Of a stretch of 42,595 bases of DNA, positions 1-42,595 are shown in pieces. A model generated the notes under the pieces. It saw only the letters and a list, made by a program, of their open reading frames with translations, ran no database searches and had not been told where the DNA came from. The translations under genes were made by a program, and so were the position numbers. How positions within the stretch are numbered: position 1 is the first letter of the stretch; every line of letters begins with the position of its first letter. Source of the DNA: Candidatus Micrarchaeia archaeon (GTDB lineage Archaea > Micrarchaeota > Micrarchaeia > Burarchaeales > JACRGF01); contig JAWCPB010000004.1 in NCBI GenBank assembly GCA_038870455.1, positions 1-42,595 on the forward strand, in the 5' to 3' direction.

Positions 1-11
1 TAGGTGATGTG

Positions 12-917
12 ATGGAAGTTGATGGAACCTGTCCGGAATGCAAGAGCAAGAGAGTCACTCGCGACTACGAACGCGGGGAGCTGGTGTGCGCCACGTGCGG
101 CCTCGTCATCAGCGAGGGAATAATGGACAGCGGGCCGGAATGGCGCGCTTTCGATGCTGAGCAGATTAAGGAACGTGCGAGGGGCGGAGCCCCCATAAGC
201 TACATGAGGCCTAACAAGGGGCTCGTCACCGAAATCGACCAGTACAACCGCGACATCCGCGGCGCGCGCATCTCGAGCAAGAAGCAGGCGCAGCTCTACC
301 GCATGCGCAAGTGGCACAAGAGGGCGAGCATCGCCTCCTCGAAGGAGAGGAACCTCGCCATCGCGCTCAGCGAGCTCGACCGCATCGCCTCCTACCTCGG
401 GCTTCCCGAGAGCGTCCGGGAGAGCGCTGCGCTGCTCTACCGCAAGTGCATTGACAAGGGAATCCGCGGAAAGATGATCGAGACGGTTGTCGCCGCGTGC
501 ATCTACGCCAAGTGCAGGGAGTGCGGCATTCCCAGGACGCTCACCGAAATCGCCGTCATTTCCGGGGTGAAGAAGAAGGAAATCGGCAGGACCTACCGCG
601 CGATAACCTCCGAGCTGAACCTCAAGGTTCCTCTCGCCAACCCGGCCTATTATGTTCCGCGCTTTGCCGCGGCTCTCAAGCTCAGCGGCGCTGTGCAGGA
701 GAGGGCCATCGAGATAATCAAGAAAGCGGAGAGCAAGAAACTCATTTCCGGCAGGGGTCCAACCGGCCTCGCCGCGGCAGCGGTGTACACTGCCTCGCTC
801 ATGCTCGGCGAGCAGAGGACGCAGAAGGAAGTCGCGGAAGGCGCTGGCATCACGGAAGTGACCATCCGCAACCGCTACAAGGAGCTCAAGGATGAGCTCG
901 GCCTCAAGGTGACCTGA
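12..917 (+). CDS. tfb: Transcription initiation factor IIB
   Basis: N-terminal Zn ribbon CPEC..CATC, GPEWRAF B-reader motif, two cyclin folds ending TEVTIRNRYKEL. AGGTGA RBS 4 nt before ATG at 12. Confidence 0.97.
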   Translation: MEVDGTCPECKSKRVTRDYERGELVCATCGLVISEGIMDSGPEWRAFDAEQIKERARGGAPISYMRPNKGLVTEIDQYNRDIRGARISSKKQAQLYRMRKWHKRASIASSKERNLAIALSELDRIASYLGLPESVRESAALLYRKCIDKGIRGKMIETVVAACIYAKCRECGIPRTLTEIAVISGVKKKEIGRTYRAITSELNLKVPLANPAYYVPRFAAALKLSGAVQERAIEIIKKAESKKLISGRGPTGLAAAAVYTASLMLGEQRTQKEVAEGAGITEVTIRNRYKELKDELGLKVT

Positions 918-925
918 GGTTTTGC

Positions 926-1024
926 ATGTCAAGGAAAAGACTCAACTGGCACTTCAGGCGCCTTGTTGAGAGAAAGCACGGCAACAAGCCGCGCTTCAGG
1001 AGCCAGAAGGCCCCAAGGCCCTAG
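926..1024 (+). CDS. Small basic protein, 32 aa (MSRKRLNWHFRRLVERKHGNKPRFRSQKAPRP)
   Basis: ATG 8 nt after the tfb stop, preceded by GAGGT. Arg/Lys-rich. Below the ORF-track cutoff; translated by hand. Confidence 0.5.
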   Translation: MSRKRLNWHFRRLVERKHGNKPRFRSQKAPRP

Positions 1025-1098
1025 GCGCGCGCTTTTTTTCTTTTCCTCGCCAGAGCCCTGCTCCTGTAGTATTTTCCTACCTTTCTTTTTCCAGCCAT
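1021..1098 (-). CDS. Small basic protein, 25 aa (MAGKRKVGKYYRSRALARKRKKARA)
   Basis: ATG preceded by GAGGAAA just downstream of cobO. Its stop shares the CTAG at 1021-1024 with the stop of the opposite micro-ORF. Confidence 0.45.
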   Translation of the reverse strand: MAGKRKVGKYYRSRALARKRKKARA

Positions 1099-1122
1099 TT
1101 TCCTCGCCCTTCTCAGGCTTCC

Positions 1123-1659
1123 CTAATACTCTATTCCCTCGTACGGCCCCACCACGCTGAGCGCGGGCCTCTTGAGCTGCCTTATCTCTGTCGCAAAATC
1201 GGCCCTGTCGATGAGACGCTGGTCCGCGAACCGGCCTGTTATCACGACTTTCGTCTCGGGCGACACCTCGTCCAAGAACTTGAGCACATCATCCAGCTTG
1301 AGCAGCCCGACAGCCACCGCGAGATTCACTTCATCGAGAATGAGCAGGTTCGGCTTTTTCCTCGCAGCCTCGCGGGCAAAGGCAAGCCCCTTTCTCGCGA
1401 GCTCTACATCGACCGGATCCGGGTTCTTGAGGTTGATGAACTCGGGCCTGCCGAACTGATGCACCTCGTAATTAGGCGTGAGCCGCTGCGCTTTGTACTC
1501 CCCCACGTCTTTTCTTCCTTTCATGAACTGCACCATGACGACCTTGTGGCCGTGGCCGAGGCTGCGCAGCGCCAGGCCCAGCGCGCTGACGGTCTTTCCC
1601 GCGCCCGTTCCAGTGTAGAGATAGACGAGCGCCCTTTTCCTCTTTTCAGTCACGCTCAT
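1123..1659 (-). CDS. cobO: ATP:cob(I)alamin adenosyltransferase (CobA/CobO/BtuR type)
   Basis: YTGTGAGKT P-loop, GLALRSLGHG, VQFMKG, ILDEVN and VITGR motifs, C-terminal GIEY. Start placed at MSVTEK (1659). Confidence 0.92.
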   Translation of the reverse strand: MSVTEKRKRALVYLYTGTGAGKTVSALGLALRSLGHGHKVVMVQFMKGRKDVGEYKAQRLTPNYEVHQFGRPEFINLKNPDPVDVELARKGLAFAREAARKKPNLLILDEVNLAVAVGLLKLDDVLKFLDEVSPETKVVITGRFADQRLIDRADFATEIRQLKRPALSVVGPYEGIEY

Positions 1660-1707
1660 CCCCTCTCTTGCCCAATTCTTAAATTTTTCCTCAGACAAAA
1701 ATAACTC

Positions 1708-2799
1708 ATGGGAATAGCGGACAAGATAAGGGCGATTGAGGAGGAGCTCAAGCGCACGCAGGTTCACAAGGGCACCGAGTACCACGTGGGCCTGCTGAAG
1801 GCAAAGCTGGCGAAGTACAAGCGCGAGCTCGCAGCCTCGGGCGCGAGAAAGGGAGGGGGAGGTTTTTCGGTCAGGAAGGGCGGCGACTCAACCGTCGCGA
1901 TAATCGGCTTTCCAAGCGTGGGAAAAAGCACTCTGCTGAACGCGCTGACGAACGCGCGGAGCGAGGTCGCGCCGTACGCCTTCACCACAGTCTCGGTCGT
2001 CCCCGGCATGCTGATCTACAAGGGCGCGCGCATCCAGCTCCTCGACCTGCCGGGCATTCTCGAAGCCGCCTCAAAGGGCGCCGGCAAGGGCAGGGAAGTC
2101 ATCGGCGTGGCACGCTCCGCAGACCTGATCCTCATTCTTCTTGATGCGCTGCAGCCCGACGCCCTTTTCACAATAAGGCGCGAGCTCGAGGCCATGGCGA
2201 TCAGGCTCGACAGGCAGCCTCCGAAAGTCGTCGTCACCCCAAAGGAAAGGGGCGGCATTGTCATCACGAGCACGGTCAAGCTCACGAAGCTCGACGAGCG
2301 CATGATAAAAGACATCCTCGCGGTGTTCAACATGCACAACTGCGAGATCGTCTTCCGCGAGGACGCGGGCGCGGACGAACTCATCGACGTGCTCGCGGGC
2401 AACCGCGTGTATGTACCGAGCCTCGTTGTGGTGAATAAGGCAGACTTGGCCGACCAGCATGCGCTCAGTGAGCTTCGTTCCCGCCTCCCTTCCGACTCCA
2501 TCCTCATTTCTGCTGAGAAAGGGATTGGTCTCGAGGCCCTGCGCGCCGCGATCTACAACCGCCTGCGCTTCATCCGCGTGTACATGAAACCAAAGGGTGG
2601 CGAGGCGGACTTGAGGGAGCCCATGATCCTGCGGGATGGAAGCACGGTTGAGGACGTGTGCGACCGCATTCACAGGGGCCTGCGCGCGGCTTTTCGCCAC
2701 GCGCTCGTGTGGGGGCCGAGCGCCAAGTTCCCGGGCCAGAAAGTCGGCCTCGACCACGCGCTCAAGGACGAGGACATCGTGAGTATCGTATCACGCTAG
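1708..2799 (+). CDS. drg: DRG/Rbg-family Obg-like GTPase with TGS domain
   Basis: GFPSVGKS, YAFTT, DLPG and NKAD motifs; C-terminal TGS (GQKVGLDHALKDEDIV). Confidence 0.95.
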   Translation: MGIADKIRAIEEELKRTQVHKGTEYHVGLLKAKLAKYKRELAASGARKGGGGFSVRKGGDSTVAIIGFPSVGKSTLLNALTNARSEVAPYAFTTVSVVPGMLIYKGARIQLLDLPGILEAASKGAGKGREVIGVARSADLILILLDALQPDALFTIRRELEAMAIRLDRQPPKVVVTPKERGGIVITSTVKLTKLDERMIKDILAVFNMHNCEIVFREDAGADELIDVLAGNRVYVPSLVVVNKADLADQHALSELRSRLPSDSILISAEKGIGLEALRAAIYNRLRFIRVYMKPKGGEADLREPMILRDGSTVEDVCDRIHRGLRAAFRHALVWGPSAKFPGQKVGLDHALKDEDIVSIVSR

Positions 2800-2847
2800 C
2801 CATCAAAAGCCTTTTATACCCCCAGCGCGAAGCTTTGCTGCGACCAG

Positions 2848-3153
2848 GTGAAGGACACGGAGCTCAACGGGCCAGAGCGCAGAGTAGCCTGCGGCAAATG
2901 CGGGGGAGAGGTTTTCAAGGCCTCGATACTCCAGGGGACAGAAGCCGTAGTCATTTCTTTCACCTGTCAGAAGTGCGGCCACATCCACAGGGCCGGAGTA
3001 AAGCGTAACATCGTCCTCCAACAACAGAAGAACGAGGAGGAAAAGAAGGGCTTTTTCGAGACGCTCAAGGAGAGCCTGAGCTTCGGAAAGAAGAAGGATG
3101 AGGTTGATTGGGAGCGCGACCTCGCCGCGCTGCTTGACGAGAGCGCGAGCTAA
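2848..3153 (+). CDS. Hypothetical Zn-ribbon protein
   Basis: CGKC...CQKC pairs, charged C-terminus, GTG start. Confidence 0.65.
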   Translation: MKDTELNGPERRVACGKCGGEVFKASILQGTEAVVISFTCQKCGHIHRAGVKRNIVLQQQKNEEEKKGFFETLKESLSFGKKKDEVDWERDLAALLDESAS

Positions 3154-3183
3154 CTATTTAAGTGCTGGCTGCTTTTTCACTTC

Positions 3184-4023
3184 ATGTGCGAGCTGTGTGA
3201 TAAGGCGAAGGCAAGCCCAACTTACCAGTCTCAGCTTAAAGACTGGTTTGCCCGCGATGTTGGCAGGCTTGCAGCAACGCGCGCGCAGGCCGCGGACAAC
3301 CCGACTCTCGCCAACTCTTTTCTTTCAAACCTCGGTTTCCCGCCAGATGTTTCCATGCCTCTCTTCGAGCCCCGCATCTCCACCCCCAGCCCGTCGAATT
3401 ATTTTCAGAACGCTTTCGTGGATGGCGTGCGGCTTCACAGCGGCTGGACTCACGACTGCGCGCGCTCGGTCGGCTTTTTCGAGAACGGCGACTTGTTGTT
3501 TATCACGAAAGCGGTTGCGCGAAGCGTGGGCATGCCTGAATACTTCTTTTACCTTTACGTCATCCGGTTTGAAAAAGCCAAGGGCGAGTTCAACCTCTCT
3601 GTTGATGCAAGCGGCAAAGCAGTGATGGAAGCGAATTCCCAGAAAGGCGGGACAAACATCTTGTCCGGCTCTCCCGCCTCCCATCTTTTTTCTTTTTCCT
3701 TCCAGCATTTTCCAACCAACAACGCAATCCTGCCTAAAGAACGCGCTGCCACCTACTACGCCCAGCGTGCTGCAGCCCATGCTCCCGGCAGGGCTTCGCA
3801 GCCGACTGCTCCGGGTTTTGGCGGCGTGCCTCCTTCTGCTGCCGCACCGCGCGCTCTTCCAGCGCGCACGAGCGGCTCTTCTTTCGAGGAGTACGTGGTG
3901 ACCGTGCCTCACTTCGCGCCCCATCCTTACCTCCTGCAGGCCTATCAGGAGCTGGGTTTCGCCTCGCGCATGGAACTCCAGAACGCGGTCTCGAAGTTCT
4001 TCAAGGATCACGCCCAGGGGTGA
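3184..4023 (+). CDS. Hypothetical protein (N-terminal CxxC, Pro/Ala linker)
   Basis: 279-aa ORF with protein-like composition, ending 3 nt before the next gene. No family recognised. Confidence 0.75.
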   Translation: MCELCDKAKASPTYQSQLKDWFARDVGRLAATRAQAADNPTLANSFLSNLGFPPDVSMPLFEPRISTPSPSNYFQNAFVDGVRLHSGWTHDCARSVGFFENGDLLFITKAVARSVGMPEYFFYLYVIRFEKAKGEFNLSVDASGKAVMEANSQKGGTNILSGSPASHLFSFSFQHFPTNNAILPKERAATYYAQRAAAHAPGRASQPTAPGFGGVPPSAAAPRALPARTSGSSFEEYVVTVPHFAPHPYLLQAYQELGFASRMELQNAVSKFFKDHAQG

Positions 4024-4026
4024 GGC

Positions 4027-4908
4027 ATGCGCAAACTCGTTCTCCTCCTCGCATTCTCCCTTCTCTTCGGCTGCCCTTCCCAAGACTCTTATTCCGTTTC
4101 GGATGCCGGCATAATCCATTTTCCTGAAAGAAACTGCCCGGTCTGGGAAATAAATTCCTCTCTTGAAGGGACAGACAAGCTGGTTGGCCTGCGCTTCGAA
4201 AACGGCGGCGCCGTGGTCTACGGCTTGCTGCGCGTTCCACGCTCCTCCGCTCCACTGCCCGCGCTGGTCCTTCTTCACGGCGCGGGCGTGAATAAAGTTT
4301 ACGAGCAGAAGCTCGCGCGAACCCTCTCGCGCTTCGGTTATGCTTCACTGGCAATCGACTTGAGGGGACACGGCGAGACAGGCGGGCAGAGCGCGGGCAT
4401 GGAGGACGAGCTTGCAGCCTTTGCTTCAGGAAAGCCTCCGCAAACCCACCTCATGGTTTCTGACGCGCTGTGCGCGTTCGATGCGTTGGCTGCGCATGGC
4501 GAGGTGGATGCGGACAGAATCGCCTTTGCGGGCGAGAGCATGGGCGGCCGGCTCGCGCTCATCGCGGCCGCGCTGGAACCGAGGGCGAAGGGAGCTGTCG
4601 GCATCTCAACCGCAGGCTACGGCCTTCCAAGCCATCGGAACAAAACCATCGAACGCTACCTGCGCTCCATCGACCCGGACAACTATCTCACCCTCCTTCC
4701 TCCCCGCCCGGTTGTCTTTGTTCACTCCACCGCGGATCAAACCGTCCCGTACGCGACGGCCGTGCGCTCCTATTCTCTCGCGCGCGAGCCACGCCGCCTT
4801 GTCACCGTGACCTGCCCCATCCACGGCTACTGCGAGGAAATGGATGGCGCGCTCGCACACGAGCTGGAGAAGATGCTGGCTGCTAAAGCCTTTCCACGGG
4901 AAGGTTGA
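4027..4908 (+). CDS. Secreted or lipoprotein alpha/beta hydrolase
   Basis: Signal peptide LLFGC, LHG oxyanion motif, DLRGHGE, nucleophile elbow GESMG, candidate Asp (ADQTV) and His (IHG). Confidence 0.88.
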   Translation: MRKLVLLLAFSLLFGCPSQDSYSVSDAGIIHFPERNCPVWEINSSLEGTDKLVGLRFENGGAVVYGLLRVPRSSAPLPALVLLHGAGVNKVYEQKLARTLSRFGYASLAIDLRGHGETGGQSAGMEDELAAFASGKPPQTHLMVSDALCAFDALAAHGEVDADRIAFAGESMGGRLALIAAALEPRAKGAVGISTAGYGLPSHRNKTIERYLRSIDPDNYLTLLPPRPVVFVHSTADQTVPYATAVRSYSLAREPRRLVTVTCPIHGYCEEMDGALAHELEKMLAAKAFPREG

Positions 4909-6223
4909 ACTCGAATCGCGAGTACGCCCGTCCCTCGACTACAAGGGGGGAGAATCTGAGGAAGACGCGCGCCACGGCGGCTTCTTTCTCGAGCTGCGGC
5001 GAGAATGAAACGTTCTTCTCCTCGCCGGGCTCGAGCGTGCCGATGGGCGTTTCTTCCGCGCCTGAGAACAGCGACAGCCTCTCGATGCGCTTGCCGCTCT
5101 CGTTCGCCACAGCGATGGTCACCCTGCCTTCCTCGGCGAGCACATTGTCGATTATCTTTATCCTGAAGACCGGCTCGAGCCGGATTGTCCTCTCGGCTTC
5201 CTCCCACGCTTTCCTGCGCGAGACGCCCGCCCCCTTCGCCACCTCGAGCTCAGTCACGTGCGCCCCCCACCTCCTCCTCACCCTAGGGTAAGGCGGGGCC
5301 GGCCGGGTGAGCCGGCCTGCCAGAAAGTAGATGAGGCCGAGAATGGCTGAAGCAGCTACTGGGAGAAGCCAGGCGTTGGCGGGTAGGGCGAAATTGGCGA
5401 GCGGATTGAATGCGAGGGGAAGCGAGGTCTGCGGCTGGACCGGAAGGCTGCCAACATCCACTCCGCTCCATGCGGGCGTTGCCGCCACATCAATCAATTG
5501 ACCAGGCGATGCGGGCTGGAGCGCGAGCGCCTGCCTGACCGCAGTGCTCGTTTGCAGGGCGCGCAGCTCGCTTGCCGAAAAGCCTGTTGGAAGAATCACC
5601 TTCTGGCCAGAGACCGGGTCCTGGTAGAGCAGCAGCCGCCTGCCCCCCGCTCTCTGGCTTTCGGCTACCGCGCGCTGGAATTCCTTGGTTCCCGCCATGT
5701 ACGCGAGCGTGTCCTCCCCCAGGTCCGAAGGACCGAGCATGGGAATCTGGATGCCACCCGCGGTCTGCGCGTACAGGAGCCTGGCGTCGCCCGGGCCTGC
5801 CGCCGCCGCGCCCGCCACGCCCGCCGCCCTGCCCTCGAGCGCGTCCCTGACGAGCGGGTCGTTCGCGAGCGCTGCAAGACGGTCGCCCGAGTAGCTCGTC
5901 ACGACCGCCCTCCCGTACGGACCGGAGTACAGCGCGACAGGCTCCGCGCTCGCCAGCGCGTTCTGGAAACTCGGGTCTTTCAGCATGTTTGCGTAATCCT
6001 CGTCCCTCGCGTACTTTGACAGCAGCACGCTTTTTCCCGCCGCGCTCTCAACCCTCGCGACCGCGCCGGAGTAGAGCCTTGCGCTCGCGTTTCCGCCGGG
6101 GTTGAAGAGCGTCCTTGTCTCATCAACCGCCCACCGCTCGCCCGTCTGCGAGAGAAAAAAGGCGATGGCCATGCCAAGCGCGAGGAGAGCGAGCCCGAGC
6201 GCGGCAAGAAGATGGTCGTTCAT
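4883..6223 (-). CDS. Membrane protein with two TM helices and four internal repeats of about 40 aa
   Basis: Start MNDHLL at 6223 overlaps the vWA stop. N-terminal TM, repeat region, second TM (WLLPVAASAILGLIYFL), beta-rich C-terminal domain. Confidence 0.75.
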   Translation of the reverse strand: MNDHLLAALGLALLALGMAIAFFLSQTGERWAVDETRTLFNPGGNASARLYSGAVARVESAAGKSVLLSKYARDEDYANMLKDPSFQNALASAEPVALYSGPYGRAVVTSYSGDRLAALANDPLVRDALEGRAAGVAGAAAAGPGDARLLYAQTAGGIQIPMLGPSDLGEDTLAYMAGTKEFQRAVAESQRAGGRRLLLYQDPVSGQKVILPTGFSASELRALQTSTAVRQALALQPASPGQLIDVAATPAWSGVDVGSLPVQPQTSLPLAFNPLANFALPANAWLLPVAASAILGLIYFLAGRLTRPAPPYPRVRRRWGAHVTELEVAKGAGVSRRKAWEEAERTIRLEPVFRIKIIDNVLAEEGRVTIAVANESGKRIERLSLFSGAEETPIGTLEPGEEKNVSFSPQLEKEAAVARVFLRFSPLVVEGRAYSRFEFNLPVERL

Positions 6224-7104
6224 GCGGCAGCCTCTTTGAGAGCGGTAAAGAGCGTGCTGCCGAGCGCGCGGATGTTCTCCGCCTCGGCCGCAACCACGCG
6301 CCTCTTCTCCAGAAGCCGCGCGTAGCTCTCGCAAGTGTGCTCCCCGATTTTCTTCCCGGCGAGCGCCTTCTCGTGCGTGAGCGTGATGTAAATGACCCGC
6401 ACGCCGAGCCTGACGAAGTAGGCGAGGAGGTCTGCGCACCTTCTCTGTATGCCCGCGTCCTCCCGCGCATCCTCGTTTCCGGCCTCTGGCACACCGTCCG
6501 TCAGCACGAGCAGGAACTTCGCTCCCCCTCTCCTCTCCCACCTGGCTTTCTTGAGTTCAGAGAGCGCGAGGTCGAGGCGCGTTGCGCCAGAGCCGTTGAG
6601 CGCGACGAGCTCCCGGTAATCCAGCCTCTTGAGGAACCTGGCCTTGCTTCCGAAAGCCACAAGCGTCAGGCTGTTCGCCTGCCTGCCGAAGCTCTCTGCC
6701 ACCGCCGCGACAGCGACTTTGGCGAACGAGTGAGGCGATTCGCTGTCCTTGATAGCTCTTCGGAGCTTCTCGCTTCTCCACCACGCCGTCATCGAGTTGC
6801 TGTCGTCAAAAAGAATGGCGAGGTGAAGCACCCTCGCATCCACAACGCGCTTCCTGCCCACAATCTTCGTGATGTCCTTGCCGCGCGACAGAAATATGTT
6901 CAGCGTCTTGTACACGTTTATGCTTCCGCTTCCGTCAAAGGGCCTGTCGCGCATCCTCCGGACATTCGGGGGAATCAGCTTCACCGCCCTGGCGAGGTGG
7001 AGGCCGAGCTTCCTGCAGGAGGACAAGAAGCCTGCCATGGCGCTCCTGTCGTAGGAGTGAAGCAGCGTTCCGCAGAGCTGCGCGGCGCGCTCTTCTTCCT
7101 TCAT
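6220..7104 (-). CDS. vWA domain protein
   Basis: MIDAS DDSNS (DxSxS), GAT, and LVLTDG motifs; adjacent to a MoxR ATPase. Confidence 0.88.
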   Translation of the reverse strand: MKEEERAAQLCGTLLHSYDRSAMAGFLSSCRKLGLHLARAVKLIPPNVRRMRDRPFDGSGSINVYKTLNIFLSRGKDITKIVGRKRVVDARVLHLAILFDDSNSMTAWWRSEKLRRAIKDSESPHSFAKVAVAAVAESFGRQANSLTLVAFGSKARFLKRLDYRELVALNGSGATRLDLALSELKKARWERRGGAKFLLVLTDGVPEAGNEDAREDAGIQRRCADLLAYFVRLGVRVIYITLTHEKALAGKKIGEHTCESYARLLEKRRVVAAEAENIRALGSTLFTALKEAAA

Positions 7105-7977
7105 TCAATCCCCAAGCGTTTCGGCGATGTCGAGCGCTATCTCCTTTACCGTGTTGATGGAAATCTCATCCTGCTCGTCCGCAACGACGATGGCCTGCTG
7201 GAAGGCGGCATCCAGAAAAGCAGTTTTTGGGCCAACGCCTTCCCTGAGCGCGAGCTCGCAGTAGCGGGCCATCTTTATCGTCGAGTCAGGCGAAAGCCCC
7301 TGGGGAAGCGCCTTCTCCTCTCTTGCCACCCTCCGCGTCTCCTCCGCAAGGGCGAGAATCGCCTCCAGCACCTTCTTTTCCTTGAGCCCGCTCCTTTCCA
7401 CGAGCACGCTCCTCTCAACTGCCCTGGGCGGGTAGTCCATGAAAATTGGGATGAAGCGCCTCTTGAGCGCCGTGCTTATCCTGAAAGTCCCCTCGTCGCC
7501 CAGGTTCGCTGTCGTGACGAGCACCCACCCCTTGGGCATGGCGAGCTCGGTCTCCTCGTGCTCGAGAGGAAGCTTTCCCCTTGAGAGGAGCAGGAACAGG
7601 CCCGAGTACGCGCTCGTGGGCGCGCGTGTGAATTCGTCGATGAGCAGGTTCTTGCCTTCCCTCAGCGCGCGCGTCACGACCCCTTCCTTGAACACCTTCT
7701 CTCCTTTGGCGAGCGCGAGCGGGTGAAACCCTCCCACGAGCTGGTACTCGGTCATTCCCTCGGTGGCTTCTATCTTGAGGTAACTGTCCTCTCCACCTCC
7801 TACTTCCCTCAGCAGATGCTCGGCGAGGCTCGTCTTGCCGTTTCCCGGAGGGCCGTAGAGCAGGATGGGATAGCCCATGCGGATGTAGCGAAGCGCCTTG
7901 ATTATCGCCTCATCCTGTCCCTTTATCTCGCAAGCCTCGATGATGCGCTCGTAGTCAGCCCGCGTTATTTCCTTCAT
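7105..7977 (-). CDS. MoxR-family AAA+ ATPase
   Basis: Walker A GPPGNGKT, Walker B LLIDE, sensor TTAN, arginine finger ALKRRF. Confidence 0.9.
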   Translation of the reverse strand: MKEITRADYERIIEACEIKGQDEAIIKALRYIRMGYPILLYGPPGNGKTSLAEHLLREVGGGEDSYLKIEATEGMTEYQLVGGFHPLALAKGEKVFKEGVVTRALREGKNLLIDEFTRAPTSAYSGLFLLLSRGKLPLEHEETELAMPKGWVLVTTANLGDEGTFRISTALKRRFIPIFMDYPPRAVERSVLVERSGLKEKKVLEAILALAEETRRVAREEKALPQGLSPDSTIKMARYCELALREGVGPKTAFLDAAFQQAIVVADEQDEISINTVKEIALDIAETLGD

Positions 7978-8987
7978 GCCCTCCTCTCCTTGGCAGCCCG
8001 CTCAGCCTGCTTCAGCAGCGCGGCCGCCTTTTCCTTGCTTGGAACATCGTACTTCGCTGAAAGGACGTTGAACTGCTCGCGGAACCTGCTGACGATCTCA
8101 GTCGCCTTGATCCTGTCGTACCTGTTGGCTTCCCTCAAGAACGTCCTCACCTCGGCCGTGAGCGGGGCGTACGGGTCCTTCTCCTCGGCTTCTTCCTCAG
8201 CCTCTTCCCTCGCCACCCTGACGAGCGCCACGCTCCCGTCCTCGGCGACTTCCCGAACATATTCGAAAGAATAGAGAGCGATGTTGAACAACAGTATCGC
8301 GAGCGCGGCGAAGAAGCCGTTGGCGACAACCGACAGCCAAACGATGTTGAGGAAGACGTTGGCGAACCTGCCCGACAACACGAGCGCGAGGTTTTCCGGG
8401 TCGAGCACGCTGATGTCAAAGAACCTAACCGCAAAAACCACGCCCAACAGCAGAGAGGCGAGCACGGTCGCCTTGGCAACGCCCTTGAGCGTCTGCCTCA
8501 CCTCCTCTGTCCTCGCCACGTAATGGACGTACAGGAAGGCCGACAGCGCGAACAGCGCTATGCCGATGAGGAACCTGTCGACGGAATTGAAGTCGAGAGG
8601 CCCGCGGGCCACGAGCAGGGAGAGCACGCTCGCGCTGACGAAAATGGAGCCCGAGATGTAGCCGTCGGCGTAGCCTATGAGCGCGGCCGTCGCGTTGGCT
8701 ATGCCGAGCATGAGGAACGGAATGAACGAGAACAGCCTCCACTCCTCCCCGAAGGGCACGAAGAAGGCGTTGCCGACCACCCAGTAGCTCGTGAATCCCA
8801 GCGCGAAGTAGCACATCGTCTTGACCGCCTTGTCGTGAACGCCCGCAACCAGTATCGAAGCGAAAGCGATGAGTATGAGGATGAACGGCGTTGCGAGCGG
8901 GAAGGCCGCTTCGGTCACGATGGCCGCGCCCAGCAGCACAAAGCACGCCACGAGGACGATGAAGGGCTGGCGGTAGAGCGGCCTCAT
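7974..8987 (-). CDS. Polytopic membrane protein with charged C-terminal tail
   Basis: About 8 hydrophobic segments; stop overlaps the MoxR start (ATGA). Confidence 0.8.
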   Translation of the reverse strand: MRPLYRQPFIVLVACFVLLGAAIVTEAAFPLATPFILILIAFASILVAGVHDKAVKTMCYFALGFTSYWVVGNAFFVPFGEEWRLFSFIPFLMLGIANATAALIGYADGYISGSIFVSASVLSLLVARGPLDFNSVDRFLIGIALFALSAFLYVHYVARTEEVRQTLKGVAKATVLASLLLGVVFAVRFFDISVLDPENLALVLSGRFANVFLNIVWLSVVANGFFAALAILLFNIALYSFEYVREVAEDGSVALVRVAREEAEEEAEEKDPYAPLTAEVRTFLREANRYDRIKATEIVSRFREQFNVLSAKYDVPSKEKAAALLKQAERAAKERRA

Positions 8988-8996
8988 TCCCTCCTC

Positions 8997-10055
8997 TCAC
9001 AAAAACTTTTGCACGGCCTTTGCATACGCATCGCCCAGCTCGCTGGTGGTGTTTTTTCCGCCGAAATCATAAGTCTTCACCTTTCCTTCCTTGAGCACGC
9101 TCGCCACGGCTTTTTCAACCGCGTCGGCCGCTCGCTGCTCCCCCAGGTGCTCGAGCATCATCCAGCCCGCCAGCACGGCCGCGGTCGGGTTTATGACGTT
9201 TTTTCCCGCGTGCTTGGGCGCGCTGCCGTGAATGGGCTCGAACATGCTGACTCCCTTGGGGTTGATGTTGCCTCCGGGCGCGAACCCCATGCCGCCCTGT
9301 ATTGCGGCAGCCAGGTCAGTTATTATGTCGCCGAACATGTTGGGCGTGACAACCATCTGATACCACTCGGGCTTCCTGACAAACCACTGGGTGATGGCAT
9401 CCACGAAAGCGTTTTCCTTCTCAATGCCCGGATAGTCCCTGCCGACCTCATCGAAAACCCTCCTCCACAGCCCATACACGTGCGACAGCACGTTGGCCTT
9501 GTCCACCGCTGTGACTCGCGTCATCTTCTTTTTCTTTGCGAGCTCGAACGCATACCGGATGACGCGCTCGCTTCCCTTGTAGGTCACGATGCCCACTTGC
9601 GTTGCAACCTCGTCTTTCGTGCCCGTCTTGGTTGAGCCGCCTATTCCCACATAGAAGTCTTCGGTGTTCTCCCGCACGACATAGAAATTGACTTCCTTCG
9701 GCCCCTTGCCTGCGAGCGGGCAGGGCACTCCCTCGTACAGCTTGACCGGCCTGAGATTGACGTACTGGTCGAAGAAGAAACGCATGCGCAGCAGGATGCC
9801 CGTCTCGGCCACGCCCGGCTTTAGCTCCGGATGCCCCACGGCGCCAAGATAAATGGCGTCAAGCTTCTTCATCTCTTCAAGCGCCTGTTCTGTCACGAGC
9901 TCGCCTGTCTTGAGGTAGTGCGCTCCGCTGAACGGGTACTCCACCCACTCTATGGAAAAGCCTTTCTGCGCCGCCTCAACGACTTTCTTTCCCTCGCGGA
10001 TGACCTCGGGCCCCACGCCATCCCCGGGAACCACCGCAATCCTGTATTTTTTCAT
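8997..10055 (-). CDS. leuB: 3-isopropylmalate/isocitrate dehydrogenase family protein
   Basis: [30 protein letters not shown] and FEPIHGSAP motifs. Substrate uncertain. Confidence 0.85.
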
Positions 10056-10094
10056 CAACCCACCGGAACCAAATCTCGCTAATCCTATTTAACC

Positions 10095-10565
10095 CTATTT
10101 TTTCTTCAACTTCTCCCTTGTCTCGACGACTTCCCATGGATAGACTATCCACGCGCTCGTCTTTCCAATGAAATAATCAGGCTTGAGCGTGCTGTGCGGC
10201 TTGTAGTGCAGGCAGGCAACGCGCACTTCCCCCGCGCCTCGCAGGCTTTTTTTCGCTGCGAGTAGACTCTCGCCCGTATCCGCCACGTCATCGATAATCA
10301 GCACGCGTTTGCCCCTCACGTCCGCGCCCAGCCTCTGCGTTATCCTCGGCTTCCGGGCGGTCTTGCCCGGCGCTTCGTAGAACTCGATTTTCATCGCGCG
10401 CAGGTTGAGGTTGTTCAGCTCGTCGCTCATCACGCGCGCGGGCAACGCCCCCCCTCTCAGAATCATGACGAGAATGTCCGGCCTGAAGCCAGAGCGCTTC
10501 ACCTTGGCCGCGAGCGCCTTGCTCATGCGAATGGCTTTTTGCCAGGAGATGTGGAGGAAGCGCAC
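10095..10565 (-). CDS. Type I (purine) phosphoribosyltransferase
   Basis: ILRGG, PRPP-binding VLIIDDVADTGES, WIVYPWE. Confidence 0.9.
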   Translation of the reverse strand: MRFLHISWQKAIRMSKALAAKVKRSGFRPDILVMILRGGALPARVMSDELNNLNLRAMKIEFYEAPGKTARKPRITQRLGADVRGKRVLIIDDVADTGESLLAAKKSLRGAGEVRVACLHYKPHSTLKPDYFIGKTSAWIVYPWEVVETREKLKKK

Positions 10566-10586
10566 GACCCGTTATCACACTGCTAA

Positions 10587-10593
10587 TTTAAAA
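10587..10593 (+). promoter_or_regulatory. TATA box of tRNA-Arg
   Basis: TTTAAAA beginning 27 nt upstream of the tRNA 5' end. Confidence 0.55.
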
Positions 10594-10613
10594 CTGAGTG
10601 CGTAAATTATCTG

Positions 10614-10860
10614 GGGCCCGTAGCTCAGCTTGGATAGAGCGATGCCCTCCTAAGACAAAGGGGGAAGTATCCCCCCTTCGTCCTAGACCTTCCCCCCTCT
10701 TTGGGATTAAGGCATTGATGAAAAAAGGGTTGCTGGAGGTATCGGAACCGCGCTGGCGGTTCTGATAGGGGTCAGGAGGAACCTGGAACTGGGGGAACCG
10801 AAGGTGCCCCCTGGGTTCGGAGAGAGGCAGAGGTCGCGCGTTCAAATCGCGCCGGGCCCG
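10614..10860 (+). tRNA. tRNA-Arg(CCT) with 172-nt intron at 37/38 (exons 10614-10652 and 10825-10860)
   Basis: Acceptor GGGCCCG/CGGGCCC+G, D-arm GCTC/GAGC, T-arm GCGCG-TTCAAAT-CGCGC. BHB: CTCC(32-35) pairs with GGAG(10819-10822), with 3-nt bulges TAA and AGA. One A27-G43 mismatch. Confidence 0.9.
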
Positions 10861-10863
10861 TTC

Positions 10864-11619
10864 ATGAACGAGCTGACTCCAGAGTTCAAGCTGGCCGTCT
10901 CACAGCTTGCGAATGCGCTTTCTCTCGCTGTAGAGGCCTCGCTGCGCTCGCCGCGCCCTGCGTGGGTGCTCTTCTCAGGAGGGCTGGACTCGAGCGTGCT
11001 TGCAAAGCTCGCGGGCGAGAAAAGGTCAGGCATTCACCTCCTGACGGTGGGAACTAAGGACAGCGAAGATGCGCGATTTGCATTTGAAATTGCAAAAGAG
11101 CTCGGCTTGCCTCTTGATTTTATTGAGCTGAACGTGCAGAAAATCGCCGAATTAAAGGAGCGGGCGAGGCCTTTTTCGCGGACCAACATGGATTTGGAGC
11201 TCGCCATTCTCCTGCTCGCGGCGTGCGAGTTCGCCAGAGGAGGGCTGCTGCTCGCGGGCTCCGGAGCCGAAGAGCTCTTCCTGGGCTACGCGCGCCACAG
11301 AAGCGCTTTTGAGAAGGGAGAAGATCTGGAGGCATTGAGAAGGAGCGAGCTCGCTTCCCTCAGGCAGCGCGACCTCGACAGAAACGAAGCAATCGCCAGG
11401 GCACACGATGCCGAGCTCGCCCTCCCATACCTTCATCCTCTTGTTGTCGAGGCTGCGCTGCGCCTGCCCGCGAGGCTGAACTTCTCGCAAGGCAAGCGCA
11501 AGTTCCTCCTCCAGCTTGCCGCGCGCATGGCCGGCGTTCCCGAGGCCGCCGTGTCAAGGCCCAAGCGCGCCCTCCAGTACGCCAGCGGCGTGCACAAACT
11601 TTTAAAAAGGAACGCGTAA
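10864..11619 (+). CDS. Asparagine synthase C-terminal (PP-loop) domain protein, no glutaminase domain
   Basis: FSGGLDSS, GSGAEELFLGY, LPYL and RPKRALQY motifs. ATG 3 nt after tRNA-Arg. Confidence 0.85.
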   Translation: MNELTPEFKLAVSQLANALSLAVEASLRSPRPAWVLFSGGLDSSVLAKLAGEKRSGIHLLTVGTKDSEDARFAFEIAKELGLPLDFIELNVQKIAELKERARPFSRTNMDLELAILLLAACEFARGGLLLAGSGAEELFLGYARHRSAFEKGEDLEALRRSELASLRQRDLDRNEAIARAHDAELALPYLHPLVVEAALRLPARLNFSQGKRKFLLQLAARMAGVPEAAVSRPKRALQYASGVHKLLKRNA

Positions 11620-11626
11620 GCATGGC

Positions 11627-14600
11627 GTGAGGAGCACGCTTCTCGCACTGCTTTTTCTTGCGTGTTTTGCCAGCGCCGCCATCGTTCCCGGAAAAAGCGG
11701 AACCACCTATAAGGACAACCCCGATTTTCCTCCAACCCTGCTCGAGCTCGCGGAGATTTTCTGGGACCACGACAACAGCGGCTATGCCGATGGCGACTAC
11801 TATCCCATCTATGTCTCGGACAAGACGGCGTTCGACAAGAGAAATCCTTTCCTGCTCTCCTACCTGCAGAACTGGTATGGCTCTGCGCACAGCGATGCCT
11901 TCAAGCGAAACGCCCTCGATGCAGGGGGCTGGGCAGGCGGGCCTCCGCGCGCAGAGTACAGGTACGTGCCGAACGCGGCCGCCGCGTTTTCCGAGAGCAG
12001 GGTGCAGGCGCACACCCCCTCCTATTATTCGGGCACCTACAAGCCCACCCCCACCGAGCTCATCCGCGCCTACACGAAAAACCCTCACTGGATAAAGGGC
12101 ATGCCGTACATTTTCGGGGGCTCGTCAATCGAGGACATCTATGGCTTTGTCGAGGATGCGGGCTGGAGCGGGACCCCTATAGAGGTCATCGGAGATGCCA
12201 AAGACGTTGCCACCTTCGCGATCGGCTATGTGCTGTACTTCGCGTTCGACATCCCTGGCTTCTATAAGGGCCTGTACGAGAAGATGCTTGAGGGGGAAAA
12301 GAAGAAGAAGCACATGCTGCTGCGGGCGGGCGTGTACGGGCCTGCCGGCCTTGTCATGGTCAATGAAGAGCGCACGGCAGCCTTCCGGCGTGTTGAAGAC
12401 ATTTCGGCCTCCCACGCGCGCGGCTCGGGCGCGTGGATACGCGCCTCCCAAGGAGCCGTTGAGGTGCTGGACGGCATAGCCGGCAAGACGGTTGTCGAGA
12501 GCACCGGCGGTTGGAAGGCCGAACACGATGACACGGTGCTCGCCCCAGCATCCGGCTCTTTCGACTCGGCAGTGATCTACTGGGACTTCATCCTCGAGGT
12601 CGATGAGCGCGGGGGAGACGGGGATTTTGCGGGCCACCTTCAGCTCGTGGCCACCGACAGCGCGGGCGGGGAGCATGTGCATGACCTGGCCGGCGCCAAC
12701 AAGGACCAGGCGCGGTGGAGCCCTGCGGCAGGCGATCGCCGCTACTTCGTGTGGTCCGGCGTCACCACAGTGAAGGCGGGCGATTACGGCACGGCCAAGC
12801 TAAAGGCGCTCAAGCTGAGCTCGACAGCGGCCACGAGCGCCTCAAAGGGCAACACGCGCGCGGTCGCCTATCTCGAGTTCTACCCGTTGTTGTACGAAAG
12901 GCTTTCGATGGACCTGAGGCCGACGAGCGCGCTCAACAAAACGCCCCCTGTCGAAGGCGAGAACATCACTGTGGATGCATGGATCGAAAACGTCGGTGAT
13001 GTGAATGCGCTGGACGTGCTGGCCGTGCTCAAGGACGGCGCGACCGAGCTCGGCTGGGCACGGCTCAACATCTCGGCCAACACAGCGGCAAAAGCCTCTT
13101 TTGGCTGGCAGCCCAGCGCAGGTAATCACACGCTGTCGCTCGAGGTGGTCAGCGAGGGAGGGGAGTGGGGCGTGCCCGATGCCAACCGCTCGAACAACAT
13201 CCTCAGGAAAGATGTTCGCGTGTATGCAGCCGGCGAGTTGCTGCCCGACCTCGCCGTGACCGACATCGGCCTGCCCCCTGTTGTGGGGGGCGTGCCGGCC
13301 ACGCTCACGGTAACCATTCAAAACAAGGGCGTAGCGACCACGGCCGGCCATCCATCGGCCAAGGCCTACTTTTATGTGGATGGCAAGAAAGTGCTGATAG
13401 GAGAAGTCCTGCCCCTCGCGCCCGGCGCCAACACCACCCTGCCATTCAGCCACACCTTTGAGTTCAGAGAATGCGACATGTACAAGCGAACTAACTATAA
13501 CATCTCAGTGCAGCTCGAGCCGGGCGCGCCCGATGCCGATGCCTCAAACAACGAGCTGTCCAAAATCGCCGCGGTGAGCGCGCCCGATGCGGCCAACCTC
13601 GTAGTTCTCAATCTGTTTCCGTCGAAGGGCAGGGCCGGCGTGCTCGACATGAAGGTCGGCCAGACAACGGAGATAGAGGTGCAGGTGGGCAACAACGGGC
13701 TGAAGAACTCCAGCCTGACCGACCTCAGGCTCTTCCGTGTTGTGGGCGGCGAAAGGTGGGAGATGACCTCGTGGCTGCTGCCGAAAATCAGCCCGGCAGG
13801 CCCGCCGGTTAGTTTCTACTACAATTGGTCCCCGCCCGCCAGGGGCGATTACGAGATAGAGGCCCACGCTGACTATGGGAAGAGGATCACCGAGCTGTGC
13901 GAGACGGACAACGTGCGCAAAGCGCACATCTCGGTCGAGCTTGCCTATCACAATGTGAGCCTCGGCTGCTGGCAGGCCGGCTCGCTCAAGGACGCCTGCT
14001 TTGCCAGCGCGGCCGAGGAGGGGGGCGCCTACAAGCAGATAACCTTCTATCCGGACATCGGCAACACCGGCACGCTGCCGGGCACATACAGGGTGACAGC
14101 GCAGCTTCCGGCTGGCTGGAGCGGGGCCTTTTCGAAAGAGTGGTTTGACATGACCCCCAAATCGGCCGAGGCCTTCCGCTATTTCGTCACGCCGCCAGCC
14201 AACGCGCTCGGCGGCAACAACACCATCACCCTCACGGCCGCGCTCGCCGGCAATGCGAGCGTGACCGACAACACCGTGCTCACGGTGTTCATCCCCGAGC
14301 ATTTCGCCGCAAACCTCTCGGCCACTTCGACGAGGCGCGAGGTGCGCGTGAATGAAACCGCAGTGTTTGATGTCACGCTGACCAACACGGGCAACACGCG
14401 CGACACCGAGTTTTTTGTGTGGTTTGGCGGCGACCTGACGGCGAACGCTTCCATCTCAAGCGTCCGGCTCAGCGCGGGCGAGAGCCGGAGCTTCACCGTG
14501 GCGGCCACGCCGCCCGAACTGACCGCAGGAAACTATTCCCTGACCGTCTTCGCGGGCACCACAGAGGCCACGCTCGCCAACCTCTCTCTCACCATCACGG

Positions 14601-17317
14601 TCAAGCCGTTCTACGAGATTTCGGTGGATGTCCCGCGCGCCTATGCGTTCGTCAACCTCACCTCTTATTTCGGCCGGCACGCGACCGCGTTCAATTTCAC
14701 GGTCAGGGTAAAATCAAACGCCGATGGCCGTGTGACAAACGAGCTCGCAGGCGTGCCCGGCGAGTGGCTGGCCGCTGCCTGGCCCGACAACCACACCTTT
14801 GAGGCCTACACAAAGGCGCGCTGGAGAGGCCCATTCGAGAAAGCCGGCCAGCTCTATGTCGGCGTGTTTCCGGACTTCAGCCCGCCCTTCTATCAGCCGC
14901 TCGCCGGCAACCGCACGTTCACGCTGACCACGCGCTTGTTCGACGACAGGGGCGCGCTGGTCAAATCGATCCCCAACAATTTCGTGGTTGAGGTGGAACA
15001 AGTGCATGCCGTGCGCGCCGGCTTCTATGCCGTGTTCTCGGGCCTGCGCAACCACACCATTCCCGTGTACGTCGCCGTGACCAACCTCGGCAATGGCCGT
15101 GATGATTTCAACCTCACTGTCTGGACCGAGCACGGCTGGACAGTGCGCGTGCCCAACCCGCGCATTCGCCTGGCGCCCTACCAGCTGCCCGGCTCGACTG
15201 GCATGGTGTTCGCCGAAGTCAGTGTGCCTGCTGACGCCGTGCCGGGCACGAACGAAACGCTGCACGCGCGGGCCGAGCGCGTTGGCCGTCCAGCAACAAA
15301 TCACACCGCAGAAGGCATACTGCGCGTTCGCCCCCTGCTCGAGATGGAGGGCGAGTGGAGGCGGGCCTATGTTTCGCACGCCGTGCTGCCAAACGCCACG
15401 ACATCCTATGAGATGAGGCTGTTCTACAACGGCGATGTGCCGGCTGAAGCCAACCTGTCGGCCGCCCTGCTGAGAGCCTCGCCCGCAGGCTGGAACCACT
15501 CGCTGTCGGCAGCCGCGCTCAATCTCACTCCGCTCTCCCACCAAGCCTTCCGCCTCTCCGTGCGCGCGCCCGACGCCGAGGAGGGAAATCACTCGCTGAA
15601 CATCACGGCGAGAGTGGGCGGGGAGAGTGCTGGCATCAGCGTATTCACCATAATAAGAAGATTCAATCTCACCCTCCAGCCGGGCTGGAACGCCCTGCCT
15701 GTGCCCATAGAAGCGGAGGCCGCGCCCGCCGCGCCAGCCCCTCCAGCGCCCGAGGCCTGGTGCACCGACTCCGACAACGGGAGGGACAGGCTCGTCAAAG
15801 GGCGGGTGAAAATTCCGGGCGGGGCATTCACCGACTACTGCATTTCATCGGATGCCGTGCACGAGTTCTACTGCGCGGACAACAACTACGCTTTTGAAGA
15901 CATCCCGTGCCTGCCGGACGAGACATGCCAGGATGGCAGGTGCGTGAAAAAAGCAGAGGAAGAGGCAGAGTGCCCGCCCAGCCGGCCTTACTGCCTGACT
16001 TCCCAGCAGGCAGCCGACAGGGGGTGCGTGCCGCCGCCCGGCCCCGAGTGCTCGCCGCTCGGCGAGTGGCCGCGGATGTGCTGGTGGTGCCCGACGCAAC
16101 TCCAGGCCGCAAGCTACAGCGAACCCGTTCTGCTGCTGGCGCCAGCCTCATCATCGCTTAAGAGCTTCACCGCCTCGCAGCTGGCCGCTCTCCTGCAGGC
16201 CCAGCTGCCCCGCGGCCGCGTGGTTGAAATCACAAGCTATGCGAACGGCTCCTTCCAGCACTTCATTGTCGGCATCACCCCACCCAACGCGTCCGAAGAC
16301 TTTTCTCTCGAGCCGGGCTCGGCCTACTGGGCGCGCATCGAAGGCGAGGGCGCGGCCATCACACTTCCAGCGCAGGCAACCGCCGAGCTGTCCCTCCAGC
16401 CCGGCTGGAATTTCGTGAGCGTGCCCGCGGCCGCGCGCGCCTCCCAAGCCTTCCCGGCCGCCACGCAAGTCTCGCTGTGGAGGCCCGCCGAACAGGCCTT
16501 CGCGGACTTCATTCCGGGCTTTCATCCCCCGCTCGGCGAGGGAGACCTGTGGCTCGTGCCGGGCGATGCAGTATGGATATTCTCTGGCGAGCGCGCTCGC
16601 CCGCAGGCAGAGGCCGCCGTGCCGCTGCCGCACGCAATCTACGGTGTGGTGAGCGAGGATGGAACTCCAGCCGAGGGAGCAGGAGTGACCCTCATCATCG
16701 AAAGCACTGGCGAGGCGCTGCACGCGCTCACGGATGCCCAAGGCAGGTTCTCAATCAACCTTGCCAACGCCCGCAGCGGGTACTATGACGGCGGAGGGGT
16801 GAGGATTTTGGCTTCAAAGGGGGAGCTCTTCGGCCAATCCTCGCTCATCGTTGACGCTTCGCGGCCAAACCAGCGGGCCGACCTCGCCCTCGCCGCAAAG
16901 CCGAACCTGCGCATCACGCTCGCGCCATCCAAGCCGGCTCCTGTTGAAGGCGAGCCCATCGCGCTCGCGGCCACGCTGTCCAACGAGGGAGGCGAGCCCG
17001 CAAACGCCAGCGCCGGCCTGTTCATTGACGGGCAACTCGCAGAAACAAAAAATGTTCTCCTTTCCTCGCACTCTGCCCAGCAGCTTCTGTTCGCCTGGAA
17101 CGCCTCTGCCGGAGCGCACGTCATTGTCGTGAAGGCAGAGCCCCTGCCCCTTGAGGCCTTTCTGGAAGACAACAGCGCCAACGCAACTGTCTCGGTCATG
17201 TCGAGGCCGGCGGTTGAGCTCGCCCCGCCGCCCGCCAGGCTCTGCCCGCTGTTCCTGCTGCCGGCCGCGCTCGCCCTGCTGCTCTTTGGCAGGCCGCGCT
17301 GCATGAAAACTTTTTGA
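11627..17317 (+). CDS. Large cell-surface protein with CARDB/Ig-like domains, a Cys-rich module and a C-terminal membrane anchor
   Basis: Signal peptide; repeated PDL/NL...IxNxG...D..NN CARDB motifs; many NxT/S sequons; two LQPGWN motifs; CTDSDNG module; C-terminal CPLFLLPAALALLLFGRPR. Confidence 0.9.
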   Translation: MRSTLLALLFLACFASAAIVPGKSGTTYKDNPDFPPTLLELAEIFWDHDNSGYADGDYYPIYVSDKTAFDKRNPFLLSYLQNWYGSAHSDAFKRNALDAGGWAGGPPRAEYRYVPNAAAAFSESRVQAHTPSYYSGTYKPTPTELIRAYTKNPHWIKGMPYIFGGSSIEDIYGFVEDAGWSGTPIEVIGDAKDVATFAIGYVLYFAFDIPGFYKGLYEKMLEGEKKKKHMLLRAGVYGPAGLVMVNEERTAAFRRVEDISASHARGSGAWIRASQGAVEVLDGIAGKTVVESTGGWKAEHDDTVLAPASGSFDSAVIYWDFILEVDERGGDGDFAGHLQLVATDSAGGEHVHDLAGANKDQARWSPAAGDRRYFVWSGVTTVKAGDYGTAKLKALKLSSTAATSASKGNTRAVAYLEFYPLLYERLSMDLRPTSALNKTPPVEGENITVDAWIENVGDVNALDVLAVLKDGATELGWARLNISANTAAKASFGWQPSAGNHTLSLEVVSEGGEWGVPDANRSNNILRKDVRVYAAGELLPDLAVTDIGLPPVVGGVPATLTVTIQNKGVATTAGHPSAKAYFYVDGKKVLIGEVLPLAPGANTTLPFSHTFEFRECDMYKRTNYNISVQLEPGAPDADASNNELSKIAAVSAPDAANLVVLNLFPSKGRAGVLDMKVGQTTEIEVQVGNNGLKNSSLTDLRLFRVVGGERWEMTSWLLPKISPAGPPVSFYYNWSPPARGDYEIEAHADYGKRITELCETDNVRKAHISVELAYHNVSLGCWQAGSLKDACFASAAEEGGAYKQITFYPDIGNTGTLPGTYRVTAQLPAGWSGAFSKEWFDMTPKSAEAFRYFVTPPANALGGNNTITLTAALAGNASVTDNTVLTVFIPEHFAANLSATSTRREVRVNETAVFDVTLTNTGNTRDTEFFVWFGGDLTANASISSVRLSAGESRSFTVAATPPELTAGNYSLTVFAGTTEATLANLSLTITVKPFYEISVDVPRAYAFVNLTSYFGRHATAFNFTVRVKSNADGRVTNELAGVPGEWLAAAWPDNHTFEAYTKARWRGPFEKAGQLYVGVFPDFSPPFYQPLAGNRTFTLTTRLFDDRGALVKSIPNNFVVEVEQVHAVRAGFYAVFSGLRNHTIPVYVAVTNLGNGRDDFNLTVWTEHGWTVRVPNPRIRLAPYQLPGSTGMVFAEVSVPADAVPGTNETLHARAERVGRPATNHTAEGILRVRPLLEMEGEWRRAYVSHAVLPNATTSYEMRLFYNGDVPAEANLSAALLRASPAGWNHSLSAAALNLTPLSHQAFRLSVRAPDAEEGNHSLNITARVGGESAGISVFTIIRRFNLTLQPGWNALPVPIEAEAAPAAPAPPAPEAWCTDSDNGRDRLVKGRVKIPGGAFTDYCISSDAVHEFYCADNNYAFEDIPCLPDETCQDGRCVKKAEEEAECPPSRPYCLTSQQAADRGCVPPPGPECSPLGEWPRMCWWCPTQLQAASYSEPVLLLAPASSSLKSFTASQLAALLQAQLPRGRVVEITSYANGSFQHFIVGITPPNASEDFSLEPGSAYWARIEGEGAAITLPAQATAELSLQPGWNFVSVPAAARASQAFPAATQVSLWRPAEQAFADFIPGFHPPLGEGDLWLVPGDAVWIFSGERARPQAEAAVPLPHAIYGVVSEDGTPAEGAGVTLIIESTGEALHALTDAQGRFSINLANARSGYYDGGGVRILASKGELFGQSSLIVDASRPNQRADLALAAKPNLRITLAPSKPAPVEGEPIALAATLSNEGGEPANASAGLFIDGQLAETKNVLLSSHSAQQLLFAWNASAGAHVIVVKAEPLPLEAFLEDNSANATVSVMSRPAVELAPPPARLCPLFLLPAALALLLFGRPRCMKTF

Positions 17318-17401
17318 ACGCAAGTCTCCGGCGTGAAAAGCTCTACTGCTCCTGCGAAACGTTTAAGTATCGGTGGCCGCCTAAAGGAAGGCGGGAGGCT
17401 C

Positions 17402-18454
17402 ATGAAAAAAGCAATCGCTCTTCTCTCGCTATTCCTCCTTTTCTTCGGCTGTGCAGGCGGGGAGACAAAGCCGCAGCCCCAGGGAACTTTTTACCTCCTT
17501 GTCACCGACAAAAAGTTCGACTTCCAGGGAGTCTCCAGCGTCCGCATTACGGTGAGCGAGGCAAAAATATTCTCTCCCCAACAGGGGTGGCTGACGGTCT
17601 CTTCCCTCAAGCAAACCATTGACCTCATGCAGCTTGCAAACTCGAACGCACTGCTGGCCCAGGCGGTCGTTCCCCCGGGAAATTATTCTCACGCAAGGCT
17701 GTTGATTGAACGCGCCGTGGTCACAGCGAACGGCGTTGAAAAGGAAGCGGTCCTGCCCAGCCACGAGCTGAAAATAGCCCTCCTCATTCAGGTCGAGCAA
17801 AACCTTTCCTCCACGCTCCTGCTTGACTTCGACCTCAATCGCTCGCTTCATTCCGCAGGGGACAAAATCGTTTTTGCTCCGGTAGTCAAGGCAGACTCCA
17901 GGGCAGGCGCGGTTGTCTCTACGCAAACCGGTGCGGTTCAAGGAGGCCGGTTTGTTTCCAGCGACATTTTCGGAATGAACGAGAGGGGGGAAGTGAATCC
18001 AGGCCAAGGAATTCCCGAAGACGCCGAGCTCGAGGTCGACGAAACCGGCAGAGTGAAAACGACCGGAATCCCTACCGCTCCCCCAGCCCAGCCTACAGCA
18101 TCCCCTTCAGACAACTACACCCATCCTGCAGGCACGCTTTCCTCCTGCGTCGAGCGCTGTCGCTTGTCCTGCTTTCCGGAATCCGCTTTCTCCTGCGAGT
18201 CGGACTGCAGGGCGCGCCTGGACGCCTCCTGCGACACCGCGTGCACCGGAAACGTTACGGTCTTCTGCGACACGCGATGCGAGTCCGACGTTTCATACAC
18301 GCAAGTCGCCTGTCTGACTTCCTGCCGCCTCAACGAGCTGCCAAAATGCAAGGCCAACTGCCTCGGCGACGCTGATGCAAACTGCAGGCTGAAATGCCAG
18401 ACTGCAGCCAATGCCTATGCCGCCTGCATGACGAACTGCACCACGGCCTGCTAG
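17402..18454 (+). CDS. DUF4382-like lipoprotein with Cys-rich C-terminal domain
   Basis: MKK..LFFGC lipobox-like signal; LVTD, IDLMQL, PGNY, LPS and LLDFD motifs; 18 Cys in the last ~100 aa. Confidence 0.8.
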   Translation: MKKAIALLSLFLLFFGCAGGETKPQPQGTFYLLVTDKKFDFQGVSSVRITVSEAKIFSPQQGWLTVSSLKQTIDLMQLANSNALLAQAVVPPGNYSHARLLIERAVVTANGVEKEAVLPSHELKIALLIQVEQNLSSTLLLDFDLNRSLHSAGDKIVFAPVVKADSRAGAVVSTQTGAVQGGRFVSSDIFGMNERGEVNPGQGIPEDAELEVDETGRVKTTGIPTAPPAQPTASPSDNYTHPAGTLSSCVERCRLSCFPESAFSCESDCRARLDASCDTACTGNVTVFCDTRCESDVSYTQVACLTSCRLNELPKCKANCLGDADANCRLKCQTAANAYAACMTNCTTAC

Positions 18455-18494
18455 CCTGAAAACTTATTAACTTTTTTAACACAAGCTTTCTCTC

Positions 18495-19406
18495 ATGAAA
18501 CGCTTTCTCCTGCTGCTTCCTACCATCCTTCTCCTCGCGGGCTGCCTCGGCGGGCCGGCGAGCTCCGAGAAATCCGTTGAGGCGTCCGTGAAAGACTTCC
18601 TCATCCGCTACTATGGCGTGTGGGATGTCGCCGTGACCAACACGAGCTTCAGAAACGGGCTGTGGTTTGTCAATGTGAGCTACTCGAGCGAGAGGGGAAG
18701 GAGCTCCACGCTAATTCTCATCGACGACACCAACCTTTCCAGCAGATGGGAGCTGCTTCCTTTCATCACCACGCCCATAGGCATCGCGCCCATCCCAGGC
18801 AAGCTGTCCTGTTCCGAGGGAGGGCGGCTCAAGGTCATGCTTTTCACTGACCCGTACTGCGAAGCGTGCCTGCGTGCGGAGGAACCCATCGCCCAGCTCA
18901 AGGCCAAGTTCAACGAGAGCATTGATTTCGAGTACAGGCTGCTGCTGACAGACACCCAGCTGCTGGCAAAGAATTTCGGCTATGAGAATGCCTCGCTGGC
19001 GGCAAGCTATTTCGCCTGCGCGAGGGAACAGGGCAATGCCGTGCTCGACCCGGTAAAGGAGTGCGCGCTCGCCGCATACAGAAACCACGCCGGCACGCCG
19101 CTCTCAAAGGATGAGCTGGACGCCTGCCTGCCTCGCGCCACCGCCCTTGATGTGGCGTCCTTTGATGCCTGCCTCCAGACCGCCAACCAGCTGCTGGACT
19201 TTGACAACAAGCTTGCGCTCACCTACCTCGCGCCGACGCCCATCACCCCGCGCGTTGTCATCGACTGCACCGTCAAGGCAACGCCGCGCACCGCCGAGTA
19301 CGCCATCTGCGCGGACTTCCAGAAAAACCAGAGCATTCCCGGTTGCCCGCCCCCGGAAAAAAAGGCGAAGAAAAAGTCGAACGCGAGCGCTCAAACCGAA
19401 ACATAA
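18495..19406 (+). CDS. Secreted DsbA/thioredoxin-fold lipoprotein
   Basis: LAGC lipobox, FTDPYCEAC (CxxC), CAREQG, ITP cis-Pro motif. Confidence 0.8.
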   Translation: MKRFLLLLPTILLLAGCLGGPASSEKSVEASVKDFLIRYYGVWDVAVTNTSFRNGLWFVNVSYSSERGRSSTLILIDDTNLSSRWELLPFITTPIGIAPIPGKLSCSEGGRLKVMLFTDPYCEACLRAEEPIAQLKAKFNESIDFEYRLLLTDTQLLAKNFGYENASLAASYFACAREQGNAVLDPVKECALAAYRNHAGTPLSKDELDACLPRATALDVASFDACLQTANQLLDFDNKLALTYLAPTPITPRVVIDCTVKATPRTAEYAICADFQKNQSIPGCPPPEKKAKKKSNASAQTET

Positions 19407-20260
19407 CTCGGGCGGACTTTCATTTTCAGCACGAGCCACAGCTTCTGCCAGAAAGATAACTTTGCCTTCTTGTTGAAAACGTCGAACCCATCCCGCTCTA
19501 TCTGGTCGAGCACTTTGGCGTACGCGCCTCCCATGAGAAGTGTGGCGAGCCTCGAATCCTCATTCACCAGCTTAGTCACCTCGAACGCCTTGGCGTAATA
19601 CCTCTTGACTCTCTCGACCTGAAACTTCATGAGCCTTCTGAAATTGTCGTTGATCTCCCCCCTGAGCAGCTCGGCTTCGCTGTAGCCGAACCTCTTGAGC
19701 TCCTCCAGTGGCAGGTAAATTCTTCCCTTGCGCGCGTCCTCGCCCACGTCCCTGAGTATGTTGGTGAGCTGGAGGGCGAGGCTCAAGTACCTGCCGTACT
19801 TCTTTGCGTTCTTGTTCTTGTACCCGAAGATGCTGAGGCTGATTGTGCTTATCGTGGTCGCAACGCGATTGCAGTACTTGAGGAGGTCGCGGAAGGTGCC
19901 GTAGCGTTTTATCCTCTGGTCCATCCTGCAGCCCTCGATGAGTCCCTTGAACGGAGCCTTCGGAATACGGTACCTCTCCACTGCGTCGGCGAGCGCGATG
20001 GTTATGGGGTGGTTTGCCTTGCCCGCATAACAGGCATCAAGATCTCTCTCCCACCTGTCGAGCAGCTCCTCGACTCTCGCATGAGACCCGAGCTCGTCGG
20101 CGATGTCATCAACATACCGACAGAAGGCGTAGCACGCGAACACCGCGTTCTTCTTGTCATTGGGAAGGAACTGGAATCCAAGGTAAAAGTTCGTGTCGTT
20201 TCTTCTGGCGACATCCTGGCAGTACCGGTAAGCCTCTTCAAGCGAAACCTTTCCTTTCAT
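19391..20260 (-). CDS. Phytoene/squalene synthase family protein (HpnD/CrtB-like)
   Basis: YAFCRYVDDIAD, YCNRVA and LQLTNILRDVGEDARKGRIYLP motifs. Confidence 0.93.
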   Translation of the reverse strand: MKGKVSLEEAYRYCQDVARRNDTNFYLGFQFLPNDKKNAVFACYAFCRYVDDIADELGSHARVEELLDRWERDLDACYAGKANHPITIALADAVERYRIPKAPFKGLIEGCRMDQRIKRYGTFRDLLKYCNRVATTISTISLSIFGYKNKNAKKYGRYLSLALQLTNILRDVGEDARKGRIYLPLEELKRFGYSEAELLRGEINDNFRRLMKFQVERVKRYYAKAFEVTKLVNEDSRLATLLMGGAYAKVLDQIERDGFDVFNKKAKLSFWQKLWLVLKMKVRPSYVSV

Positions 20261-20269
20261 GCAAGCCCC

Positions 20270-21361
20270 TCAGCGCTGGGAACACCACACGCAGTTTTCC
20301 CCGTGGCCGCACCTCCCTCTTTTCCTCCAGACTGTTGCTCTGATTATTCGCTGCATAAGTCTTTTAAAAACAGAGGGGGCCGTCCATCTTCCGAGGAATT
20401 CCCTCGCGTCGCCCGCCCGCTCAGCCCGCCCAGCAAGCCACTCGTACCCCTTGTTTCCCAGCAGCTCGAACAAAAACCTGTTGGCCACGCCCGCTTCGAG
20501 AAAATGGAAAATCCTCTCGCGCGCAGCCCGCTCGTAATCTTCTTCGCCAGCCAGATGCGCCGCAGCCATCCACCCGCTTTCGATTGCATAGCGCAGCCCG
20601 AAGCCGAAAAGAAAATCCTGGAAGCCCGCAGCCTCCCCGGCAACGAGCTTTCCGCCAATCGCCAGCCTGCGCGGAATGTAGAAAGAGACGAAGTTCGCCT
20701 GCTCCTTCGGCCTGCGTATTTCGAAGCCAAGCTTTTCCTGCAGCCTTTTCACACCATTTTCAAAATACGCCCCGATCCTTCTGAAGTCGCGCATTATTGC
20801 CACGCACAGCGTCGCCCTTCCGCCATGCGAGAAGACGTACGCATAGCCCTTTGGAGCGATTCTGTCATCGAGCAAGATGTGGTGCAGCTCCTCGTCGGTC
20901 TCAAAGACAAGCTCCCTCGCAATCCCATCCGCCCGCCTCGCGCCCGTGGCGATCACATCGACCTCGCTCTCCCCCACCGCCTTTCCGAACTTCACTTCGG
21001 CTCCTGAGGCGCGCGCCTGCTCGAGAAGCCCAGCATCGAGCGTTCCCCGCCCGCTGCCCCTGCGCAGCATGTACCACAAGGGCTTTCTGCTCGTCAGCTC
21101 GTGCTCTTTCATTGACGGGCCGAAGACGGTCATCCTCCTCTGCGGGACCAGCTCAAAATTCCTGTCTATTCCCGCGCGCCTCAGTAAGGAAAGCGCGCCC
21201 TCTGTGTGCGAAAAGTTTTCAAGGAACTGGAATGAGCCAGCGAACCGCGAGCCCACGCGCCGGCTTCTCTCGAAAACCCTCACGCGCTCCCCCGCCTTAG
21301 CTAGGTTGATCGCGCAGGCAAGGCCGGCCGGCCCAGCGCCGGCTATGCAGAAAGTGTGCAT
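20270..21361 (-). CDS. FAD-dependent oxidoreductase (geranylgeranyl reductase-like)
   Basis: GAGPAG Rossmann motif, ATG, PKGYAYVF, GEAAGFQD..GFGL..AIESG. Confidence 0.85.
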   Translation of the reverse strand: MHTFCIAGAGPAGLACAINLAKAGERVRVFERSRRVGSRFAGSFQFLENFSHTEGALSLLRRAGIDRNFELVPQRRMTVFGPSMKEHELTSRKPLWYMLRRGSGRGTLDAGLLEQARASGAEVKFGKAVGESEVDVIATGARRADGIARELVFETDEELHHILLDDRIAPKGYAYVFSHGGRATLCVAIMRDFRRIGAYFENGVKRLQEKLGFEIRRPKEQANFVSFYIPRRLAIGGKLVAGEAAGFQDFLFGFGLRYAIESGWMAAAHLAGEEDYERAARERIFHFLEAGVANRFLFELLGNKGYEWLAGRAERAGDAREFLGRWTAPSVFKRLMQRIIRATVWRKRGRCGHGENCVWCSQR

Positions 21362-21382
21362 GCGCTAATCTCACCGGCCTAG

Positions 21383-22411
21383 TTAAAATGGCTTCTGGAG
21401 CAGGATGGCCGGCGCGTTCTCAAAATCCTCGGATGGAAACCGCCACACGGCAAGCTCGCCCTCCGCCACCACCTGCATGCCCGCCGGGCGCACAAGGCAG
21501 TCGGCGTGTTCGGCTTCCCACAGCAGTCCGCCGGGCATAATCAGCCTGACGAGCTCCTGCTGCAGCTCCTCATCGTGCTTGACCTTGTGTAACAGCGCCG
21601 TGACGCCCTTTGCGATGAGGGTCGAGATAGCTTCCTTCATTTCTCGCATGAACGCCAGCCCCTCTGCGCTCACCAACTCAAAAGTCTTGGTTTCGGAATT
21701 GTGCGACAGCTTGATGGTGCCGGGATTGCCCTGCAGGACATCCACCCCGCATCCGGCGTAGTAAGCGAGCTTGTCGGCCATGTAGTCGAGGTCATAGTGG
21801 TCGTAGCGCCGATCCACGAGAACAAAACGGCTGGCCGGGAAGTGCAGGGCGTGCTCAATATCATGCAATGCGCCGAGATAGAGCACAGGATAGGTTTGGA
21901 ATATCTCCCTTCGCTCGGCGGCTATGGCCGCCACCTTAAGCCTGTGCTCGGTATTAGGCTCTCCCATCTCGCTCACAAACGACGCGAAGAGGAGTTTTTT
22001 CTCCAGCTTCTTGAGGGGCATGTCCTCGATGCGGCTGTGTATCTTTGTGAGCTCATCAAGGTTCTTGCTTAACTCCGGATCAGCAGCTGTCAGGGCGCCC
22101 ATTCCCTCCTTTGTCAGCACTATCTCCATTTCCCCTTCCCCATTGGACCGGAAATCGATGAGGCGAGCCCCACGGAGCCCGACTAGAATGGGCGTGAGCT
22201 TCCTCTTAATTCTATGAGTGTACTCATCTGCGGAGCAGATGATGCGTAACTCACTTGCGAGCGAGACGAGGTCGATGCTCCCATCGTATCTCCATATTGC
22301 GCGCAGCGTGTTGAGCTCCTCTGTGCTCAGAAGACGCCCTTCGGCCAGCGGAAGGCCAAACCCCCTTCTCCTGCCAGCCACGATGGCACGCCTGGCGAGC
22401 CTCAGCGCCAT
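21383..22411 (-). CDS. Hypothetical protein (possible N-terminal wHTH, possible SAM-methyltransferase-like C-terminal half)
   Basis: LRGARLI...LTKEG resembles a winged-helix wing; VLYLGA..D and FVLVD resemble Rossmann MTase motifs I/II. Weak assignment. Confidence 0.55.
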   Translation of the reverse strand: MALRLARRAIVAGRRRGFGLPLAEGRLLSTEELNTLRAIWRYDGSIDLVSLASELRIICSADEYTHRIKRKLTPILVGLRGARLIDFRSNGEGEMEIVLTKEGMGALTAADPELSKNLDELTKIHSRIEDMPLKKLEKKLLFASFVSEMGEPNTEHRLKVAAIAAERREIFQTYPVLYLGALHDIEHALHFPASRFVLVDRRYDHYDLDYMADKLAYYAGCGVDVLQGNPGTIKLSHNSETKTFELVSAEGLAFMREMKEAISTLIAKGVTALLHKVKHDEELQQELVRLIMPGGLLWEAEHADCLVRPAGMQVVAEGELAVWRFPSEDFENAPAILLQKPF

Positions 22412-22429
22412 GATTGCTTTATCCCAGGC

Positions 22430-23122
22430 TTATTTAACTCCCTTTTGGCGGAGCAGCACGAACAGGTGCTCCCTGTCAAATGGCTCGAGCGGGATGCGCT
22501 GCAGCACATCAAATGCATTGGCCAGCTGCCGCAACACTTTCTCATAAACCCTTTCAGGCTTCGCGGTCACGTCAATGCTCTGACTCTTTATAGCCATGAG
22601 AGCATACCCTCTTTTCTTCAGAAACATCCTCACATTCTCGAGGAGTATCCTCGCCTGCTCCGGATCTGCAACATCCTCATAAATCACATCAGCCTTCTCC
22701 TTCACATCGTTCGCATACGCTTCTGGTCTGCGCGCATCTGCAAGAATAGGCAGCATGTTTTTTCTCGGCTCGCACAGGAGGAGGAAATCGCGCATGCTCC
22801 GGGGGGAGAACTCCACGCAATAGACCACGCCTTCCTCACCTACGATGTCGCTGACAAAGCTGGCGGTCACGCCGCTGGCCGCACCCAGATACAGCACGCG
22901 CGTTCCTCTTTGAATCGGCAGCTGCTCGAGTCCCTTGACTATGGCCGCGGCGAGCTTGCTGCGCACCGGATCCCAAAAGCGGTACTCGACCCCGCCTTCC
23001 TCAACCAGCCTCTCGCCGTGAATGCGGAATCCCTTAATCAAATTCCTCGTCGCGAGAAAGCGCCTTCCTTTCTCCTCTGCCCAGAAAACGCCCGCAAACT
23101 TCTCGTGCGGAACGACGCGCAT
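22430..23122 (-). CDS. flpA: Fibrillarin (rRNA/tRNA 2'-O-methyltransferase)
   Basis: YRFWDPVRSKLAAAI, VLYLGAASG, VEFSPR, DVADPEQ and SIDVT motifs. AGGTGA RBS 4 nt before ATG at 23122. Confidence 0.95.
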   Translation of the reverse strand: MRVVPHEKFAGVFWAEEKGRRFLATRNLIKGFRIHGERLVEEGGVEYRFWDPVRSKLAAAIVKGLEQLPIQRGTRVLYLGAASGVTASFVSDIVGEEGVVYCVEFSPRSMRDFLLLCEPRKNMLPILADARRPEAYANDVKEKADVIYEDVADPEQARILLENVRMFLKKRGYALMAIKSQSIDVTAKPERVYEKVLRQLANAFDVLQRIPLEPFDREHLFVLLRQKGVK

Positions 23123-23139
23123 CTCTTCACCTGGAGGTT

Positions 23140-23217
23140 CTAGGAACCAACGATGTGACGAGGAGCGAGCCTCGCGACAGCGAGGTGCGAGCGACGAAGT
23201 CATCGGTTGGTTCCTAG
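23140..23217. repeat. 78-bp palindromic element with CTAG ends (MITE/REP-like)
   Basis: Perfect 11-bp terminal inverted repeat CTAGGAACCAA / TTGGTTCCTAG, extended by CGA..TGAC / GTCA..TCG; inner hairpin CCTCGC-GACA-GCGAGG. Confidence 0.8.
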
Positions 23218-23293
23218 TGGGCCCGGCGGGATTTGAACCCACGACTTCCTGGTTAAAAGCCAGGCACTCTAGGCCAAGCTGAGTTACGGGCCC
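23218..23293 (-). tRNA. tRNA-Lys(TTT), intronless
   Basis: GGGCCCGTAACTCAGCTTGGCCTAGAGTGCCTGGCTTTTAACCAGGAAGTCGTGGGTTCAAATCCCGCCGGGCCCA folds to a cloverleaf; TTAAAAA upstream at 23317-23323. Confidence 0.95.
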
Positions 23294-23328
23294 GCAATCG
23301 TTATGGAAAGAGACTGTTTTTAACCTGT

Positions 23329-23502
23329 TCACATCAGCAGCGCGAGCATCGCGACAATTCCGGCGAACATGAACGCGAGGTAGAGGATGAGCATCGTCTG
23401 CCTGGCGCTGTTCCTCACGTCCCTCGCCACCCGCCAGCACACGGCCGAAACGGTGAAGAGCGCGAGCGCGAGTGGAAAGGCCGGCAGCGCGAGCGGCGTC
23501 AT
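23329..23502 (-). CDS. Small two-TM membrane protein, 57 aa
   Basis: MTPLALPAFPLALALFTVSAVCWRVARDVRNSARQTMLILYLAFMFAGIVAMLALLM; starts 1 nt after the metG stop. Confidence 0.6.
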   Translation of the reverse strand: MTPLALPAFPLALALFTVSAVCWRVARDVRNSARQTMLILYLAFMFAGIVAMLALLM

Positions 23503-23503
23503 C

Positions 23504-25150
23504 TCATTTCCCCCTAAGCCTTTCCTCTTGCGCTTTTATTTTTTCATCGGTTATCTTCTCGAACAGCGGCCGTGCCTCGCCGACGGCTGCGCCCGGCGGC
23601 AGGAGCTCGCGGTCGGCATTCCGCCACCTCAACAGGCTCTCGCTGAGGCCCAGCATGGCGTACAGCCTGCGCGCGGCGAACGGAAGGAAGGGCTCGAGCA
23701 GCACTCCGAGCGCGGTGACCCCTCTCACGCAGACATACAGCGTGGCGGCAACCCGCTCCCCTTTTTTTTCCTTCCAAGGCTCTCTCTCGCTCAGAAAACG
23801 GTTCAGTTCGCCCGACAGCGCGAGTATCTCCTCGAGCGCGAGCTTGAACTCGAACTTCTGGAGGAGGCTCCCAGTTTTTTCTTTCACCCCGCTTATTCTG
23901 TCGAGAACAGCTTTTTCCTCTTTGCCGACCTTCGCTTTCGGCACTTTTCCATCCGCGAGCTTCTTGACGAGCACGAGCGTGCGGTGAATGAAATTCCCAA
24001 TGTTCGCCACGAGCTCGTTGTTTATCTTGTCTTGAAAGTCCTTCCAGTAGAAGTCCGCGTCCTCGGTGGAATACGGCGTTATCATCGTCTCGTAGTACCT
24101 CAGGTAATCCGGGTCGAATTCCTTGAGGTAGTCGGCGAGGCTGACGAACCATTTTTTGCTCTTGCTGAACTTGCGTCCCTCGAGGTTTAGGTATCCCCTG
24201 ACCGGGATGGCGTGCGGGAGGTTGAATCCGTCCTCCGTCCCCATGAGCATGGCCGGCCAGAAGAGAAAGTGGTGGTAGATGATGTCCTTGCCGATGAAGT
24301 GGATGATTCTCGCTTTTTTGTTTTTCCAATACTCCTGCCATTTTTCCGGCAGCAGGGCTGCCGTGGAGCTGACATAGCCTATGGGCGCGTCAAACCACAC
24401 ATAGAATACTTTGTCGGGCTTGCCTGGCACGGGCACGCCCCAGGCGAGGTCGCGCGTGATGTCCCAGTCGTTCAACCCGCCCTCAATCCAATTCAGGATG
24501 TAATTGAGCACTTCCCTCTGCAGGTTCTTGTTGCCCACGAGCCACTCCCTGAGCCTGGCCGAGAACTTGCTGAGCGCGAGGAAAGAGTGCACGGTTGTTC
24601 TTGTGACGGGCCTGCTGCCGCACACGCCGCACGCGGGCTCGAGTATCTCCCCGGGCCCCAGCGCCTTGCCGCAGGCGTCGCAGTAGTCGCTGTACTGGCC
24701 TGCCGCGCCGCAGTGCGGGCACTTTCCGACAACAAACCTGTCGGGAAGAAAGCGCCTGCACTTCTCGCAGTACGCCTGGGCAACTTCCTTCTCGTAAATG
24801 AACCCGTTGGCGAGCAGCCTGTTGTAAAAGTGCTGTGTGAGCTCTCTGTTCTCCCTGCTGCTCGTGCGGTGAAAGATGTCGAATGAGAAGCCGAGCGCGG
24901 CGAACTCCTGCCTGTCCTTCTCGTGGTAGTAGTCAACGAATTCCTTCGGCGTTTTCCCATCCTTTTCAGCGGCCGCCACGATGGGCGTGCCGTGCTCGTC
25001 AGTCGCGCACACGTACACTACGTCGTTGCCGAGCGAGCGCTGGAAGCGCGCGTAAATGTCGCTGGGAAGATAGGTGCTTCTGATGTGGCCCAGGTGAAGC
25101 GGGCCGTTTGCGTACGGAAGCGCGGCTGTTACAAGGGTTTTCTCGACGAT
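23504..25150 (-). CDS. metG: Methionyl-tRNA synthetase (probable non-canonical ATC start)
   Basis: TAALPYANGPLHLGH (HIGH motif), TDEHG, Zn knuckles, YVWFDA, GKDI, KFSKS. The frame extends upstream of the track's GTG (25018) to ATC at 25150 and is then closed by TAA at 25160-25162. Confidence 0.95.
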   Translation of the reverse strand: MVEKTLVTAALPYANGPLHLGHIRSTYLPSDIYARFQRSLGNDVVYVCATDEHGTPIVAAAEKDGKTPKEFVDYYHEKDRQEFAALGFSFDIFHRTSSRENRELTQHFYNRLLANGFIYEKEVAQAYCEKCRRFLPDRFVVGKCPHCGAAGQYSDYCDACGKALGPGEILEPACGVCGSRPVTRTTVHSFLALSKFSARLREWLVGNKNLQREVLNYILNWIEGGLNDWDITRDLAWGVPVPGKPDKVFYVWFDAPIGYVSSTAALLPEKWQEYWKNKKARIIHFIGKDIIYHHFLFWPAMLMGTEDGFNLPHAIPVRGYLNLEGRKFSKSKKWFVSLADYLKEFDPDYLRYYETMITPYSTEDADFYWKDFQDKINNELVANIGNFIHRTLVLVKKLADGKVPKAKVGKEEKAVLDRISGVKEKTGSLLQKFEFKLALEEILALSGELNRFLSEREPWKEKKGERVAATLYVCVRGVTALGVLLEPFLPFAARRLYAMLGLSESLLRWRNADRELLPPGAAVGEARPLFEKITDEKIKAQEERLRGK

Positions 25151-25294
25151 GTTTTCACCTTAAGCAAAAGCCTTTAATAACCTGCCCCGAAACAAAACCT
25201 TTCACCGGAAGTCTGGTGTGGGGGCGTTTATAAGGCTCCGAGAGGAATCCATCCCTATAGTATTCCATCAGAAACTTTCTTTAAGGCGCGTGTC

Positions 25295-28200
25295 ATGGCC
25301 GAAGACACTCAACCGCTCGTGGAAAAGCTCACCGAGTTCTTCGAGACCAAGCTGCTCGAAAAGATAGAGGACCTGGCGGCCGCCTATCCCATGCGCAGGA
25401 GCCTGGCCATCGACTACGCCGAGCTCGAGAAGTTCGACCCGGACCTTGCCGACGAGCTGCTCGAGTCGCCCGACAAGGTTGTCGCCGCGGCGGAGGCCGC
25501 GCTGGCGGGCATGGGCGCCACGCTGCCTCTTCTGCCGGGCACGAAGTTCACCCCGCACGCGCGCTTCCACAACCTGCCTGACAAGAGCCTGCTCATTCAG
25601 GACATCGGCAGCGCGCACATCGAGAAGCTCGTGTGCGTCAAGGGCGTCATCACGAAGAGAACAGAGGTGTGGCCCAAGGTCATGATCGCGTTCTATGAAT
25701 GCGCCCACTGCGGCAACGGGTACAAGGTTCCATTAACCAGGAAGGGCGCAGGCATGAGCGCCTGCGAGGAGTGCAGGAGGCCCGTCAGGCTCAGGGAGGA
25801 CAAGAGCTATTTCGTGGATTTCCAGCGCGCCGAGGCGCAGGAGCTGCTCGAGCGGCTTCACGGCGGCGCGCCCGCCTCCCACCTCCAGCTGGACCTCGAG
25901 GACGACCTCGTGAACACTTTCGTGCCGGGCGACACGATTGAGATCACCGGCATCGTGCGCATCAGGCCGCCTCTGCTGAGAAAGGGAAGCCATGCGAGCG
26001 GCACTTACCTCAAGTACCTCGACGTCATGCACGTCGAGAGCGTGCAGCGCAAGTTCGAGGAAGTCGAGGTGAGCAAGGAGGAGGAGAAGCGCATACGCGA
26101 GCTGGCCAAGGACCCGGAGATTTTCGAGAAGATAACGCGCTCCATCGCGCCAAGCATCTACGGGCATGACGAGGTAAAGCAGGCGATTGCGCTCCAGCTG
26201 TTCGGCGCAACCCCTGACAAGGAGCTGCCAGAGGGCGGGCGCATCCGCAGTGACATTCACATCCTGCTCATCGGCGACCCAGGCGCGGCGAAAAGCCGCT
26301 TCCTGCAGTACGTCAAGGACCTCGCGCCCAAAAGCATTTACGTCAGCGGCAAATCGGTCAGCGGAGTGGGGCTGTGCGTAGCCGGAGACTCGCTTGTGCA
26401 GCTCAACGATGCTGGCCTCTTGCGCATCGGCGAATTGGTGGAAGCAAATTTCAACAAGGGCATTGAAGAACTGCCCGGCGCTTTCTCATGCGCCAAACCA
26501 TCGCGCGTGGTTGCAGTCCGCCCTGATTTAAAAATCGCGTTCTGCAAAGGAAGCAAGATATGGAGAATCAAGCCCCCCTCGCACCTCATCCATCTCACTA
26601 CCCAGCGCGGCAAATCCCTGCGTGTCACGCCCCACACACCCGTGCTCGTGCTCGAGGACAGCGAGGTTGTGTGGAAGAGGGCGGGCGAGCTCACTGGCAG
26701 GGAATTCATCGCCACCACGCGCGCTCTTCCCCCACTCACCGGCAGGCCCATTGCTCTCGTTTCTCTCCTCGCTCATCCACATGTGCGTGTTGCCGCGCCC
26801 ATCGCCGAATGGTTTAAACTAGCCGCCGGCAAGCTCGTGCAGAAATACGGCGACCTCACGCGCGCCAGCACCGCGCTCGGCATCCGCCGCGAGCAACTAT
26901 ACGAATGGAAGGATGCAAAACGTTCCAGAGGCGCTTCCATCGCCGCGCTCAAAACCATCGCTGCCGAGGCGGGCATGCCCGTCGATTCGCTCGCCTCTTT
27001 CGCCACTTCGGTCTTTGTCCGTCATGGAAGGCCTCACCGGCTTCCCCCCACACTCACACCCGACCTTTGCTACTTCGCCGGCCTCATGGCAGGCGATGGC
27101 GATGTTTCGTGGAAAGGTAGCACCGCCTCTGTTCGCTTCCACTGCAAAGACGTTGAATTCCTGAAGCGGGTGCAGCTTCTTGTTTCAAACCTGTTCGGCA
27201 TCCGTGCCAGAATCGAGCAGTCTAGGAACCGAATCCCCTGCCTGCGGTTCGGCTCGCTCGTAGTAGCCGAACTCCTCGAAAAACTAGGTGTGCCTTCCGG
27301 AGAGAAGTCCCATCGCGTCGATATTCCGGTCGCGGTCACTTCCTCTGGGGTAGACAATGTGCGTGCCTTTCTCAAGGGCCTATTTGATACGGACGGATGG
27401 GTCGCGCGGCCGAGAGGAAGGGGCTCAGCGAGCGTGGGCCTCACCACCGCCAGCGAACCGCTCGCGCAAAAACTTCTTCTCCTGCTCGAATGGTGGGGTA
27501 TTCTGGCCAAGCTCCGTTGCCGCGACAAGCGCGGCGCAACAGCACTCTTGGGCGGCAAGAAGGTCATCACCAAACGCCTTCAATACCAGATTGAGATACG
27601 CGGCGTTGACAACATACGCCGTTTCCGTGACGCGATTGGCTTCAGCCGCACAGAAAAACGTGCTGCGCTCGACCAGCTGCTTTCTGCGTGCGTCACCGCC
27701 AATCCCAACCTTGACCTAGTGCCCATCACCCGCTTTCTCTCCTCCCTCAAAAGACGCTACCTGCTTTCCGAGCGCGTGCTGCCCACATTCTATTGCCGTG
27801 GAACCAACGCCATGAGCCGCGAGCGGCTGGCGCGCCTTGCCGGCTTCATCAAAGAAAAGCCTGAGGCAGAGCTGTTGCATGTGCTCGCATCCTCCGACAT
27901 CTATTGGGATCGGCTTTCAGCTGTCTCCAAGGAGCCCTGCCTTGACGAGTGGGTGTATGATTTCACAGTTGAAGGCTCACATGCTTTCGCCGCCAACGGC
28001 ATCATCGTTCACAACACTGCCAGCGCAGAGCGCGACGAGCTCGGCGAGGGCGGGTGGGTGCTCAAGGCCGGCGCGCTCGTGCTCGCCAGCGGCGGCATCG
28101 CGAGCATCGACGAGTTCGACAAGATTGATGATGCGGAGCGCGGCGCGCTTCACGAGGTCATGGAGAGCGGAACGGTGAGCATAGCCAAGGCCGGCATCGT

Positions 28201-28999
28201 GGCGCGCTTCAAGGCCGAGACGAGCATCATCGCGGCTGCCAACCCAAAGTTCGGCCGCTTCGACCCGAACAAGTACCCTGCAGACCAGTTCGAGATTCCC
28301 CCGACCCTCCTCTCGCGCTTCGACCTAATCTTTCCCATTAAAGACATTCTTGACGAGGAGAAGGACAGGAGGCTGGCGGACCACCTTCTCGCAAGCCACA
28401 CCGCCGCTAGTGACCGCCGCGCGCTTGAAAAGCTGGCCGCCGAGCGCACGCCCATAAACAGCGTTCTCCTCCGCAAGTACATCGCTTTCGCGCGCAAGCA
28501 CTTCAGGCCCGTGCTCACCCCGGAGGCGAACGCGCGCATCAAAGACTATTACGTGGAGCTTCGCAAGCTGGGCCAGGCCCAGGGAAGCATTCCAATCACC
28601 CCGAGGCAGATCGAGGGCCTCATCCGCCTCAGCGAGGCGAGCGCCAAGTCCCGCCTCAGTCCCCGGGTCGAGGTGGTTGATGCCGAGCGCGCCATAAGGC
28701 TCATTGACTTCGTCCTGCGCTCCACCGCGCTCGACAGGAGCACCGGAAAGCTCGACATAGACATCTGGCAGACGGGCGTGCCCAAATCGCGCGCGGACAT
28801 GTACTCGAGGATTATGCGGATTGCCGAAGAGCTCCAGCGCGAGTTCGACCTCGTCGAGATCAAGGAGCTCATTCGACTCGCCAAGGAGGAGGGCATTGAC
28901 GAGAACACGGCCGAGCGCTTCATTCAGGAGCGCGTGGACAAGGGCGAGTTCTACAAGCCAAAGCATGGTTATATAAAAATCATCAAGAGAACAGAGTAA
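25295..28999 (+). CDS. mcm: MCM replicative helicase, intein-containing
   Basis: Zn finger, IAPSIYG, Walker A GDPGAAKS, IDEFDK, AAANPKFGR, LSRFDL, ITPRQIEG, C-terminal wHTH. Confidence 0.97.
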   Translation: MAEDTQPLVEKLTEFFETKLLEKIEDLAAAYPMRRSLAIDYAELEKFDPDLADELLESPDKVVAAAEAALAGMGATLPLLPGTKFTPHARFHNLPDKSLLIQDIGSAHIEKLVCVKGVITKRTEVWPKVMIAFYECAHCGNGYKVPLTRKGAGMSACEECRRPVRLREDKSYFVDFQRAEAQELLERLHGGAPASHLQLDLEDDLVNTFVPGDTIEITGIVRIRPPLLRKGSHASGTYLKYLDVMHVESVQRKFEEVEVSKEEEKRIRELAKDPEIFEKITRSIAPSIYGHDEVKQAIALQLFGATPDKELPEGGRIRSDIHILLIGDPGAAKSRFLQYVKDLAPKSIYVSGKSVSGVGLCVAGDSLVQLNDAGLLRIGELVEANFNKGIEELPGAFSCAKPSRVVAVRPDLKIAFCKGSKIWRIKPPSHLIHLTTQRGKSLRVTPHTPVLVLEDSEVVWKRAGELTGREFIATTRALPPLTGRPIALVSLLAHPHVRVAAPIAEWFKLAAGKLVQKYGDLTRASTALGIRREQLYEWKDAKRSRGASIAALKTIAAEAGMPVDSLASFATSVFVRHGRPHRLPPTLTPDLCYFAGLMAGDGDVSWKGSTASVRFHCKDVEFLKRVQLLVSNLFGIRARIEQSRNRIPCLRFGSLVVAELLEKLGVPSGEKSHRVDIPVAVTSSGVDNVRAFLKGLFDTDGWVARPRGRGSASVGLTTASEPLAQKLLLLLEWWGILAKLRCRDKRGATALLGGKKVITKRLQYQIEIRGVDNIRRFRDAIGFSRTEKRAALDQLLSACVTANPNLDLVPITRFLSSLKRRYLLSERVLPTFYCRGTNAMSRERLARLAGFIKEKPEAELLHVLASSDIYWDRLSAVSKEPCLDEWVYDFTVEGSHAFAANGIIVHNTASAERDELGEGGWVLKAGALVLASGGIASIDEFDKIDDAERGALHEVMESGTVSIAKAGIVARFKAETSIIAAANPKFGRFDPNKYPADQFEIPPTLLSRFDLIFPIKDILDEEKDRRLADHLLASHTAASDRRALEKLAAERTPINSVLLRKYIAFARKHFRPVLTPEANARIKDYYVELRKLGQAQGSIPITPRQIEGLIRLSEASAKSRLSPRVEVVDAERAIRLIDFVLRSTALDRSTGKLDIDIWQTGVPKSRADMYSRIMRIAEELQREFDLVEIKELIRLAKEEGIDENTAERFIQERVDKGEFYKPKHGYIKIIKRTE
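26375..28015 (+). mobile_element. Intein (547 aa) with LAGLIDADG homing endonuclease and HTH
   Basis: Starts at Cys (GVGL|CVAGDS), block B VTPHTP, LAGLIDADG motifs FAGLMAGDG and LKGLFDTDG, ends VYDFTV...IIVHN|T. Removing it restores SGVGL-TASAERD. Confidence 0.95.
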
Positions 29000-29002
29000 T
29001 CC

Positions 29003-29872
29003 ATGCGCCAGGTGGCGGTCATCCTCGCATTCTTTCTCGCGGTCCAGTTCCTGGGCCTTTACATCGGAGCGGTTCTCGAGCTGAACAGGAGCGAGTTTGC
29101 AGCCTTCAACGTCGCAGTCGCGCCCGAGGGAGGCATCGCTCCCCCCCTCCTTTTCCTCGTCGCCGTCGTCGCCGGGGCGGCATTTCTCGTCATTCTCTTC
29201 CACTTCTACAAAGGGCTCCTGCTCTTCAAGCTCATGGAAGCCTTCATCATCCTCGTCGCGTCGAACATTGTCTTCTACGTCATACTCCTTTCCCTCGGCA
29301 TACCCTTTTACTACGCGCTCGCGTTCCTTCTCTCGCTTGGCGTCGCGCTCGCCAAGTTCTTTTCCCCGCGCTTCAAGAACCTCGCCGCGATTCTCGCAAG
29401 CGCTGGCGTCGGAGCGGTATTCGGCTTTTCCCTCGACCTCCTGCCCGCCGTCATTTTCGTCGTGGGCCTCTCGCTTTACGATGTGCTCGCCGTTTTCTTC
29501 ACGCGCCACATGGTCGTCATGGCGCAGGAGCTGGGCAGGCGGAACCTCGCCTTTTCGGTGAGCGCCGAGCAAAAGGTCAAGGTGAAGCTCCCTAGGAGAA
29601 AAGCTCCTGTGGAGCAGCGTTCTGTGCTCGAGCTCGGCACGGGCGACCTCTCCATCCCGTGCATGCTCGCGGTCAGTGCCTTCAAGTACGGCAACGCTCT
29701 GTCGCTGTGGCACGGCGCGGCCTACGCGCTCGCTTCAATCGGCGGCTCATCGCTCGCGCTCGTCCTCGTGCTGTACGCGGTCCTGCGCGGCCGCCTGTTC
29801 CTGCCCGCCCTGCCCCCGCTTGCCTTCGGCGGGCTGGCGGGCATCGCGCTGGCTCGCCTGCTCTACGCGTGA
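29003..29872 (+). CDS. Presenilin/signal peptide peptidase family intramembrane aspartyl protease
   Basis: YD, LGTGD (GxGD) and PALP motifs in a polytopic membrane protein. Confidence 0.92.
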   Translation: MRQVAVILAFFLAVQFLGLYIGAVLELNRSEFAAFNVAVAPEGGIAPPLLFLVAVVAGAAFLVILFHFYKGLLLFKLMEAFIILVASNIVFYVILLSLGIPFYYALAFLLSLGVALAKFFSPRFKNLAAILASAGVGAVFGFSLDLLPAVIFVVGLSLYDVLAVFFTRHMVVMAQELGRRNLAFSVSAEQKVKVKLPRRKAPVEQRSVLELGTGDLSIPCMLAVSAFKYGNALSLWHGAAYALASIGGSSLALVLVLYAVLRGRLFLPALPPLAFGGLAGIALARLLYA

Positions 29873-29918
29873 GATAGCCTTTTTAATTCTCTCCGAGATA
29901 AAATTGCGGGGTGCTTCG

Positions 29919-30323
29919 TTGGATTACGAGAAAGCGCTCGAGAGGGCCTATGCCTCGCTGCCAGAGCGCGTGCTGAAGAGCGAGCGTTTTGAAATTCCTC
30001 TTGTCGATTCCTTCATACAGGGCAACAAGACGGTCATCCGCAACTTCGGCTTCATCGTCCAGACGCTGCGCAGGAAGCCCGAGGAGCTCGCGAAATACCT
30101 GTTCAAGGAGCTGGCCACGCCCGGCGACATCGCGGGCAACACGCTCATCCTGCACAGCAAGTTCAGTGAGAAGGCGCTGAACGAGAGGGTCAAGGCCTTC
30201 ACCGAAACCTTTGTCCTCTGCAAGGAGTGCAGGAAGCCAGACACCAAGCTGGTCGAGATGGAGCGGGGGGTGCGCATGCTCGTGTGCGAGGCGTGCGGCG
30301 CGCGCTCTCCCGTAAGGCTGTGA
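29919..30323 (+). CDS. eif2b: Translation initiation factor 2 subunit beta
   Basis: LDYEKALERAY, RFEIP, GNKT.IRNF, KELAT, Zn ribbon CKECRKPDT...CEACG. TTG start inferred. Confidence 0.93.
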   Translation: MDYEKALERAYASLPERVLKSERFEIPLVDSFIQGNKTVIRNFGFIVQTLRRKPEELAKYLFKELATPGDIAGNTLILHSKFSEKALNERVKAFTETFVLCKECRKPDTKLVEMERGVRMLVCEACGARSPVRL

Positions 30324-30327
30324 TGGC

Positions 30328-30618
30328 ATGGCCGAGCGGGAGGGGGAGGAGTTCGCGCGCGTGCGCGTTCCGAGGAAAGGCGAGATTCTCGGCGTCGTCA
30401 CCGGAATGATGGGCGCCTCGCGCGTCATGGTTTCGTGCAAGGACGGCAAGGAGCGCCTGTGCAGAATTCCCGGCAAGATAAAGAAAAACATCTGGGTGAA
30501 AACAGACGACATCGTCATAATCCAGCCGTGGGCCATTGAAGGCGACAAGCGGGGAGACATCGTCTGGAGATACACGCGCATCCAGGCCGACTGGCTGAAG
30601 AGAAAAGGCTATTTGTGA
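30328..30618 (+). CDS. eif1a: Translation initiation factor 1A
   Basis: MMGASRVMVSCKDGKERLCRIPGK..KNIW...WRYT. Confidence 0.95.
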   Translation: MAEREGEEFARVRVPRKGEILGVVTGMMGASRVMVSCKDGKERLCRIPGKIKKNIWVKTDDIVIIQPWAIEGDKRGDIVWRYTRIQADWLKRKGYL

Positions 30619-30623
30619 ATTTC

Positions 30624-31376
30624 ATGGTCCGCCTTTCGAAAAGAAAGCTTCCCCCACGCGAGGAAAAAGTCTTCCGCGAGAAAAAAAAGATTGAGAGCGA
30701 GGTTTTCGACCGCGACACGCTCCTTGTTTTCGGAGAGCTGCTGAACAAGAAGATAATAGCGAGCCTGGACTATCCCGTCAGCGAAGGCAAGGAGGCGATT
30801 GTCTTCCGCGCGACCGGCGGGGAAAAAGGCGAGGTTCCGTATTATGCGGCAAAAGTGTACCGCATCGAGACGAGTTTCTTCGTTCACATGTCCGACTACG
30901 TGACCGGCGACCCGCGCTTCTTCGGAGTCAAGAAGAGAAAGAGAGACCTCGTGTATGCATGGGCGCAGAAGGAGTTCCGCAACCTGCTTCTCTGCGAGGA
31001 GGCGGCCGTGCCAGCCCCCAAGCCATTCTACTTCAACAGGAACGTCCTTCTCATGGAGTTCATCGGCGAGGAGGGCATTCCGGACAGCACGCTCGCCCAG
31101 CTGGGAAGCGAGAACCCGGAGGAAGACTGCCAGACCCTGCTCGAGTACGCGCGGCGCCTCTACAGGCACAACTTCGTCCACGGCGATTTAAGCGAGTTCA
31201 ACGTGCTCCTCCACCGCGGCGTTCCCCACCTCATCGATGTGGGGCAGGGCGTGCTGCTCTCCCACCCGAAGGCCGAGGAGTTTCTCGCGCGCGACGTTCG
31301 CAACATCCTCCGCTACTTCTCGAAATACGGGGTGAAGCGCGACTTCGATGAAACCCTCAGCTGGGTGAAGGGCTAA
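30624..31376 (+). CDS. rio1: RIO1 family Ser/Thr kinase
   Basis: SEGKEA, AAKVY, WAQKEFRNL, LLMEFIG, VHGDLSEFN and IDVGQ motifs. Alternative GTG start at 30615. Confidence 0.93.
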   Translation: MVRLSKRKLPPREEKVFREKKKIESEVFDRDTLLVFGELLNKKIIASLDYPVSEGKEAIVFRATGGEKGEVPYYAAKVYRIETSFFVHMSDYVTGDPRFFGVKKRKRDLVYAWAQKEFRNLLLCEEAAVPAPKPFYFNRNVLLMEFIGEEGIPDSTLAQLGSENPEEDCQTLLEYARRLYRHNFVHGDLSEFNVLLHRGVPHLIDVGQGVLLSHPKAEEFLARDVRNILRYFSKYGVKRDFDETLSWVKG

Positions 31377-31581
31377 ACTCTCTCCGAGAGCCGTTCCAGG
31401 TTGAAGTGAACTCCGATGAAGCCGAGAAAAACAACGGCAAACCCGAGGCTTTCGAAAAACCTGAATGCCCAGTACGCGCCGGTGAAGAGCGCTCCGGTGG
31501 CGTTGATGAAGGGCGCGGCGGCCATTGGAAGCAGCACTGCGAGCGCGATGGCTGCGGTTCGCTTCCAGGAGTGCAGCTCAA
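31373..31581 (-). CDS. Small membrane protein (start probably frameshifted)
   Basis: Frame ..ELHSWKRTAAIALAVLLPMAAPFINATGALFTGAYWAFRFFESLGFAVVFLGFIGVHFNLERLSERV* has two hydrophobic segments. One extra base after TTG would give a start. Confidence 0.45.
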
Positions 31582-32188
31582 CCCCCTCCGAACGCTTCCG
31601 CTATCCTCTTTTCCGGAATCTCCTCTACGTCGATGTTGTTGTCGCAGATGCGGTGGATTACCGGCGCGATGTCCGCGTCGCAGCTGCCGAGCACACCACC
31701 TCGTAAATGCGGAGCTTCCTGAGCTTCATGTTCAAGCTGTGCAGGAACTGCCCCAGCTGCCTCTGCTCGTTGTACAGCCCCAGGGTGGTCACGCAGTCAA
31801 GCAGGAAAAACATCCTCTCGTGCGGAAACCTGGCCCGCACCCTCTCGGCGAGCTTCGTCACCTCGATGTCATGCTCGTGAGGTCGCTCGCGCCCTCGACC
31901 ACGGGCACGTCCTCCCCGACCCTCGCCTCCGGCGAAGTCACGACGTCGACGAAAAAGCATTTTTCGCATCAATGCCCTTGGCGTGCATGAGGCGCTCGTA
32001 GTACTCGTGGCTCCTGGCCGCGCACAGGATGATGCCCCGCATGCCGTGTTCATCCACGAGGTACTTGAGCAGCGCCGCGTCGGCCTTGAGCACCTCCTCG
32101 TTCGTGGTTATCGAAGCGCACTCCTCGAGCTCGCCCTTGAGCAGCTTCTCGCGGATTTTCCTGTAAGGCCTCTGCTCCGCCTCTCCAA
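31578..32188 (-). pseudogene. Frameshifted KaiC/RecA-like small domain protein (DUF7504/DUF835-like)
   Basis: Pieces in successive frames: ..GIDAKNAF | FVDVVTS..GASDLTSM | IEVTK..FLLDCVTTLGLYN..FLHSLNMKLR | CDADIAPVIHRICD. Four single-base deletions are needed to join them. Confidence 0.6.
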
Positions 32189-32237
32189 GACTCCCACCAA
32201 CCGCAACTTTTATGCATTCCCCGGTTTAAACGCTTTT

Positions 32238-32609
32238 ATGGAAGTCCTTGTAAAACGCTCAGCCTTTGAGTTCGCACTGGGGGCTGCCCGCCGCACTTAC
32301 CCGAACGAGTTCATCGGCCTCTTGAGGAAAAACAAGCAAGGCGTCGTCACCGAAATCCTCGTCATTCCCCTCAGCATTTATGGGCACGACTTTTCCTCGA
32401 TTGACTTCACCATGGTGCCGGCGTTCAGCCACGCCTGCGGCAGCATCCACAGCCATCCGGACGGGCCTGCCCGCCCTTCGCCCGCTGACCTCGCCTTCTT
32501 CGCGCGCACCGGCGATACCCACCTCATCCTCGGGCATCCCTTTGCGGAAAAAAACGCGCGCGCGTACGACAGCACAGGCAGGCCCCTACCGCTCCGCGTG
32601 CTCCCCTAG
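32238..32609 (+). CDS. JAB1/MPN/Mov34 (JAMM) metalloprotease
   Basis: YPNEFIGLL and HSHP....PSPAD JAMM motif. Confidence 0.92.
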   Translation: MEVLVKRSAFEFALGAARRTYPNEFIGLLRKNKQGVVTEILVIPLSIYGHDFSSIDFTMVPAFSHACGSIHSHPDGPARPSPADLAFFARTGDTHLILGHPFAEKNARAYDSTGRPLPLRVLP

Positions 32610-33748
32610 AGGAGGGCCAGCACCAGCACTGCCAGCACCGCCTGCAGCCCGCCCGAGACGAAGAAGGCCGCCGGAAAGCCTGCCGCCGCGATGAGCGCCC
32701 CCACGCCCGCATATCCCACCGATGCGCCCGTCCAATAGCCGGTGAAAACAAAGTTAAGGTCCCTCCCCAGCGCGTGGGTCGTCGAGTGCGCGACCGTAAT
32801 CTTGTTCACGCACGAGCTCGCCAGCACATCGAACAGTTTCCACACGCACACTGCGGCCAGAAACACCACATAAGGCAGCCCGGCTCTCGCAATCAATCCC
32901 GCGGCAAGCAACAGCGCCGCTATCCCGAGAATCGAAGCAATGTACAACTTCTTACTCTCAATCCTGTCCGCCAGCCTGCCGAGCGCGAGCGCTCCCAGCG
33001 CCTGAACTATGTACACGACAAGAAGAAAGGAGCCGATCATTTCGGGCTGGAAAGAATACACTTCCTTGAGCAGTAGAACCAGCACGAACGAGCCCACGAT
33101 GCTCGAGGCGATGCCATCCAGGAAGAGAAGCGCGGTGAGCCTCTTTATTCTCCAGCCCACTTTCTTCAAATCCCAAAGGTGCTCGATGACCCCCCCTCTT
33201 TTCCCAATTTTTTCCTTCCCCAGCAAAACACCGGTCAATGCGATCGTTATCCCGACTACTGCAACAACTGCAAAAGCCCATTCGAAGCCGGCGGGCATGA
33301 GATAGCCCGCGACAAACGAGCCTATGCCCAGGCCCCCCCACATCGCGGCATAGTACCACCCGGAGATTCTTCCGGCGCCGAAAATGTGGCTCTCTGAAAA
33401 CAAGAGCCGCCTGTCCACTCCCCTCATCATGCTCGCCGCAACGCCCTCACCGACTTTCCCAACTCCGTAGAACAGCGTGCTCGGGGCAAAAAAATACACG
33501 GCGCTCGTCAGCGCCTGCAGCCCGCCCGAGGCGAGCAGGAGCGCCTTCGCGCCGATCCTGTCGCTGAGCGCACCGAAAAACACTCTGAGAAGCTGGAAGA
33601 TAATCGGATAGGCGGCATAGACCAGGCCTATCTCCACGACGCTGATTTCCTTCGCCCTCATATACAGCGGCAGCGTCGTGGCGAGTACGCCGTTGAACGA
33701 GACGCTGAACACAAAAACGAGGAGGACGCCCAGGGCCAGCACGCGCAT
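32606..33748 (-). CDS. MFS transporter
   Basis: About 12 TM segments; motif A GALSDRIG and GRLADRIE. Confidence 0.9.
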   Translation of the reverse strand: MRVLALGVLLVFVFSVSFNGVLATTLPLYMRAKEISVVEIGLVYAAYPIIFQLLRVFFGALSDRIGAKALLLASGGLQALTSAVYFFAPSTLFYGVGKVGEGVAASMMRGVDRRLLFSESHIFGAGRISGWYYAAMWGGLGIGSFVAGYLMPAGFEWAFAVVAVVGITIALTGVLLGKEKIGKRGGVIEHLWDLKKVGWRIKRLTALLFLDGIASSIVGSFVLVLLLKEVYSFQPEMIGSFLLVVYIVQALGALALGRLADRIESKKLYIASILGIAALLLAAGLIARAGLPYVVFLAAVCVWKLFDVLASSCVNKITVAHSTTHALGRDLNFVFTGYWTGASVGYAGVGALIAAAGFPAAFFVSGGLQAVLAVLVLALL

Positions 33749-33751
33749 TGA

Positions 33752-34084
33752 CTAACCTTTCTTCAGCTTTAGAATTGCCGCCGCAATGTCCCCTCCCTCC
33801 TCTTCGAGCGCTTTCCTCGCTTCCTCCAGCCCGACTCCAGCCTGCTGTGCAACCAGTTTTGCGTCCTCCTCGCTTCCGCCCTTCTTCTCTTCCACCCTGC
33901 CCGTCACCTGAAAGCTCTTCTGCCCCTGCATTTCAATGAGCACAACGTGCGGCTCGCTTACGACTATCTCACCTTCCTCACCTTCAATCACCACCCTCTT
34001 CGCCTTTATCTCCTCGCTCTTTATACCCATCTGTTGCAGGAGCCTCTGCATCTGCTTCGGATTCATCCCCATTCCAGGAATCAT
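33752..34084 (-). CDS. nac: Nascent polypeptide-associated complex protein
   Basis: MNPKQMQRLLQQMGI, GQKSFQV, C-terminal UBA (EARKALEEEGGDIAAAI). Confidence 0.95.
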   Translation of the reverse strand: MIPGMGMNPKQMQRLLQQMGIKSEEIKAKRVVIEGEEGEIVVSEPHVVLIEMQGQKSFQVTGRVEEKKGGSEEDAKLVAQQAGVGLEEARKALEEEGGDIAAAILKLKKG

Positions 34085-34584
34085 TTTACTCCCCCCAGTA
34101 TTTTGGTCAGAAGCGCGACCGCTTCCTCGGCGTTCTTCGCCTCCATTATAACATCATTTCTCTTTCCATCAACCGCTTTTCCCGCAAACTCGTCGCTATA
34201 GCCGCCCGTTCCTCTGATTGCTATAATTGGTTTTTTGTAAATCCATCCCACGCACAGCTCGCTCAGCGTTCCGGCCTCGCCTCCGATCATCACGATGGCA
34301 TCGCACGACAGCGCCACCACCTGGTTCCTCGCCCACTCGAGGCCTGTGGCTATCCTGTAATCCACGAACGGGTTGGCCTCGGCGATGTCCTTGCCGGGCA
34401 GCACCCCCACTGTTGTTCCCCTCTCGCTCTTCGCCCCCCTGCACACAGCCTCCATGACGCCCCCAAGCCCGCCGCACACGACCACAAAACCTTTTTTCGC
34501 CAGCAGCCTCCCCAGCCTTTCCGCTTCCTCAAGGCTCTTCCTTGTGGGGTTGAGGTGAGTCCCTATGACGCCAATCTGCTTCAC
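34081..34584 (-). CDS. TIGR00725 / LOG-like Rossmann protein
   Basis: CGGLGGVMEAVCRGA, ARN and GGEAGTLSE motifs. Confidence 0.88.
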   Translation of the reverse strand: MKQIGVIGTHLNPTRKSLEEAERLGRLLAKKGFVVVCGGLGGVMEAVCRGAKSERGTTVGVLPGKDIAEANPFVDYRIATGLEWARNQVVALSCDAIVMIGGEAGTLSELCVGWIYKKPIIAIRGTGGYSDEFAGKAVDGKRNDVIMEAKNAEEAVALLTKILGGVK

Positions 34585-34625
34585 TGCAACACCAATTAAA
34601 CCTCTTCTCGCCTAAATTCAAAAAC

Positions 34626-35255
34626 ATGCTGTCGAAGCTCGCCAGGCTCGCTCGCGTGCAGGAAACGCTGTCGAAGAAAGTGGTTTTGAGAAACGGCTTT
34701 AGGAAGCTGCATCTAGTTGGGGGAGCGGATGCGGCCTACGCGCGCGGAAAAATCATTTCTGCAATAGTGGTCTGTGACGCAAATACTCTCGAAGTTGTCG
34801 AGCGAAAGCTCGCTGTTCTTCCCTCCCCTCTCCCATATATCCCTGGCTTTCTCGCCTTCCGCGAGTTCCCCGCGCTTGCAGCCGCCTTCAAGAAGCTCAA
34901 GCGCAAGCCCGACCTCCTCCTCATCAACGGCCATGGAATATGCCACCCACGCGGCTGCGGCCTCGCCAGCCATGTGGGCCTGCGGCTCAAAACGCCAACA
35001 ATCGGCGTGGCGCAAGGCCTTATGAGAGAAACTGTTGAAAGAAAAGGAAAGCTATTTATCGGAAAACGTTTTGTCGGGCACGTAGTGCGGCGTCCCTCCT
35101 TCGCCCCCATTTTCGTTTCGCCGGGCCACCTCGTTTCCCTTGCATCCTCAGCGCGCCTGGCCCGCCGCTTCCTCCGCGGCCACCGACTTCCAGAGCCGCT
35201 TTTCCACGCACATGTTCTGGCTGAAAGGATTAAGAGAGCTGAAGGGCTGGGTTAA
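34626..35255 (+). CDS. nfi: Endonuclease V (catalytic Asp-to-Asn variant)
   Basis: GADAAY, PYIPGFLAFRE, NGHGICHPR..GLASHVG, FVSPGH and RLPEP motifs. Confidence 0.92.
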   Translation: MLSKLARLARVQETLSKKVVLRNGFRKLHLVGGADAAYARGKIISAIVVCDANTLEVVERKLAVLPSPLPYIPGFLAFREFPALAAAFKKLKRKPDLLLINGHGICHPRGCGLASHVGLRLKTPTIGVAQGLMRETVERKGKLFIGKRFVGHVVRRPSFAPIFVSPGHLVSLASSARLARRFLRGHRLPEPLFHAHVLAERIKRAEGLG

Positions 35256-35271
35256 CTGATGGTGGAGGGCG

Positions 35272-36741
35272 CTACCTGTGCTGTTTTTTCCTTGCAACAA
35301 TAAAAACTTCCTGTTTGGGGTTAATCCTGGCCAGAATTCGCCCGTTCTCGTTCACGACATTCCTCCACCCAGTATTCTCGTACTTGTCGCCAAACACGCT
35401 TGCATCGAATCTGTCGAATTTCCGTGAAATCACTGTGGGATTGTCTCCTCTCCTGACTTGATACGAAAACACGTCGTTGCCCTCCCGATTCCTTCTGACA
35501 AACTCAAAATAAAAATCGGGGAGGTCTGTGTAATCGCTTCCCTGACTTGAGCAGGCCGCACCTTTTCCCGGAGGAAAATGGCGGTTAAACCACCGCTCAA
35601 CTTCTTTGAGCGAGCTCTCCGAAACCTCTTCCCCCAACTCCTTCACGTTCTTCAAGTAGCAACGCTGATACACCCTAACGCTCCTGACGTGGTCTGTATC
35701 CTCAGGAGAGCGGGAGGGCATTCCGCAGTTGTACGCCGAAAGTGCGGCATCCCACGAACCGTATTTTTTGTACTCCACCTTCAAATACTTCGCGGCAGCA
35801 CGCGCGGACTTTTCTACATCGAATCTCTCGTCTTCTTTTGACATCCTCTCGTAATCCCAGTTCATGCTCTCCGCCCATTGTCTTAGCTTTATCCCATAAT
35901 TTCTGTCCCTTCCGGTCGCGTTCGAATTCCCCCACACCTTAAGCCCGAATAGCTTTGCCGTGCCGGGCTGGAACATGAAAAGCCCTGCCCCGCCATCATC
36001 ATTTGCATTCAGCGCGAGGGGGTCACCGAAGCTCTCCCTCATAGCAAGCCCTGCCAGCAGGCCAGGCGGAATGCCGAATTCTCCTTCGACTTTCTCCAGT
36101 ATCCTGCTCCACCTGAAAACACGCAGAAATCTTCCGTAATACGAGTGGGGGTTTGTTTCCCTGATATCAACCGGGCCGATTTTTTTTGGAATCAGCGCCT
36201 CCAGCGCGGTCGGGGTGATGCTTGCCACTTTCTCTTCTTCAATCCTCTCCTGGTTTTTTCTCTCATCGCTCTCAAAAGCCCGGGTTATCCTCATCCCATC
36301 GTACCTGAAATTCCCCAGCGTGGTTCCAAAGCTAAGCGCGTTATACAGGGCAAGCAAGACGCCGAGTTGGCTCGCAGTCCTCACCCAGCTGAGAGCGGTC
36401 GCCTCCACACCCTTCCGAATCCTTTTCTTATGAAATTCCTTTATTCTTCTAGCAACCGGGATGATGATATGCTTGTTGACATACGGCCAGCCCATCACAA
36501 GGCCCGCATACGTGGCCAGCTTTGCCAGTCCGCCGTGAGAATTTGCATGCTGAAAAACGACGTTGAGTAACCTGTCGGCTCCATAAATGTATGCAGCGTT
36601 TCCGGCAAGCCAGGCAAGCGTTGGATCAACGTACTTGTCGAAAACCGGTTTTCTCCTGCTCCTATACTCTTTGAGCCGTGTCCAAATCTCTTCAACAACT
36701 AGTTTGGCTTTCTCCCTGGCAGCCCTAAGCTCCATGAACAT
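35272..36741 (-). CDS. Membrane-anchored lytic transglycosylase (SLT/GH23) with C-terminal LysM-like domain
   Basis: AMRESFGDPLA (catalytic Glu codon 36034-36036), GAGLFMFQPGTA, AAKYLK..YGSWDAALSAYNCG, YQVRRGDNPTVISRKF; N-terminal hydrophobic helices. Confidence 0.85.
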   Translation of the reverse strand: MFMELRAAREKAKLVVEEIWTRLKEYRSRRKPVFDKYVDPTLAWLAGNAAYIYGADRLLNVVFQHANSHGGLAKLATYAGLVMGWPYVNKHIIIPVARRIKEFHKKRIRKGVEATALSWVRTASQLGVLLALYNALSFGTTLGNFRYDGMRITRAFESDERKNQERIEEEKVASITPTALEALIPKKIGPVDIRETNPHSYYGRFLRVFRWSRILEKVEGEFGIPPGLLAGLAMRESFGDPLALNANDDGGAGLFMFQPGTAKLFGLKVWGNSNATGRDRNYGIKLRQWAESMNWDYERMSKEDERFDVEKSARAAAKYLKVEYKKYGSWDAALSAYNCGMPSRSPEDTDHVRSVRVYQRCYLKNVKELGEEVSESSLKEVERWFNRHFPPGKGAACSSQGSDYTDLPDFYFEFVRRNREGNDVFSYQVRRGDNPTVISRKFDRFDASVFGDKYENTGWRNVVNENGRILARINPKQEVFIVARKKQHR

Positions 36742-36774
36742 ATGTTTTTTAGAAAACCCGGTATATAAAGCTTT

Positions 36775-38001
36775 TCATTTTCCGCGCCTGTATGCGTCCT
36801 CGAGCGCCTTGACGCCCGGAAGCTGCATGCCCATGAGGAACTCGATGAACGCCTTGCCCGCGAGGCTCATGTAAGAAAACCTCTTTCCGTCGAGCTTTAG
36901 CTTGCTTACAGCATCGACGGTGTTTCCTCCTCCGAGCAGTGAGAAGGCCTTTGAGTTTGCGACCGCGCGCAGCACCGACTCGGTTCCCTTGCCGAAATTG
37001 GCCTCCTCATACACGCCCATGGGTCCGTTCATTATGATGGTGTTGCTCTGGCTGATGAAATCGCCGTACCTCCTCGCGGTCTCGCTGCCGATGTCTTTGA
37101 TGGGCGCGAGGGTGGGCAGCTGAATGACATCCTGCTCCACCCTCTCCCCGTCTTTTTCGAAAGCGAAATCAACCGGCACCTGTATTTTCCCATCGTACTT
37201 TGCCAACAGCTCCTTGGCTTTCGGAATGTGTTTGTCGAGACCCTTCTGGACAAGGAATTTCGTCGTCGGCACGCCAAGATCCCTTCCTTCCGCAGCGAGA
37301 AAGATGTTTCCCACCGCCCCGCCCGTGAGCACCCTGTCGAGAATGCCTCTGCCGAGCCAGTACTCGATTATCTGCATCGTGTCCTCCGCCTTCACTCCTC
37401 CGGCGATGAGCGTGAGCGGTTTCCTGGGATTCTCCAGCGCTTTCGAGAGCGACTTGACCTCCCTCTCCATCACCCTGCCCGCGCAAGTCGGAAGCACATA
37501 GGCGAAGCCGATGATGCTGCAGTGGGGTCTGTGCGCGGCGGAAAACGCGTCGAGAACAAAATAGTTCGCGTGAGGCGCGAGCGCCCTGACGAAAACGCTT
37601 TTTGCATGCGCCTCGCCGGGCTTCTCAATCGTCTCCTCGGCAAGAAAACGCACGTTCTCCAGAAGCAGGATTTCGCCGTTCTTCAGCGCCTTGATTCTCC
37701 CGAGCGCGTTCGAGCCGAAGACATCATCCACATACCCAACGCTTTTCCTCACATACTTCGCCAGCAGCTCGGCGTGGGGCTTGAGCGGCAGAAAGTCGGG
37801 GTCGCCCACCCTCCCCTGGTGCGACATGAGCACGATGCGCGCGCCCTTCTCGCTGAGCTCGCGAATGGTTTCGGAGTGGCTCTCTATCCTCTCGCTGGCG
37901 AGAATGCGGCCGCTCGCGGGGTCCATCGAGGAGTTGATGTCCACCCGCGCGAGGACGGTCTTTCCCTTGAACCCGAAGTCGTCCATTGTGAAAAAGTCCA
38001 T
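36775..38001 (-). CDS. pgk: Phosphoglycerate kinase
   Basis: RVDINS, SHQGR, LLENVRF, DAFSAAHR, NGPMGVYE and GGGNT motifs. Start MDFFT at 38001. Confidence 0.96.
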   Translation of the reverse strand: MDFFTMDDFGFKGKTVLARVDINSSMDPASGRILASERIESHSETIRELSEKGARIVLMSHQGRVGDPDFLPLKPHAELLAKYVRKSVGYVDDVFGSNALGRIKALKNGEILLLENVRFLAEETIEKPGEAHAKSVFVRALAPHANYFVLDAFSAAHRPHCSIIGFAYVLPTCAGRVMEREVKSLSKALENPRKPLTLIAGGVKAEDTMQIIEYWLGRGILDRVLTGGAVGNIFLAAEGRDLGVPTTKFLVQKGLDKHIPKAKELLAKYDGKIQVPVDFAFEKDGERVEQDVIQLPTLAPIKDIGSETARRYGDFISQSNTIIMNGPMGVYEEANFGKGTESVLRAVANSKAFSLLGGGNTVDAVSKLKLDGKRFSYMSLAGKAFIEFLMGMQLPGVKALEDAYRRGK

Positions 38002-38062
38002 GCCCCACACCCTAAAGCCTGTTTTCGCGAAAACATTTAAATTGGCTGGTGGCGAGTAATGA

Positions 38063-39082
<1,020 letters not shown>

Positions 39083-39086
39083 GCCG

Positions 39087-40424
39087 CTACAGCGCATCGA
39101 CTATTTCCTTAGCCTTCCCGACATAAGTAGAGTAGTCGAACAGCTCCTCCAGCTCTCTCGCTGTCAGCAGCCTCGTCACCTCGGCGTTCTCCGCAAGCAC
39201 TTCCTTGAGGTGTCTGCCCTCGCTCTTGGCCTTGATGCTCGCCTCCCTCAAAAGCGCGTGCGCCCGTCCCCTCGGCATTCCCTTTTCGGCCAGCGCAATC
39301 ATCACCCTCTCTGCGAGAATAAGGCCCTTGCTGCCCTCAAGATTCCTCTTTATGTTCTCGGGAAAGAACTCGAGCCCGCCGAGAATGGCCGTGGCTTCCT
39401 TGAGCATGTAATCGGTGATTATGAAGCTCTCCGAGAAGACGAGCCTCTCGCTCGCGCTGTTCGTCAAGTCCCTCTCGTGCTCCAGCGGAATGTTCTCGAG
39501 CGCGGCCAGCACGTTCGCCCTCACCACCCTCGCCAGCCCGCATATTCTCTCGCTGCGGTGCGGGTTTCTCTTCTGCGGCATTGTGGAGCTTCCCACCTGC
39601 CGCCTGCCGAACGGCTCCGCGACCTCCGCTATCTCGCTTCTCTGCAGGTTCCGGATTTCTTTAGCGATTTTCTCCATCGTTGCCGCAATGAGCGCGAGGA
39701 TGAACAGCGCCTCGGCGTGCCTGTCCCTCTGAATCACTTGGTTGGTCGCCTCGGCCGCGTGCAGCCCCAGTTCCCGCATCACTGCCTGCTGGAGCTTGAA
39801 AGCGTCTTTCCCGAACGTGGCCATGCTTCCGACAGCCCCGCTCATCTTGCCGACATACAGCCTCTTCCCGGCCTCCTCCAGCCTCTCCAAGTGCCTCTCG
39901 AGCTCTCTCGCCCACACCGCGAACTTGAGCCCGTAAGTCGTCGGCACGGCGTGTTGGCCGTGCGTCCTGCCGACGCACACGAGGTCCCGCTTTTCTTTCG
40001 CAAGCCTTACGACAATGCCATGCAGCTCCCTCAGCCTCTTTTTTATCAAAGCAAAGGCGTCCCTGAAAACGAGCGCAGTTGCCGTATCCTCTATGTCGTA
40101 GCTCGTCGCCCCCAGATGGACGAACGCGCCCGCCTCCCCGCCGCAGGCCTCCTCAAGCGCCCTCACCATGGCCATTAGGTCGTGGTGAATCTCGGCCTCG
40201 ATCTGCCTGACCCGCTCGAGCCTGACTTTTCCGGCCGCCCGGGCTATCCCCTCAGCAGCCTTTTTTGGAATGTGCCCCAGCTTGGCATGCGCTTTAGCGA
40301 GAGCGACCTCCACCTCAAGCCACTTGGCAAGTTTTTTCTCTTCATCAAAAACAGCGTTCATCTCAGTCGCGTACCGGTTGTCAAGCGCCGAGACAGCCAA
40401 CCAATCACCTTTAAATCCCGCCAA
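39087..40424 (-). CDS. purB: Adenylosuccinate lyase
   Basis: HLGATS, GRTHGQHA, GKMSGAVG, GSSTMPQKRNP and HERDL motifs. Confidence 0.96.
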   Translation of the reverse strand: MAGFKGDWLAVSALDNRYATEMNAVFDEEKKLAKWLEVEVALAKAHAKLGHIPKKAAEGIARAAGKVRLERVRQIEAEIHHDLMAMVRALEEACGGEAGAFVHLGATSYDIEDTATALVFRDAFALIKKRLRELHGIVVRLAKEKRDLVCVGRTHGQHAVPTTYGLKFAVWARELERHLERLEEAGKRLYVGKMSGAVGSMATFGKDAFKLQQAVMRELGLHAAEATNQVIQRDRHAEALFILALIAATMEKIAKEIRNLQRSEIAEVAEPFGRRQVGSSTMPQKRNPHRSERICGLARVVRANVLAALENIPLEHERDLTNSASERLVFSESFIITDYMLKEATAILGGLEFFPENIKRNLEGSKGLILAERVMIALAEKGMPRGRAHALLREASIKAKSEGRHLKEVLAENAEVTRLLTARELEELFDYSTYVGKAKEIVDAL

Positions 40425-40461
40425 GCAATTTGGACTCCGGATTTAAAAACTTGCGGCATTA

Positions 40462-40842
40462 ATGATAGCGGATGGTTGTATGGTGCTCGACCGCATCGGA
40501 GGCTTTCTGCGGGTGATCTGGGAGGGCCACGACACTGACGTGCTGCTAATCGAGCTGCTCAACCTCTTTCTCATAGTCCTGCTAGTCAATCGCCTGCTCG
40601 AGTTTGCGCTCAGGGCGCAGGGGCGTACGCTGGCGGTCACGCTGCGTTATCTCGCCTATGCGTTCGTCGCCCTCGGAGGCGCGATCGTCATCGGCCTCAT
40701 GGAGCCCGTTGGAGGCATTCGCTGGAACCTGTTGTTTGCCTTTGCCCAAAGCGTTTTCATTGCCTCGGCCTTCTTCGCCATCAACCACCTCAAGGAGTCG
40801 ATGGCGGCGTACGAGCATCTCCTCAAGAGAAACAAGGGATGA
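40462..40842 (+). CDS. Hypothetical membrane protein
   Basis: Three hydrophobic segments; TTTAAAAA promoter-like motif upstream. Start may instead be 40480. Confidence 0.65.
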   Translation: MIADGCMVLDRIGGFLRVIWEGHDTDVLLIELLNLFLIVLLVNRLLEFALRAQGRTLAVTLRYLAYAFVALGGAIVIGLMEPVGGIRWNLLFAFAQSVFIASAFFAINHLKESMAAYEHLLKRNKG

Positions 40843-40845
40843 GCT

Positions 40846-40892
40846 GAGGAAAGAAAAAAGAAAGAAAAAGAAAGAGAAAAAGAAAGGAAAAG
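40846..40892 (-). terminator. 47-nt pure purine tract (U-rich on the minus strand), likely terminator of the TRAM gene
   Basis: GAGGAAAGAAAAAAGAAAGAAAAAG... lies between convergent genes, just past the TRAM stop. Confidence 0.55.
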
Positions 40893-40898
40893 CAGCCT

Positions 40899-41165
40899 CT
40901 AAGCGCTTGGCTCGCCTGCTCCGCCTGCTTCGCCGACTTTCTGCGCTATGGCGAAAGAGCGCCTGACTTCGGTGATTTTCACCTTCACCTTGTCGCCCAC
41001 CTTCGTGTCGGGCACGAAGATGACGAAACCCTCTTTCTTCGCTATTCCGTCTCCCTTGGAGGCGACCGCCTCGATTGTGACCTCGAGTTCCTCGCCCGCG
41101 CTTACGGGCTTGGGACCGATGTCTCCGCCTCCTCTGCCTCCGAATCCGCCTCTTCCGTATGCCAT
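40899..41165 (-). CDS. Single-TRAM-domain RNA chaperone
   Basis: RGG-rich N-terminus followed by KPVSAGEELEVTIEAVASKGDGIAKKEGFVIFVPDTKVGDKVKVKI. Confidence 0.92.
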   Translation of the reverse strand: MAYGRGGFGGRGGGDIGPKPVSAGEELEVTIEAVASKGDGIAKKEGFVIFVPDTKVGDKVKVKITEVRRSFAIAQKVGEAGGAGEPSA

Positions 41166-41175
41166 TCTTTCATTC

Positions 41176-41250
41176 TCCAAACAGCAGAATTAGCACCTGT
41201 CCGTCCGCTTTACCGCGCTTTCCGTTCAGCTGCCTTACTGCCTGTTCGAA
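41176..41250 (-). promoter_or_regulatory. Structured 5' leader of the TRAM gene
   Basis: Stems TTCGAACAG/CTGTTTGGA, CAG/CTG, GCAGCTG/CAGGTGC and CGC/GCG; TTTATAAA at 41269-41276. Confidence 0.55.
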
Positions 41251-41281
41251 TATATCACGCTGGAGCGCTTTATAAACTTTC

Positions 41282-41509
41282 CTATCGCCCCCGGAGAAAG
41301 GCGCTGGCGAAAAGCCCTCCCACGACTTCTATGCCCGCTCCGACAGCCACGAGCGTGCCGCCCGCGGCCATGGCCGCCCCGCCGCCCGGGTCGACCGCGG
41401 CCACGGGGTTTCCAGGCACCGAGGAAGCCGCGCCGGCTCCCATGAGCCCGGCTCCCACGGCCATGAGCCCGGGCCCCGCGTATTTCCCGACTGACTCCAT
41501 GATCGCCAT
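41282..41509 (-). CDS. Small Gly/Ala-rich hydrophobic protein (glycine-zipper-like)
   Basis: GAGLMGAG and GGTLVAVGAG..VGG repeats; GGAGG RBS upstream. Confidence 0.65.
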   Translation of the reverse strand: MAIMESVGKYAGPGLMAVGAGLMGAGAASSVPGNPVAAVDPGGGAAMAAGGTLVAVGAGIEVVGGLFASAFLRGR

Positions 41510-41519
41510 TTCGGCCTCC

Positions 41520-41900
41520 TCACGCGCGCAGCGCCCTTGTTGCGTTTTCGATGCTGTCCGGCTTGAGCACGAGTTCGGCGCTCTCCCTGTCGCTGGAAAG
41601 CTGGTAGATGCACTCGATGTTCACGCCGGCTCTGGCGAGCTTTCTGGCAATCTTGGCGAGCTCGCCCGGCCTGTGCCTCAGCTTTATCGTCATCACGTCC
41701 CCGACGCTGACCCTGAAACCGGCTTTCTCGAGCGCGTTGACGGCAGTCCTCTCGTCCTCGGTAATGAGCCGAATGACCCCTTCGTTTCCCGAGCCCTGTG
41801 CGCTTATGCTCTTAATATTCACTCCGCTCGCGCCGAGCGCTTCCGTAACGTCGGCCAGCGCGCCCACCCTGTTCTCAACAAGTACTGTAATCTGCCTCAT
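41520..41900 (-). CDS. Tandem ACT-domain protein
   Basis: MRQITVLVENRVGALADVTEALG..GVNI and HRPGELAKIARKLARAGVNI. Confidence 0.9.
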   Translation of the reverse strand: MRQITVLVENRVGALADVTEALGASGVNIKSISAQGSGNEGVIRLITEDERTAVNALEKAGFRVSVGDVMTIKLRHRPGELAKIARKLARAGVNIECIYQLSSDRESAELVLKPDSIENATRALRA

Positions 41901-41947
41901 CAAACCAGCCTCCTGTTTTACTACTCGCATCAGCTATAAAAACTAAG

Positions 41948-42142
41948 CGCCGGGGGCGAGATTTTCGAACCCTTTTTCCGTCAACGCTTTTGCAAGCGAG
42001 GGTTGTTCGAACTCGCGAAGGCTTTTGGCCCAACAGCTTTCCGAACACCCCACCCAGACAAGAGGGGAGGGTCCAGGACGAAGGGGGGATGCTCCCCCCT
42101 TTGTCTTAGCAGGCTGCCGCCCTACCACTAGGCGACCCCAGC
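41948..42142 (-). tRNA. tRNA-Ser(GCT) with two introns (37/38: 42039-42106, 68 nt; 59/60: 41962-42005, 44 nt)
   Basis: Acceptor GCTGGGG/CCCCGGC+G, anticodon stem GCAGC/GCTGT, long variable arm, T-stem GCGAG/CTCGC. The T-loop intron has a strict BHB (TTCG/CGAA, bulges AAC and AAT, outer AACCCT/AGGGTT). The 37/38 BHB is imperfect. Confidence 0.9.
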
Positions 42143-42164
42143 GTGCAATAAGATGCACGGAACT

Positions 42165-42180
42165 TTCTTATAGCCTTTTT
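42165..42180 (-). promoter_or_regulatory. BRE/TATA of tRNA-Ser
   Basis: AAAAAGGCTATAAG, with the TATA 25-30 nt upstream of the tRNA. Confidence 0.55.
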
Positions 42181-42225
42181 GCTCGCCAGCAACCTTTTTA
42201 TTCCACACACAGCCAATTATCCGGC

Positions 42226-42595
42226 ATGCGCGGGCTTCTGGCAATCGTTGTTTTTGCTCTTTTCGCCGGCCTCTCTTTCGCCGCCGCGCCCATGCAGTCC
42301 GCTCCCGTGCTCAACTCCTCCTAGGGCAGAAACACTGTCGGTGAAAACCTCACGTGCTGGAACCAGAGCACGAGCGACGCCGATGGCGACACCGTCAAAC
42401 TGGTACAAAAACGGGCAGCCGTACGCGGTGCTCAACATGCCTTTTGAGACGAACTCGAGCACGACTGCAAACAAGCCCTCCTCAACATCACGCCAACATG
42501 CGGCTTGTCCCTCAACACGACCTCCCTATCCTTCGGAAACCTGACGACAGGCCAGACGAGCAGCCAACAGGGAATAAACTTGACGAACATAGGCT
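42226..42595 (+). pseudogene. Disrupted secreted surface protein (partial, runs off the window end)
   Basis: Signal peptide, then PVLNSS*GRNTVGENLTCWNQSTSDADGDTVK, shift to WYKNGQPYAVLNMPFETNS, shift to LLNITPTCGLSLNTTSLSFGNL. In-frame TAG at 42322-42324. Confidence 0.6.

Follow-up and report, generated by a model that had tools for sequence, protein, structure and literature searches.

Transposed tRNA introns of Thermoproteales are spliced at BHB motifs by a broad-specificity endonuclease, as the inserts described below may be, and the excerpted accounts leave the mechanism of their spread unexplained (Fujishima et al. 2010, via PMC4090602; 10.64898/2026.10.13.758758). The ε2 EndA of ARMAN-2 (PDB 4fz2) was likewise shown to be broad in specificity, according to excerpts of PMC3488258 and PMC3239211. 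We analyzed a window of 42,595 nt (GCA_038870455.1, contig JAWCPB010000004.1, positions 1 to 42,595, forward strand) from a Candidatus Micrarchaeia archaeon (G000; 1.04 Mb, 60% GC, 90% complete), and sampled 22 loci of a congener (G001; 95% complete). An earlier note on this DNA had pointed to a 43-nt sequence shared by introns of tRNA-Arg(CCT) and tRNA-Ser(GCT), and had read it as a recently spreading structured tRNA-intron element that had reached the serine tRNA from another tRNA.

Recomputed from the sequence, the 43-mers at 10653-10695 (+) and 42106-42064 (-) agree at 39/43 positions, and every one of the four mismatches (43-mer positions 13, 16, 33 and 38) is a transition, as had been stated. 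This identity of 91% lies above the at least 70-80% between different tRNAs of one genome by which transposed tRNA introns are recognized. BLAST widened the match between the two loci to 45/50 (E 9e-16) because the adjoining anticodon-loop bases CCTNCTA agree too. Both inserts start directly after tRNA position 37, as confirmed by ARAGORN -i for the arginine gene and by excision tests that gave tRNA-Arg(CCT) and tRNA-Ser(GCT), and RNA folding returned the expected G-run/C-run hairpin in each pre-tRNA. The similarity is far above chance, since the module recurs on 12 further contigs of this genome (13 in all); the search for further copies thus uncovered a repeat family in both species, not a two-copy oddity. 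We also checked the serine locus for chimerism. A 2,067-nt Logan contig of run X1 spans 41300-42304 with zero differences, which reveals no obvious chimera, but this support is not independent because run X1 may be the source sample.

The arginine insert has a canonical BHB, with 4/4 pairs in the central helix (CTCC/GGAG), an outer helix of 4 bp and an inner helix of 2 bp, and its 3' junction (GGTTCGGAG-AGA-GGCAG) is conserved in the congener. It is composed of modules A, E, C and D (Table 1), and the GGAG on the intron side of the central helix belongs to module D. The view that this gene holds several introns did not stand; it is best read as carrying one composite intron. By eye, its anticodon stem contains an A27-G43 mismatch. 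Module E resembles the 3' half of module B. A two-intron model with module E as an exon was rejected, as the second BHB, worked by hand, lacks complementarity.

Table 1. Coordinates of the tRNA exons, introns and repeat modules in the window.
Feature	Position	Strand	Evidence or remark
tRNA-Arg(CCT) 5' exon, positions 1-37	10614..10652	+	ARAGORN -i [10614,10860], anticodon cct; again after in-silico excision
Composite 172-nt intron at 37/38 of tRNA-Arg(CCT)	10653..10824	+	ARAGORN i(40,172)
Module A (43-mer + CCCTC), hairpin GACAAAGGGGG/CCCCCCTTCGTC	10653..10700	+	BLAST and strict copies; hairpin in MFE fold
Module E (GGATTAAGGCATTGATGAAAAAAGGG), repeat part	10701..10732	+	also at C18:7929-7953, outside tRNA-Arg(CCT), and in G001 arrays
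Module C (GGAGGTATCGGAACC...GGTTCTGATA hairpin)	10733..10767	+	module comparison; in other families of the same order too
Module D, 3' end GGGTTCGGAG	10768..10822	+	21 copies in G000; several families of the order
tRNA-Arg(CCT) 3' exon (A38, GGCAG, variable loop, T arm, acceptor)	10825..10860	+	ARAGORN, excision, fold
Long C-type module (CL), outside tRNA	23133..23213	+	3 nt from 3' end of tRNA-Lys(TTT) (23217-23293, minus strand)
tRNA-Ser(GCT) 3' exon	41948..41961	-	G001 comparison, excision, fold
Intron 2 of tRNA-Ser(GCT), 44 nt, T loop 59/60	41962..42005	-	degenerate module B + GGGTTCGAAAA
tRNA-Ser(GCT) middle exon (anticodon stem 3' strand, long variable arm, T stem, loop start)	42006..42038	-	G001 comparison, excision, fold
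Intron 1 of tRNA-Ser(GCT), 68 nt, 37/38	42039..42106	-	module A (42106-42064) + 25-nt tail ending GTGTTCGGAA
tRNA-Ser(GCT) 5' exon	42107..42142	-	excision + ARAGORN; identical to G001 gene

In the serine gene, the BHB of intron 1 is relaxed (outer helix 5 bp, inner helix 1 bp); its weakness relative to the 4/4 of the arginine intron had been predicted correctly, with 3/4 central pairs and C35 unpaired. The central helix of intron 1 is absent from the MFE fold of the pre-tRNA. For intron 2, which is common to both species, we found 4/4 central pairs, an outer helix of 5 bp and an inner helix of 6 bp, and its MFE fold shows a 4-bp helix between two 3-nt bulges. After excision ARAGORN calls tRNA-Ser(GCT), and the product equals the congener's gene, which lacks the 68-nt insert and presents an exact empty site for it (CCTGCT-AAGCTGT). 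In this genome a search with tRNA-Ser(GCT) matched this locus alone; G006 has an intronless gene. The insert may have been gained here or precisely lost from the congener, because G002, the nearest outgroup, returned no match and other members of the order are mixed. A third tRNA copy of module A lies in the C26 tRNA (anticodon loop CTCGTAA; about 2/4 central BHB pairs, worked by hand). Judged by eye among the 30 distinct module A variants listed, the serine and C26 copies are among the most diverged and none looks more so, which argues against a very recent arrival of the serine copy; its arrival from another tRNA was not borne out either.

This genome also contains an EndA ORF of 387 aa with domains PF01974 and PF02778, which aligns with PDB 4fz2 from end to end (E 3e-135); the predicted product is an ARMAN-2-type ε2 splicing endonuclease. 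By these signs, namely a cloverleaf on removal, a BHB and an EndA gene, the arginine and serine inserts both qualify as putative EndA-spliced BHB tRNA introns.

Hairpin modules A, B, C/CL, D and E join into mosaic arrays, and 61 repeat blocks sum to 6,005 nt. BLAST found 19 copies of A, 42 of B, 27 of CL and 21 of D here, and a strict search for A returned 60 copies, 16 in this genome and 44 in the 22 loci of the congener. Composites of the A...D type have a hairpin at each end and a fixed orientation. B-type introns occur in at least seven tRNAs of this genome. No Rfam family matched in the window. C/D box sRNAs have a C box (RUGAUGA) and a D box (CUGA) joined by a terminal stem, D'/C' boxes and an rRNA or tRNA guide; by eye, a UGAUGA word is present in module E and a CUGA word in module C. 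Module A is restricted to one genus among the 41 relatives searched, and its commonest 40-mer is identical across the two species (4 copies here, 6 in the congener), whose unique flanks are 77-99% identical. The arrays themselves change between these close species. The inner module set of the arginine intron differs, arrays at common sites differ in content, and scars of 19-27 nt stand in this genome where the congener has arrays of 275-297 nt. Together with the empty serine site, these differences sustain the idea of a multi-copy structured family that shifts position between the two, although not of one specific to tRNAs.

As to tRNA specificity, 24 A copies or arrays have a left flank that is unique, and only a minority of these are in anticodon loops; the rest adjoin stop codons or the 3' ends of tRNAs, or are embedded in arrays of other modules. 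One composite begins within the stop codon of a 317-aa PolD DP2 ORF, and module copies also occur in intergenic arrays and reversed beside tRNAs, positions without an evident BHB. Every one of the 24 unique left flanks has an A before GAC, and 10/24 read TAA, against a genomic GC content of 60%. Some insertions are flanked by duplications of varying length: 3 nt (AAG) at the serine site, a direct repeat of 45 nt around the insert at the PolD gene end, and about 65 nt covering the tRNA-His 5' end and its upstream region in 2.5 repeats. Elsewhere they measure 11-34 nt; D modules in other families are flanked by repeats of 11-19 nt and also show tandem unit repeats. The repeats of 45 nt and about 65 nt, and those around D modules, point to a DNA-level process. 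Long flanking duplications accompany a minority of B copies (5/41).

Module B extends well beyond this genus. Its basal stem and tail are invariant across many archaeal phyla while the apical stem covaries, and it is often found inside tRNA introns. Strictly defined, it occurs in 11/301 of the phylum's genomes, and this one has 29 copies. In other archaea the distance between the 5' splice site and the start of B-type introns is 0-3 nt, and 7/11 of these introns have a 4/4 BHB. Neither an Rfam family nor a description in the literature searched was found for module B.

We consider it probable that these repeats are DNA-level mobile mosaic hairpin elements, retained in tRNAs as introns that EndA splices out, with their route of movement a guess; we infer the splicing, the insertion into DNA and the route from sequence. 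The 43-mer would be module A, the 5'-terminal hairpin of small non-coding mosaic repeats (A, B, C/CL, D, E) that proliferate and are reshuffled as DNA within a Micrarchaeia-like genus. These would land at short A-rich sites, typically between ...TA and AGAC, in anticodon loops of tRNAs reading U36-A37-A38, at tRNA gene ends and directly after stop codons. In tRNAs the conserved 3' end (…GGUUCGGAG, or GGGUUCGAA after module B) may pair with the universal C32-U33 or the T-loop UUCG and build the BHB central helix, so that the ε2-type EndA could remove the insert as an intron; it is because this end can pair that an insert would survive there. Movement might, tentatively, be a transposase-independent copy-paste, for example template switching during replication, or recombination between hairpin repeats through short homologies. 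Against this stands the fact that A is nearly identical in the two species, as is the B stem in different phyla, a constancy that looks more like the result of sequence-specific recognition by some factor than of passive template switching. It is conceivable, if speculative, that A, B and D are undescribed pan-archaeal "splice-ready" mobile mini-elements, moved without a transposase or reverse transcriptase of their own by a core cellular activity that recognizes the invariant stem. As such they would be hairpins of 30-60 nt with conserved ends that mimic universal tRNA loops (UUCG(A/G)A, C32-U33) or are complementary to them, and they would form a BHB at once on landing in a tRNA loop. If true, these elements would still be supplying archaeal tRNA introns directly, along with an occasional insert in a protein gene.

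Other explanations have to be weighed against DNA-level mobility. That mis-assembly or chimeric contigs of the metagenome bin produced the pattern is scarcely credible: arrays often lie at contig ends, one of them contains an N run and the halves of tRNA-Arg(CCG) are on separate contigs, but the copies in the window are mid-contig or backed by a separate contig build, excision restores proper cloverleafs, modules recur in the second species and C/D/B modules are present in many further genomes and metagenomes. Unlikely, too, are host-useful RNA or DNA signals (protein-binding hairpins, tRNA processing or termination signals, K-turn-like motifs) maintained by selection and spreading through ordinary recombination. 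Such signals would explain an A 40-mer that stays identical while flanks differ by up to 23%, the invariant base and covarying apex of B, the frequent position of modules next to tRNA 5' or 3' ends and the UGAUGA and CUGA words. They fit poorly with the patchy spread of A and strict B, with orthologous tRNAs that do without modules (the intronless gene in G006, the congener's gene without the A insert), with arrays that decay to scars and with the lack of an Rfam match.

MITEs are bounded by terminal inverted repeats, and their target-site duplications have one fixed length. IS200/IS605-derived elements have subterminal hairpins and insert on the 3' side of a short, fixed target, which they do not duplicate. 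Classical transposon derivatives moved in trans, whether IS200/IS605-type PATE/REP-BIME or DDE/Cas1-type MITEs, are a quite unlikely source. In favour are the hairpins at both A...D ends, the fixed orientation and the conserved A and TAA bias at the left junction, although some insertions show duplications; the arrays recall BIMEs, and the long duplications recall Cas1-family integrases, a Cas1 ORF being present in the congener. No Cas1 was found in this genome, however, and duplications from 3 to about 65 nt are unlike a fixed one. Y1 transposase (PF01797, Y1_Tnp) had no match in these two module-richest genomes (controls, 6/14 positive), so a PATE/REP-BIME assignment lacked its cognate transposase; five relatives have the enzyme, but the four TnpA loci examined have no module next to them. 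We rejected a MITE because duplication lengths vary and the A and D ends are, by eye, not inverted copies of each other. The searches of both genomes covered Y1, RVT_1, Phage_integrase (0/2), TnpB (scores below cut-off) and Cas1; as this genome is 90% complete and many arrays end contigs, an enzyme or autonomous element could be unassembled. Transposition through RNA, in which excised BHB introns are re-inserted by reverse splicing or by EndA and RtcB mis-ligation and then copied into DNA, appears improbable, even though the tRNA inserts sit exactly at BHB-competent sites, B-type introns elsewhere have the splice-site placement and BHBs noted above, and tRNA-to-tRNA transposition has been proposed for Thermoproteales (PMC4090602, in excerpt). 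Many copies, whether after stops, between genes or reversed beside tRNAs, lack an evident BHB, flanking duplications of 11-65 nt are not expected from reverse splicing, and reverse transcriptase (PF00078, RVT_1) was found in 0/2 genomes, on which count a SINE-like retroelement was also rejected.

This repeat family gives an unusual chance to see how tRNA introns might be acquired in archaea. Among the closest known systems is that of ARMAN-2 (Ca. Micrarchaeum acidiphilum), whose ε2 EndA is homologous over its full length to the one found here and whose tRNAs are likewise interrupted at the D loop, anticodon loop and T loop, including 59/60; the excerpts of PMC3239211 and PMC3488258 do not describe repeated intron modules or non-tRNA copies. 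Integration-derived tRNA disruption (Sugahara et al. 2012, PMC3293823, in excerpt) is alike in the direct repeats of tRNA or gene ends and in tying intron gain to a mobile element, but its insert of about 1.9 kb carries a putative recombinase, whereas ours are 45-500 nt and non-coding, with no tyrosine integrase found. Like REP/BIME, PATE and MITEs, the modules are short, non-coding, hairpin-forming, multi-copy, mosaic and orientation-specific, with a biased flank. They differ in having no Y1/RAYT found in the two genomes and no fixed-length duplication, and in that many copies lie inside tRNA genes, where they would need RNA-level splicing. An intron family of the Thermoproteales type would be confined to tRNA genes, in contrast to the copies at the PolD stop codon, tRNA 3' ends and intergenic arrays. 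Here a DPANN (Micrarchaeia-like) genus that encodes an ε2 EndA is the host, short modules form mosaics, most copies lie outside tRNA exons, some with flanking DNA duplications, and module B is common to several phyla.

The introns of tRNA-Arg(CCT) and tRNA-Ser(GCT) begin with a common 43-nt stretch (10653-10695 on the plus strand and 42106-42064 on the minus strand), in which 39 of 43 positions match and the four differences are all transitions. Both stretches start immediately 3' of tRNA position 37, and on each of these points our comparison reproduced what the earlier note had reported. The contig (C4) belongs to a 1.04-Mb genome (G000) of 51 contigs and 60% GC. Within the window, tRNA-Lys was the sole tRNA detected by Rfam and by ARAGORN without its intron option, and the Rfam scan found no family besides tRNA. 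When introns were allowed, ARAGORN placed tRNA-Arg(CCT) at 10614-10860 with a single 172-nt intron. Gene models were built by combining a test of bulge-helix-bulge (BHB) geometry, in-silico excision, and ARAGORN. For cuts after positions p and q, the BHB test takes p-5..p-2 with q-2..q-5 as the central pairs, starts the outer helix at p-6/q+2, and starts the inner helix at p+2/q-6. Automated excision returned tRNAs at 17 of 48 repeat clusters, many of them spurious, and only selected solutions were retained.

tRNA-Ser(GCT) was restored only by two excisions. C35 was indeed unpaired in the BHB of Ser intron 1, as had been proposed, so that its central helix is incomplete. In the minimum free energy fold of the Ser precursor (z -3.4), the T-loop intron forms a 4-bp helix between two 3-nt bulges; the fold of the Arg precursor has a z of -2.9. 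Contigs of three DNA runs over 41300-42595 included none that joined across the Ser intron and no intron-less variant, and such contigs are uninformative on absence. The earlier note had implied two introns in tRNA-Arg(CCT), and AAGGCAT could pass for the 3' strand of an anticodon stem between them. This model had to be given up: the second intron showed no BHB complementarity when inspected by hand, whereas the single-intron model pairs at all four central positions. Because AAGGCAT lies within a module (E) that recurs on contig C18 and in the congener G001, we favor a single composite intron for the Arg insert and accept the A27-G43 mismatch that this entails.

Introns of tRNA-Arg(CCT) and tRNA-Ser(GCT), and modules of the repeat system (module limits drawn by eye)
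Feature	Position	Strand	Description
Arg intron	10653-10824	+	Excision restores tRNA-Arg(CCT); BHB central 4/4 (CTCC/GGAG), outer 4 bp, inner 2 bp
Ser intron 1	42106-42039	-	68 nt, at 37/38; BHB central 3/4, outer 5, inner 1
Ser intron 2	42005-41962	-	44 nt, T loop 59/60; BHB 4/4, outer 5, inner 6
Module A			GACAAAGGGGGG-loop-CCCCCCTTCGTC plus CTAGACCTTCCC
Module B			CAACCCTTTT-variable hairpin-AAAAGCGTTGACGGAAAA
Module C and long form CL			GGAGGTATCGGAACC...GGTTCTGAT
Module D			GGGGTCAGGAGGAACC...hairpin...GGTTCGGAG
Module E			Like 3' half of B

The introns are built from members of a modular repeat family. The Arg intron consists of A, E, C, and D placed end to end, Ser intron 1 of A and a 25-nt tail with terminal GTGTTCGGAA, and Ser intron 2 of a worn B and GGGTTCGAAAA. 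By eye, UGAUGA in module E and CUGA in module C, about 45 nt downstream (10716-10764), are C/D-box words. BLAST found the 43-mer on 13 contigs of G000, in some cases as head-to-tail pairs 44 nt apart. K-mer and self-BLAST maps delimited 61 repeat blocks totaling 6,005 nt, which is a lower bound because many blocks lie at contig ends; both G000 and G001 are fragmented metagenome bins with arrays at their contig ends. Non-overlapping BLAST matches in G000 amounted to 42 copies of B, 27 of CL, 21 of D, and 19 of A. Two further repeats of G000 are unrelated to the modules, namely a 43-nt word present three times at about 120-nt spacing (C22:27-310) and a short, GAGAGAAGAGCTCGCGTTTGAAAA-like tandem repeat (C24:15171-15245).

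Several other tRNAs of G000 carry B-type inserts whose junctions are compatible with a good BHB. These sit in the anticodon loop of tRNA-Gln(CTG), Cys(GCA), Val(CAC), and Leu(GAG), in the D loop of tRNA-Gln(TTG), and in both the D loop and the T loop of tRNA-Lys(CTT). One tRNA on contig C26 has three inserts: its D loop holds a B, its anticodon loop an A, and its T loop two B; after three excisions, ARAGORN accepted the cloverleaf and labeled it Gly(ACC). From the anticodon loop CTCGTAA, read by eye, we would assign it as Thr(CGT). Only 15 Rfam tRNA matches lay above the cut-off in the whole of G000, which fits heavy interruption of its tRNA genes.

Modules also occur outside tRNAs. A strict search yielded 60 copies of A, 16 from G000 and 44 from the 22 loci sampled in G001. 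The left neighbor is another A in 20 of them and the end or start of some other module in 16; the remaining 24 have a left flank that is unique. Each of these 24 flanks has A as its last base before GAC, and 10 read TAA; they include three anticodon loops (CCTAA, GCTAA, and CGTAA), two tRNA 3' ends, and one stop codon. The stop codon ends a 317-aa ORF with a PolD DP2 catalytic domain (E 1e-77). In G000, an A+D composite begins inside this TAA, and behind it the final 45 nt of the gene occur once more. At tRNA-His (G000:C42:123-411, locus L025), a unit made up of a D module and about 65 nt from the 5' end of the tRNA and the DNA upstream of it is repeated in tandem 2.5 times. By eye, D modules in other families of the order follow this pattern: tRNA ends are present as direct repeats of 11 and 19 nt, and a locus of another family (L007) has a tandem repeat of a flank + D unit. 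Modules were also seen beside mature tRNA ends: an 81-nt long C-type hairpin module (23133-23213) lies 3 nt from the 3' end of tRNA-Lys(TTT) (23217-23293, minus strand), and the same arrangement occurs at tRNA-His (C42) and tRNA-Pro (C44). Modules in such positions might have a role in end processing or termination.

We compared these sites with those of G001, in which the flanks are 77-99% identical and 22 loci were sampled. In G001, tRNA-Ser(GCT) exactly lacks the 68-nt insert (CCTGCT-AAGCTGT), and the T-loop intron is common to both species; the three bases AAG are repeated at both junctions of the insert in G000. The tRNA-Arg(CCT) locus of G001 is split by repeats over two contig ends and has the same 3' junction as G000, with different inner modules (an extra CL and another D hairpin). 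Two sites between convergent genes (G000:C3:10792-10812 and G000:C15:15459-15485) retain only 19 and 27 nt of module sequence in G000, at exactly the places that arrays of 275 and 297 nt occupy in G001; these fragments look like deletion scars. At the PolD stop codon, A immediately follows TAA in both species, and the D module and the 45-nt duplication are present only in G000. The commonest 40-nt form of A is identical between the species, with 4 copies in G000 and 6 in G001. Over the time that speciation takes, arrays have therefore been acquired, lengthened, and worn down, with the module sequence fixed. Upstream of tRNA-Ser (about 42185-42215, minus strand), the promoter region GGAATAAAAAGGTTGCTGG resembles the E/C module junction GATGAAAAAAGGGTTGCTGG, and in G001 an inverted array of modules, 505 nt long, is inserted a short way upstream of it.

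The empty Ser site could reflect an insertion in one lineage or a deletion in the other. We lean towards a gain in the G000 line and hold a precise loss in G001 to be quite possible; we lean no further because the Ser copy of A is, by eye, among the most diverged. The nearest outgroup (G002) gave no match for tRNA-Ser(GCT). Across the order, this tRNA is intron-less in G006 and has unrelated introns at 37/38 in G003/G011 and in G004, a B-like 37/38 intron with terminal GGGTCGGAA in G013, a D-module T-loop intron in G003, and a D-loop intron in G022, a diversity that shows repeated independent hits on one tRNA. At tRNA-Arg(CCG), the 5' half in G000 lies at C11:9337-9510, followed by B, B, A, and a T-run, and the 3' half at C38:1-190 (loci L027 and L035), while in G001 both flanks are joined via a 229-nt A-A-CL-CL intron. 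Because the halves are contiguous in G001, the split may be a mis-join at repeats, or else a real rearrangement or a recently split tRNA gene.

The modules differ in how widely they are distributed. A search with the complete Arg intron matched 16 of 41 relatives and none of the 12 genomes outside the order. Modules C and D matched in several families of the order, and module A (query 1-47) matched only G000 and G001 among the 41 relatives, with no matches in viral contigs or JGI metagenome contigs. The 18-base 3' core of B was found in more than 116 genome stretches, a lower bound. Among the matches listed, 52 of 80 loci are archaeal by record title, with hosts in Micrarchaeia, Iainarchaeum, Aenigmatarchaeota, Woesearchaeota, Parvarchaeota, Nanoarchaeia, and Altiarchaeia, as well as Methanocellales, Methanosarcinales, Methanophagales/ANME-1, Syntrophoarchaeum, Thermoplasmatales, and others. 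The 5' half (AACC[CT]NTT) lies 10-59 nt upstream of the core in 45 of 53 archaeal but in none of 28 bacterial matches listed. Viral contigs gave eight matches to the 18-mer, which we attribute to chance because the 5' half is missing in all of them.

Alignment of 30 copies of B showed an invariant basal stem and tail, with an apical stem that covaries (CG/GC/UA at two pairs). Eleven core matches lie inside ARAGORN tRNAs; seven of them show a 4/4 BHB whose outer helix spans 5 bp or more, with B beginning 0-3 nt from the 5' splice site. Rfam confirmed the host tRNA at three B loci; for B itself it gave no family at E<=1 in the six B-bearing loci scanned. In 5 of 41 copies, the 5' end adjoins direct repeats of 11-34 nt (at most 10 nt in shuffled controls). 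The two-part pattern occurs in 11 of 301 genomes of the phylum, of which G000 is the richest (29 copies; none in a reversed-pattern control), and in at least 120 metagenome stretches; of 81 elements among these, 7 are inside tRNAs and 11 within 60 nt of an ARAGORN tRNA. A 29-nt minimal B plus 4 nt was also seen at the same site of homologous ORFs, whose protein may be PaREP1-like, in a Methanophagales MAG (L077) and a Methanosarcinales MAG (L095), as named by record titles. By eye, this 33-nt insert, perhaps a BHB-type insertion into a protein-coding gene, adds 11 codons and the frame stays open.

G000 encodes an ε2-type tRNA splicing endonuclease (EndA): on contig C25, a 387-aa ORF with the N- and C-domains of EndA matches PDB 4fz2 over its full length (E 3e-135). 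4fz2 is the ARMAN-2 ε2 endonuclease, which was shown to cut BHBs of both the strict and the relaxed kind (PMC3488258, PMC3239211). Another EndA-like ORF (352 aa) lies in the region of G000:C2:67432-67674 (L014:1468-2526, minus strand), with N- and C-terminal endonuclease domains confined to its last 160 residues, behind an unassigned N-terminal part of 190 residues.

By their sequences, the elements would be tolerable in tRNAs owing to their conserved 3' ends. The GGAG or TCGG end of D could pair with C32-U33-N34-N35 (4/4 in Arg-CCU and 3/4 in Ser-GCU), and CGAA or CGGA of GGGTTCGAA or GGTTCGGA with TTCG of the T loop; as TTCGAA is palindromic, the sequence that seems to repeat the T loop directly is at the same time complementary to it. 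A left junction biased towards TAA would account for the presence of A at 37/38 where a tRNA has an anticodon with a final U (U36-A37-A38). The copies found in non-tRNA DNA, the duplicated flanks, and the scars would be explained most simply if movement took place at the DNA level.

We searched for enzymes of mobility in G000 and G001, which are 90% and 95% complete. A link to IS200/IS605 elements was rejected, as Y1 transposase was found in neither genome; five relatives have it, and no modules adjoin the four TnpA loci checked. A retroelement link fared no better, with no RVT_1 found in either genome. No tyrosine integrase was found in them, and TnpB gave only sub-threshold domain matches (20 bits). 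A Cas1 domain was found in G001 (426-aa open frame, G001:C7:2057-2899) and none in G000. As these searches for Y1, RVT_1, tyrosine integrase, TnpB, and Cas1 revealed no enzyme encoded by the elements, we weakly favor a route by template switching, or by short-homology recombination, among the hairpin repeats. That A is so strictly conserved between species, and B across phyla, suggests recognition of their sequences by some factor.

By what route the tRNA genes of archaea acquire introns is an open question. In Thermoproteales, intron families are common to different tRNAs, by a mechanism that a review describes as unknown (PMC4090602), and ARMAN-2 combines multi-intron tRNAs with an ε2 EndA (PMC3239211). 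An Asgard tRNA census of 2026 tested copying, mobile elements, and reverse transcription, reports no general way by which introns arrive, and states that 'how they arrive remains open' (10.64898/2026.10.13.758758). Our literature search found no description of the present modules, nor the sequence motifs of the 3' half of B in any paper found; supplementary ARMAN tRNA tables and those of the Asgard census might list similar intron families. In G000 and its congener, the same short modules are present both within tRNAs as introns and on their own as repeats; a sister species has an exactly empty site, arrays grow and decay at orthologous sites, and some insertions have flanking duplications. 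Together these features make the intron arrival step testable. Module B, common to DPANN, methanogen-related, and Thermoplasmata-related lineages, indicates an unannotated conserved archaeal hairpin outside the models of tRNA finders and Rfam. Relative to the Thermoproteales, ARMAN-2, and Asgard accounts, what is new here is the modular mosaic make-up and the many copies outside tRNAs, along with orthologous empty and scar-like sites, flanking duplications, and a module B that crosses phyla.

Follow-up and report, generated by a model that had tools for sequence, protein, structure and literature searches.

A long tRNA-Arg(CCU) intron composed of dispersed hairpin modules in a member of the Micrarchaeota

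The interrupted tRNA-Arg(CCU) gene

The window analyzed here is a 42,595-nt stretch of contig JAWCPB010000004.1 from the genome of a Candidatus Micrarchaeia archaeon (hereafter G000; 1.04 Mb in 51 contigs, 60% G+C, 90% complete); the one congener compared is denoted G001 (95% complete). At positions 10614–10860 of the plus strand, ARAGORN run with introns allowed identifies a tRNA-Arg(cct) whose intron, 172 nt in length, follows position 37. The anticodon is CCU, and the acceptor, D, anticodon, and T arms are directly legible in the sequence of this segment. The gene is missed by ARAGORN under the default settings and by Rfam at the gathering score; standard tRNA finders miss such genes, yielding just 15 tRNA matches in this 90%-complete genome. 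The gene and its predicted splicing signals are the following:

10614..10652, plus strand: tRNA-Arg(CCU) 5′ exon, positions 1–37 (ARAGORN with introns)
10647..10655, plus strand: 5′ half of the BHB motif, with CUCC at 10647–10650, the bulge UAA at 10651–10653, then G10654 and A10655 (BHB scan)
10653..10824, plus strand: intron of 172 nt at the canonical position 37/38 (ARAGORN with introns and BHB scan)
10817..10825, plus strand: 3′ half of the BHB motif, with U10817, C10818, GGAG at 10819–10822, and the bulge AGA at 10823–10825 (BHB scan)
10825..10860, plus strand: tRNA-Arg(CCU) 3′ exon, positions 38–73 (ARAGORN with introns)

Joined across the interruption between positions 37 and 38, the exons give a standard cloverleaf, and they align with orthologs in which the 37/38 intron is lacking in 7 of 16 genomes. 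The 5′ exon is 92–97% identical to the orthologous exons in the 7 of the 16 examined relatives that give a full 39-nt match. The BHB scan finds a single 3-4-3 motif that yields a proper tRNA, with cuts after 10652 and 10824. In this motif, CUCC and GGAG form the 4-bp central helix, the exon helix h is also 4 bp long, and the intron-side helix h′ consists of only 2 bp (G10654–C10818 and A10655–U10817). The intron conforms to the strict hBHBh′ form, with 3-nt bulges, a 4-bp helix, and a cut after the second nucleotide of the bulge. Because the 2-bp helix competes with the first intron hairpin (P1) and with both alternative foldings of the 3′ module (M4; see below), the actual splicing substrate may be a relaxed motif. 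The 172-nt insert is most likely a genuine intron that is spliced out. It lies outside the range of 11–129 nt that is given for archaeal tRNA introns in the pertinent passage of a 2014 review (PMC4090602) and thus is exceptionally long, as had been maintained in an earlier note on this DNA that was made from the sequence alone.

The same note described an intron folded into discrete helices, and the landmarks that it listed are all present: P1 (10654–10682), the two strands of P2 (10681–10691 and 10768–10777), a 12-bp hairpin (10740–10767), GAACCTG (10779–10785) and TGGGTTC (10812–10818), a second GGAG (10775–10778), TGATGA (10716–10721), and CTGA (10762–10765), the latter inside a stem. The description stands for P1, the 12-bp hairpin, and one 3′ hairpin, which are common to the MFE and centroid structures, but not quite for P2, which is possible but absent from the MFE structure of the pre-tRNA. 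The pre-tRNA as a whole folds at −113 kcal/mol (z = −2.54), with 2 of 200 shuffled sequences folding equally well.

Four dispersed modules

The body of the intron represents a single copy of a mosaic element that is dispersed in the genome and consists of four modules, M1 to M4. The partition, drawn from the boundaries of BLAST blocks, is as follows:

10653..10695, plus strand: M1, the P1 hairpin and the 5′ strand of P2; a genus-level dispersed repeat
10696..10729, plus strand: M2, filler of the P2 loop containing TGATGA; only in some copies of the unit
10730..10766, plus strand: M3, a 37-nt hairpin element with a 12-bp stem and CTGA; cleanly inserted between M2 and M4
10767..10822, plus strand: M4, the conserved hairpin element at the 3′ end; its GGAG serves as one strand of the BHB central helix

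A blastn-short search of G000 (E up to 1e-3) gives, own copies included, 17 matches to M1, 2 to M2, 5 to M3, and 15 to M4, along with 17 matches to a fifth module that is common in other introns. A 281-nt query around the gene retrieves 28 matches in G000 and 40 in G001, and BLAST of the intron against G000 reveals a copy at C18:7888–7991 that is 98% identical over 105 nt. Altogether, self-BLAST of G000 delineates 64 short repeat regions (6,858 bp in total), of which 11 lie at contig ends. Both G000 and its congener have further copies of the modules within other tRNA introns, next to tRNA genes, and in intergenic spaces, and the module arrays are co-oriented and collinear, in the order M1, (M2), (M3), M4. 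Matches to M1 are confined to G000 and G001 among 29 genomes of the order. Long forms of M3, about 82 nt in length, are found in tandem arrays; no target duplication was seen for M3. Elsewhere in the window, modules are associated with two other tRNA genes:

23133..23216, plus strand: long M3-type hairpin that abuts the 3′ end of tRNA-Lys(UUU), antisense to that tRNA
41947..42139, minus strand: tRNA-Ser(GCU) with a 68-nt M1-type 37/38 intron (42039–42106) and a T-loop intron (41963–42005)

Apart from tRNA-Arg(CCU), M1 begins the 37/38 introns of tRNA-Ser(GCU) and tRNA-Thr(CGU) (contig C26) in G000, and M4 ends the introns of tRNA-Ser(CGA) and tRNA-Ser(UGA), so that the same sequence occurs in tRNAs of different identity (M1 in Arg, Ser, and Thr; M4 in Arg and in two Ser tRNAs). 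Inspection by eye found no clear strict BHB motif in the tRNA-Ser and tRNA-Thr introns with the same modules. The 68-nt intron of tRNA-Ser(GCU) is present in G000 and cleanly absent from G001, and because M1 is limited to these two among the 29 genomes, this is most simply explained by intron gain within the genus. Of the 10 tRNA-Ser(GCU) genes compared from as many genomes of the order, 3 lack a 37/38 intron and 7 carry introns of differing sequences and modules; in one genome (G021), a tRNA-Ser intron includes an M4 copy in antisense. Two additional candidates for filled/empty comparison were rejected, namely, the hairpin next to tRNA-Lys(UUU), which differs from the congener, where only the right half is retained, by a 51-nt deletion or truncation, and the array upstream of the congener's tRNA-Ser, where synteny ends.

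The association with tRNA genes is pronounced: 26 of the 64 repeat regions lie in or at most 100 nt from a listed tRNA, whereas 0.7 would be expected by chance and none of 2000 random placements gave more than 5, a count in which some of the 26 regions represent exon similarity between tRNAs and for which the tRNA list is incomplete. Some of the arrays fill the spacers between tRNA genes exactly, up to the first base of tRNA-Val and tRNA-Leu.

The tRNA-Arg(CCU) gene is readable in 16 genomes of the order and the class, and the length of its 37/38 intron differs widely among them: 0 nt in 7 of the 16 genomes and 12, 17, 18, 45, 58, 80, 114, 129, and 172 nt in one genome each, the last being G000. 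According to the earlier note, uniformly long introns in relatives would contradict a composite build; with no intron in 7 of the 16 genomes and 12–172 nt in 9, there is no such uniformity. The introns of 45, 58, and 114 nt, all from family f8, begin with an M1-like hairpin, and the 80-nt intron of G021, from another family, carries M4 at its end without M1, M2, or M3. The G001 ortholog is syntenic, with the same downstream gene, and has an identical 3′ junction; its intron, of at least 193 nt because the contig begins inside it, contains an extra 82-nt long M3 and a different top of the M4 hairpin. A search of that assembly for the 5′ exon, with a 33-base pattern and 2 mismatches, produced 0 matches.

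In contrast to M1, M4 is not limited to the genus: 16 of the 29 genomes, representing 11 of 18 genera of the order, carry it in 1–27 copies each, with the most (27) in G000, and the covariance model of M4 (R1) matches the intron at 10766–10821. An alignment of 20 M4 copies displays invariant unpaired stretches around a covarying hairpin. The long hairpin, in which AACUG pairs with CGGUU and a G/C stem is added, is paired in 98.6% of the cells, with 6 of its 11 pairs changed on both sides. It competes with the 7-bp outer helix of the earlier note, which can be read in the last 47 nt of this intron and is best formed in the Arg(CCU) copy of M4, but is paired in only 72.1% of the cells across the 20 copies of the 3′ module, where two of its pairs hold in just 2/20 and 9/20 copies, respectively. 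The P1 and P2 stems are invariant among the copies seen, with variation limited to the P2 bulge base and the P1 loop. The strong order-wide conservation of the unpaired parts of M4 exceeds the needs of a purely selfish hairpin and may indicate a function.

Direct repeats with a score of 12 or more flank 13 of 35 M4 copies, compared with none of 35 in the reversed control; 5 of these 13 copies belong to tandem arrays, and the other 8 are single sites, from several genomes, at which the repeats are 12–41 nt long. Two insertions in G000 have an empty counterpart in the congener:

C3 near 46.9 kb: M4 insertion, target duplication of 26 nt, insert of 66 nt, empty in G001
C13 near 24.9 kb: M4 insertion, target duplication of about 49–50 nt (BLAST overlap), insert of ~77 nt, empty in G001

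The two G001 sites are identified as empty, and the repeats as target duplications, because the flanking matches overlap by 26 and 49 nt, with the element missing; each of these sites contains one copy of the duplicated segment and no M4. Other M4 copies are located at the starts of protein genes and between protein genes, also with target duplications. In addition, M4 often comprises the 3′ end of T-loop introns, with its GGTTCGG end positioned where the T-loop sequence resumes (L057, L069, L070, L075, L090, and L092). Duplicated 3′ ends of tRNAs adjoin M4 at L060, L061, and L076. Like MITE- or REP-type elements, M4 is a short hairpin without coding capacity that is present in many copies and for which both filled and empty sites exist. 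Target duplications of a fixed length combined with a cognate transposase were not found: the duplications are 12–41 nt long at the single sites and 26 and ~49 nt at the filled ones, and no Y1_Tnp, RVT_1, or TnpB zinc-ribbon domain scores above the cut-off in G000 or G001 (0/2 for each domain; 90% and 95% complete genomes, respectively).

Comparison of the copies within the genus suggests a nested history of the intron. In the copies at C2, C19, C14, and C33, M1 is joined to M4 via a short P2 hairpin loop, with M2 shorter or absent and M3 absent; in those at C3:2049–2179 and C17, an M2-like filler is added and M3 is absent, the copies being otherwise collinear; and in the intron itself, the C18 copy, and 2–3 copies in G001, M3 is inserted at one identical position, where M2 ends and M4 starts. 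Because copies exist without M3 and without both M2 and M3, the intron is a three-hairpin unit in which the middle loop was enlarged twice. The basic repeat unit consists of M1 (P1), the middle hairpin (P2), and M4, and the P2 loop of the Arg(CCU) copy was expanded by M2 and then by the M3 hairpin. The earlier note had proposed that a 125-nt element was inserted in front of an older 47-nt intron. The idea of stacking is right in spirit, given the four separable modules and the paralogous copies that lack M3 or M2 and M3, but the partition is wrong: the 3′ module starts at 10767, about 11 nt upstream of the proposed boundary at 10778, and M4 is itself a dispersed repeat, with 27 model matches in G000.

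Splicing, mobility, and alternative readings

A BHB intron requires a genome-encoded endonuclease, and in G000, a 387-aa ORF on the minus strand of contig C25 (L047:1210–2373) with PF01974 and PF02778 domains matches PDB 4fz2 over residues 3–387 (E = 3e-135); by sequence, this genome encodes a predicted broad-specificity epsilon2 splicing endonuclease. The 4fz2 match is also consistent with the placement of the genome in the Micrarchaeota.

We consider it probable that the locus is a functional tRNA-Arg(CCU) gene with a canonical BHB intron that is cut out in one step, and that the body of this intron is a dispersed non-coding mosaic repeat composed of mobile modules. Under this interpretation, the 4-bp central helix would arise from pairing of CUCC in the anticodon loop with the terminal GGAG of M4, and the multi-hairpin body of the intron would project from the side of the 5′ bulge. 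The epsilon2-type endonuclease presumably cuts both 3-nt bulges in a single step, after 10652 and 10824, whereupon the exons would be ligated and the intron released as a single piece, probably in a circularized form. At the DNA level, the modules would be mobile or recombining elements, and the intron would have grown and changed via module insertion and exchange with other copies. The modules could survive in introns, tRNA flanks, and spacers because these sites are either removed or tolerated. The GGAG belongs to the consensus end of M4, and this may be why the unit settled in the CCU anticodon loop.

The absence of target duplications at M3, together with the long and variable ones at M4, suggests that the modules move by a replication, template-switch, or microhomology route rather than with a classical transposase. 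A bolder and more tentative proposal, which we regard as possible although not as the favored outcome, is that the modules, M4 above all, represent a new class of protein-less mobile DNA in the Micrarchaeota that inserts by a replication or template-switch-like mechanism via microhomology to the GGTTCGG end and serves as the long-sought vehicle of tRNA intron gain in archaea. If so, the GGTTCGG microhomology would explain both the frequent landing in T-loops and the long, variable duplications, and the modules would create and enlarge BHB introns by supplying preformed helices together with a GGAG or T-loop-like end. The 172-nt intron would then be a three-layer record of archaeal intron gain.

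The strong enrichment of the modules in and beside tRNA genes can also be viewed differently, as the result of selection for RNA signals of tRNA transcripts (processing, stabilizing, or terminating hairpins, or protein-binding sites) that spread because they are useful. The exact filling of tRNA–tRNA spacers, up to the first base of tRNA-Val and tRNA-Leu, would fit such signals, as would the G·U pair retained in the M3 stem and the conservation of the M4 primary sequence in 16 of the 29 genomes. However, copies with target duplications lie at the starts of protein genes and between them, the modules assume either orientation relative to the neighboring tRNAs, orthologous sites differ between the congeners with no visible consequence, and the copy number ranges from 0 to 27 among the genomes of a single order. 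Thus, selection for such signals appears unlikely to account for the modules.

The possibility raised in the earlier note, that an older canonical intron of 47 nt (10778–10824) is preceded by a 125-nt element and that splicing is stepwise, with the inner element removed first, has to be weighed against mobile modules cut out in one piece. Read directly, the last 47 nt alone offer CUCC/GGAG, the bulges UAG and AGA, and the 7-bp helix, and the 80-nt intron of G021 shows that M4 can end a tRNA-Arg(CCU) intron without the other modules. Furthermore, the intron contains two internal 3-4-3 motifs, of which that at 10699/10767 would excise 68 nt, or approximately M2 and M3. However, when both flanking helices are required to be at least 3 bp long, 300 dinucleotide shuffles contain 1.7 ± 1.5 such motifs, with 2 or more in 48% of the shuffles, so the two motifs are at the level of chance; moreover, they are not kept in paralogous copies, the 10699/10767 motif being lost in G001 copies in which the M2 and M3 sequences differ. 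Removal of 10653–10777 would require a BHB of its own, and none was found; the boundary of the M4 family is at 10767 rather than at 10778; and none of the orthologs read in the 16 genomes has only a 47-nt intron. Taken together, these observations render the stepwise scheme quite unlikely.

The intron might also contain a functional small RNA, such as a box C/D guide or another stable RNA that is freed by splicing. The C-box-like TGATGA and the CTGA, both pointed out in the earlier note, are spaced 51 nt end to end, a typical size for an archaeal C/D RNA, and conservation of the unpaired M4 segments is high throughout the order. Nesting of C/D RNAs is known for tRNA-Trp introns, as described in part of the 2014 review (PMC4090602). 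Here, however, TGATGA is located in M2 and CTGA in M3, and copies exist with one and without the other; because the boxes sit on different modules, the Arg(CCU) intron does not qualify as a C/D RNA. Also against such an RNA, CTGA is fully Watson–Crick paired within a perfect 10–12-bp helix, there is no terminal stem or complementary flank, no GA/GA k-turn is discernible in M4 by eye, and an Rfam search of 10560–10900 (E up to 10) returns only sub-threshold hits, the best of the C/D families being sR20 (15.3 bits vs the cut-off of 44, E = 1.1). The antisense M4 copy in the tRNA-Ser intron of G021 likewise argues against a functional small RNA, and we regard this alternative as very improbable.

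Public DNA contigs bear on the integrity of the locus itself. Positions 10501–10655 are covered without mismatch and 10737–10825 with one mismatch, so that both exon–intron junctions are independently seen. No single contig in the three DNA contig sets compared extends across the intron interior, so the M1–M2–M3 order rests on this assembly and on the collinear paralogous copies. The public contigs include many short pieces with 'skips' of 42–84 nt that match paralogous copies without M2 or M3 and are unassignable to this locus, and there is one 197-nt skip with a depth of 2.4 and unassigned content. The modules do break assemblies, as witnessed by the 11 of 64 repeat regions at contig ends, by the G001 contig that starts inside the intron, and by the lack of a public contig that spans the whole stretch, but an artefact in which the repeats caused a chimeric or collapsed join, with the real intron shorter, longer, or reordered, is scarcely credible given the coverage of both junctions, the recurrence of the M1–M2–M3–M4 order at C18 and in 2–3 G001 copies, and the collinearity of the assembled part of the G001 ortholog.

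Comparison with known systems

In G000, the parts of which an exceptionally long intron is built are recognizable as DNA elements in introns, in tRNA flanks, and at ordinary sites; entire introns as well as individual modules distinguish the sister species; and M4 has clean filled and empty sites. Because the modules are visible in this form, intron gain and growth become testable, and a cloned endonuclease of known structure is available for in vitro assays. On the mosaic reading, the most likely one, the gain and enlargement of introns in archaeal tRNA genes are shown directly by recently moved hairpin repeats.

The REP/BIME elements of enterobacteria and the BOX elements of pneumococci are short hairpin units that, in variable order, form intergenic mosaics with many copies per genome. 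The modules described here resemble them in being multi-copy hairpin units combined in mosaics; unlike REPs, they are not accompanied by a RAYT/Y1 transposase (0/2 genomes), reside within tRNA introns, and, in the case of M4, show target duplications, which, to our knowledge, REPs do not make. In Caldiarchaeum, a mobile element of 1.8 kb that encodes a recombinase disrupts a tRNA-Thr gene, according to the relevant part of the report (PMC3293823); the gain, within a population, of an intron and of a duplicated tRNA fragment through mobile DNA is the point of resemblance, whereas the elements described here are only 37–170 nt long and encode nothing. With the C/D intron of euryarchaeal tRNA-Trp, as outlined in the 2014 review (PMC4090602), the Arg(CCU) intron shares the 37/38 position, length, structure, and a C-box-like word, but it contains no conserved C/D pair, k-turn, or Rfam match, and its boxes are separable. 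Among the Micrarchaeota, ARMAN-2 (Ca. Micrarchaeum) has disrupted tRNA genes and an epsilon2 endonuclease, and the introns assayed were 13 and 25 nt long; in contrast to G000, the relevant main-text passages on this organism mention no intron that is built of repeats or exceeds 100 nt (PMC3239211, PMC3488258).

The mechanism of intron transposition was called unknown in the pertinent section of the 2014 review (PMC4090602), and how introns arrive is still treated as open in a 2026 preprint on Asgard archaea. Full-text searches of the freely accessible literature (main texts) found no report of repeat-built tRNA introns in Micrarchaeota or DPANN, of mosaic introns made of repeats that also occupy spacers and gene starts, of differences between orthologs at the level of modules, or of a module that has both filled and empty sites and whose duplications are long and variable.

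As a precedent, the transposed introns of the Thermoproteales come closest; there, near-identical introns are found in tRNA genes of different identity and are attributed to recent gain at the DNA level (Fujishima et al. 2010, as cited in PMC4090602). As far as that summary goes, the two systems are alike in that intron sequences are shared across tRNA identities and the endonuclease accepts a relaxed BHB, and presence or absence between close relatives, a hallmark of the Thermoproteales type, is seen here in the tRNA-Ser(GCU) intron. They differ in lineage and enzyme, the earlier system being that of Crenarchaeota with an (alpha-beta)2 endonuclease and the present one that of DPANN/Micrarchaeota with an epsilon2 enzyme. 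Compared with the Thermoproteales introns as summarized there, the modules of G000 are small, mosaic, and nested, they also occur outside tRNA genes, in spacers, flanks, and gene starts, and one of them, M4, has both occupied and empty sites, with target duplications that are long and vary in length.

tRNA genes concealed by introns

When the entire genome of the window (G000, 90% complete) was searched with the Rfam tRNA model, only 15 matches were obtained. Numerous tRNA genes of this genome are concealed by introns that are long or multiple, and therefore standard annotation would badly undercount them. Several genes, in the window and on other contigs (C) of G000, carry the dispersed repeat modules that compose the tRNA-Arg(CCU) intron, including M1 (the P1 hairpin with the 5' strand of P2), M3 (the 12-bp hairpin) and M4 (the 3' hairpin):

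window 41947-42139 (-), tRNA-Ser(GCU) with two introns
window 42039-42106 (-), its 37/38 intron, M1-type, 68 nt
window 41963-42005 (-), its T-loop intron
G000:C26 about 15790-16125 (-), tRNA-Thr(CGU) interrupted in the D-loop, at 37/38 and in the T-loop
G000:C11 about 9324-9510 (+), apparent 5' half of tRNA-Arg(CCG), then modules

The congener (G001) has a tRNA-Ser(GCU) ortholog without the 37/38 intron; across 10 genomes of the order, this site is intron-free in three and occupied in seven, by introns that differ in sequence. In tRNA-Thr(CGU), all three introns are made up of repeat modules. No recognizable 3' half was found after the modules that follow the tRNA-Arg(CCG) 5' half, which is possibly a split or decayed gene.

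In addition to the epsilon2-type splicing endonuclease, G000 encodes a second endonuclease-like protein, with both PF01974 and PF02778 located in its C-terminal half:

G000:C2:67432-67674 (-) (1468-2526 of extracted locus L048), second endonuclease-like gene, 352 aa

Modules next to tRNA genes

The window also contains a long M3-type hairpin, antisense to tRNA-Lys(UUU) and immediately at its 3' end:

window 23133-23216 (+), near-perfect hairpin, 84 nt
window 23217-23293 (-), tRNA-Lys(UUU)

Compared with the common form, this hairpin shows compensating changes at the stem base; at the same site, the congener retains the right half alone. Upstream of the congener's tRNA-Ser(GCU) lies an array that is absent from the equivalent place in G000, with its units joined head-to-tail at GGTTCGGA / AGACAAAGG ends:

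G001:C10:21900-22430 (L022/L046), three full units in tandem and a long M3 hairpin

M4 insertion sites

In other genomes of the order, T-loop introns repeatedly end 3' in M4 (loci L057, L069, L070, L075, L090 and L092). The GGTTCGG end of M4 is similar to the T-loop sequence, which hints that insertion might be guided by microhomology. At three further loci of other genomes (L060, L061, L076), M4 is situated just past the 3' end of a tRNA, whose terminal 12-36 nt occur a second time behind the element; the duplicated end is left there as a stray 3' fragment.

Two solitary M4 insertions in G000, each located at or close to the start of a gene, have target duplications on either side, and in each case the congener carries the empty site:

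G000:C3 about 46856-46913 (L066), 26-nt duplication
G000:C13 about 24905-24979 (L049), duplication of about 50 nt

To our knowledge, such long target duplications of variable length match no known class of transposons.
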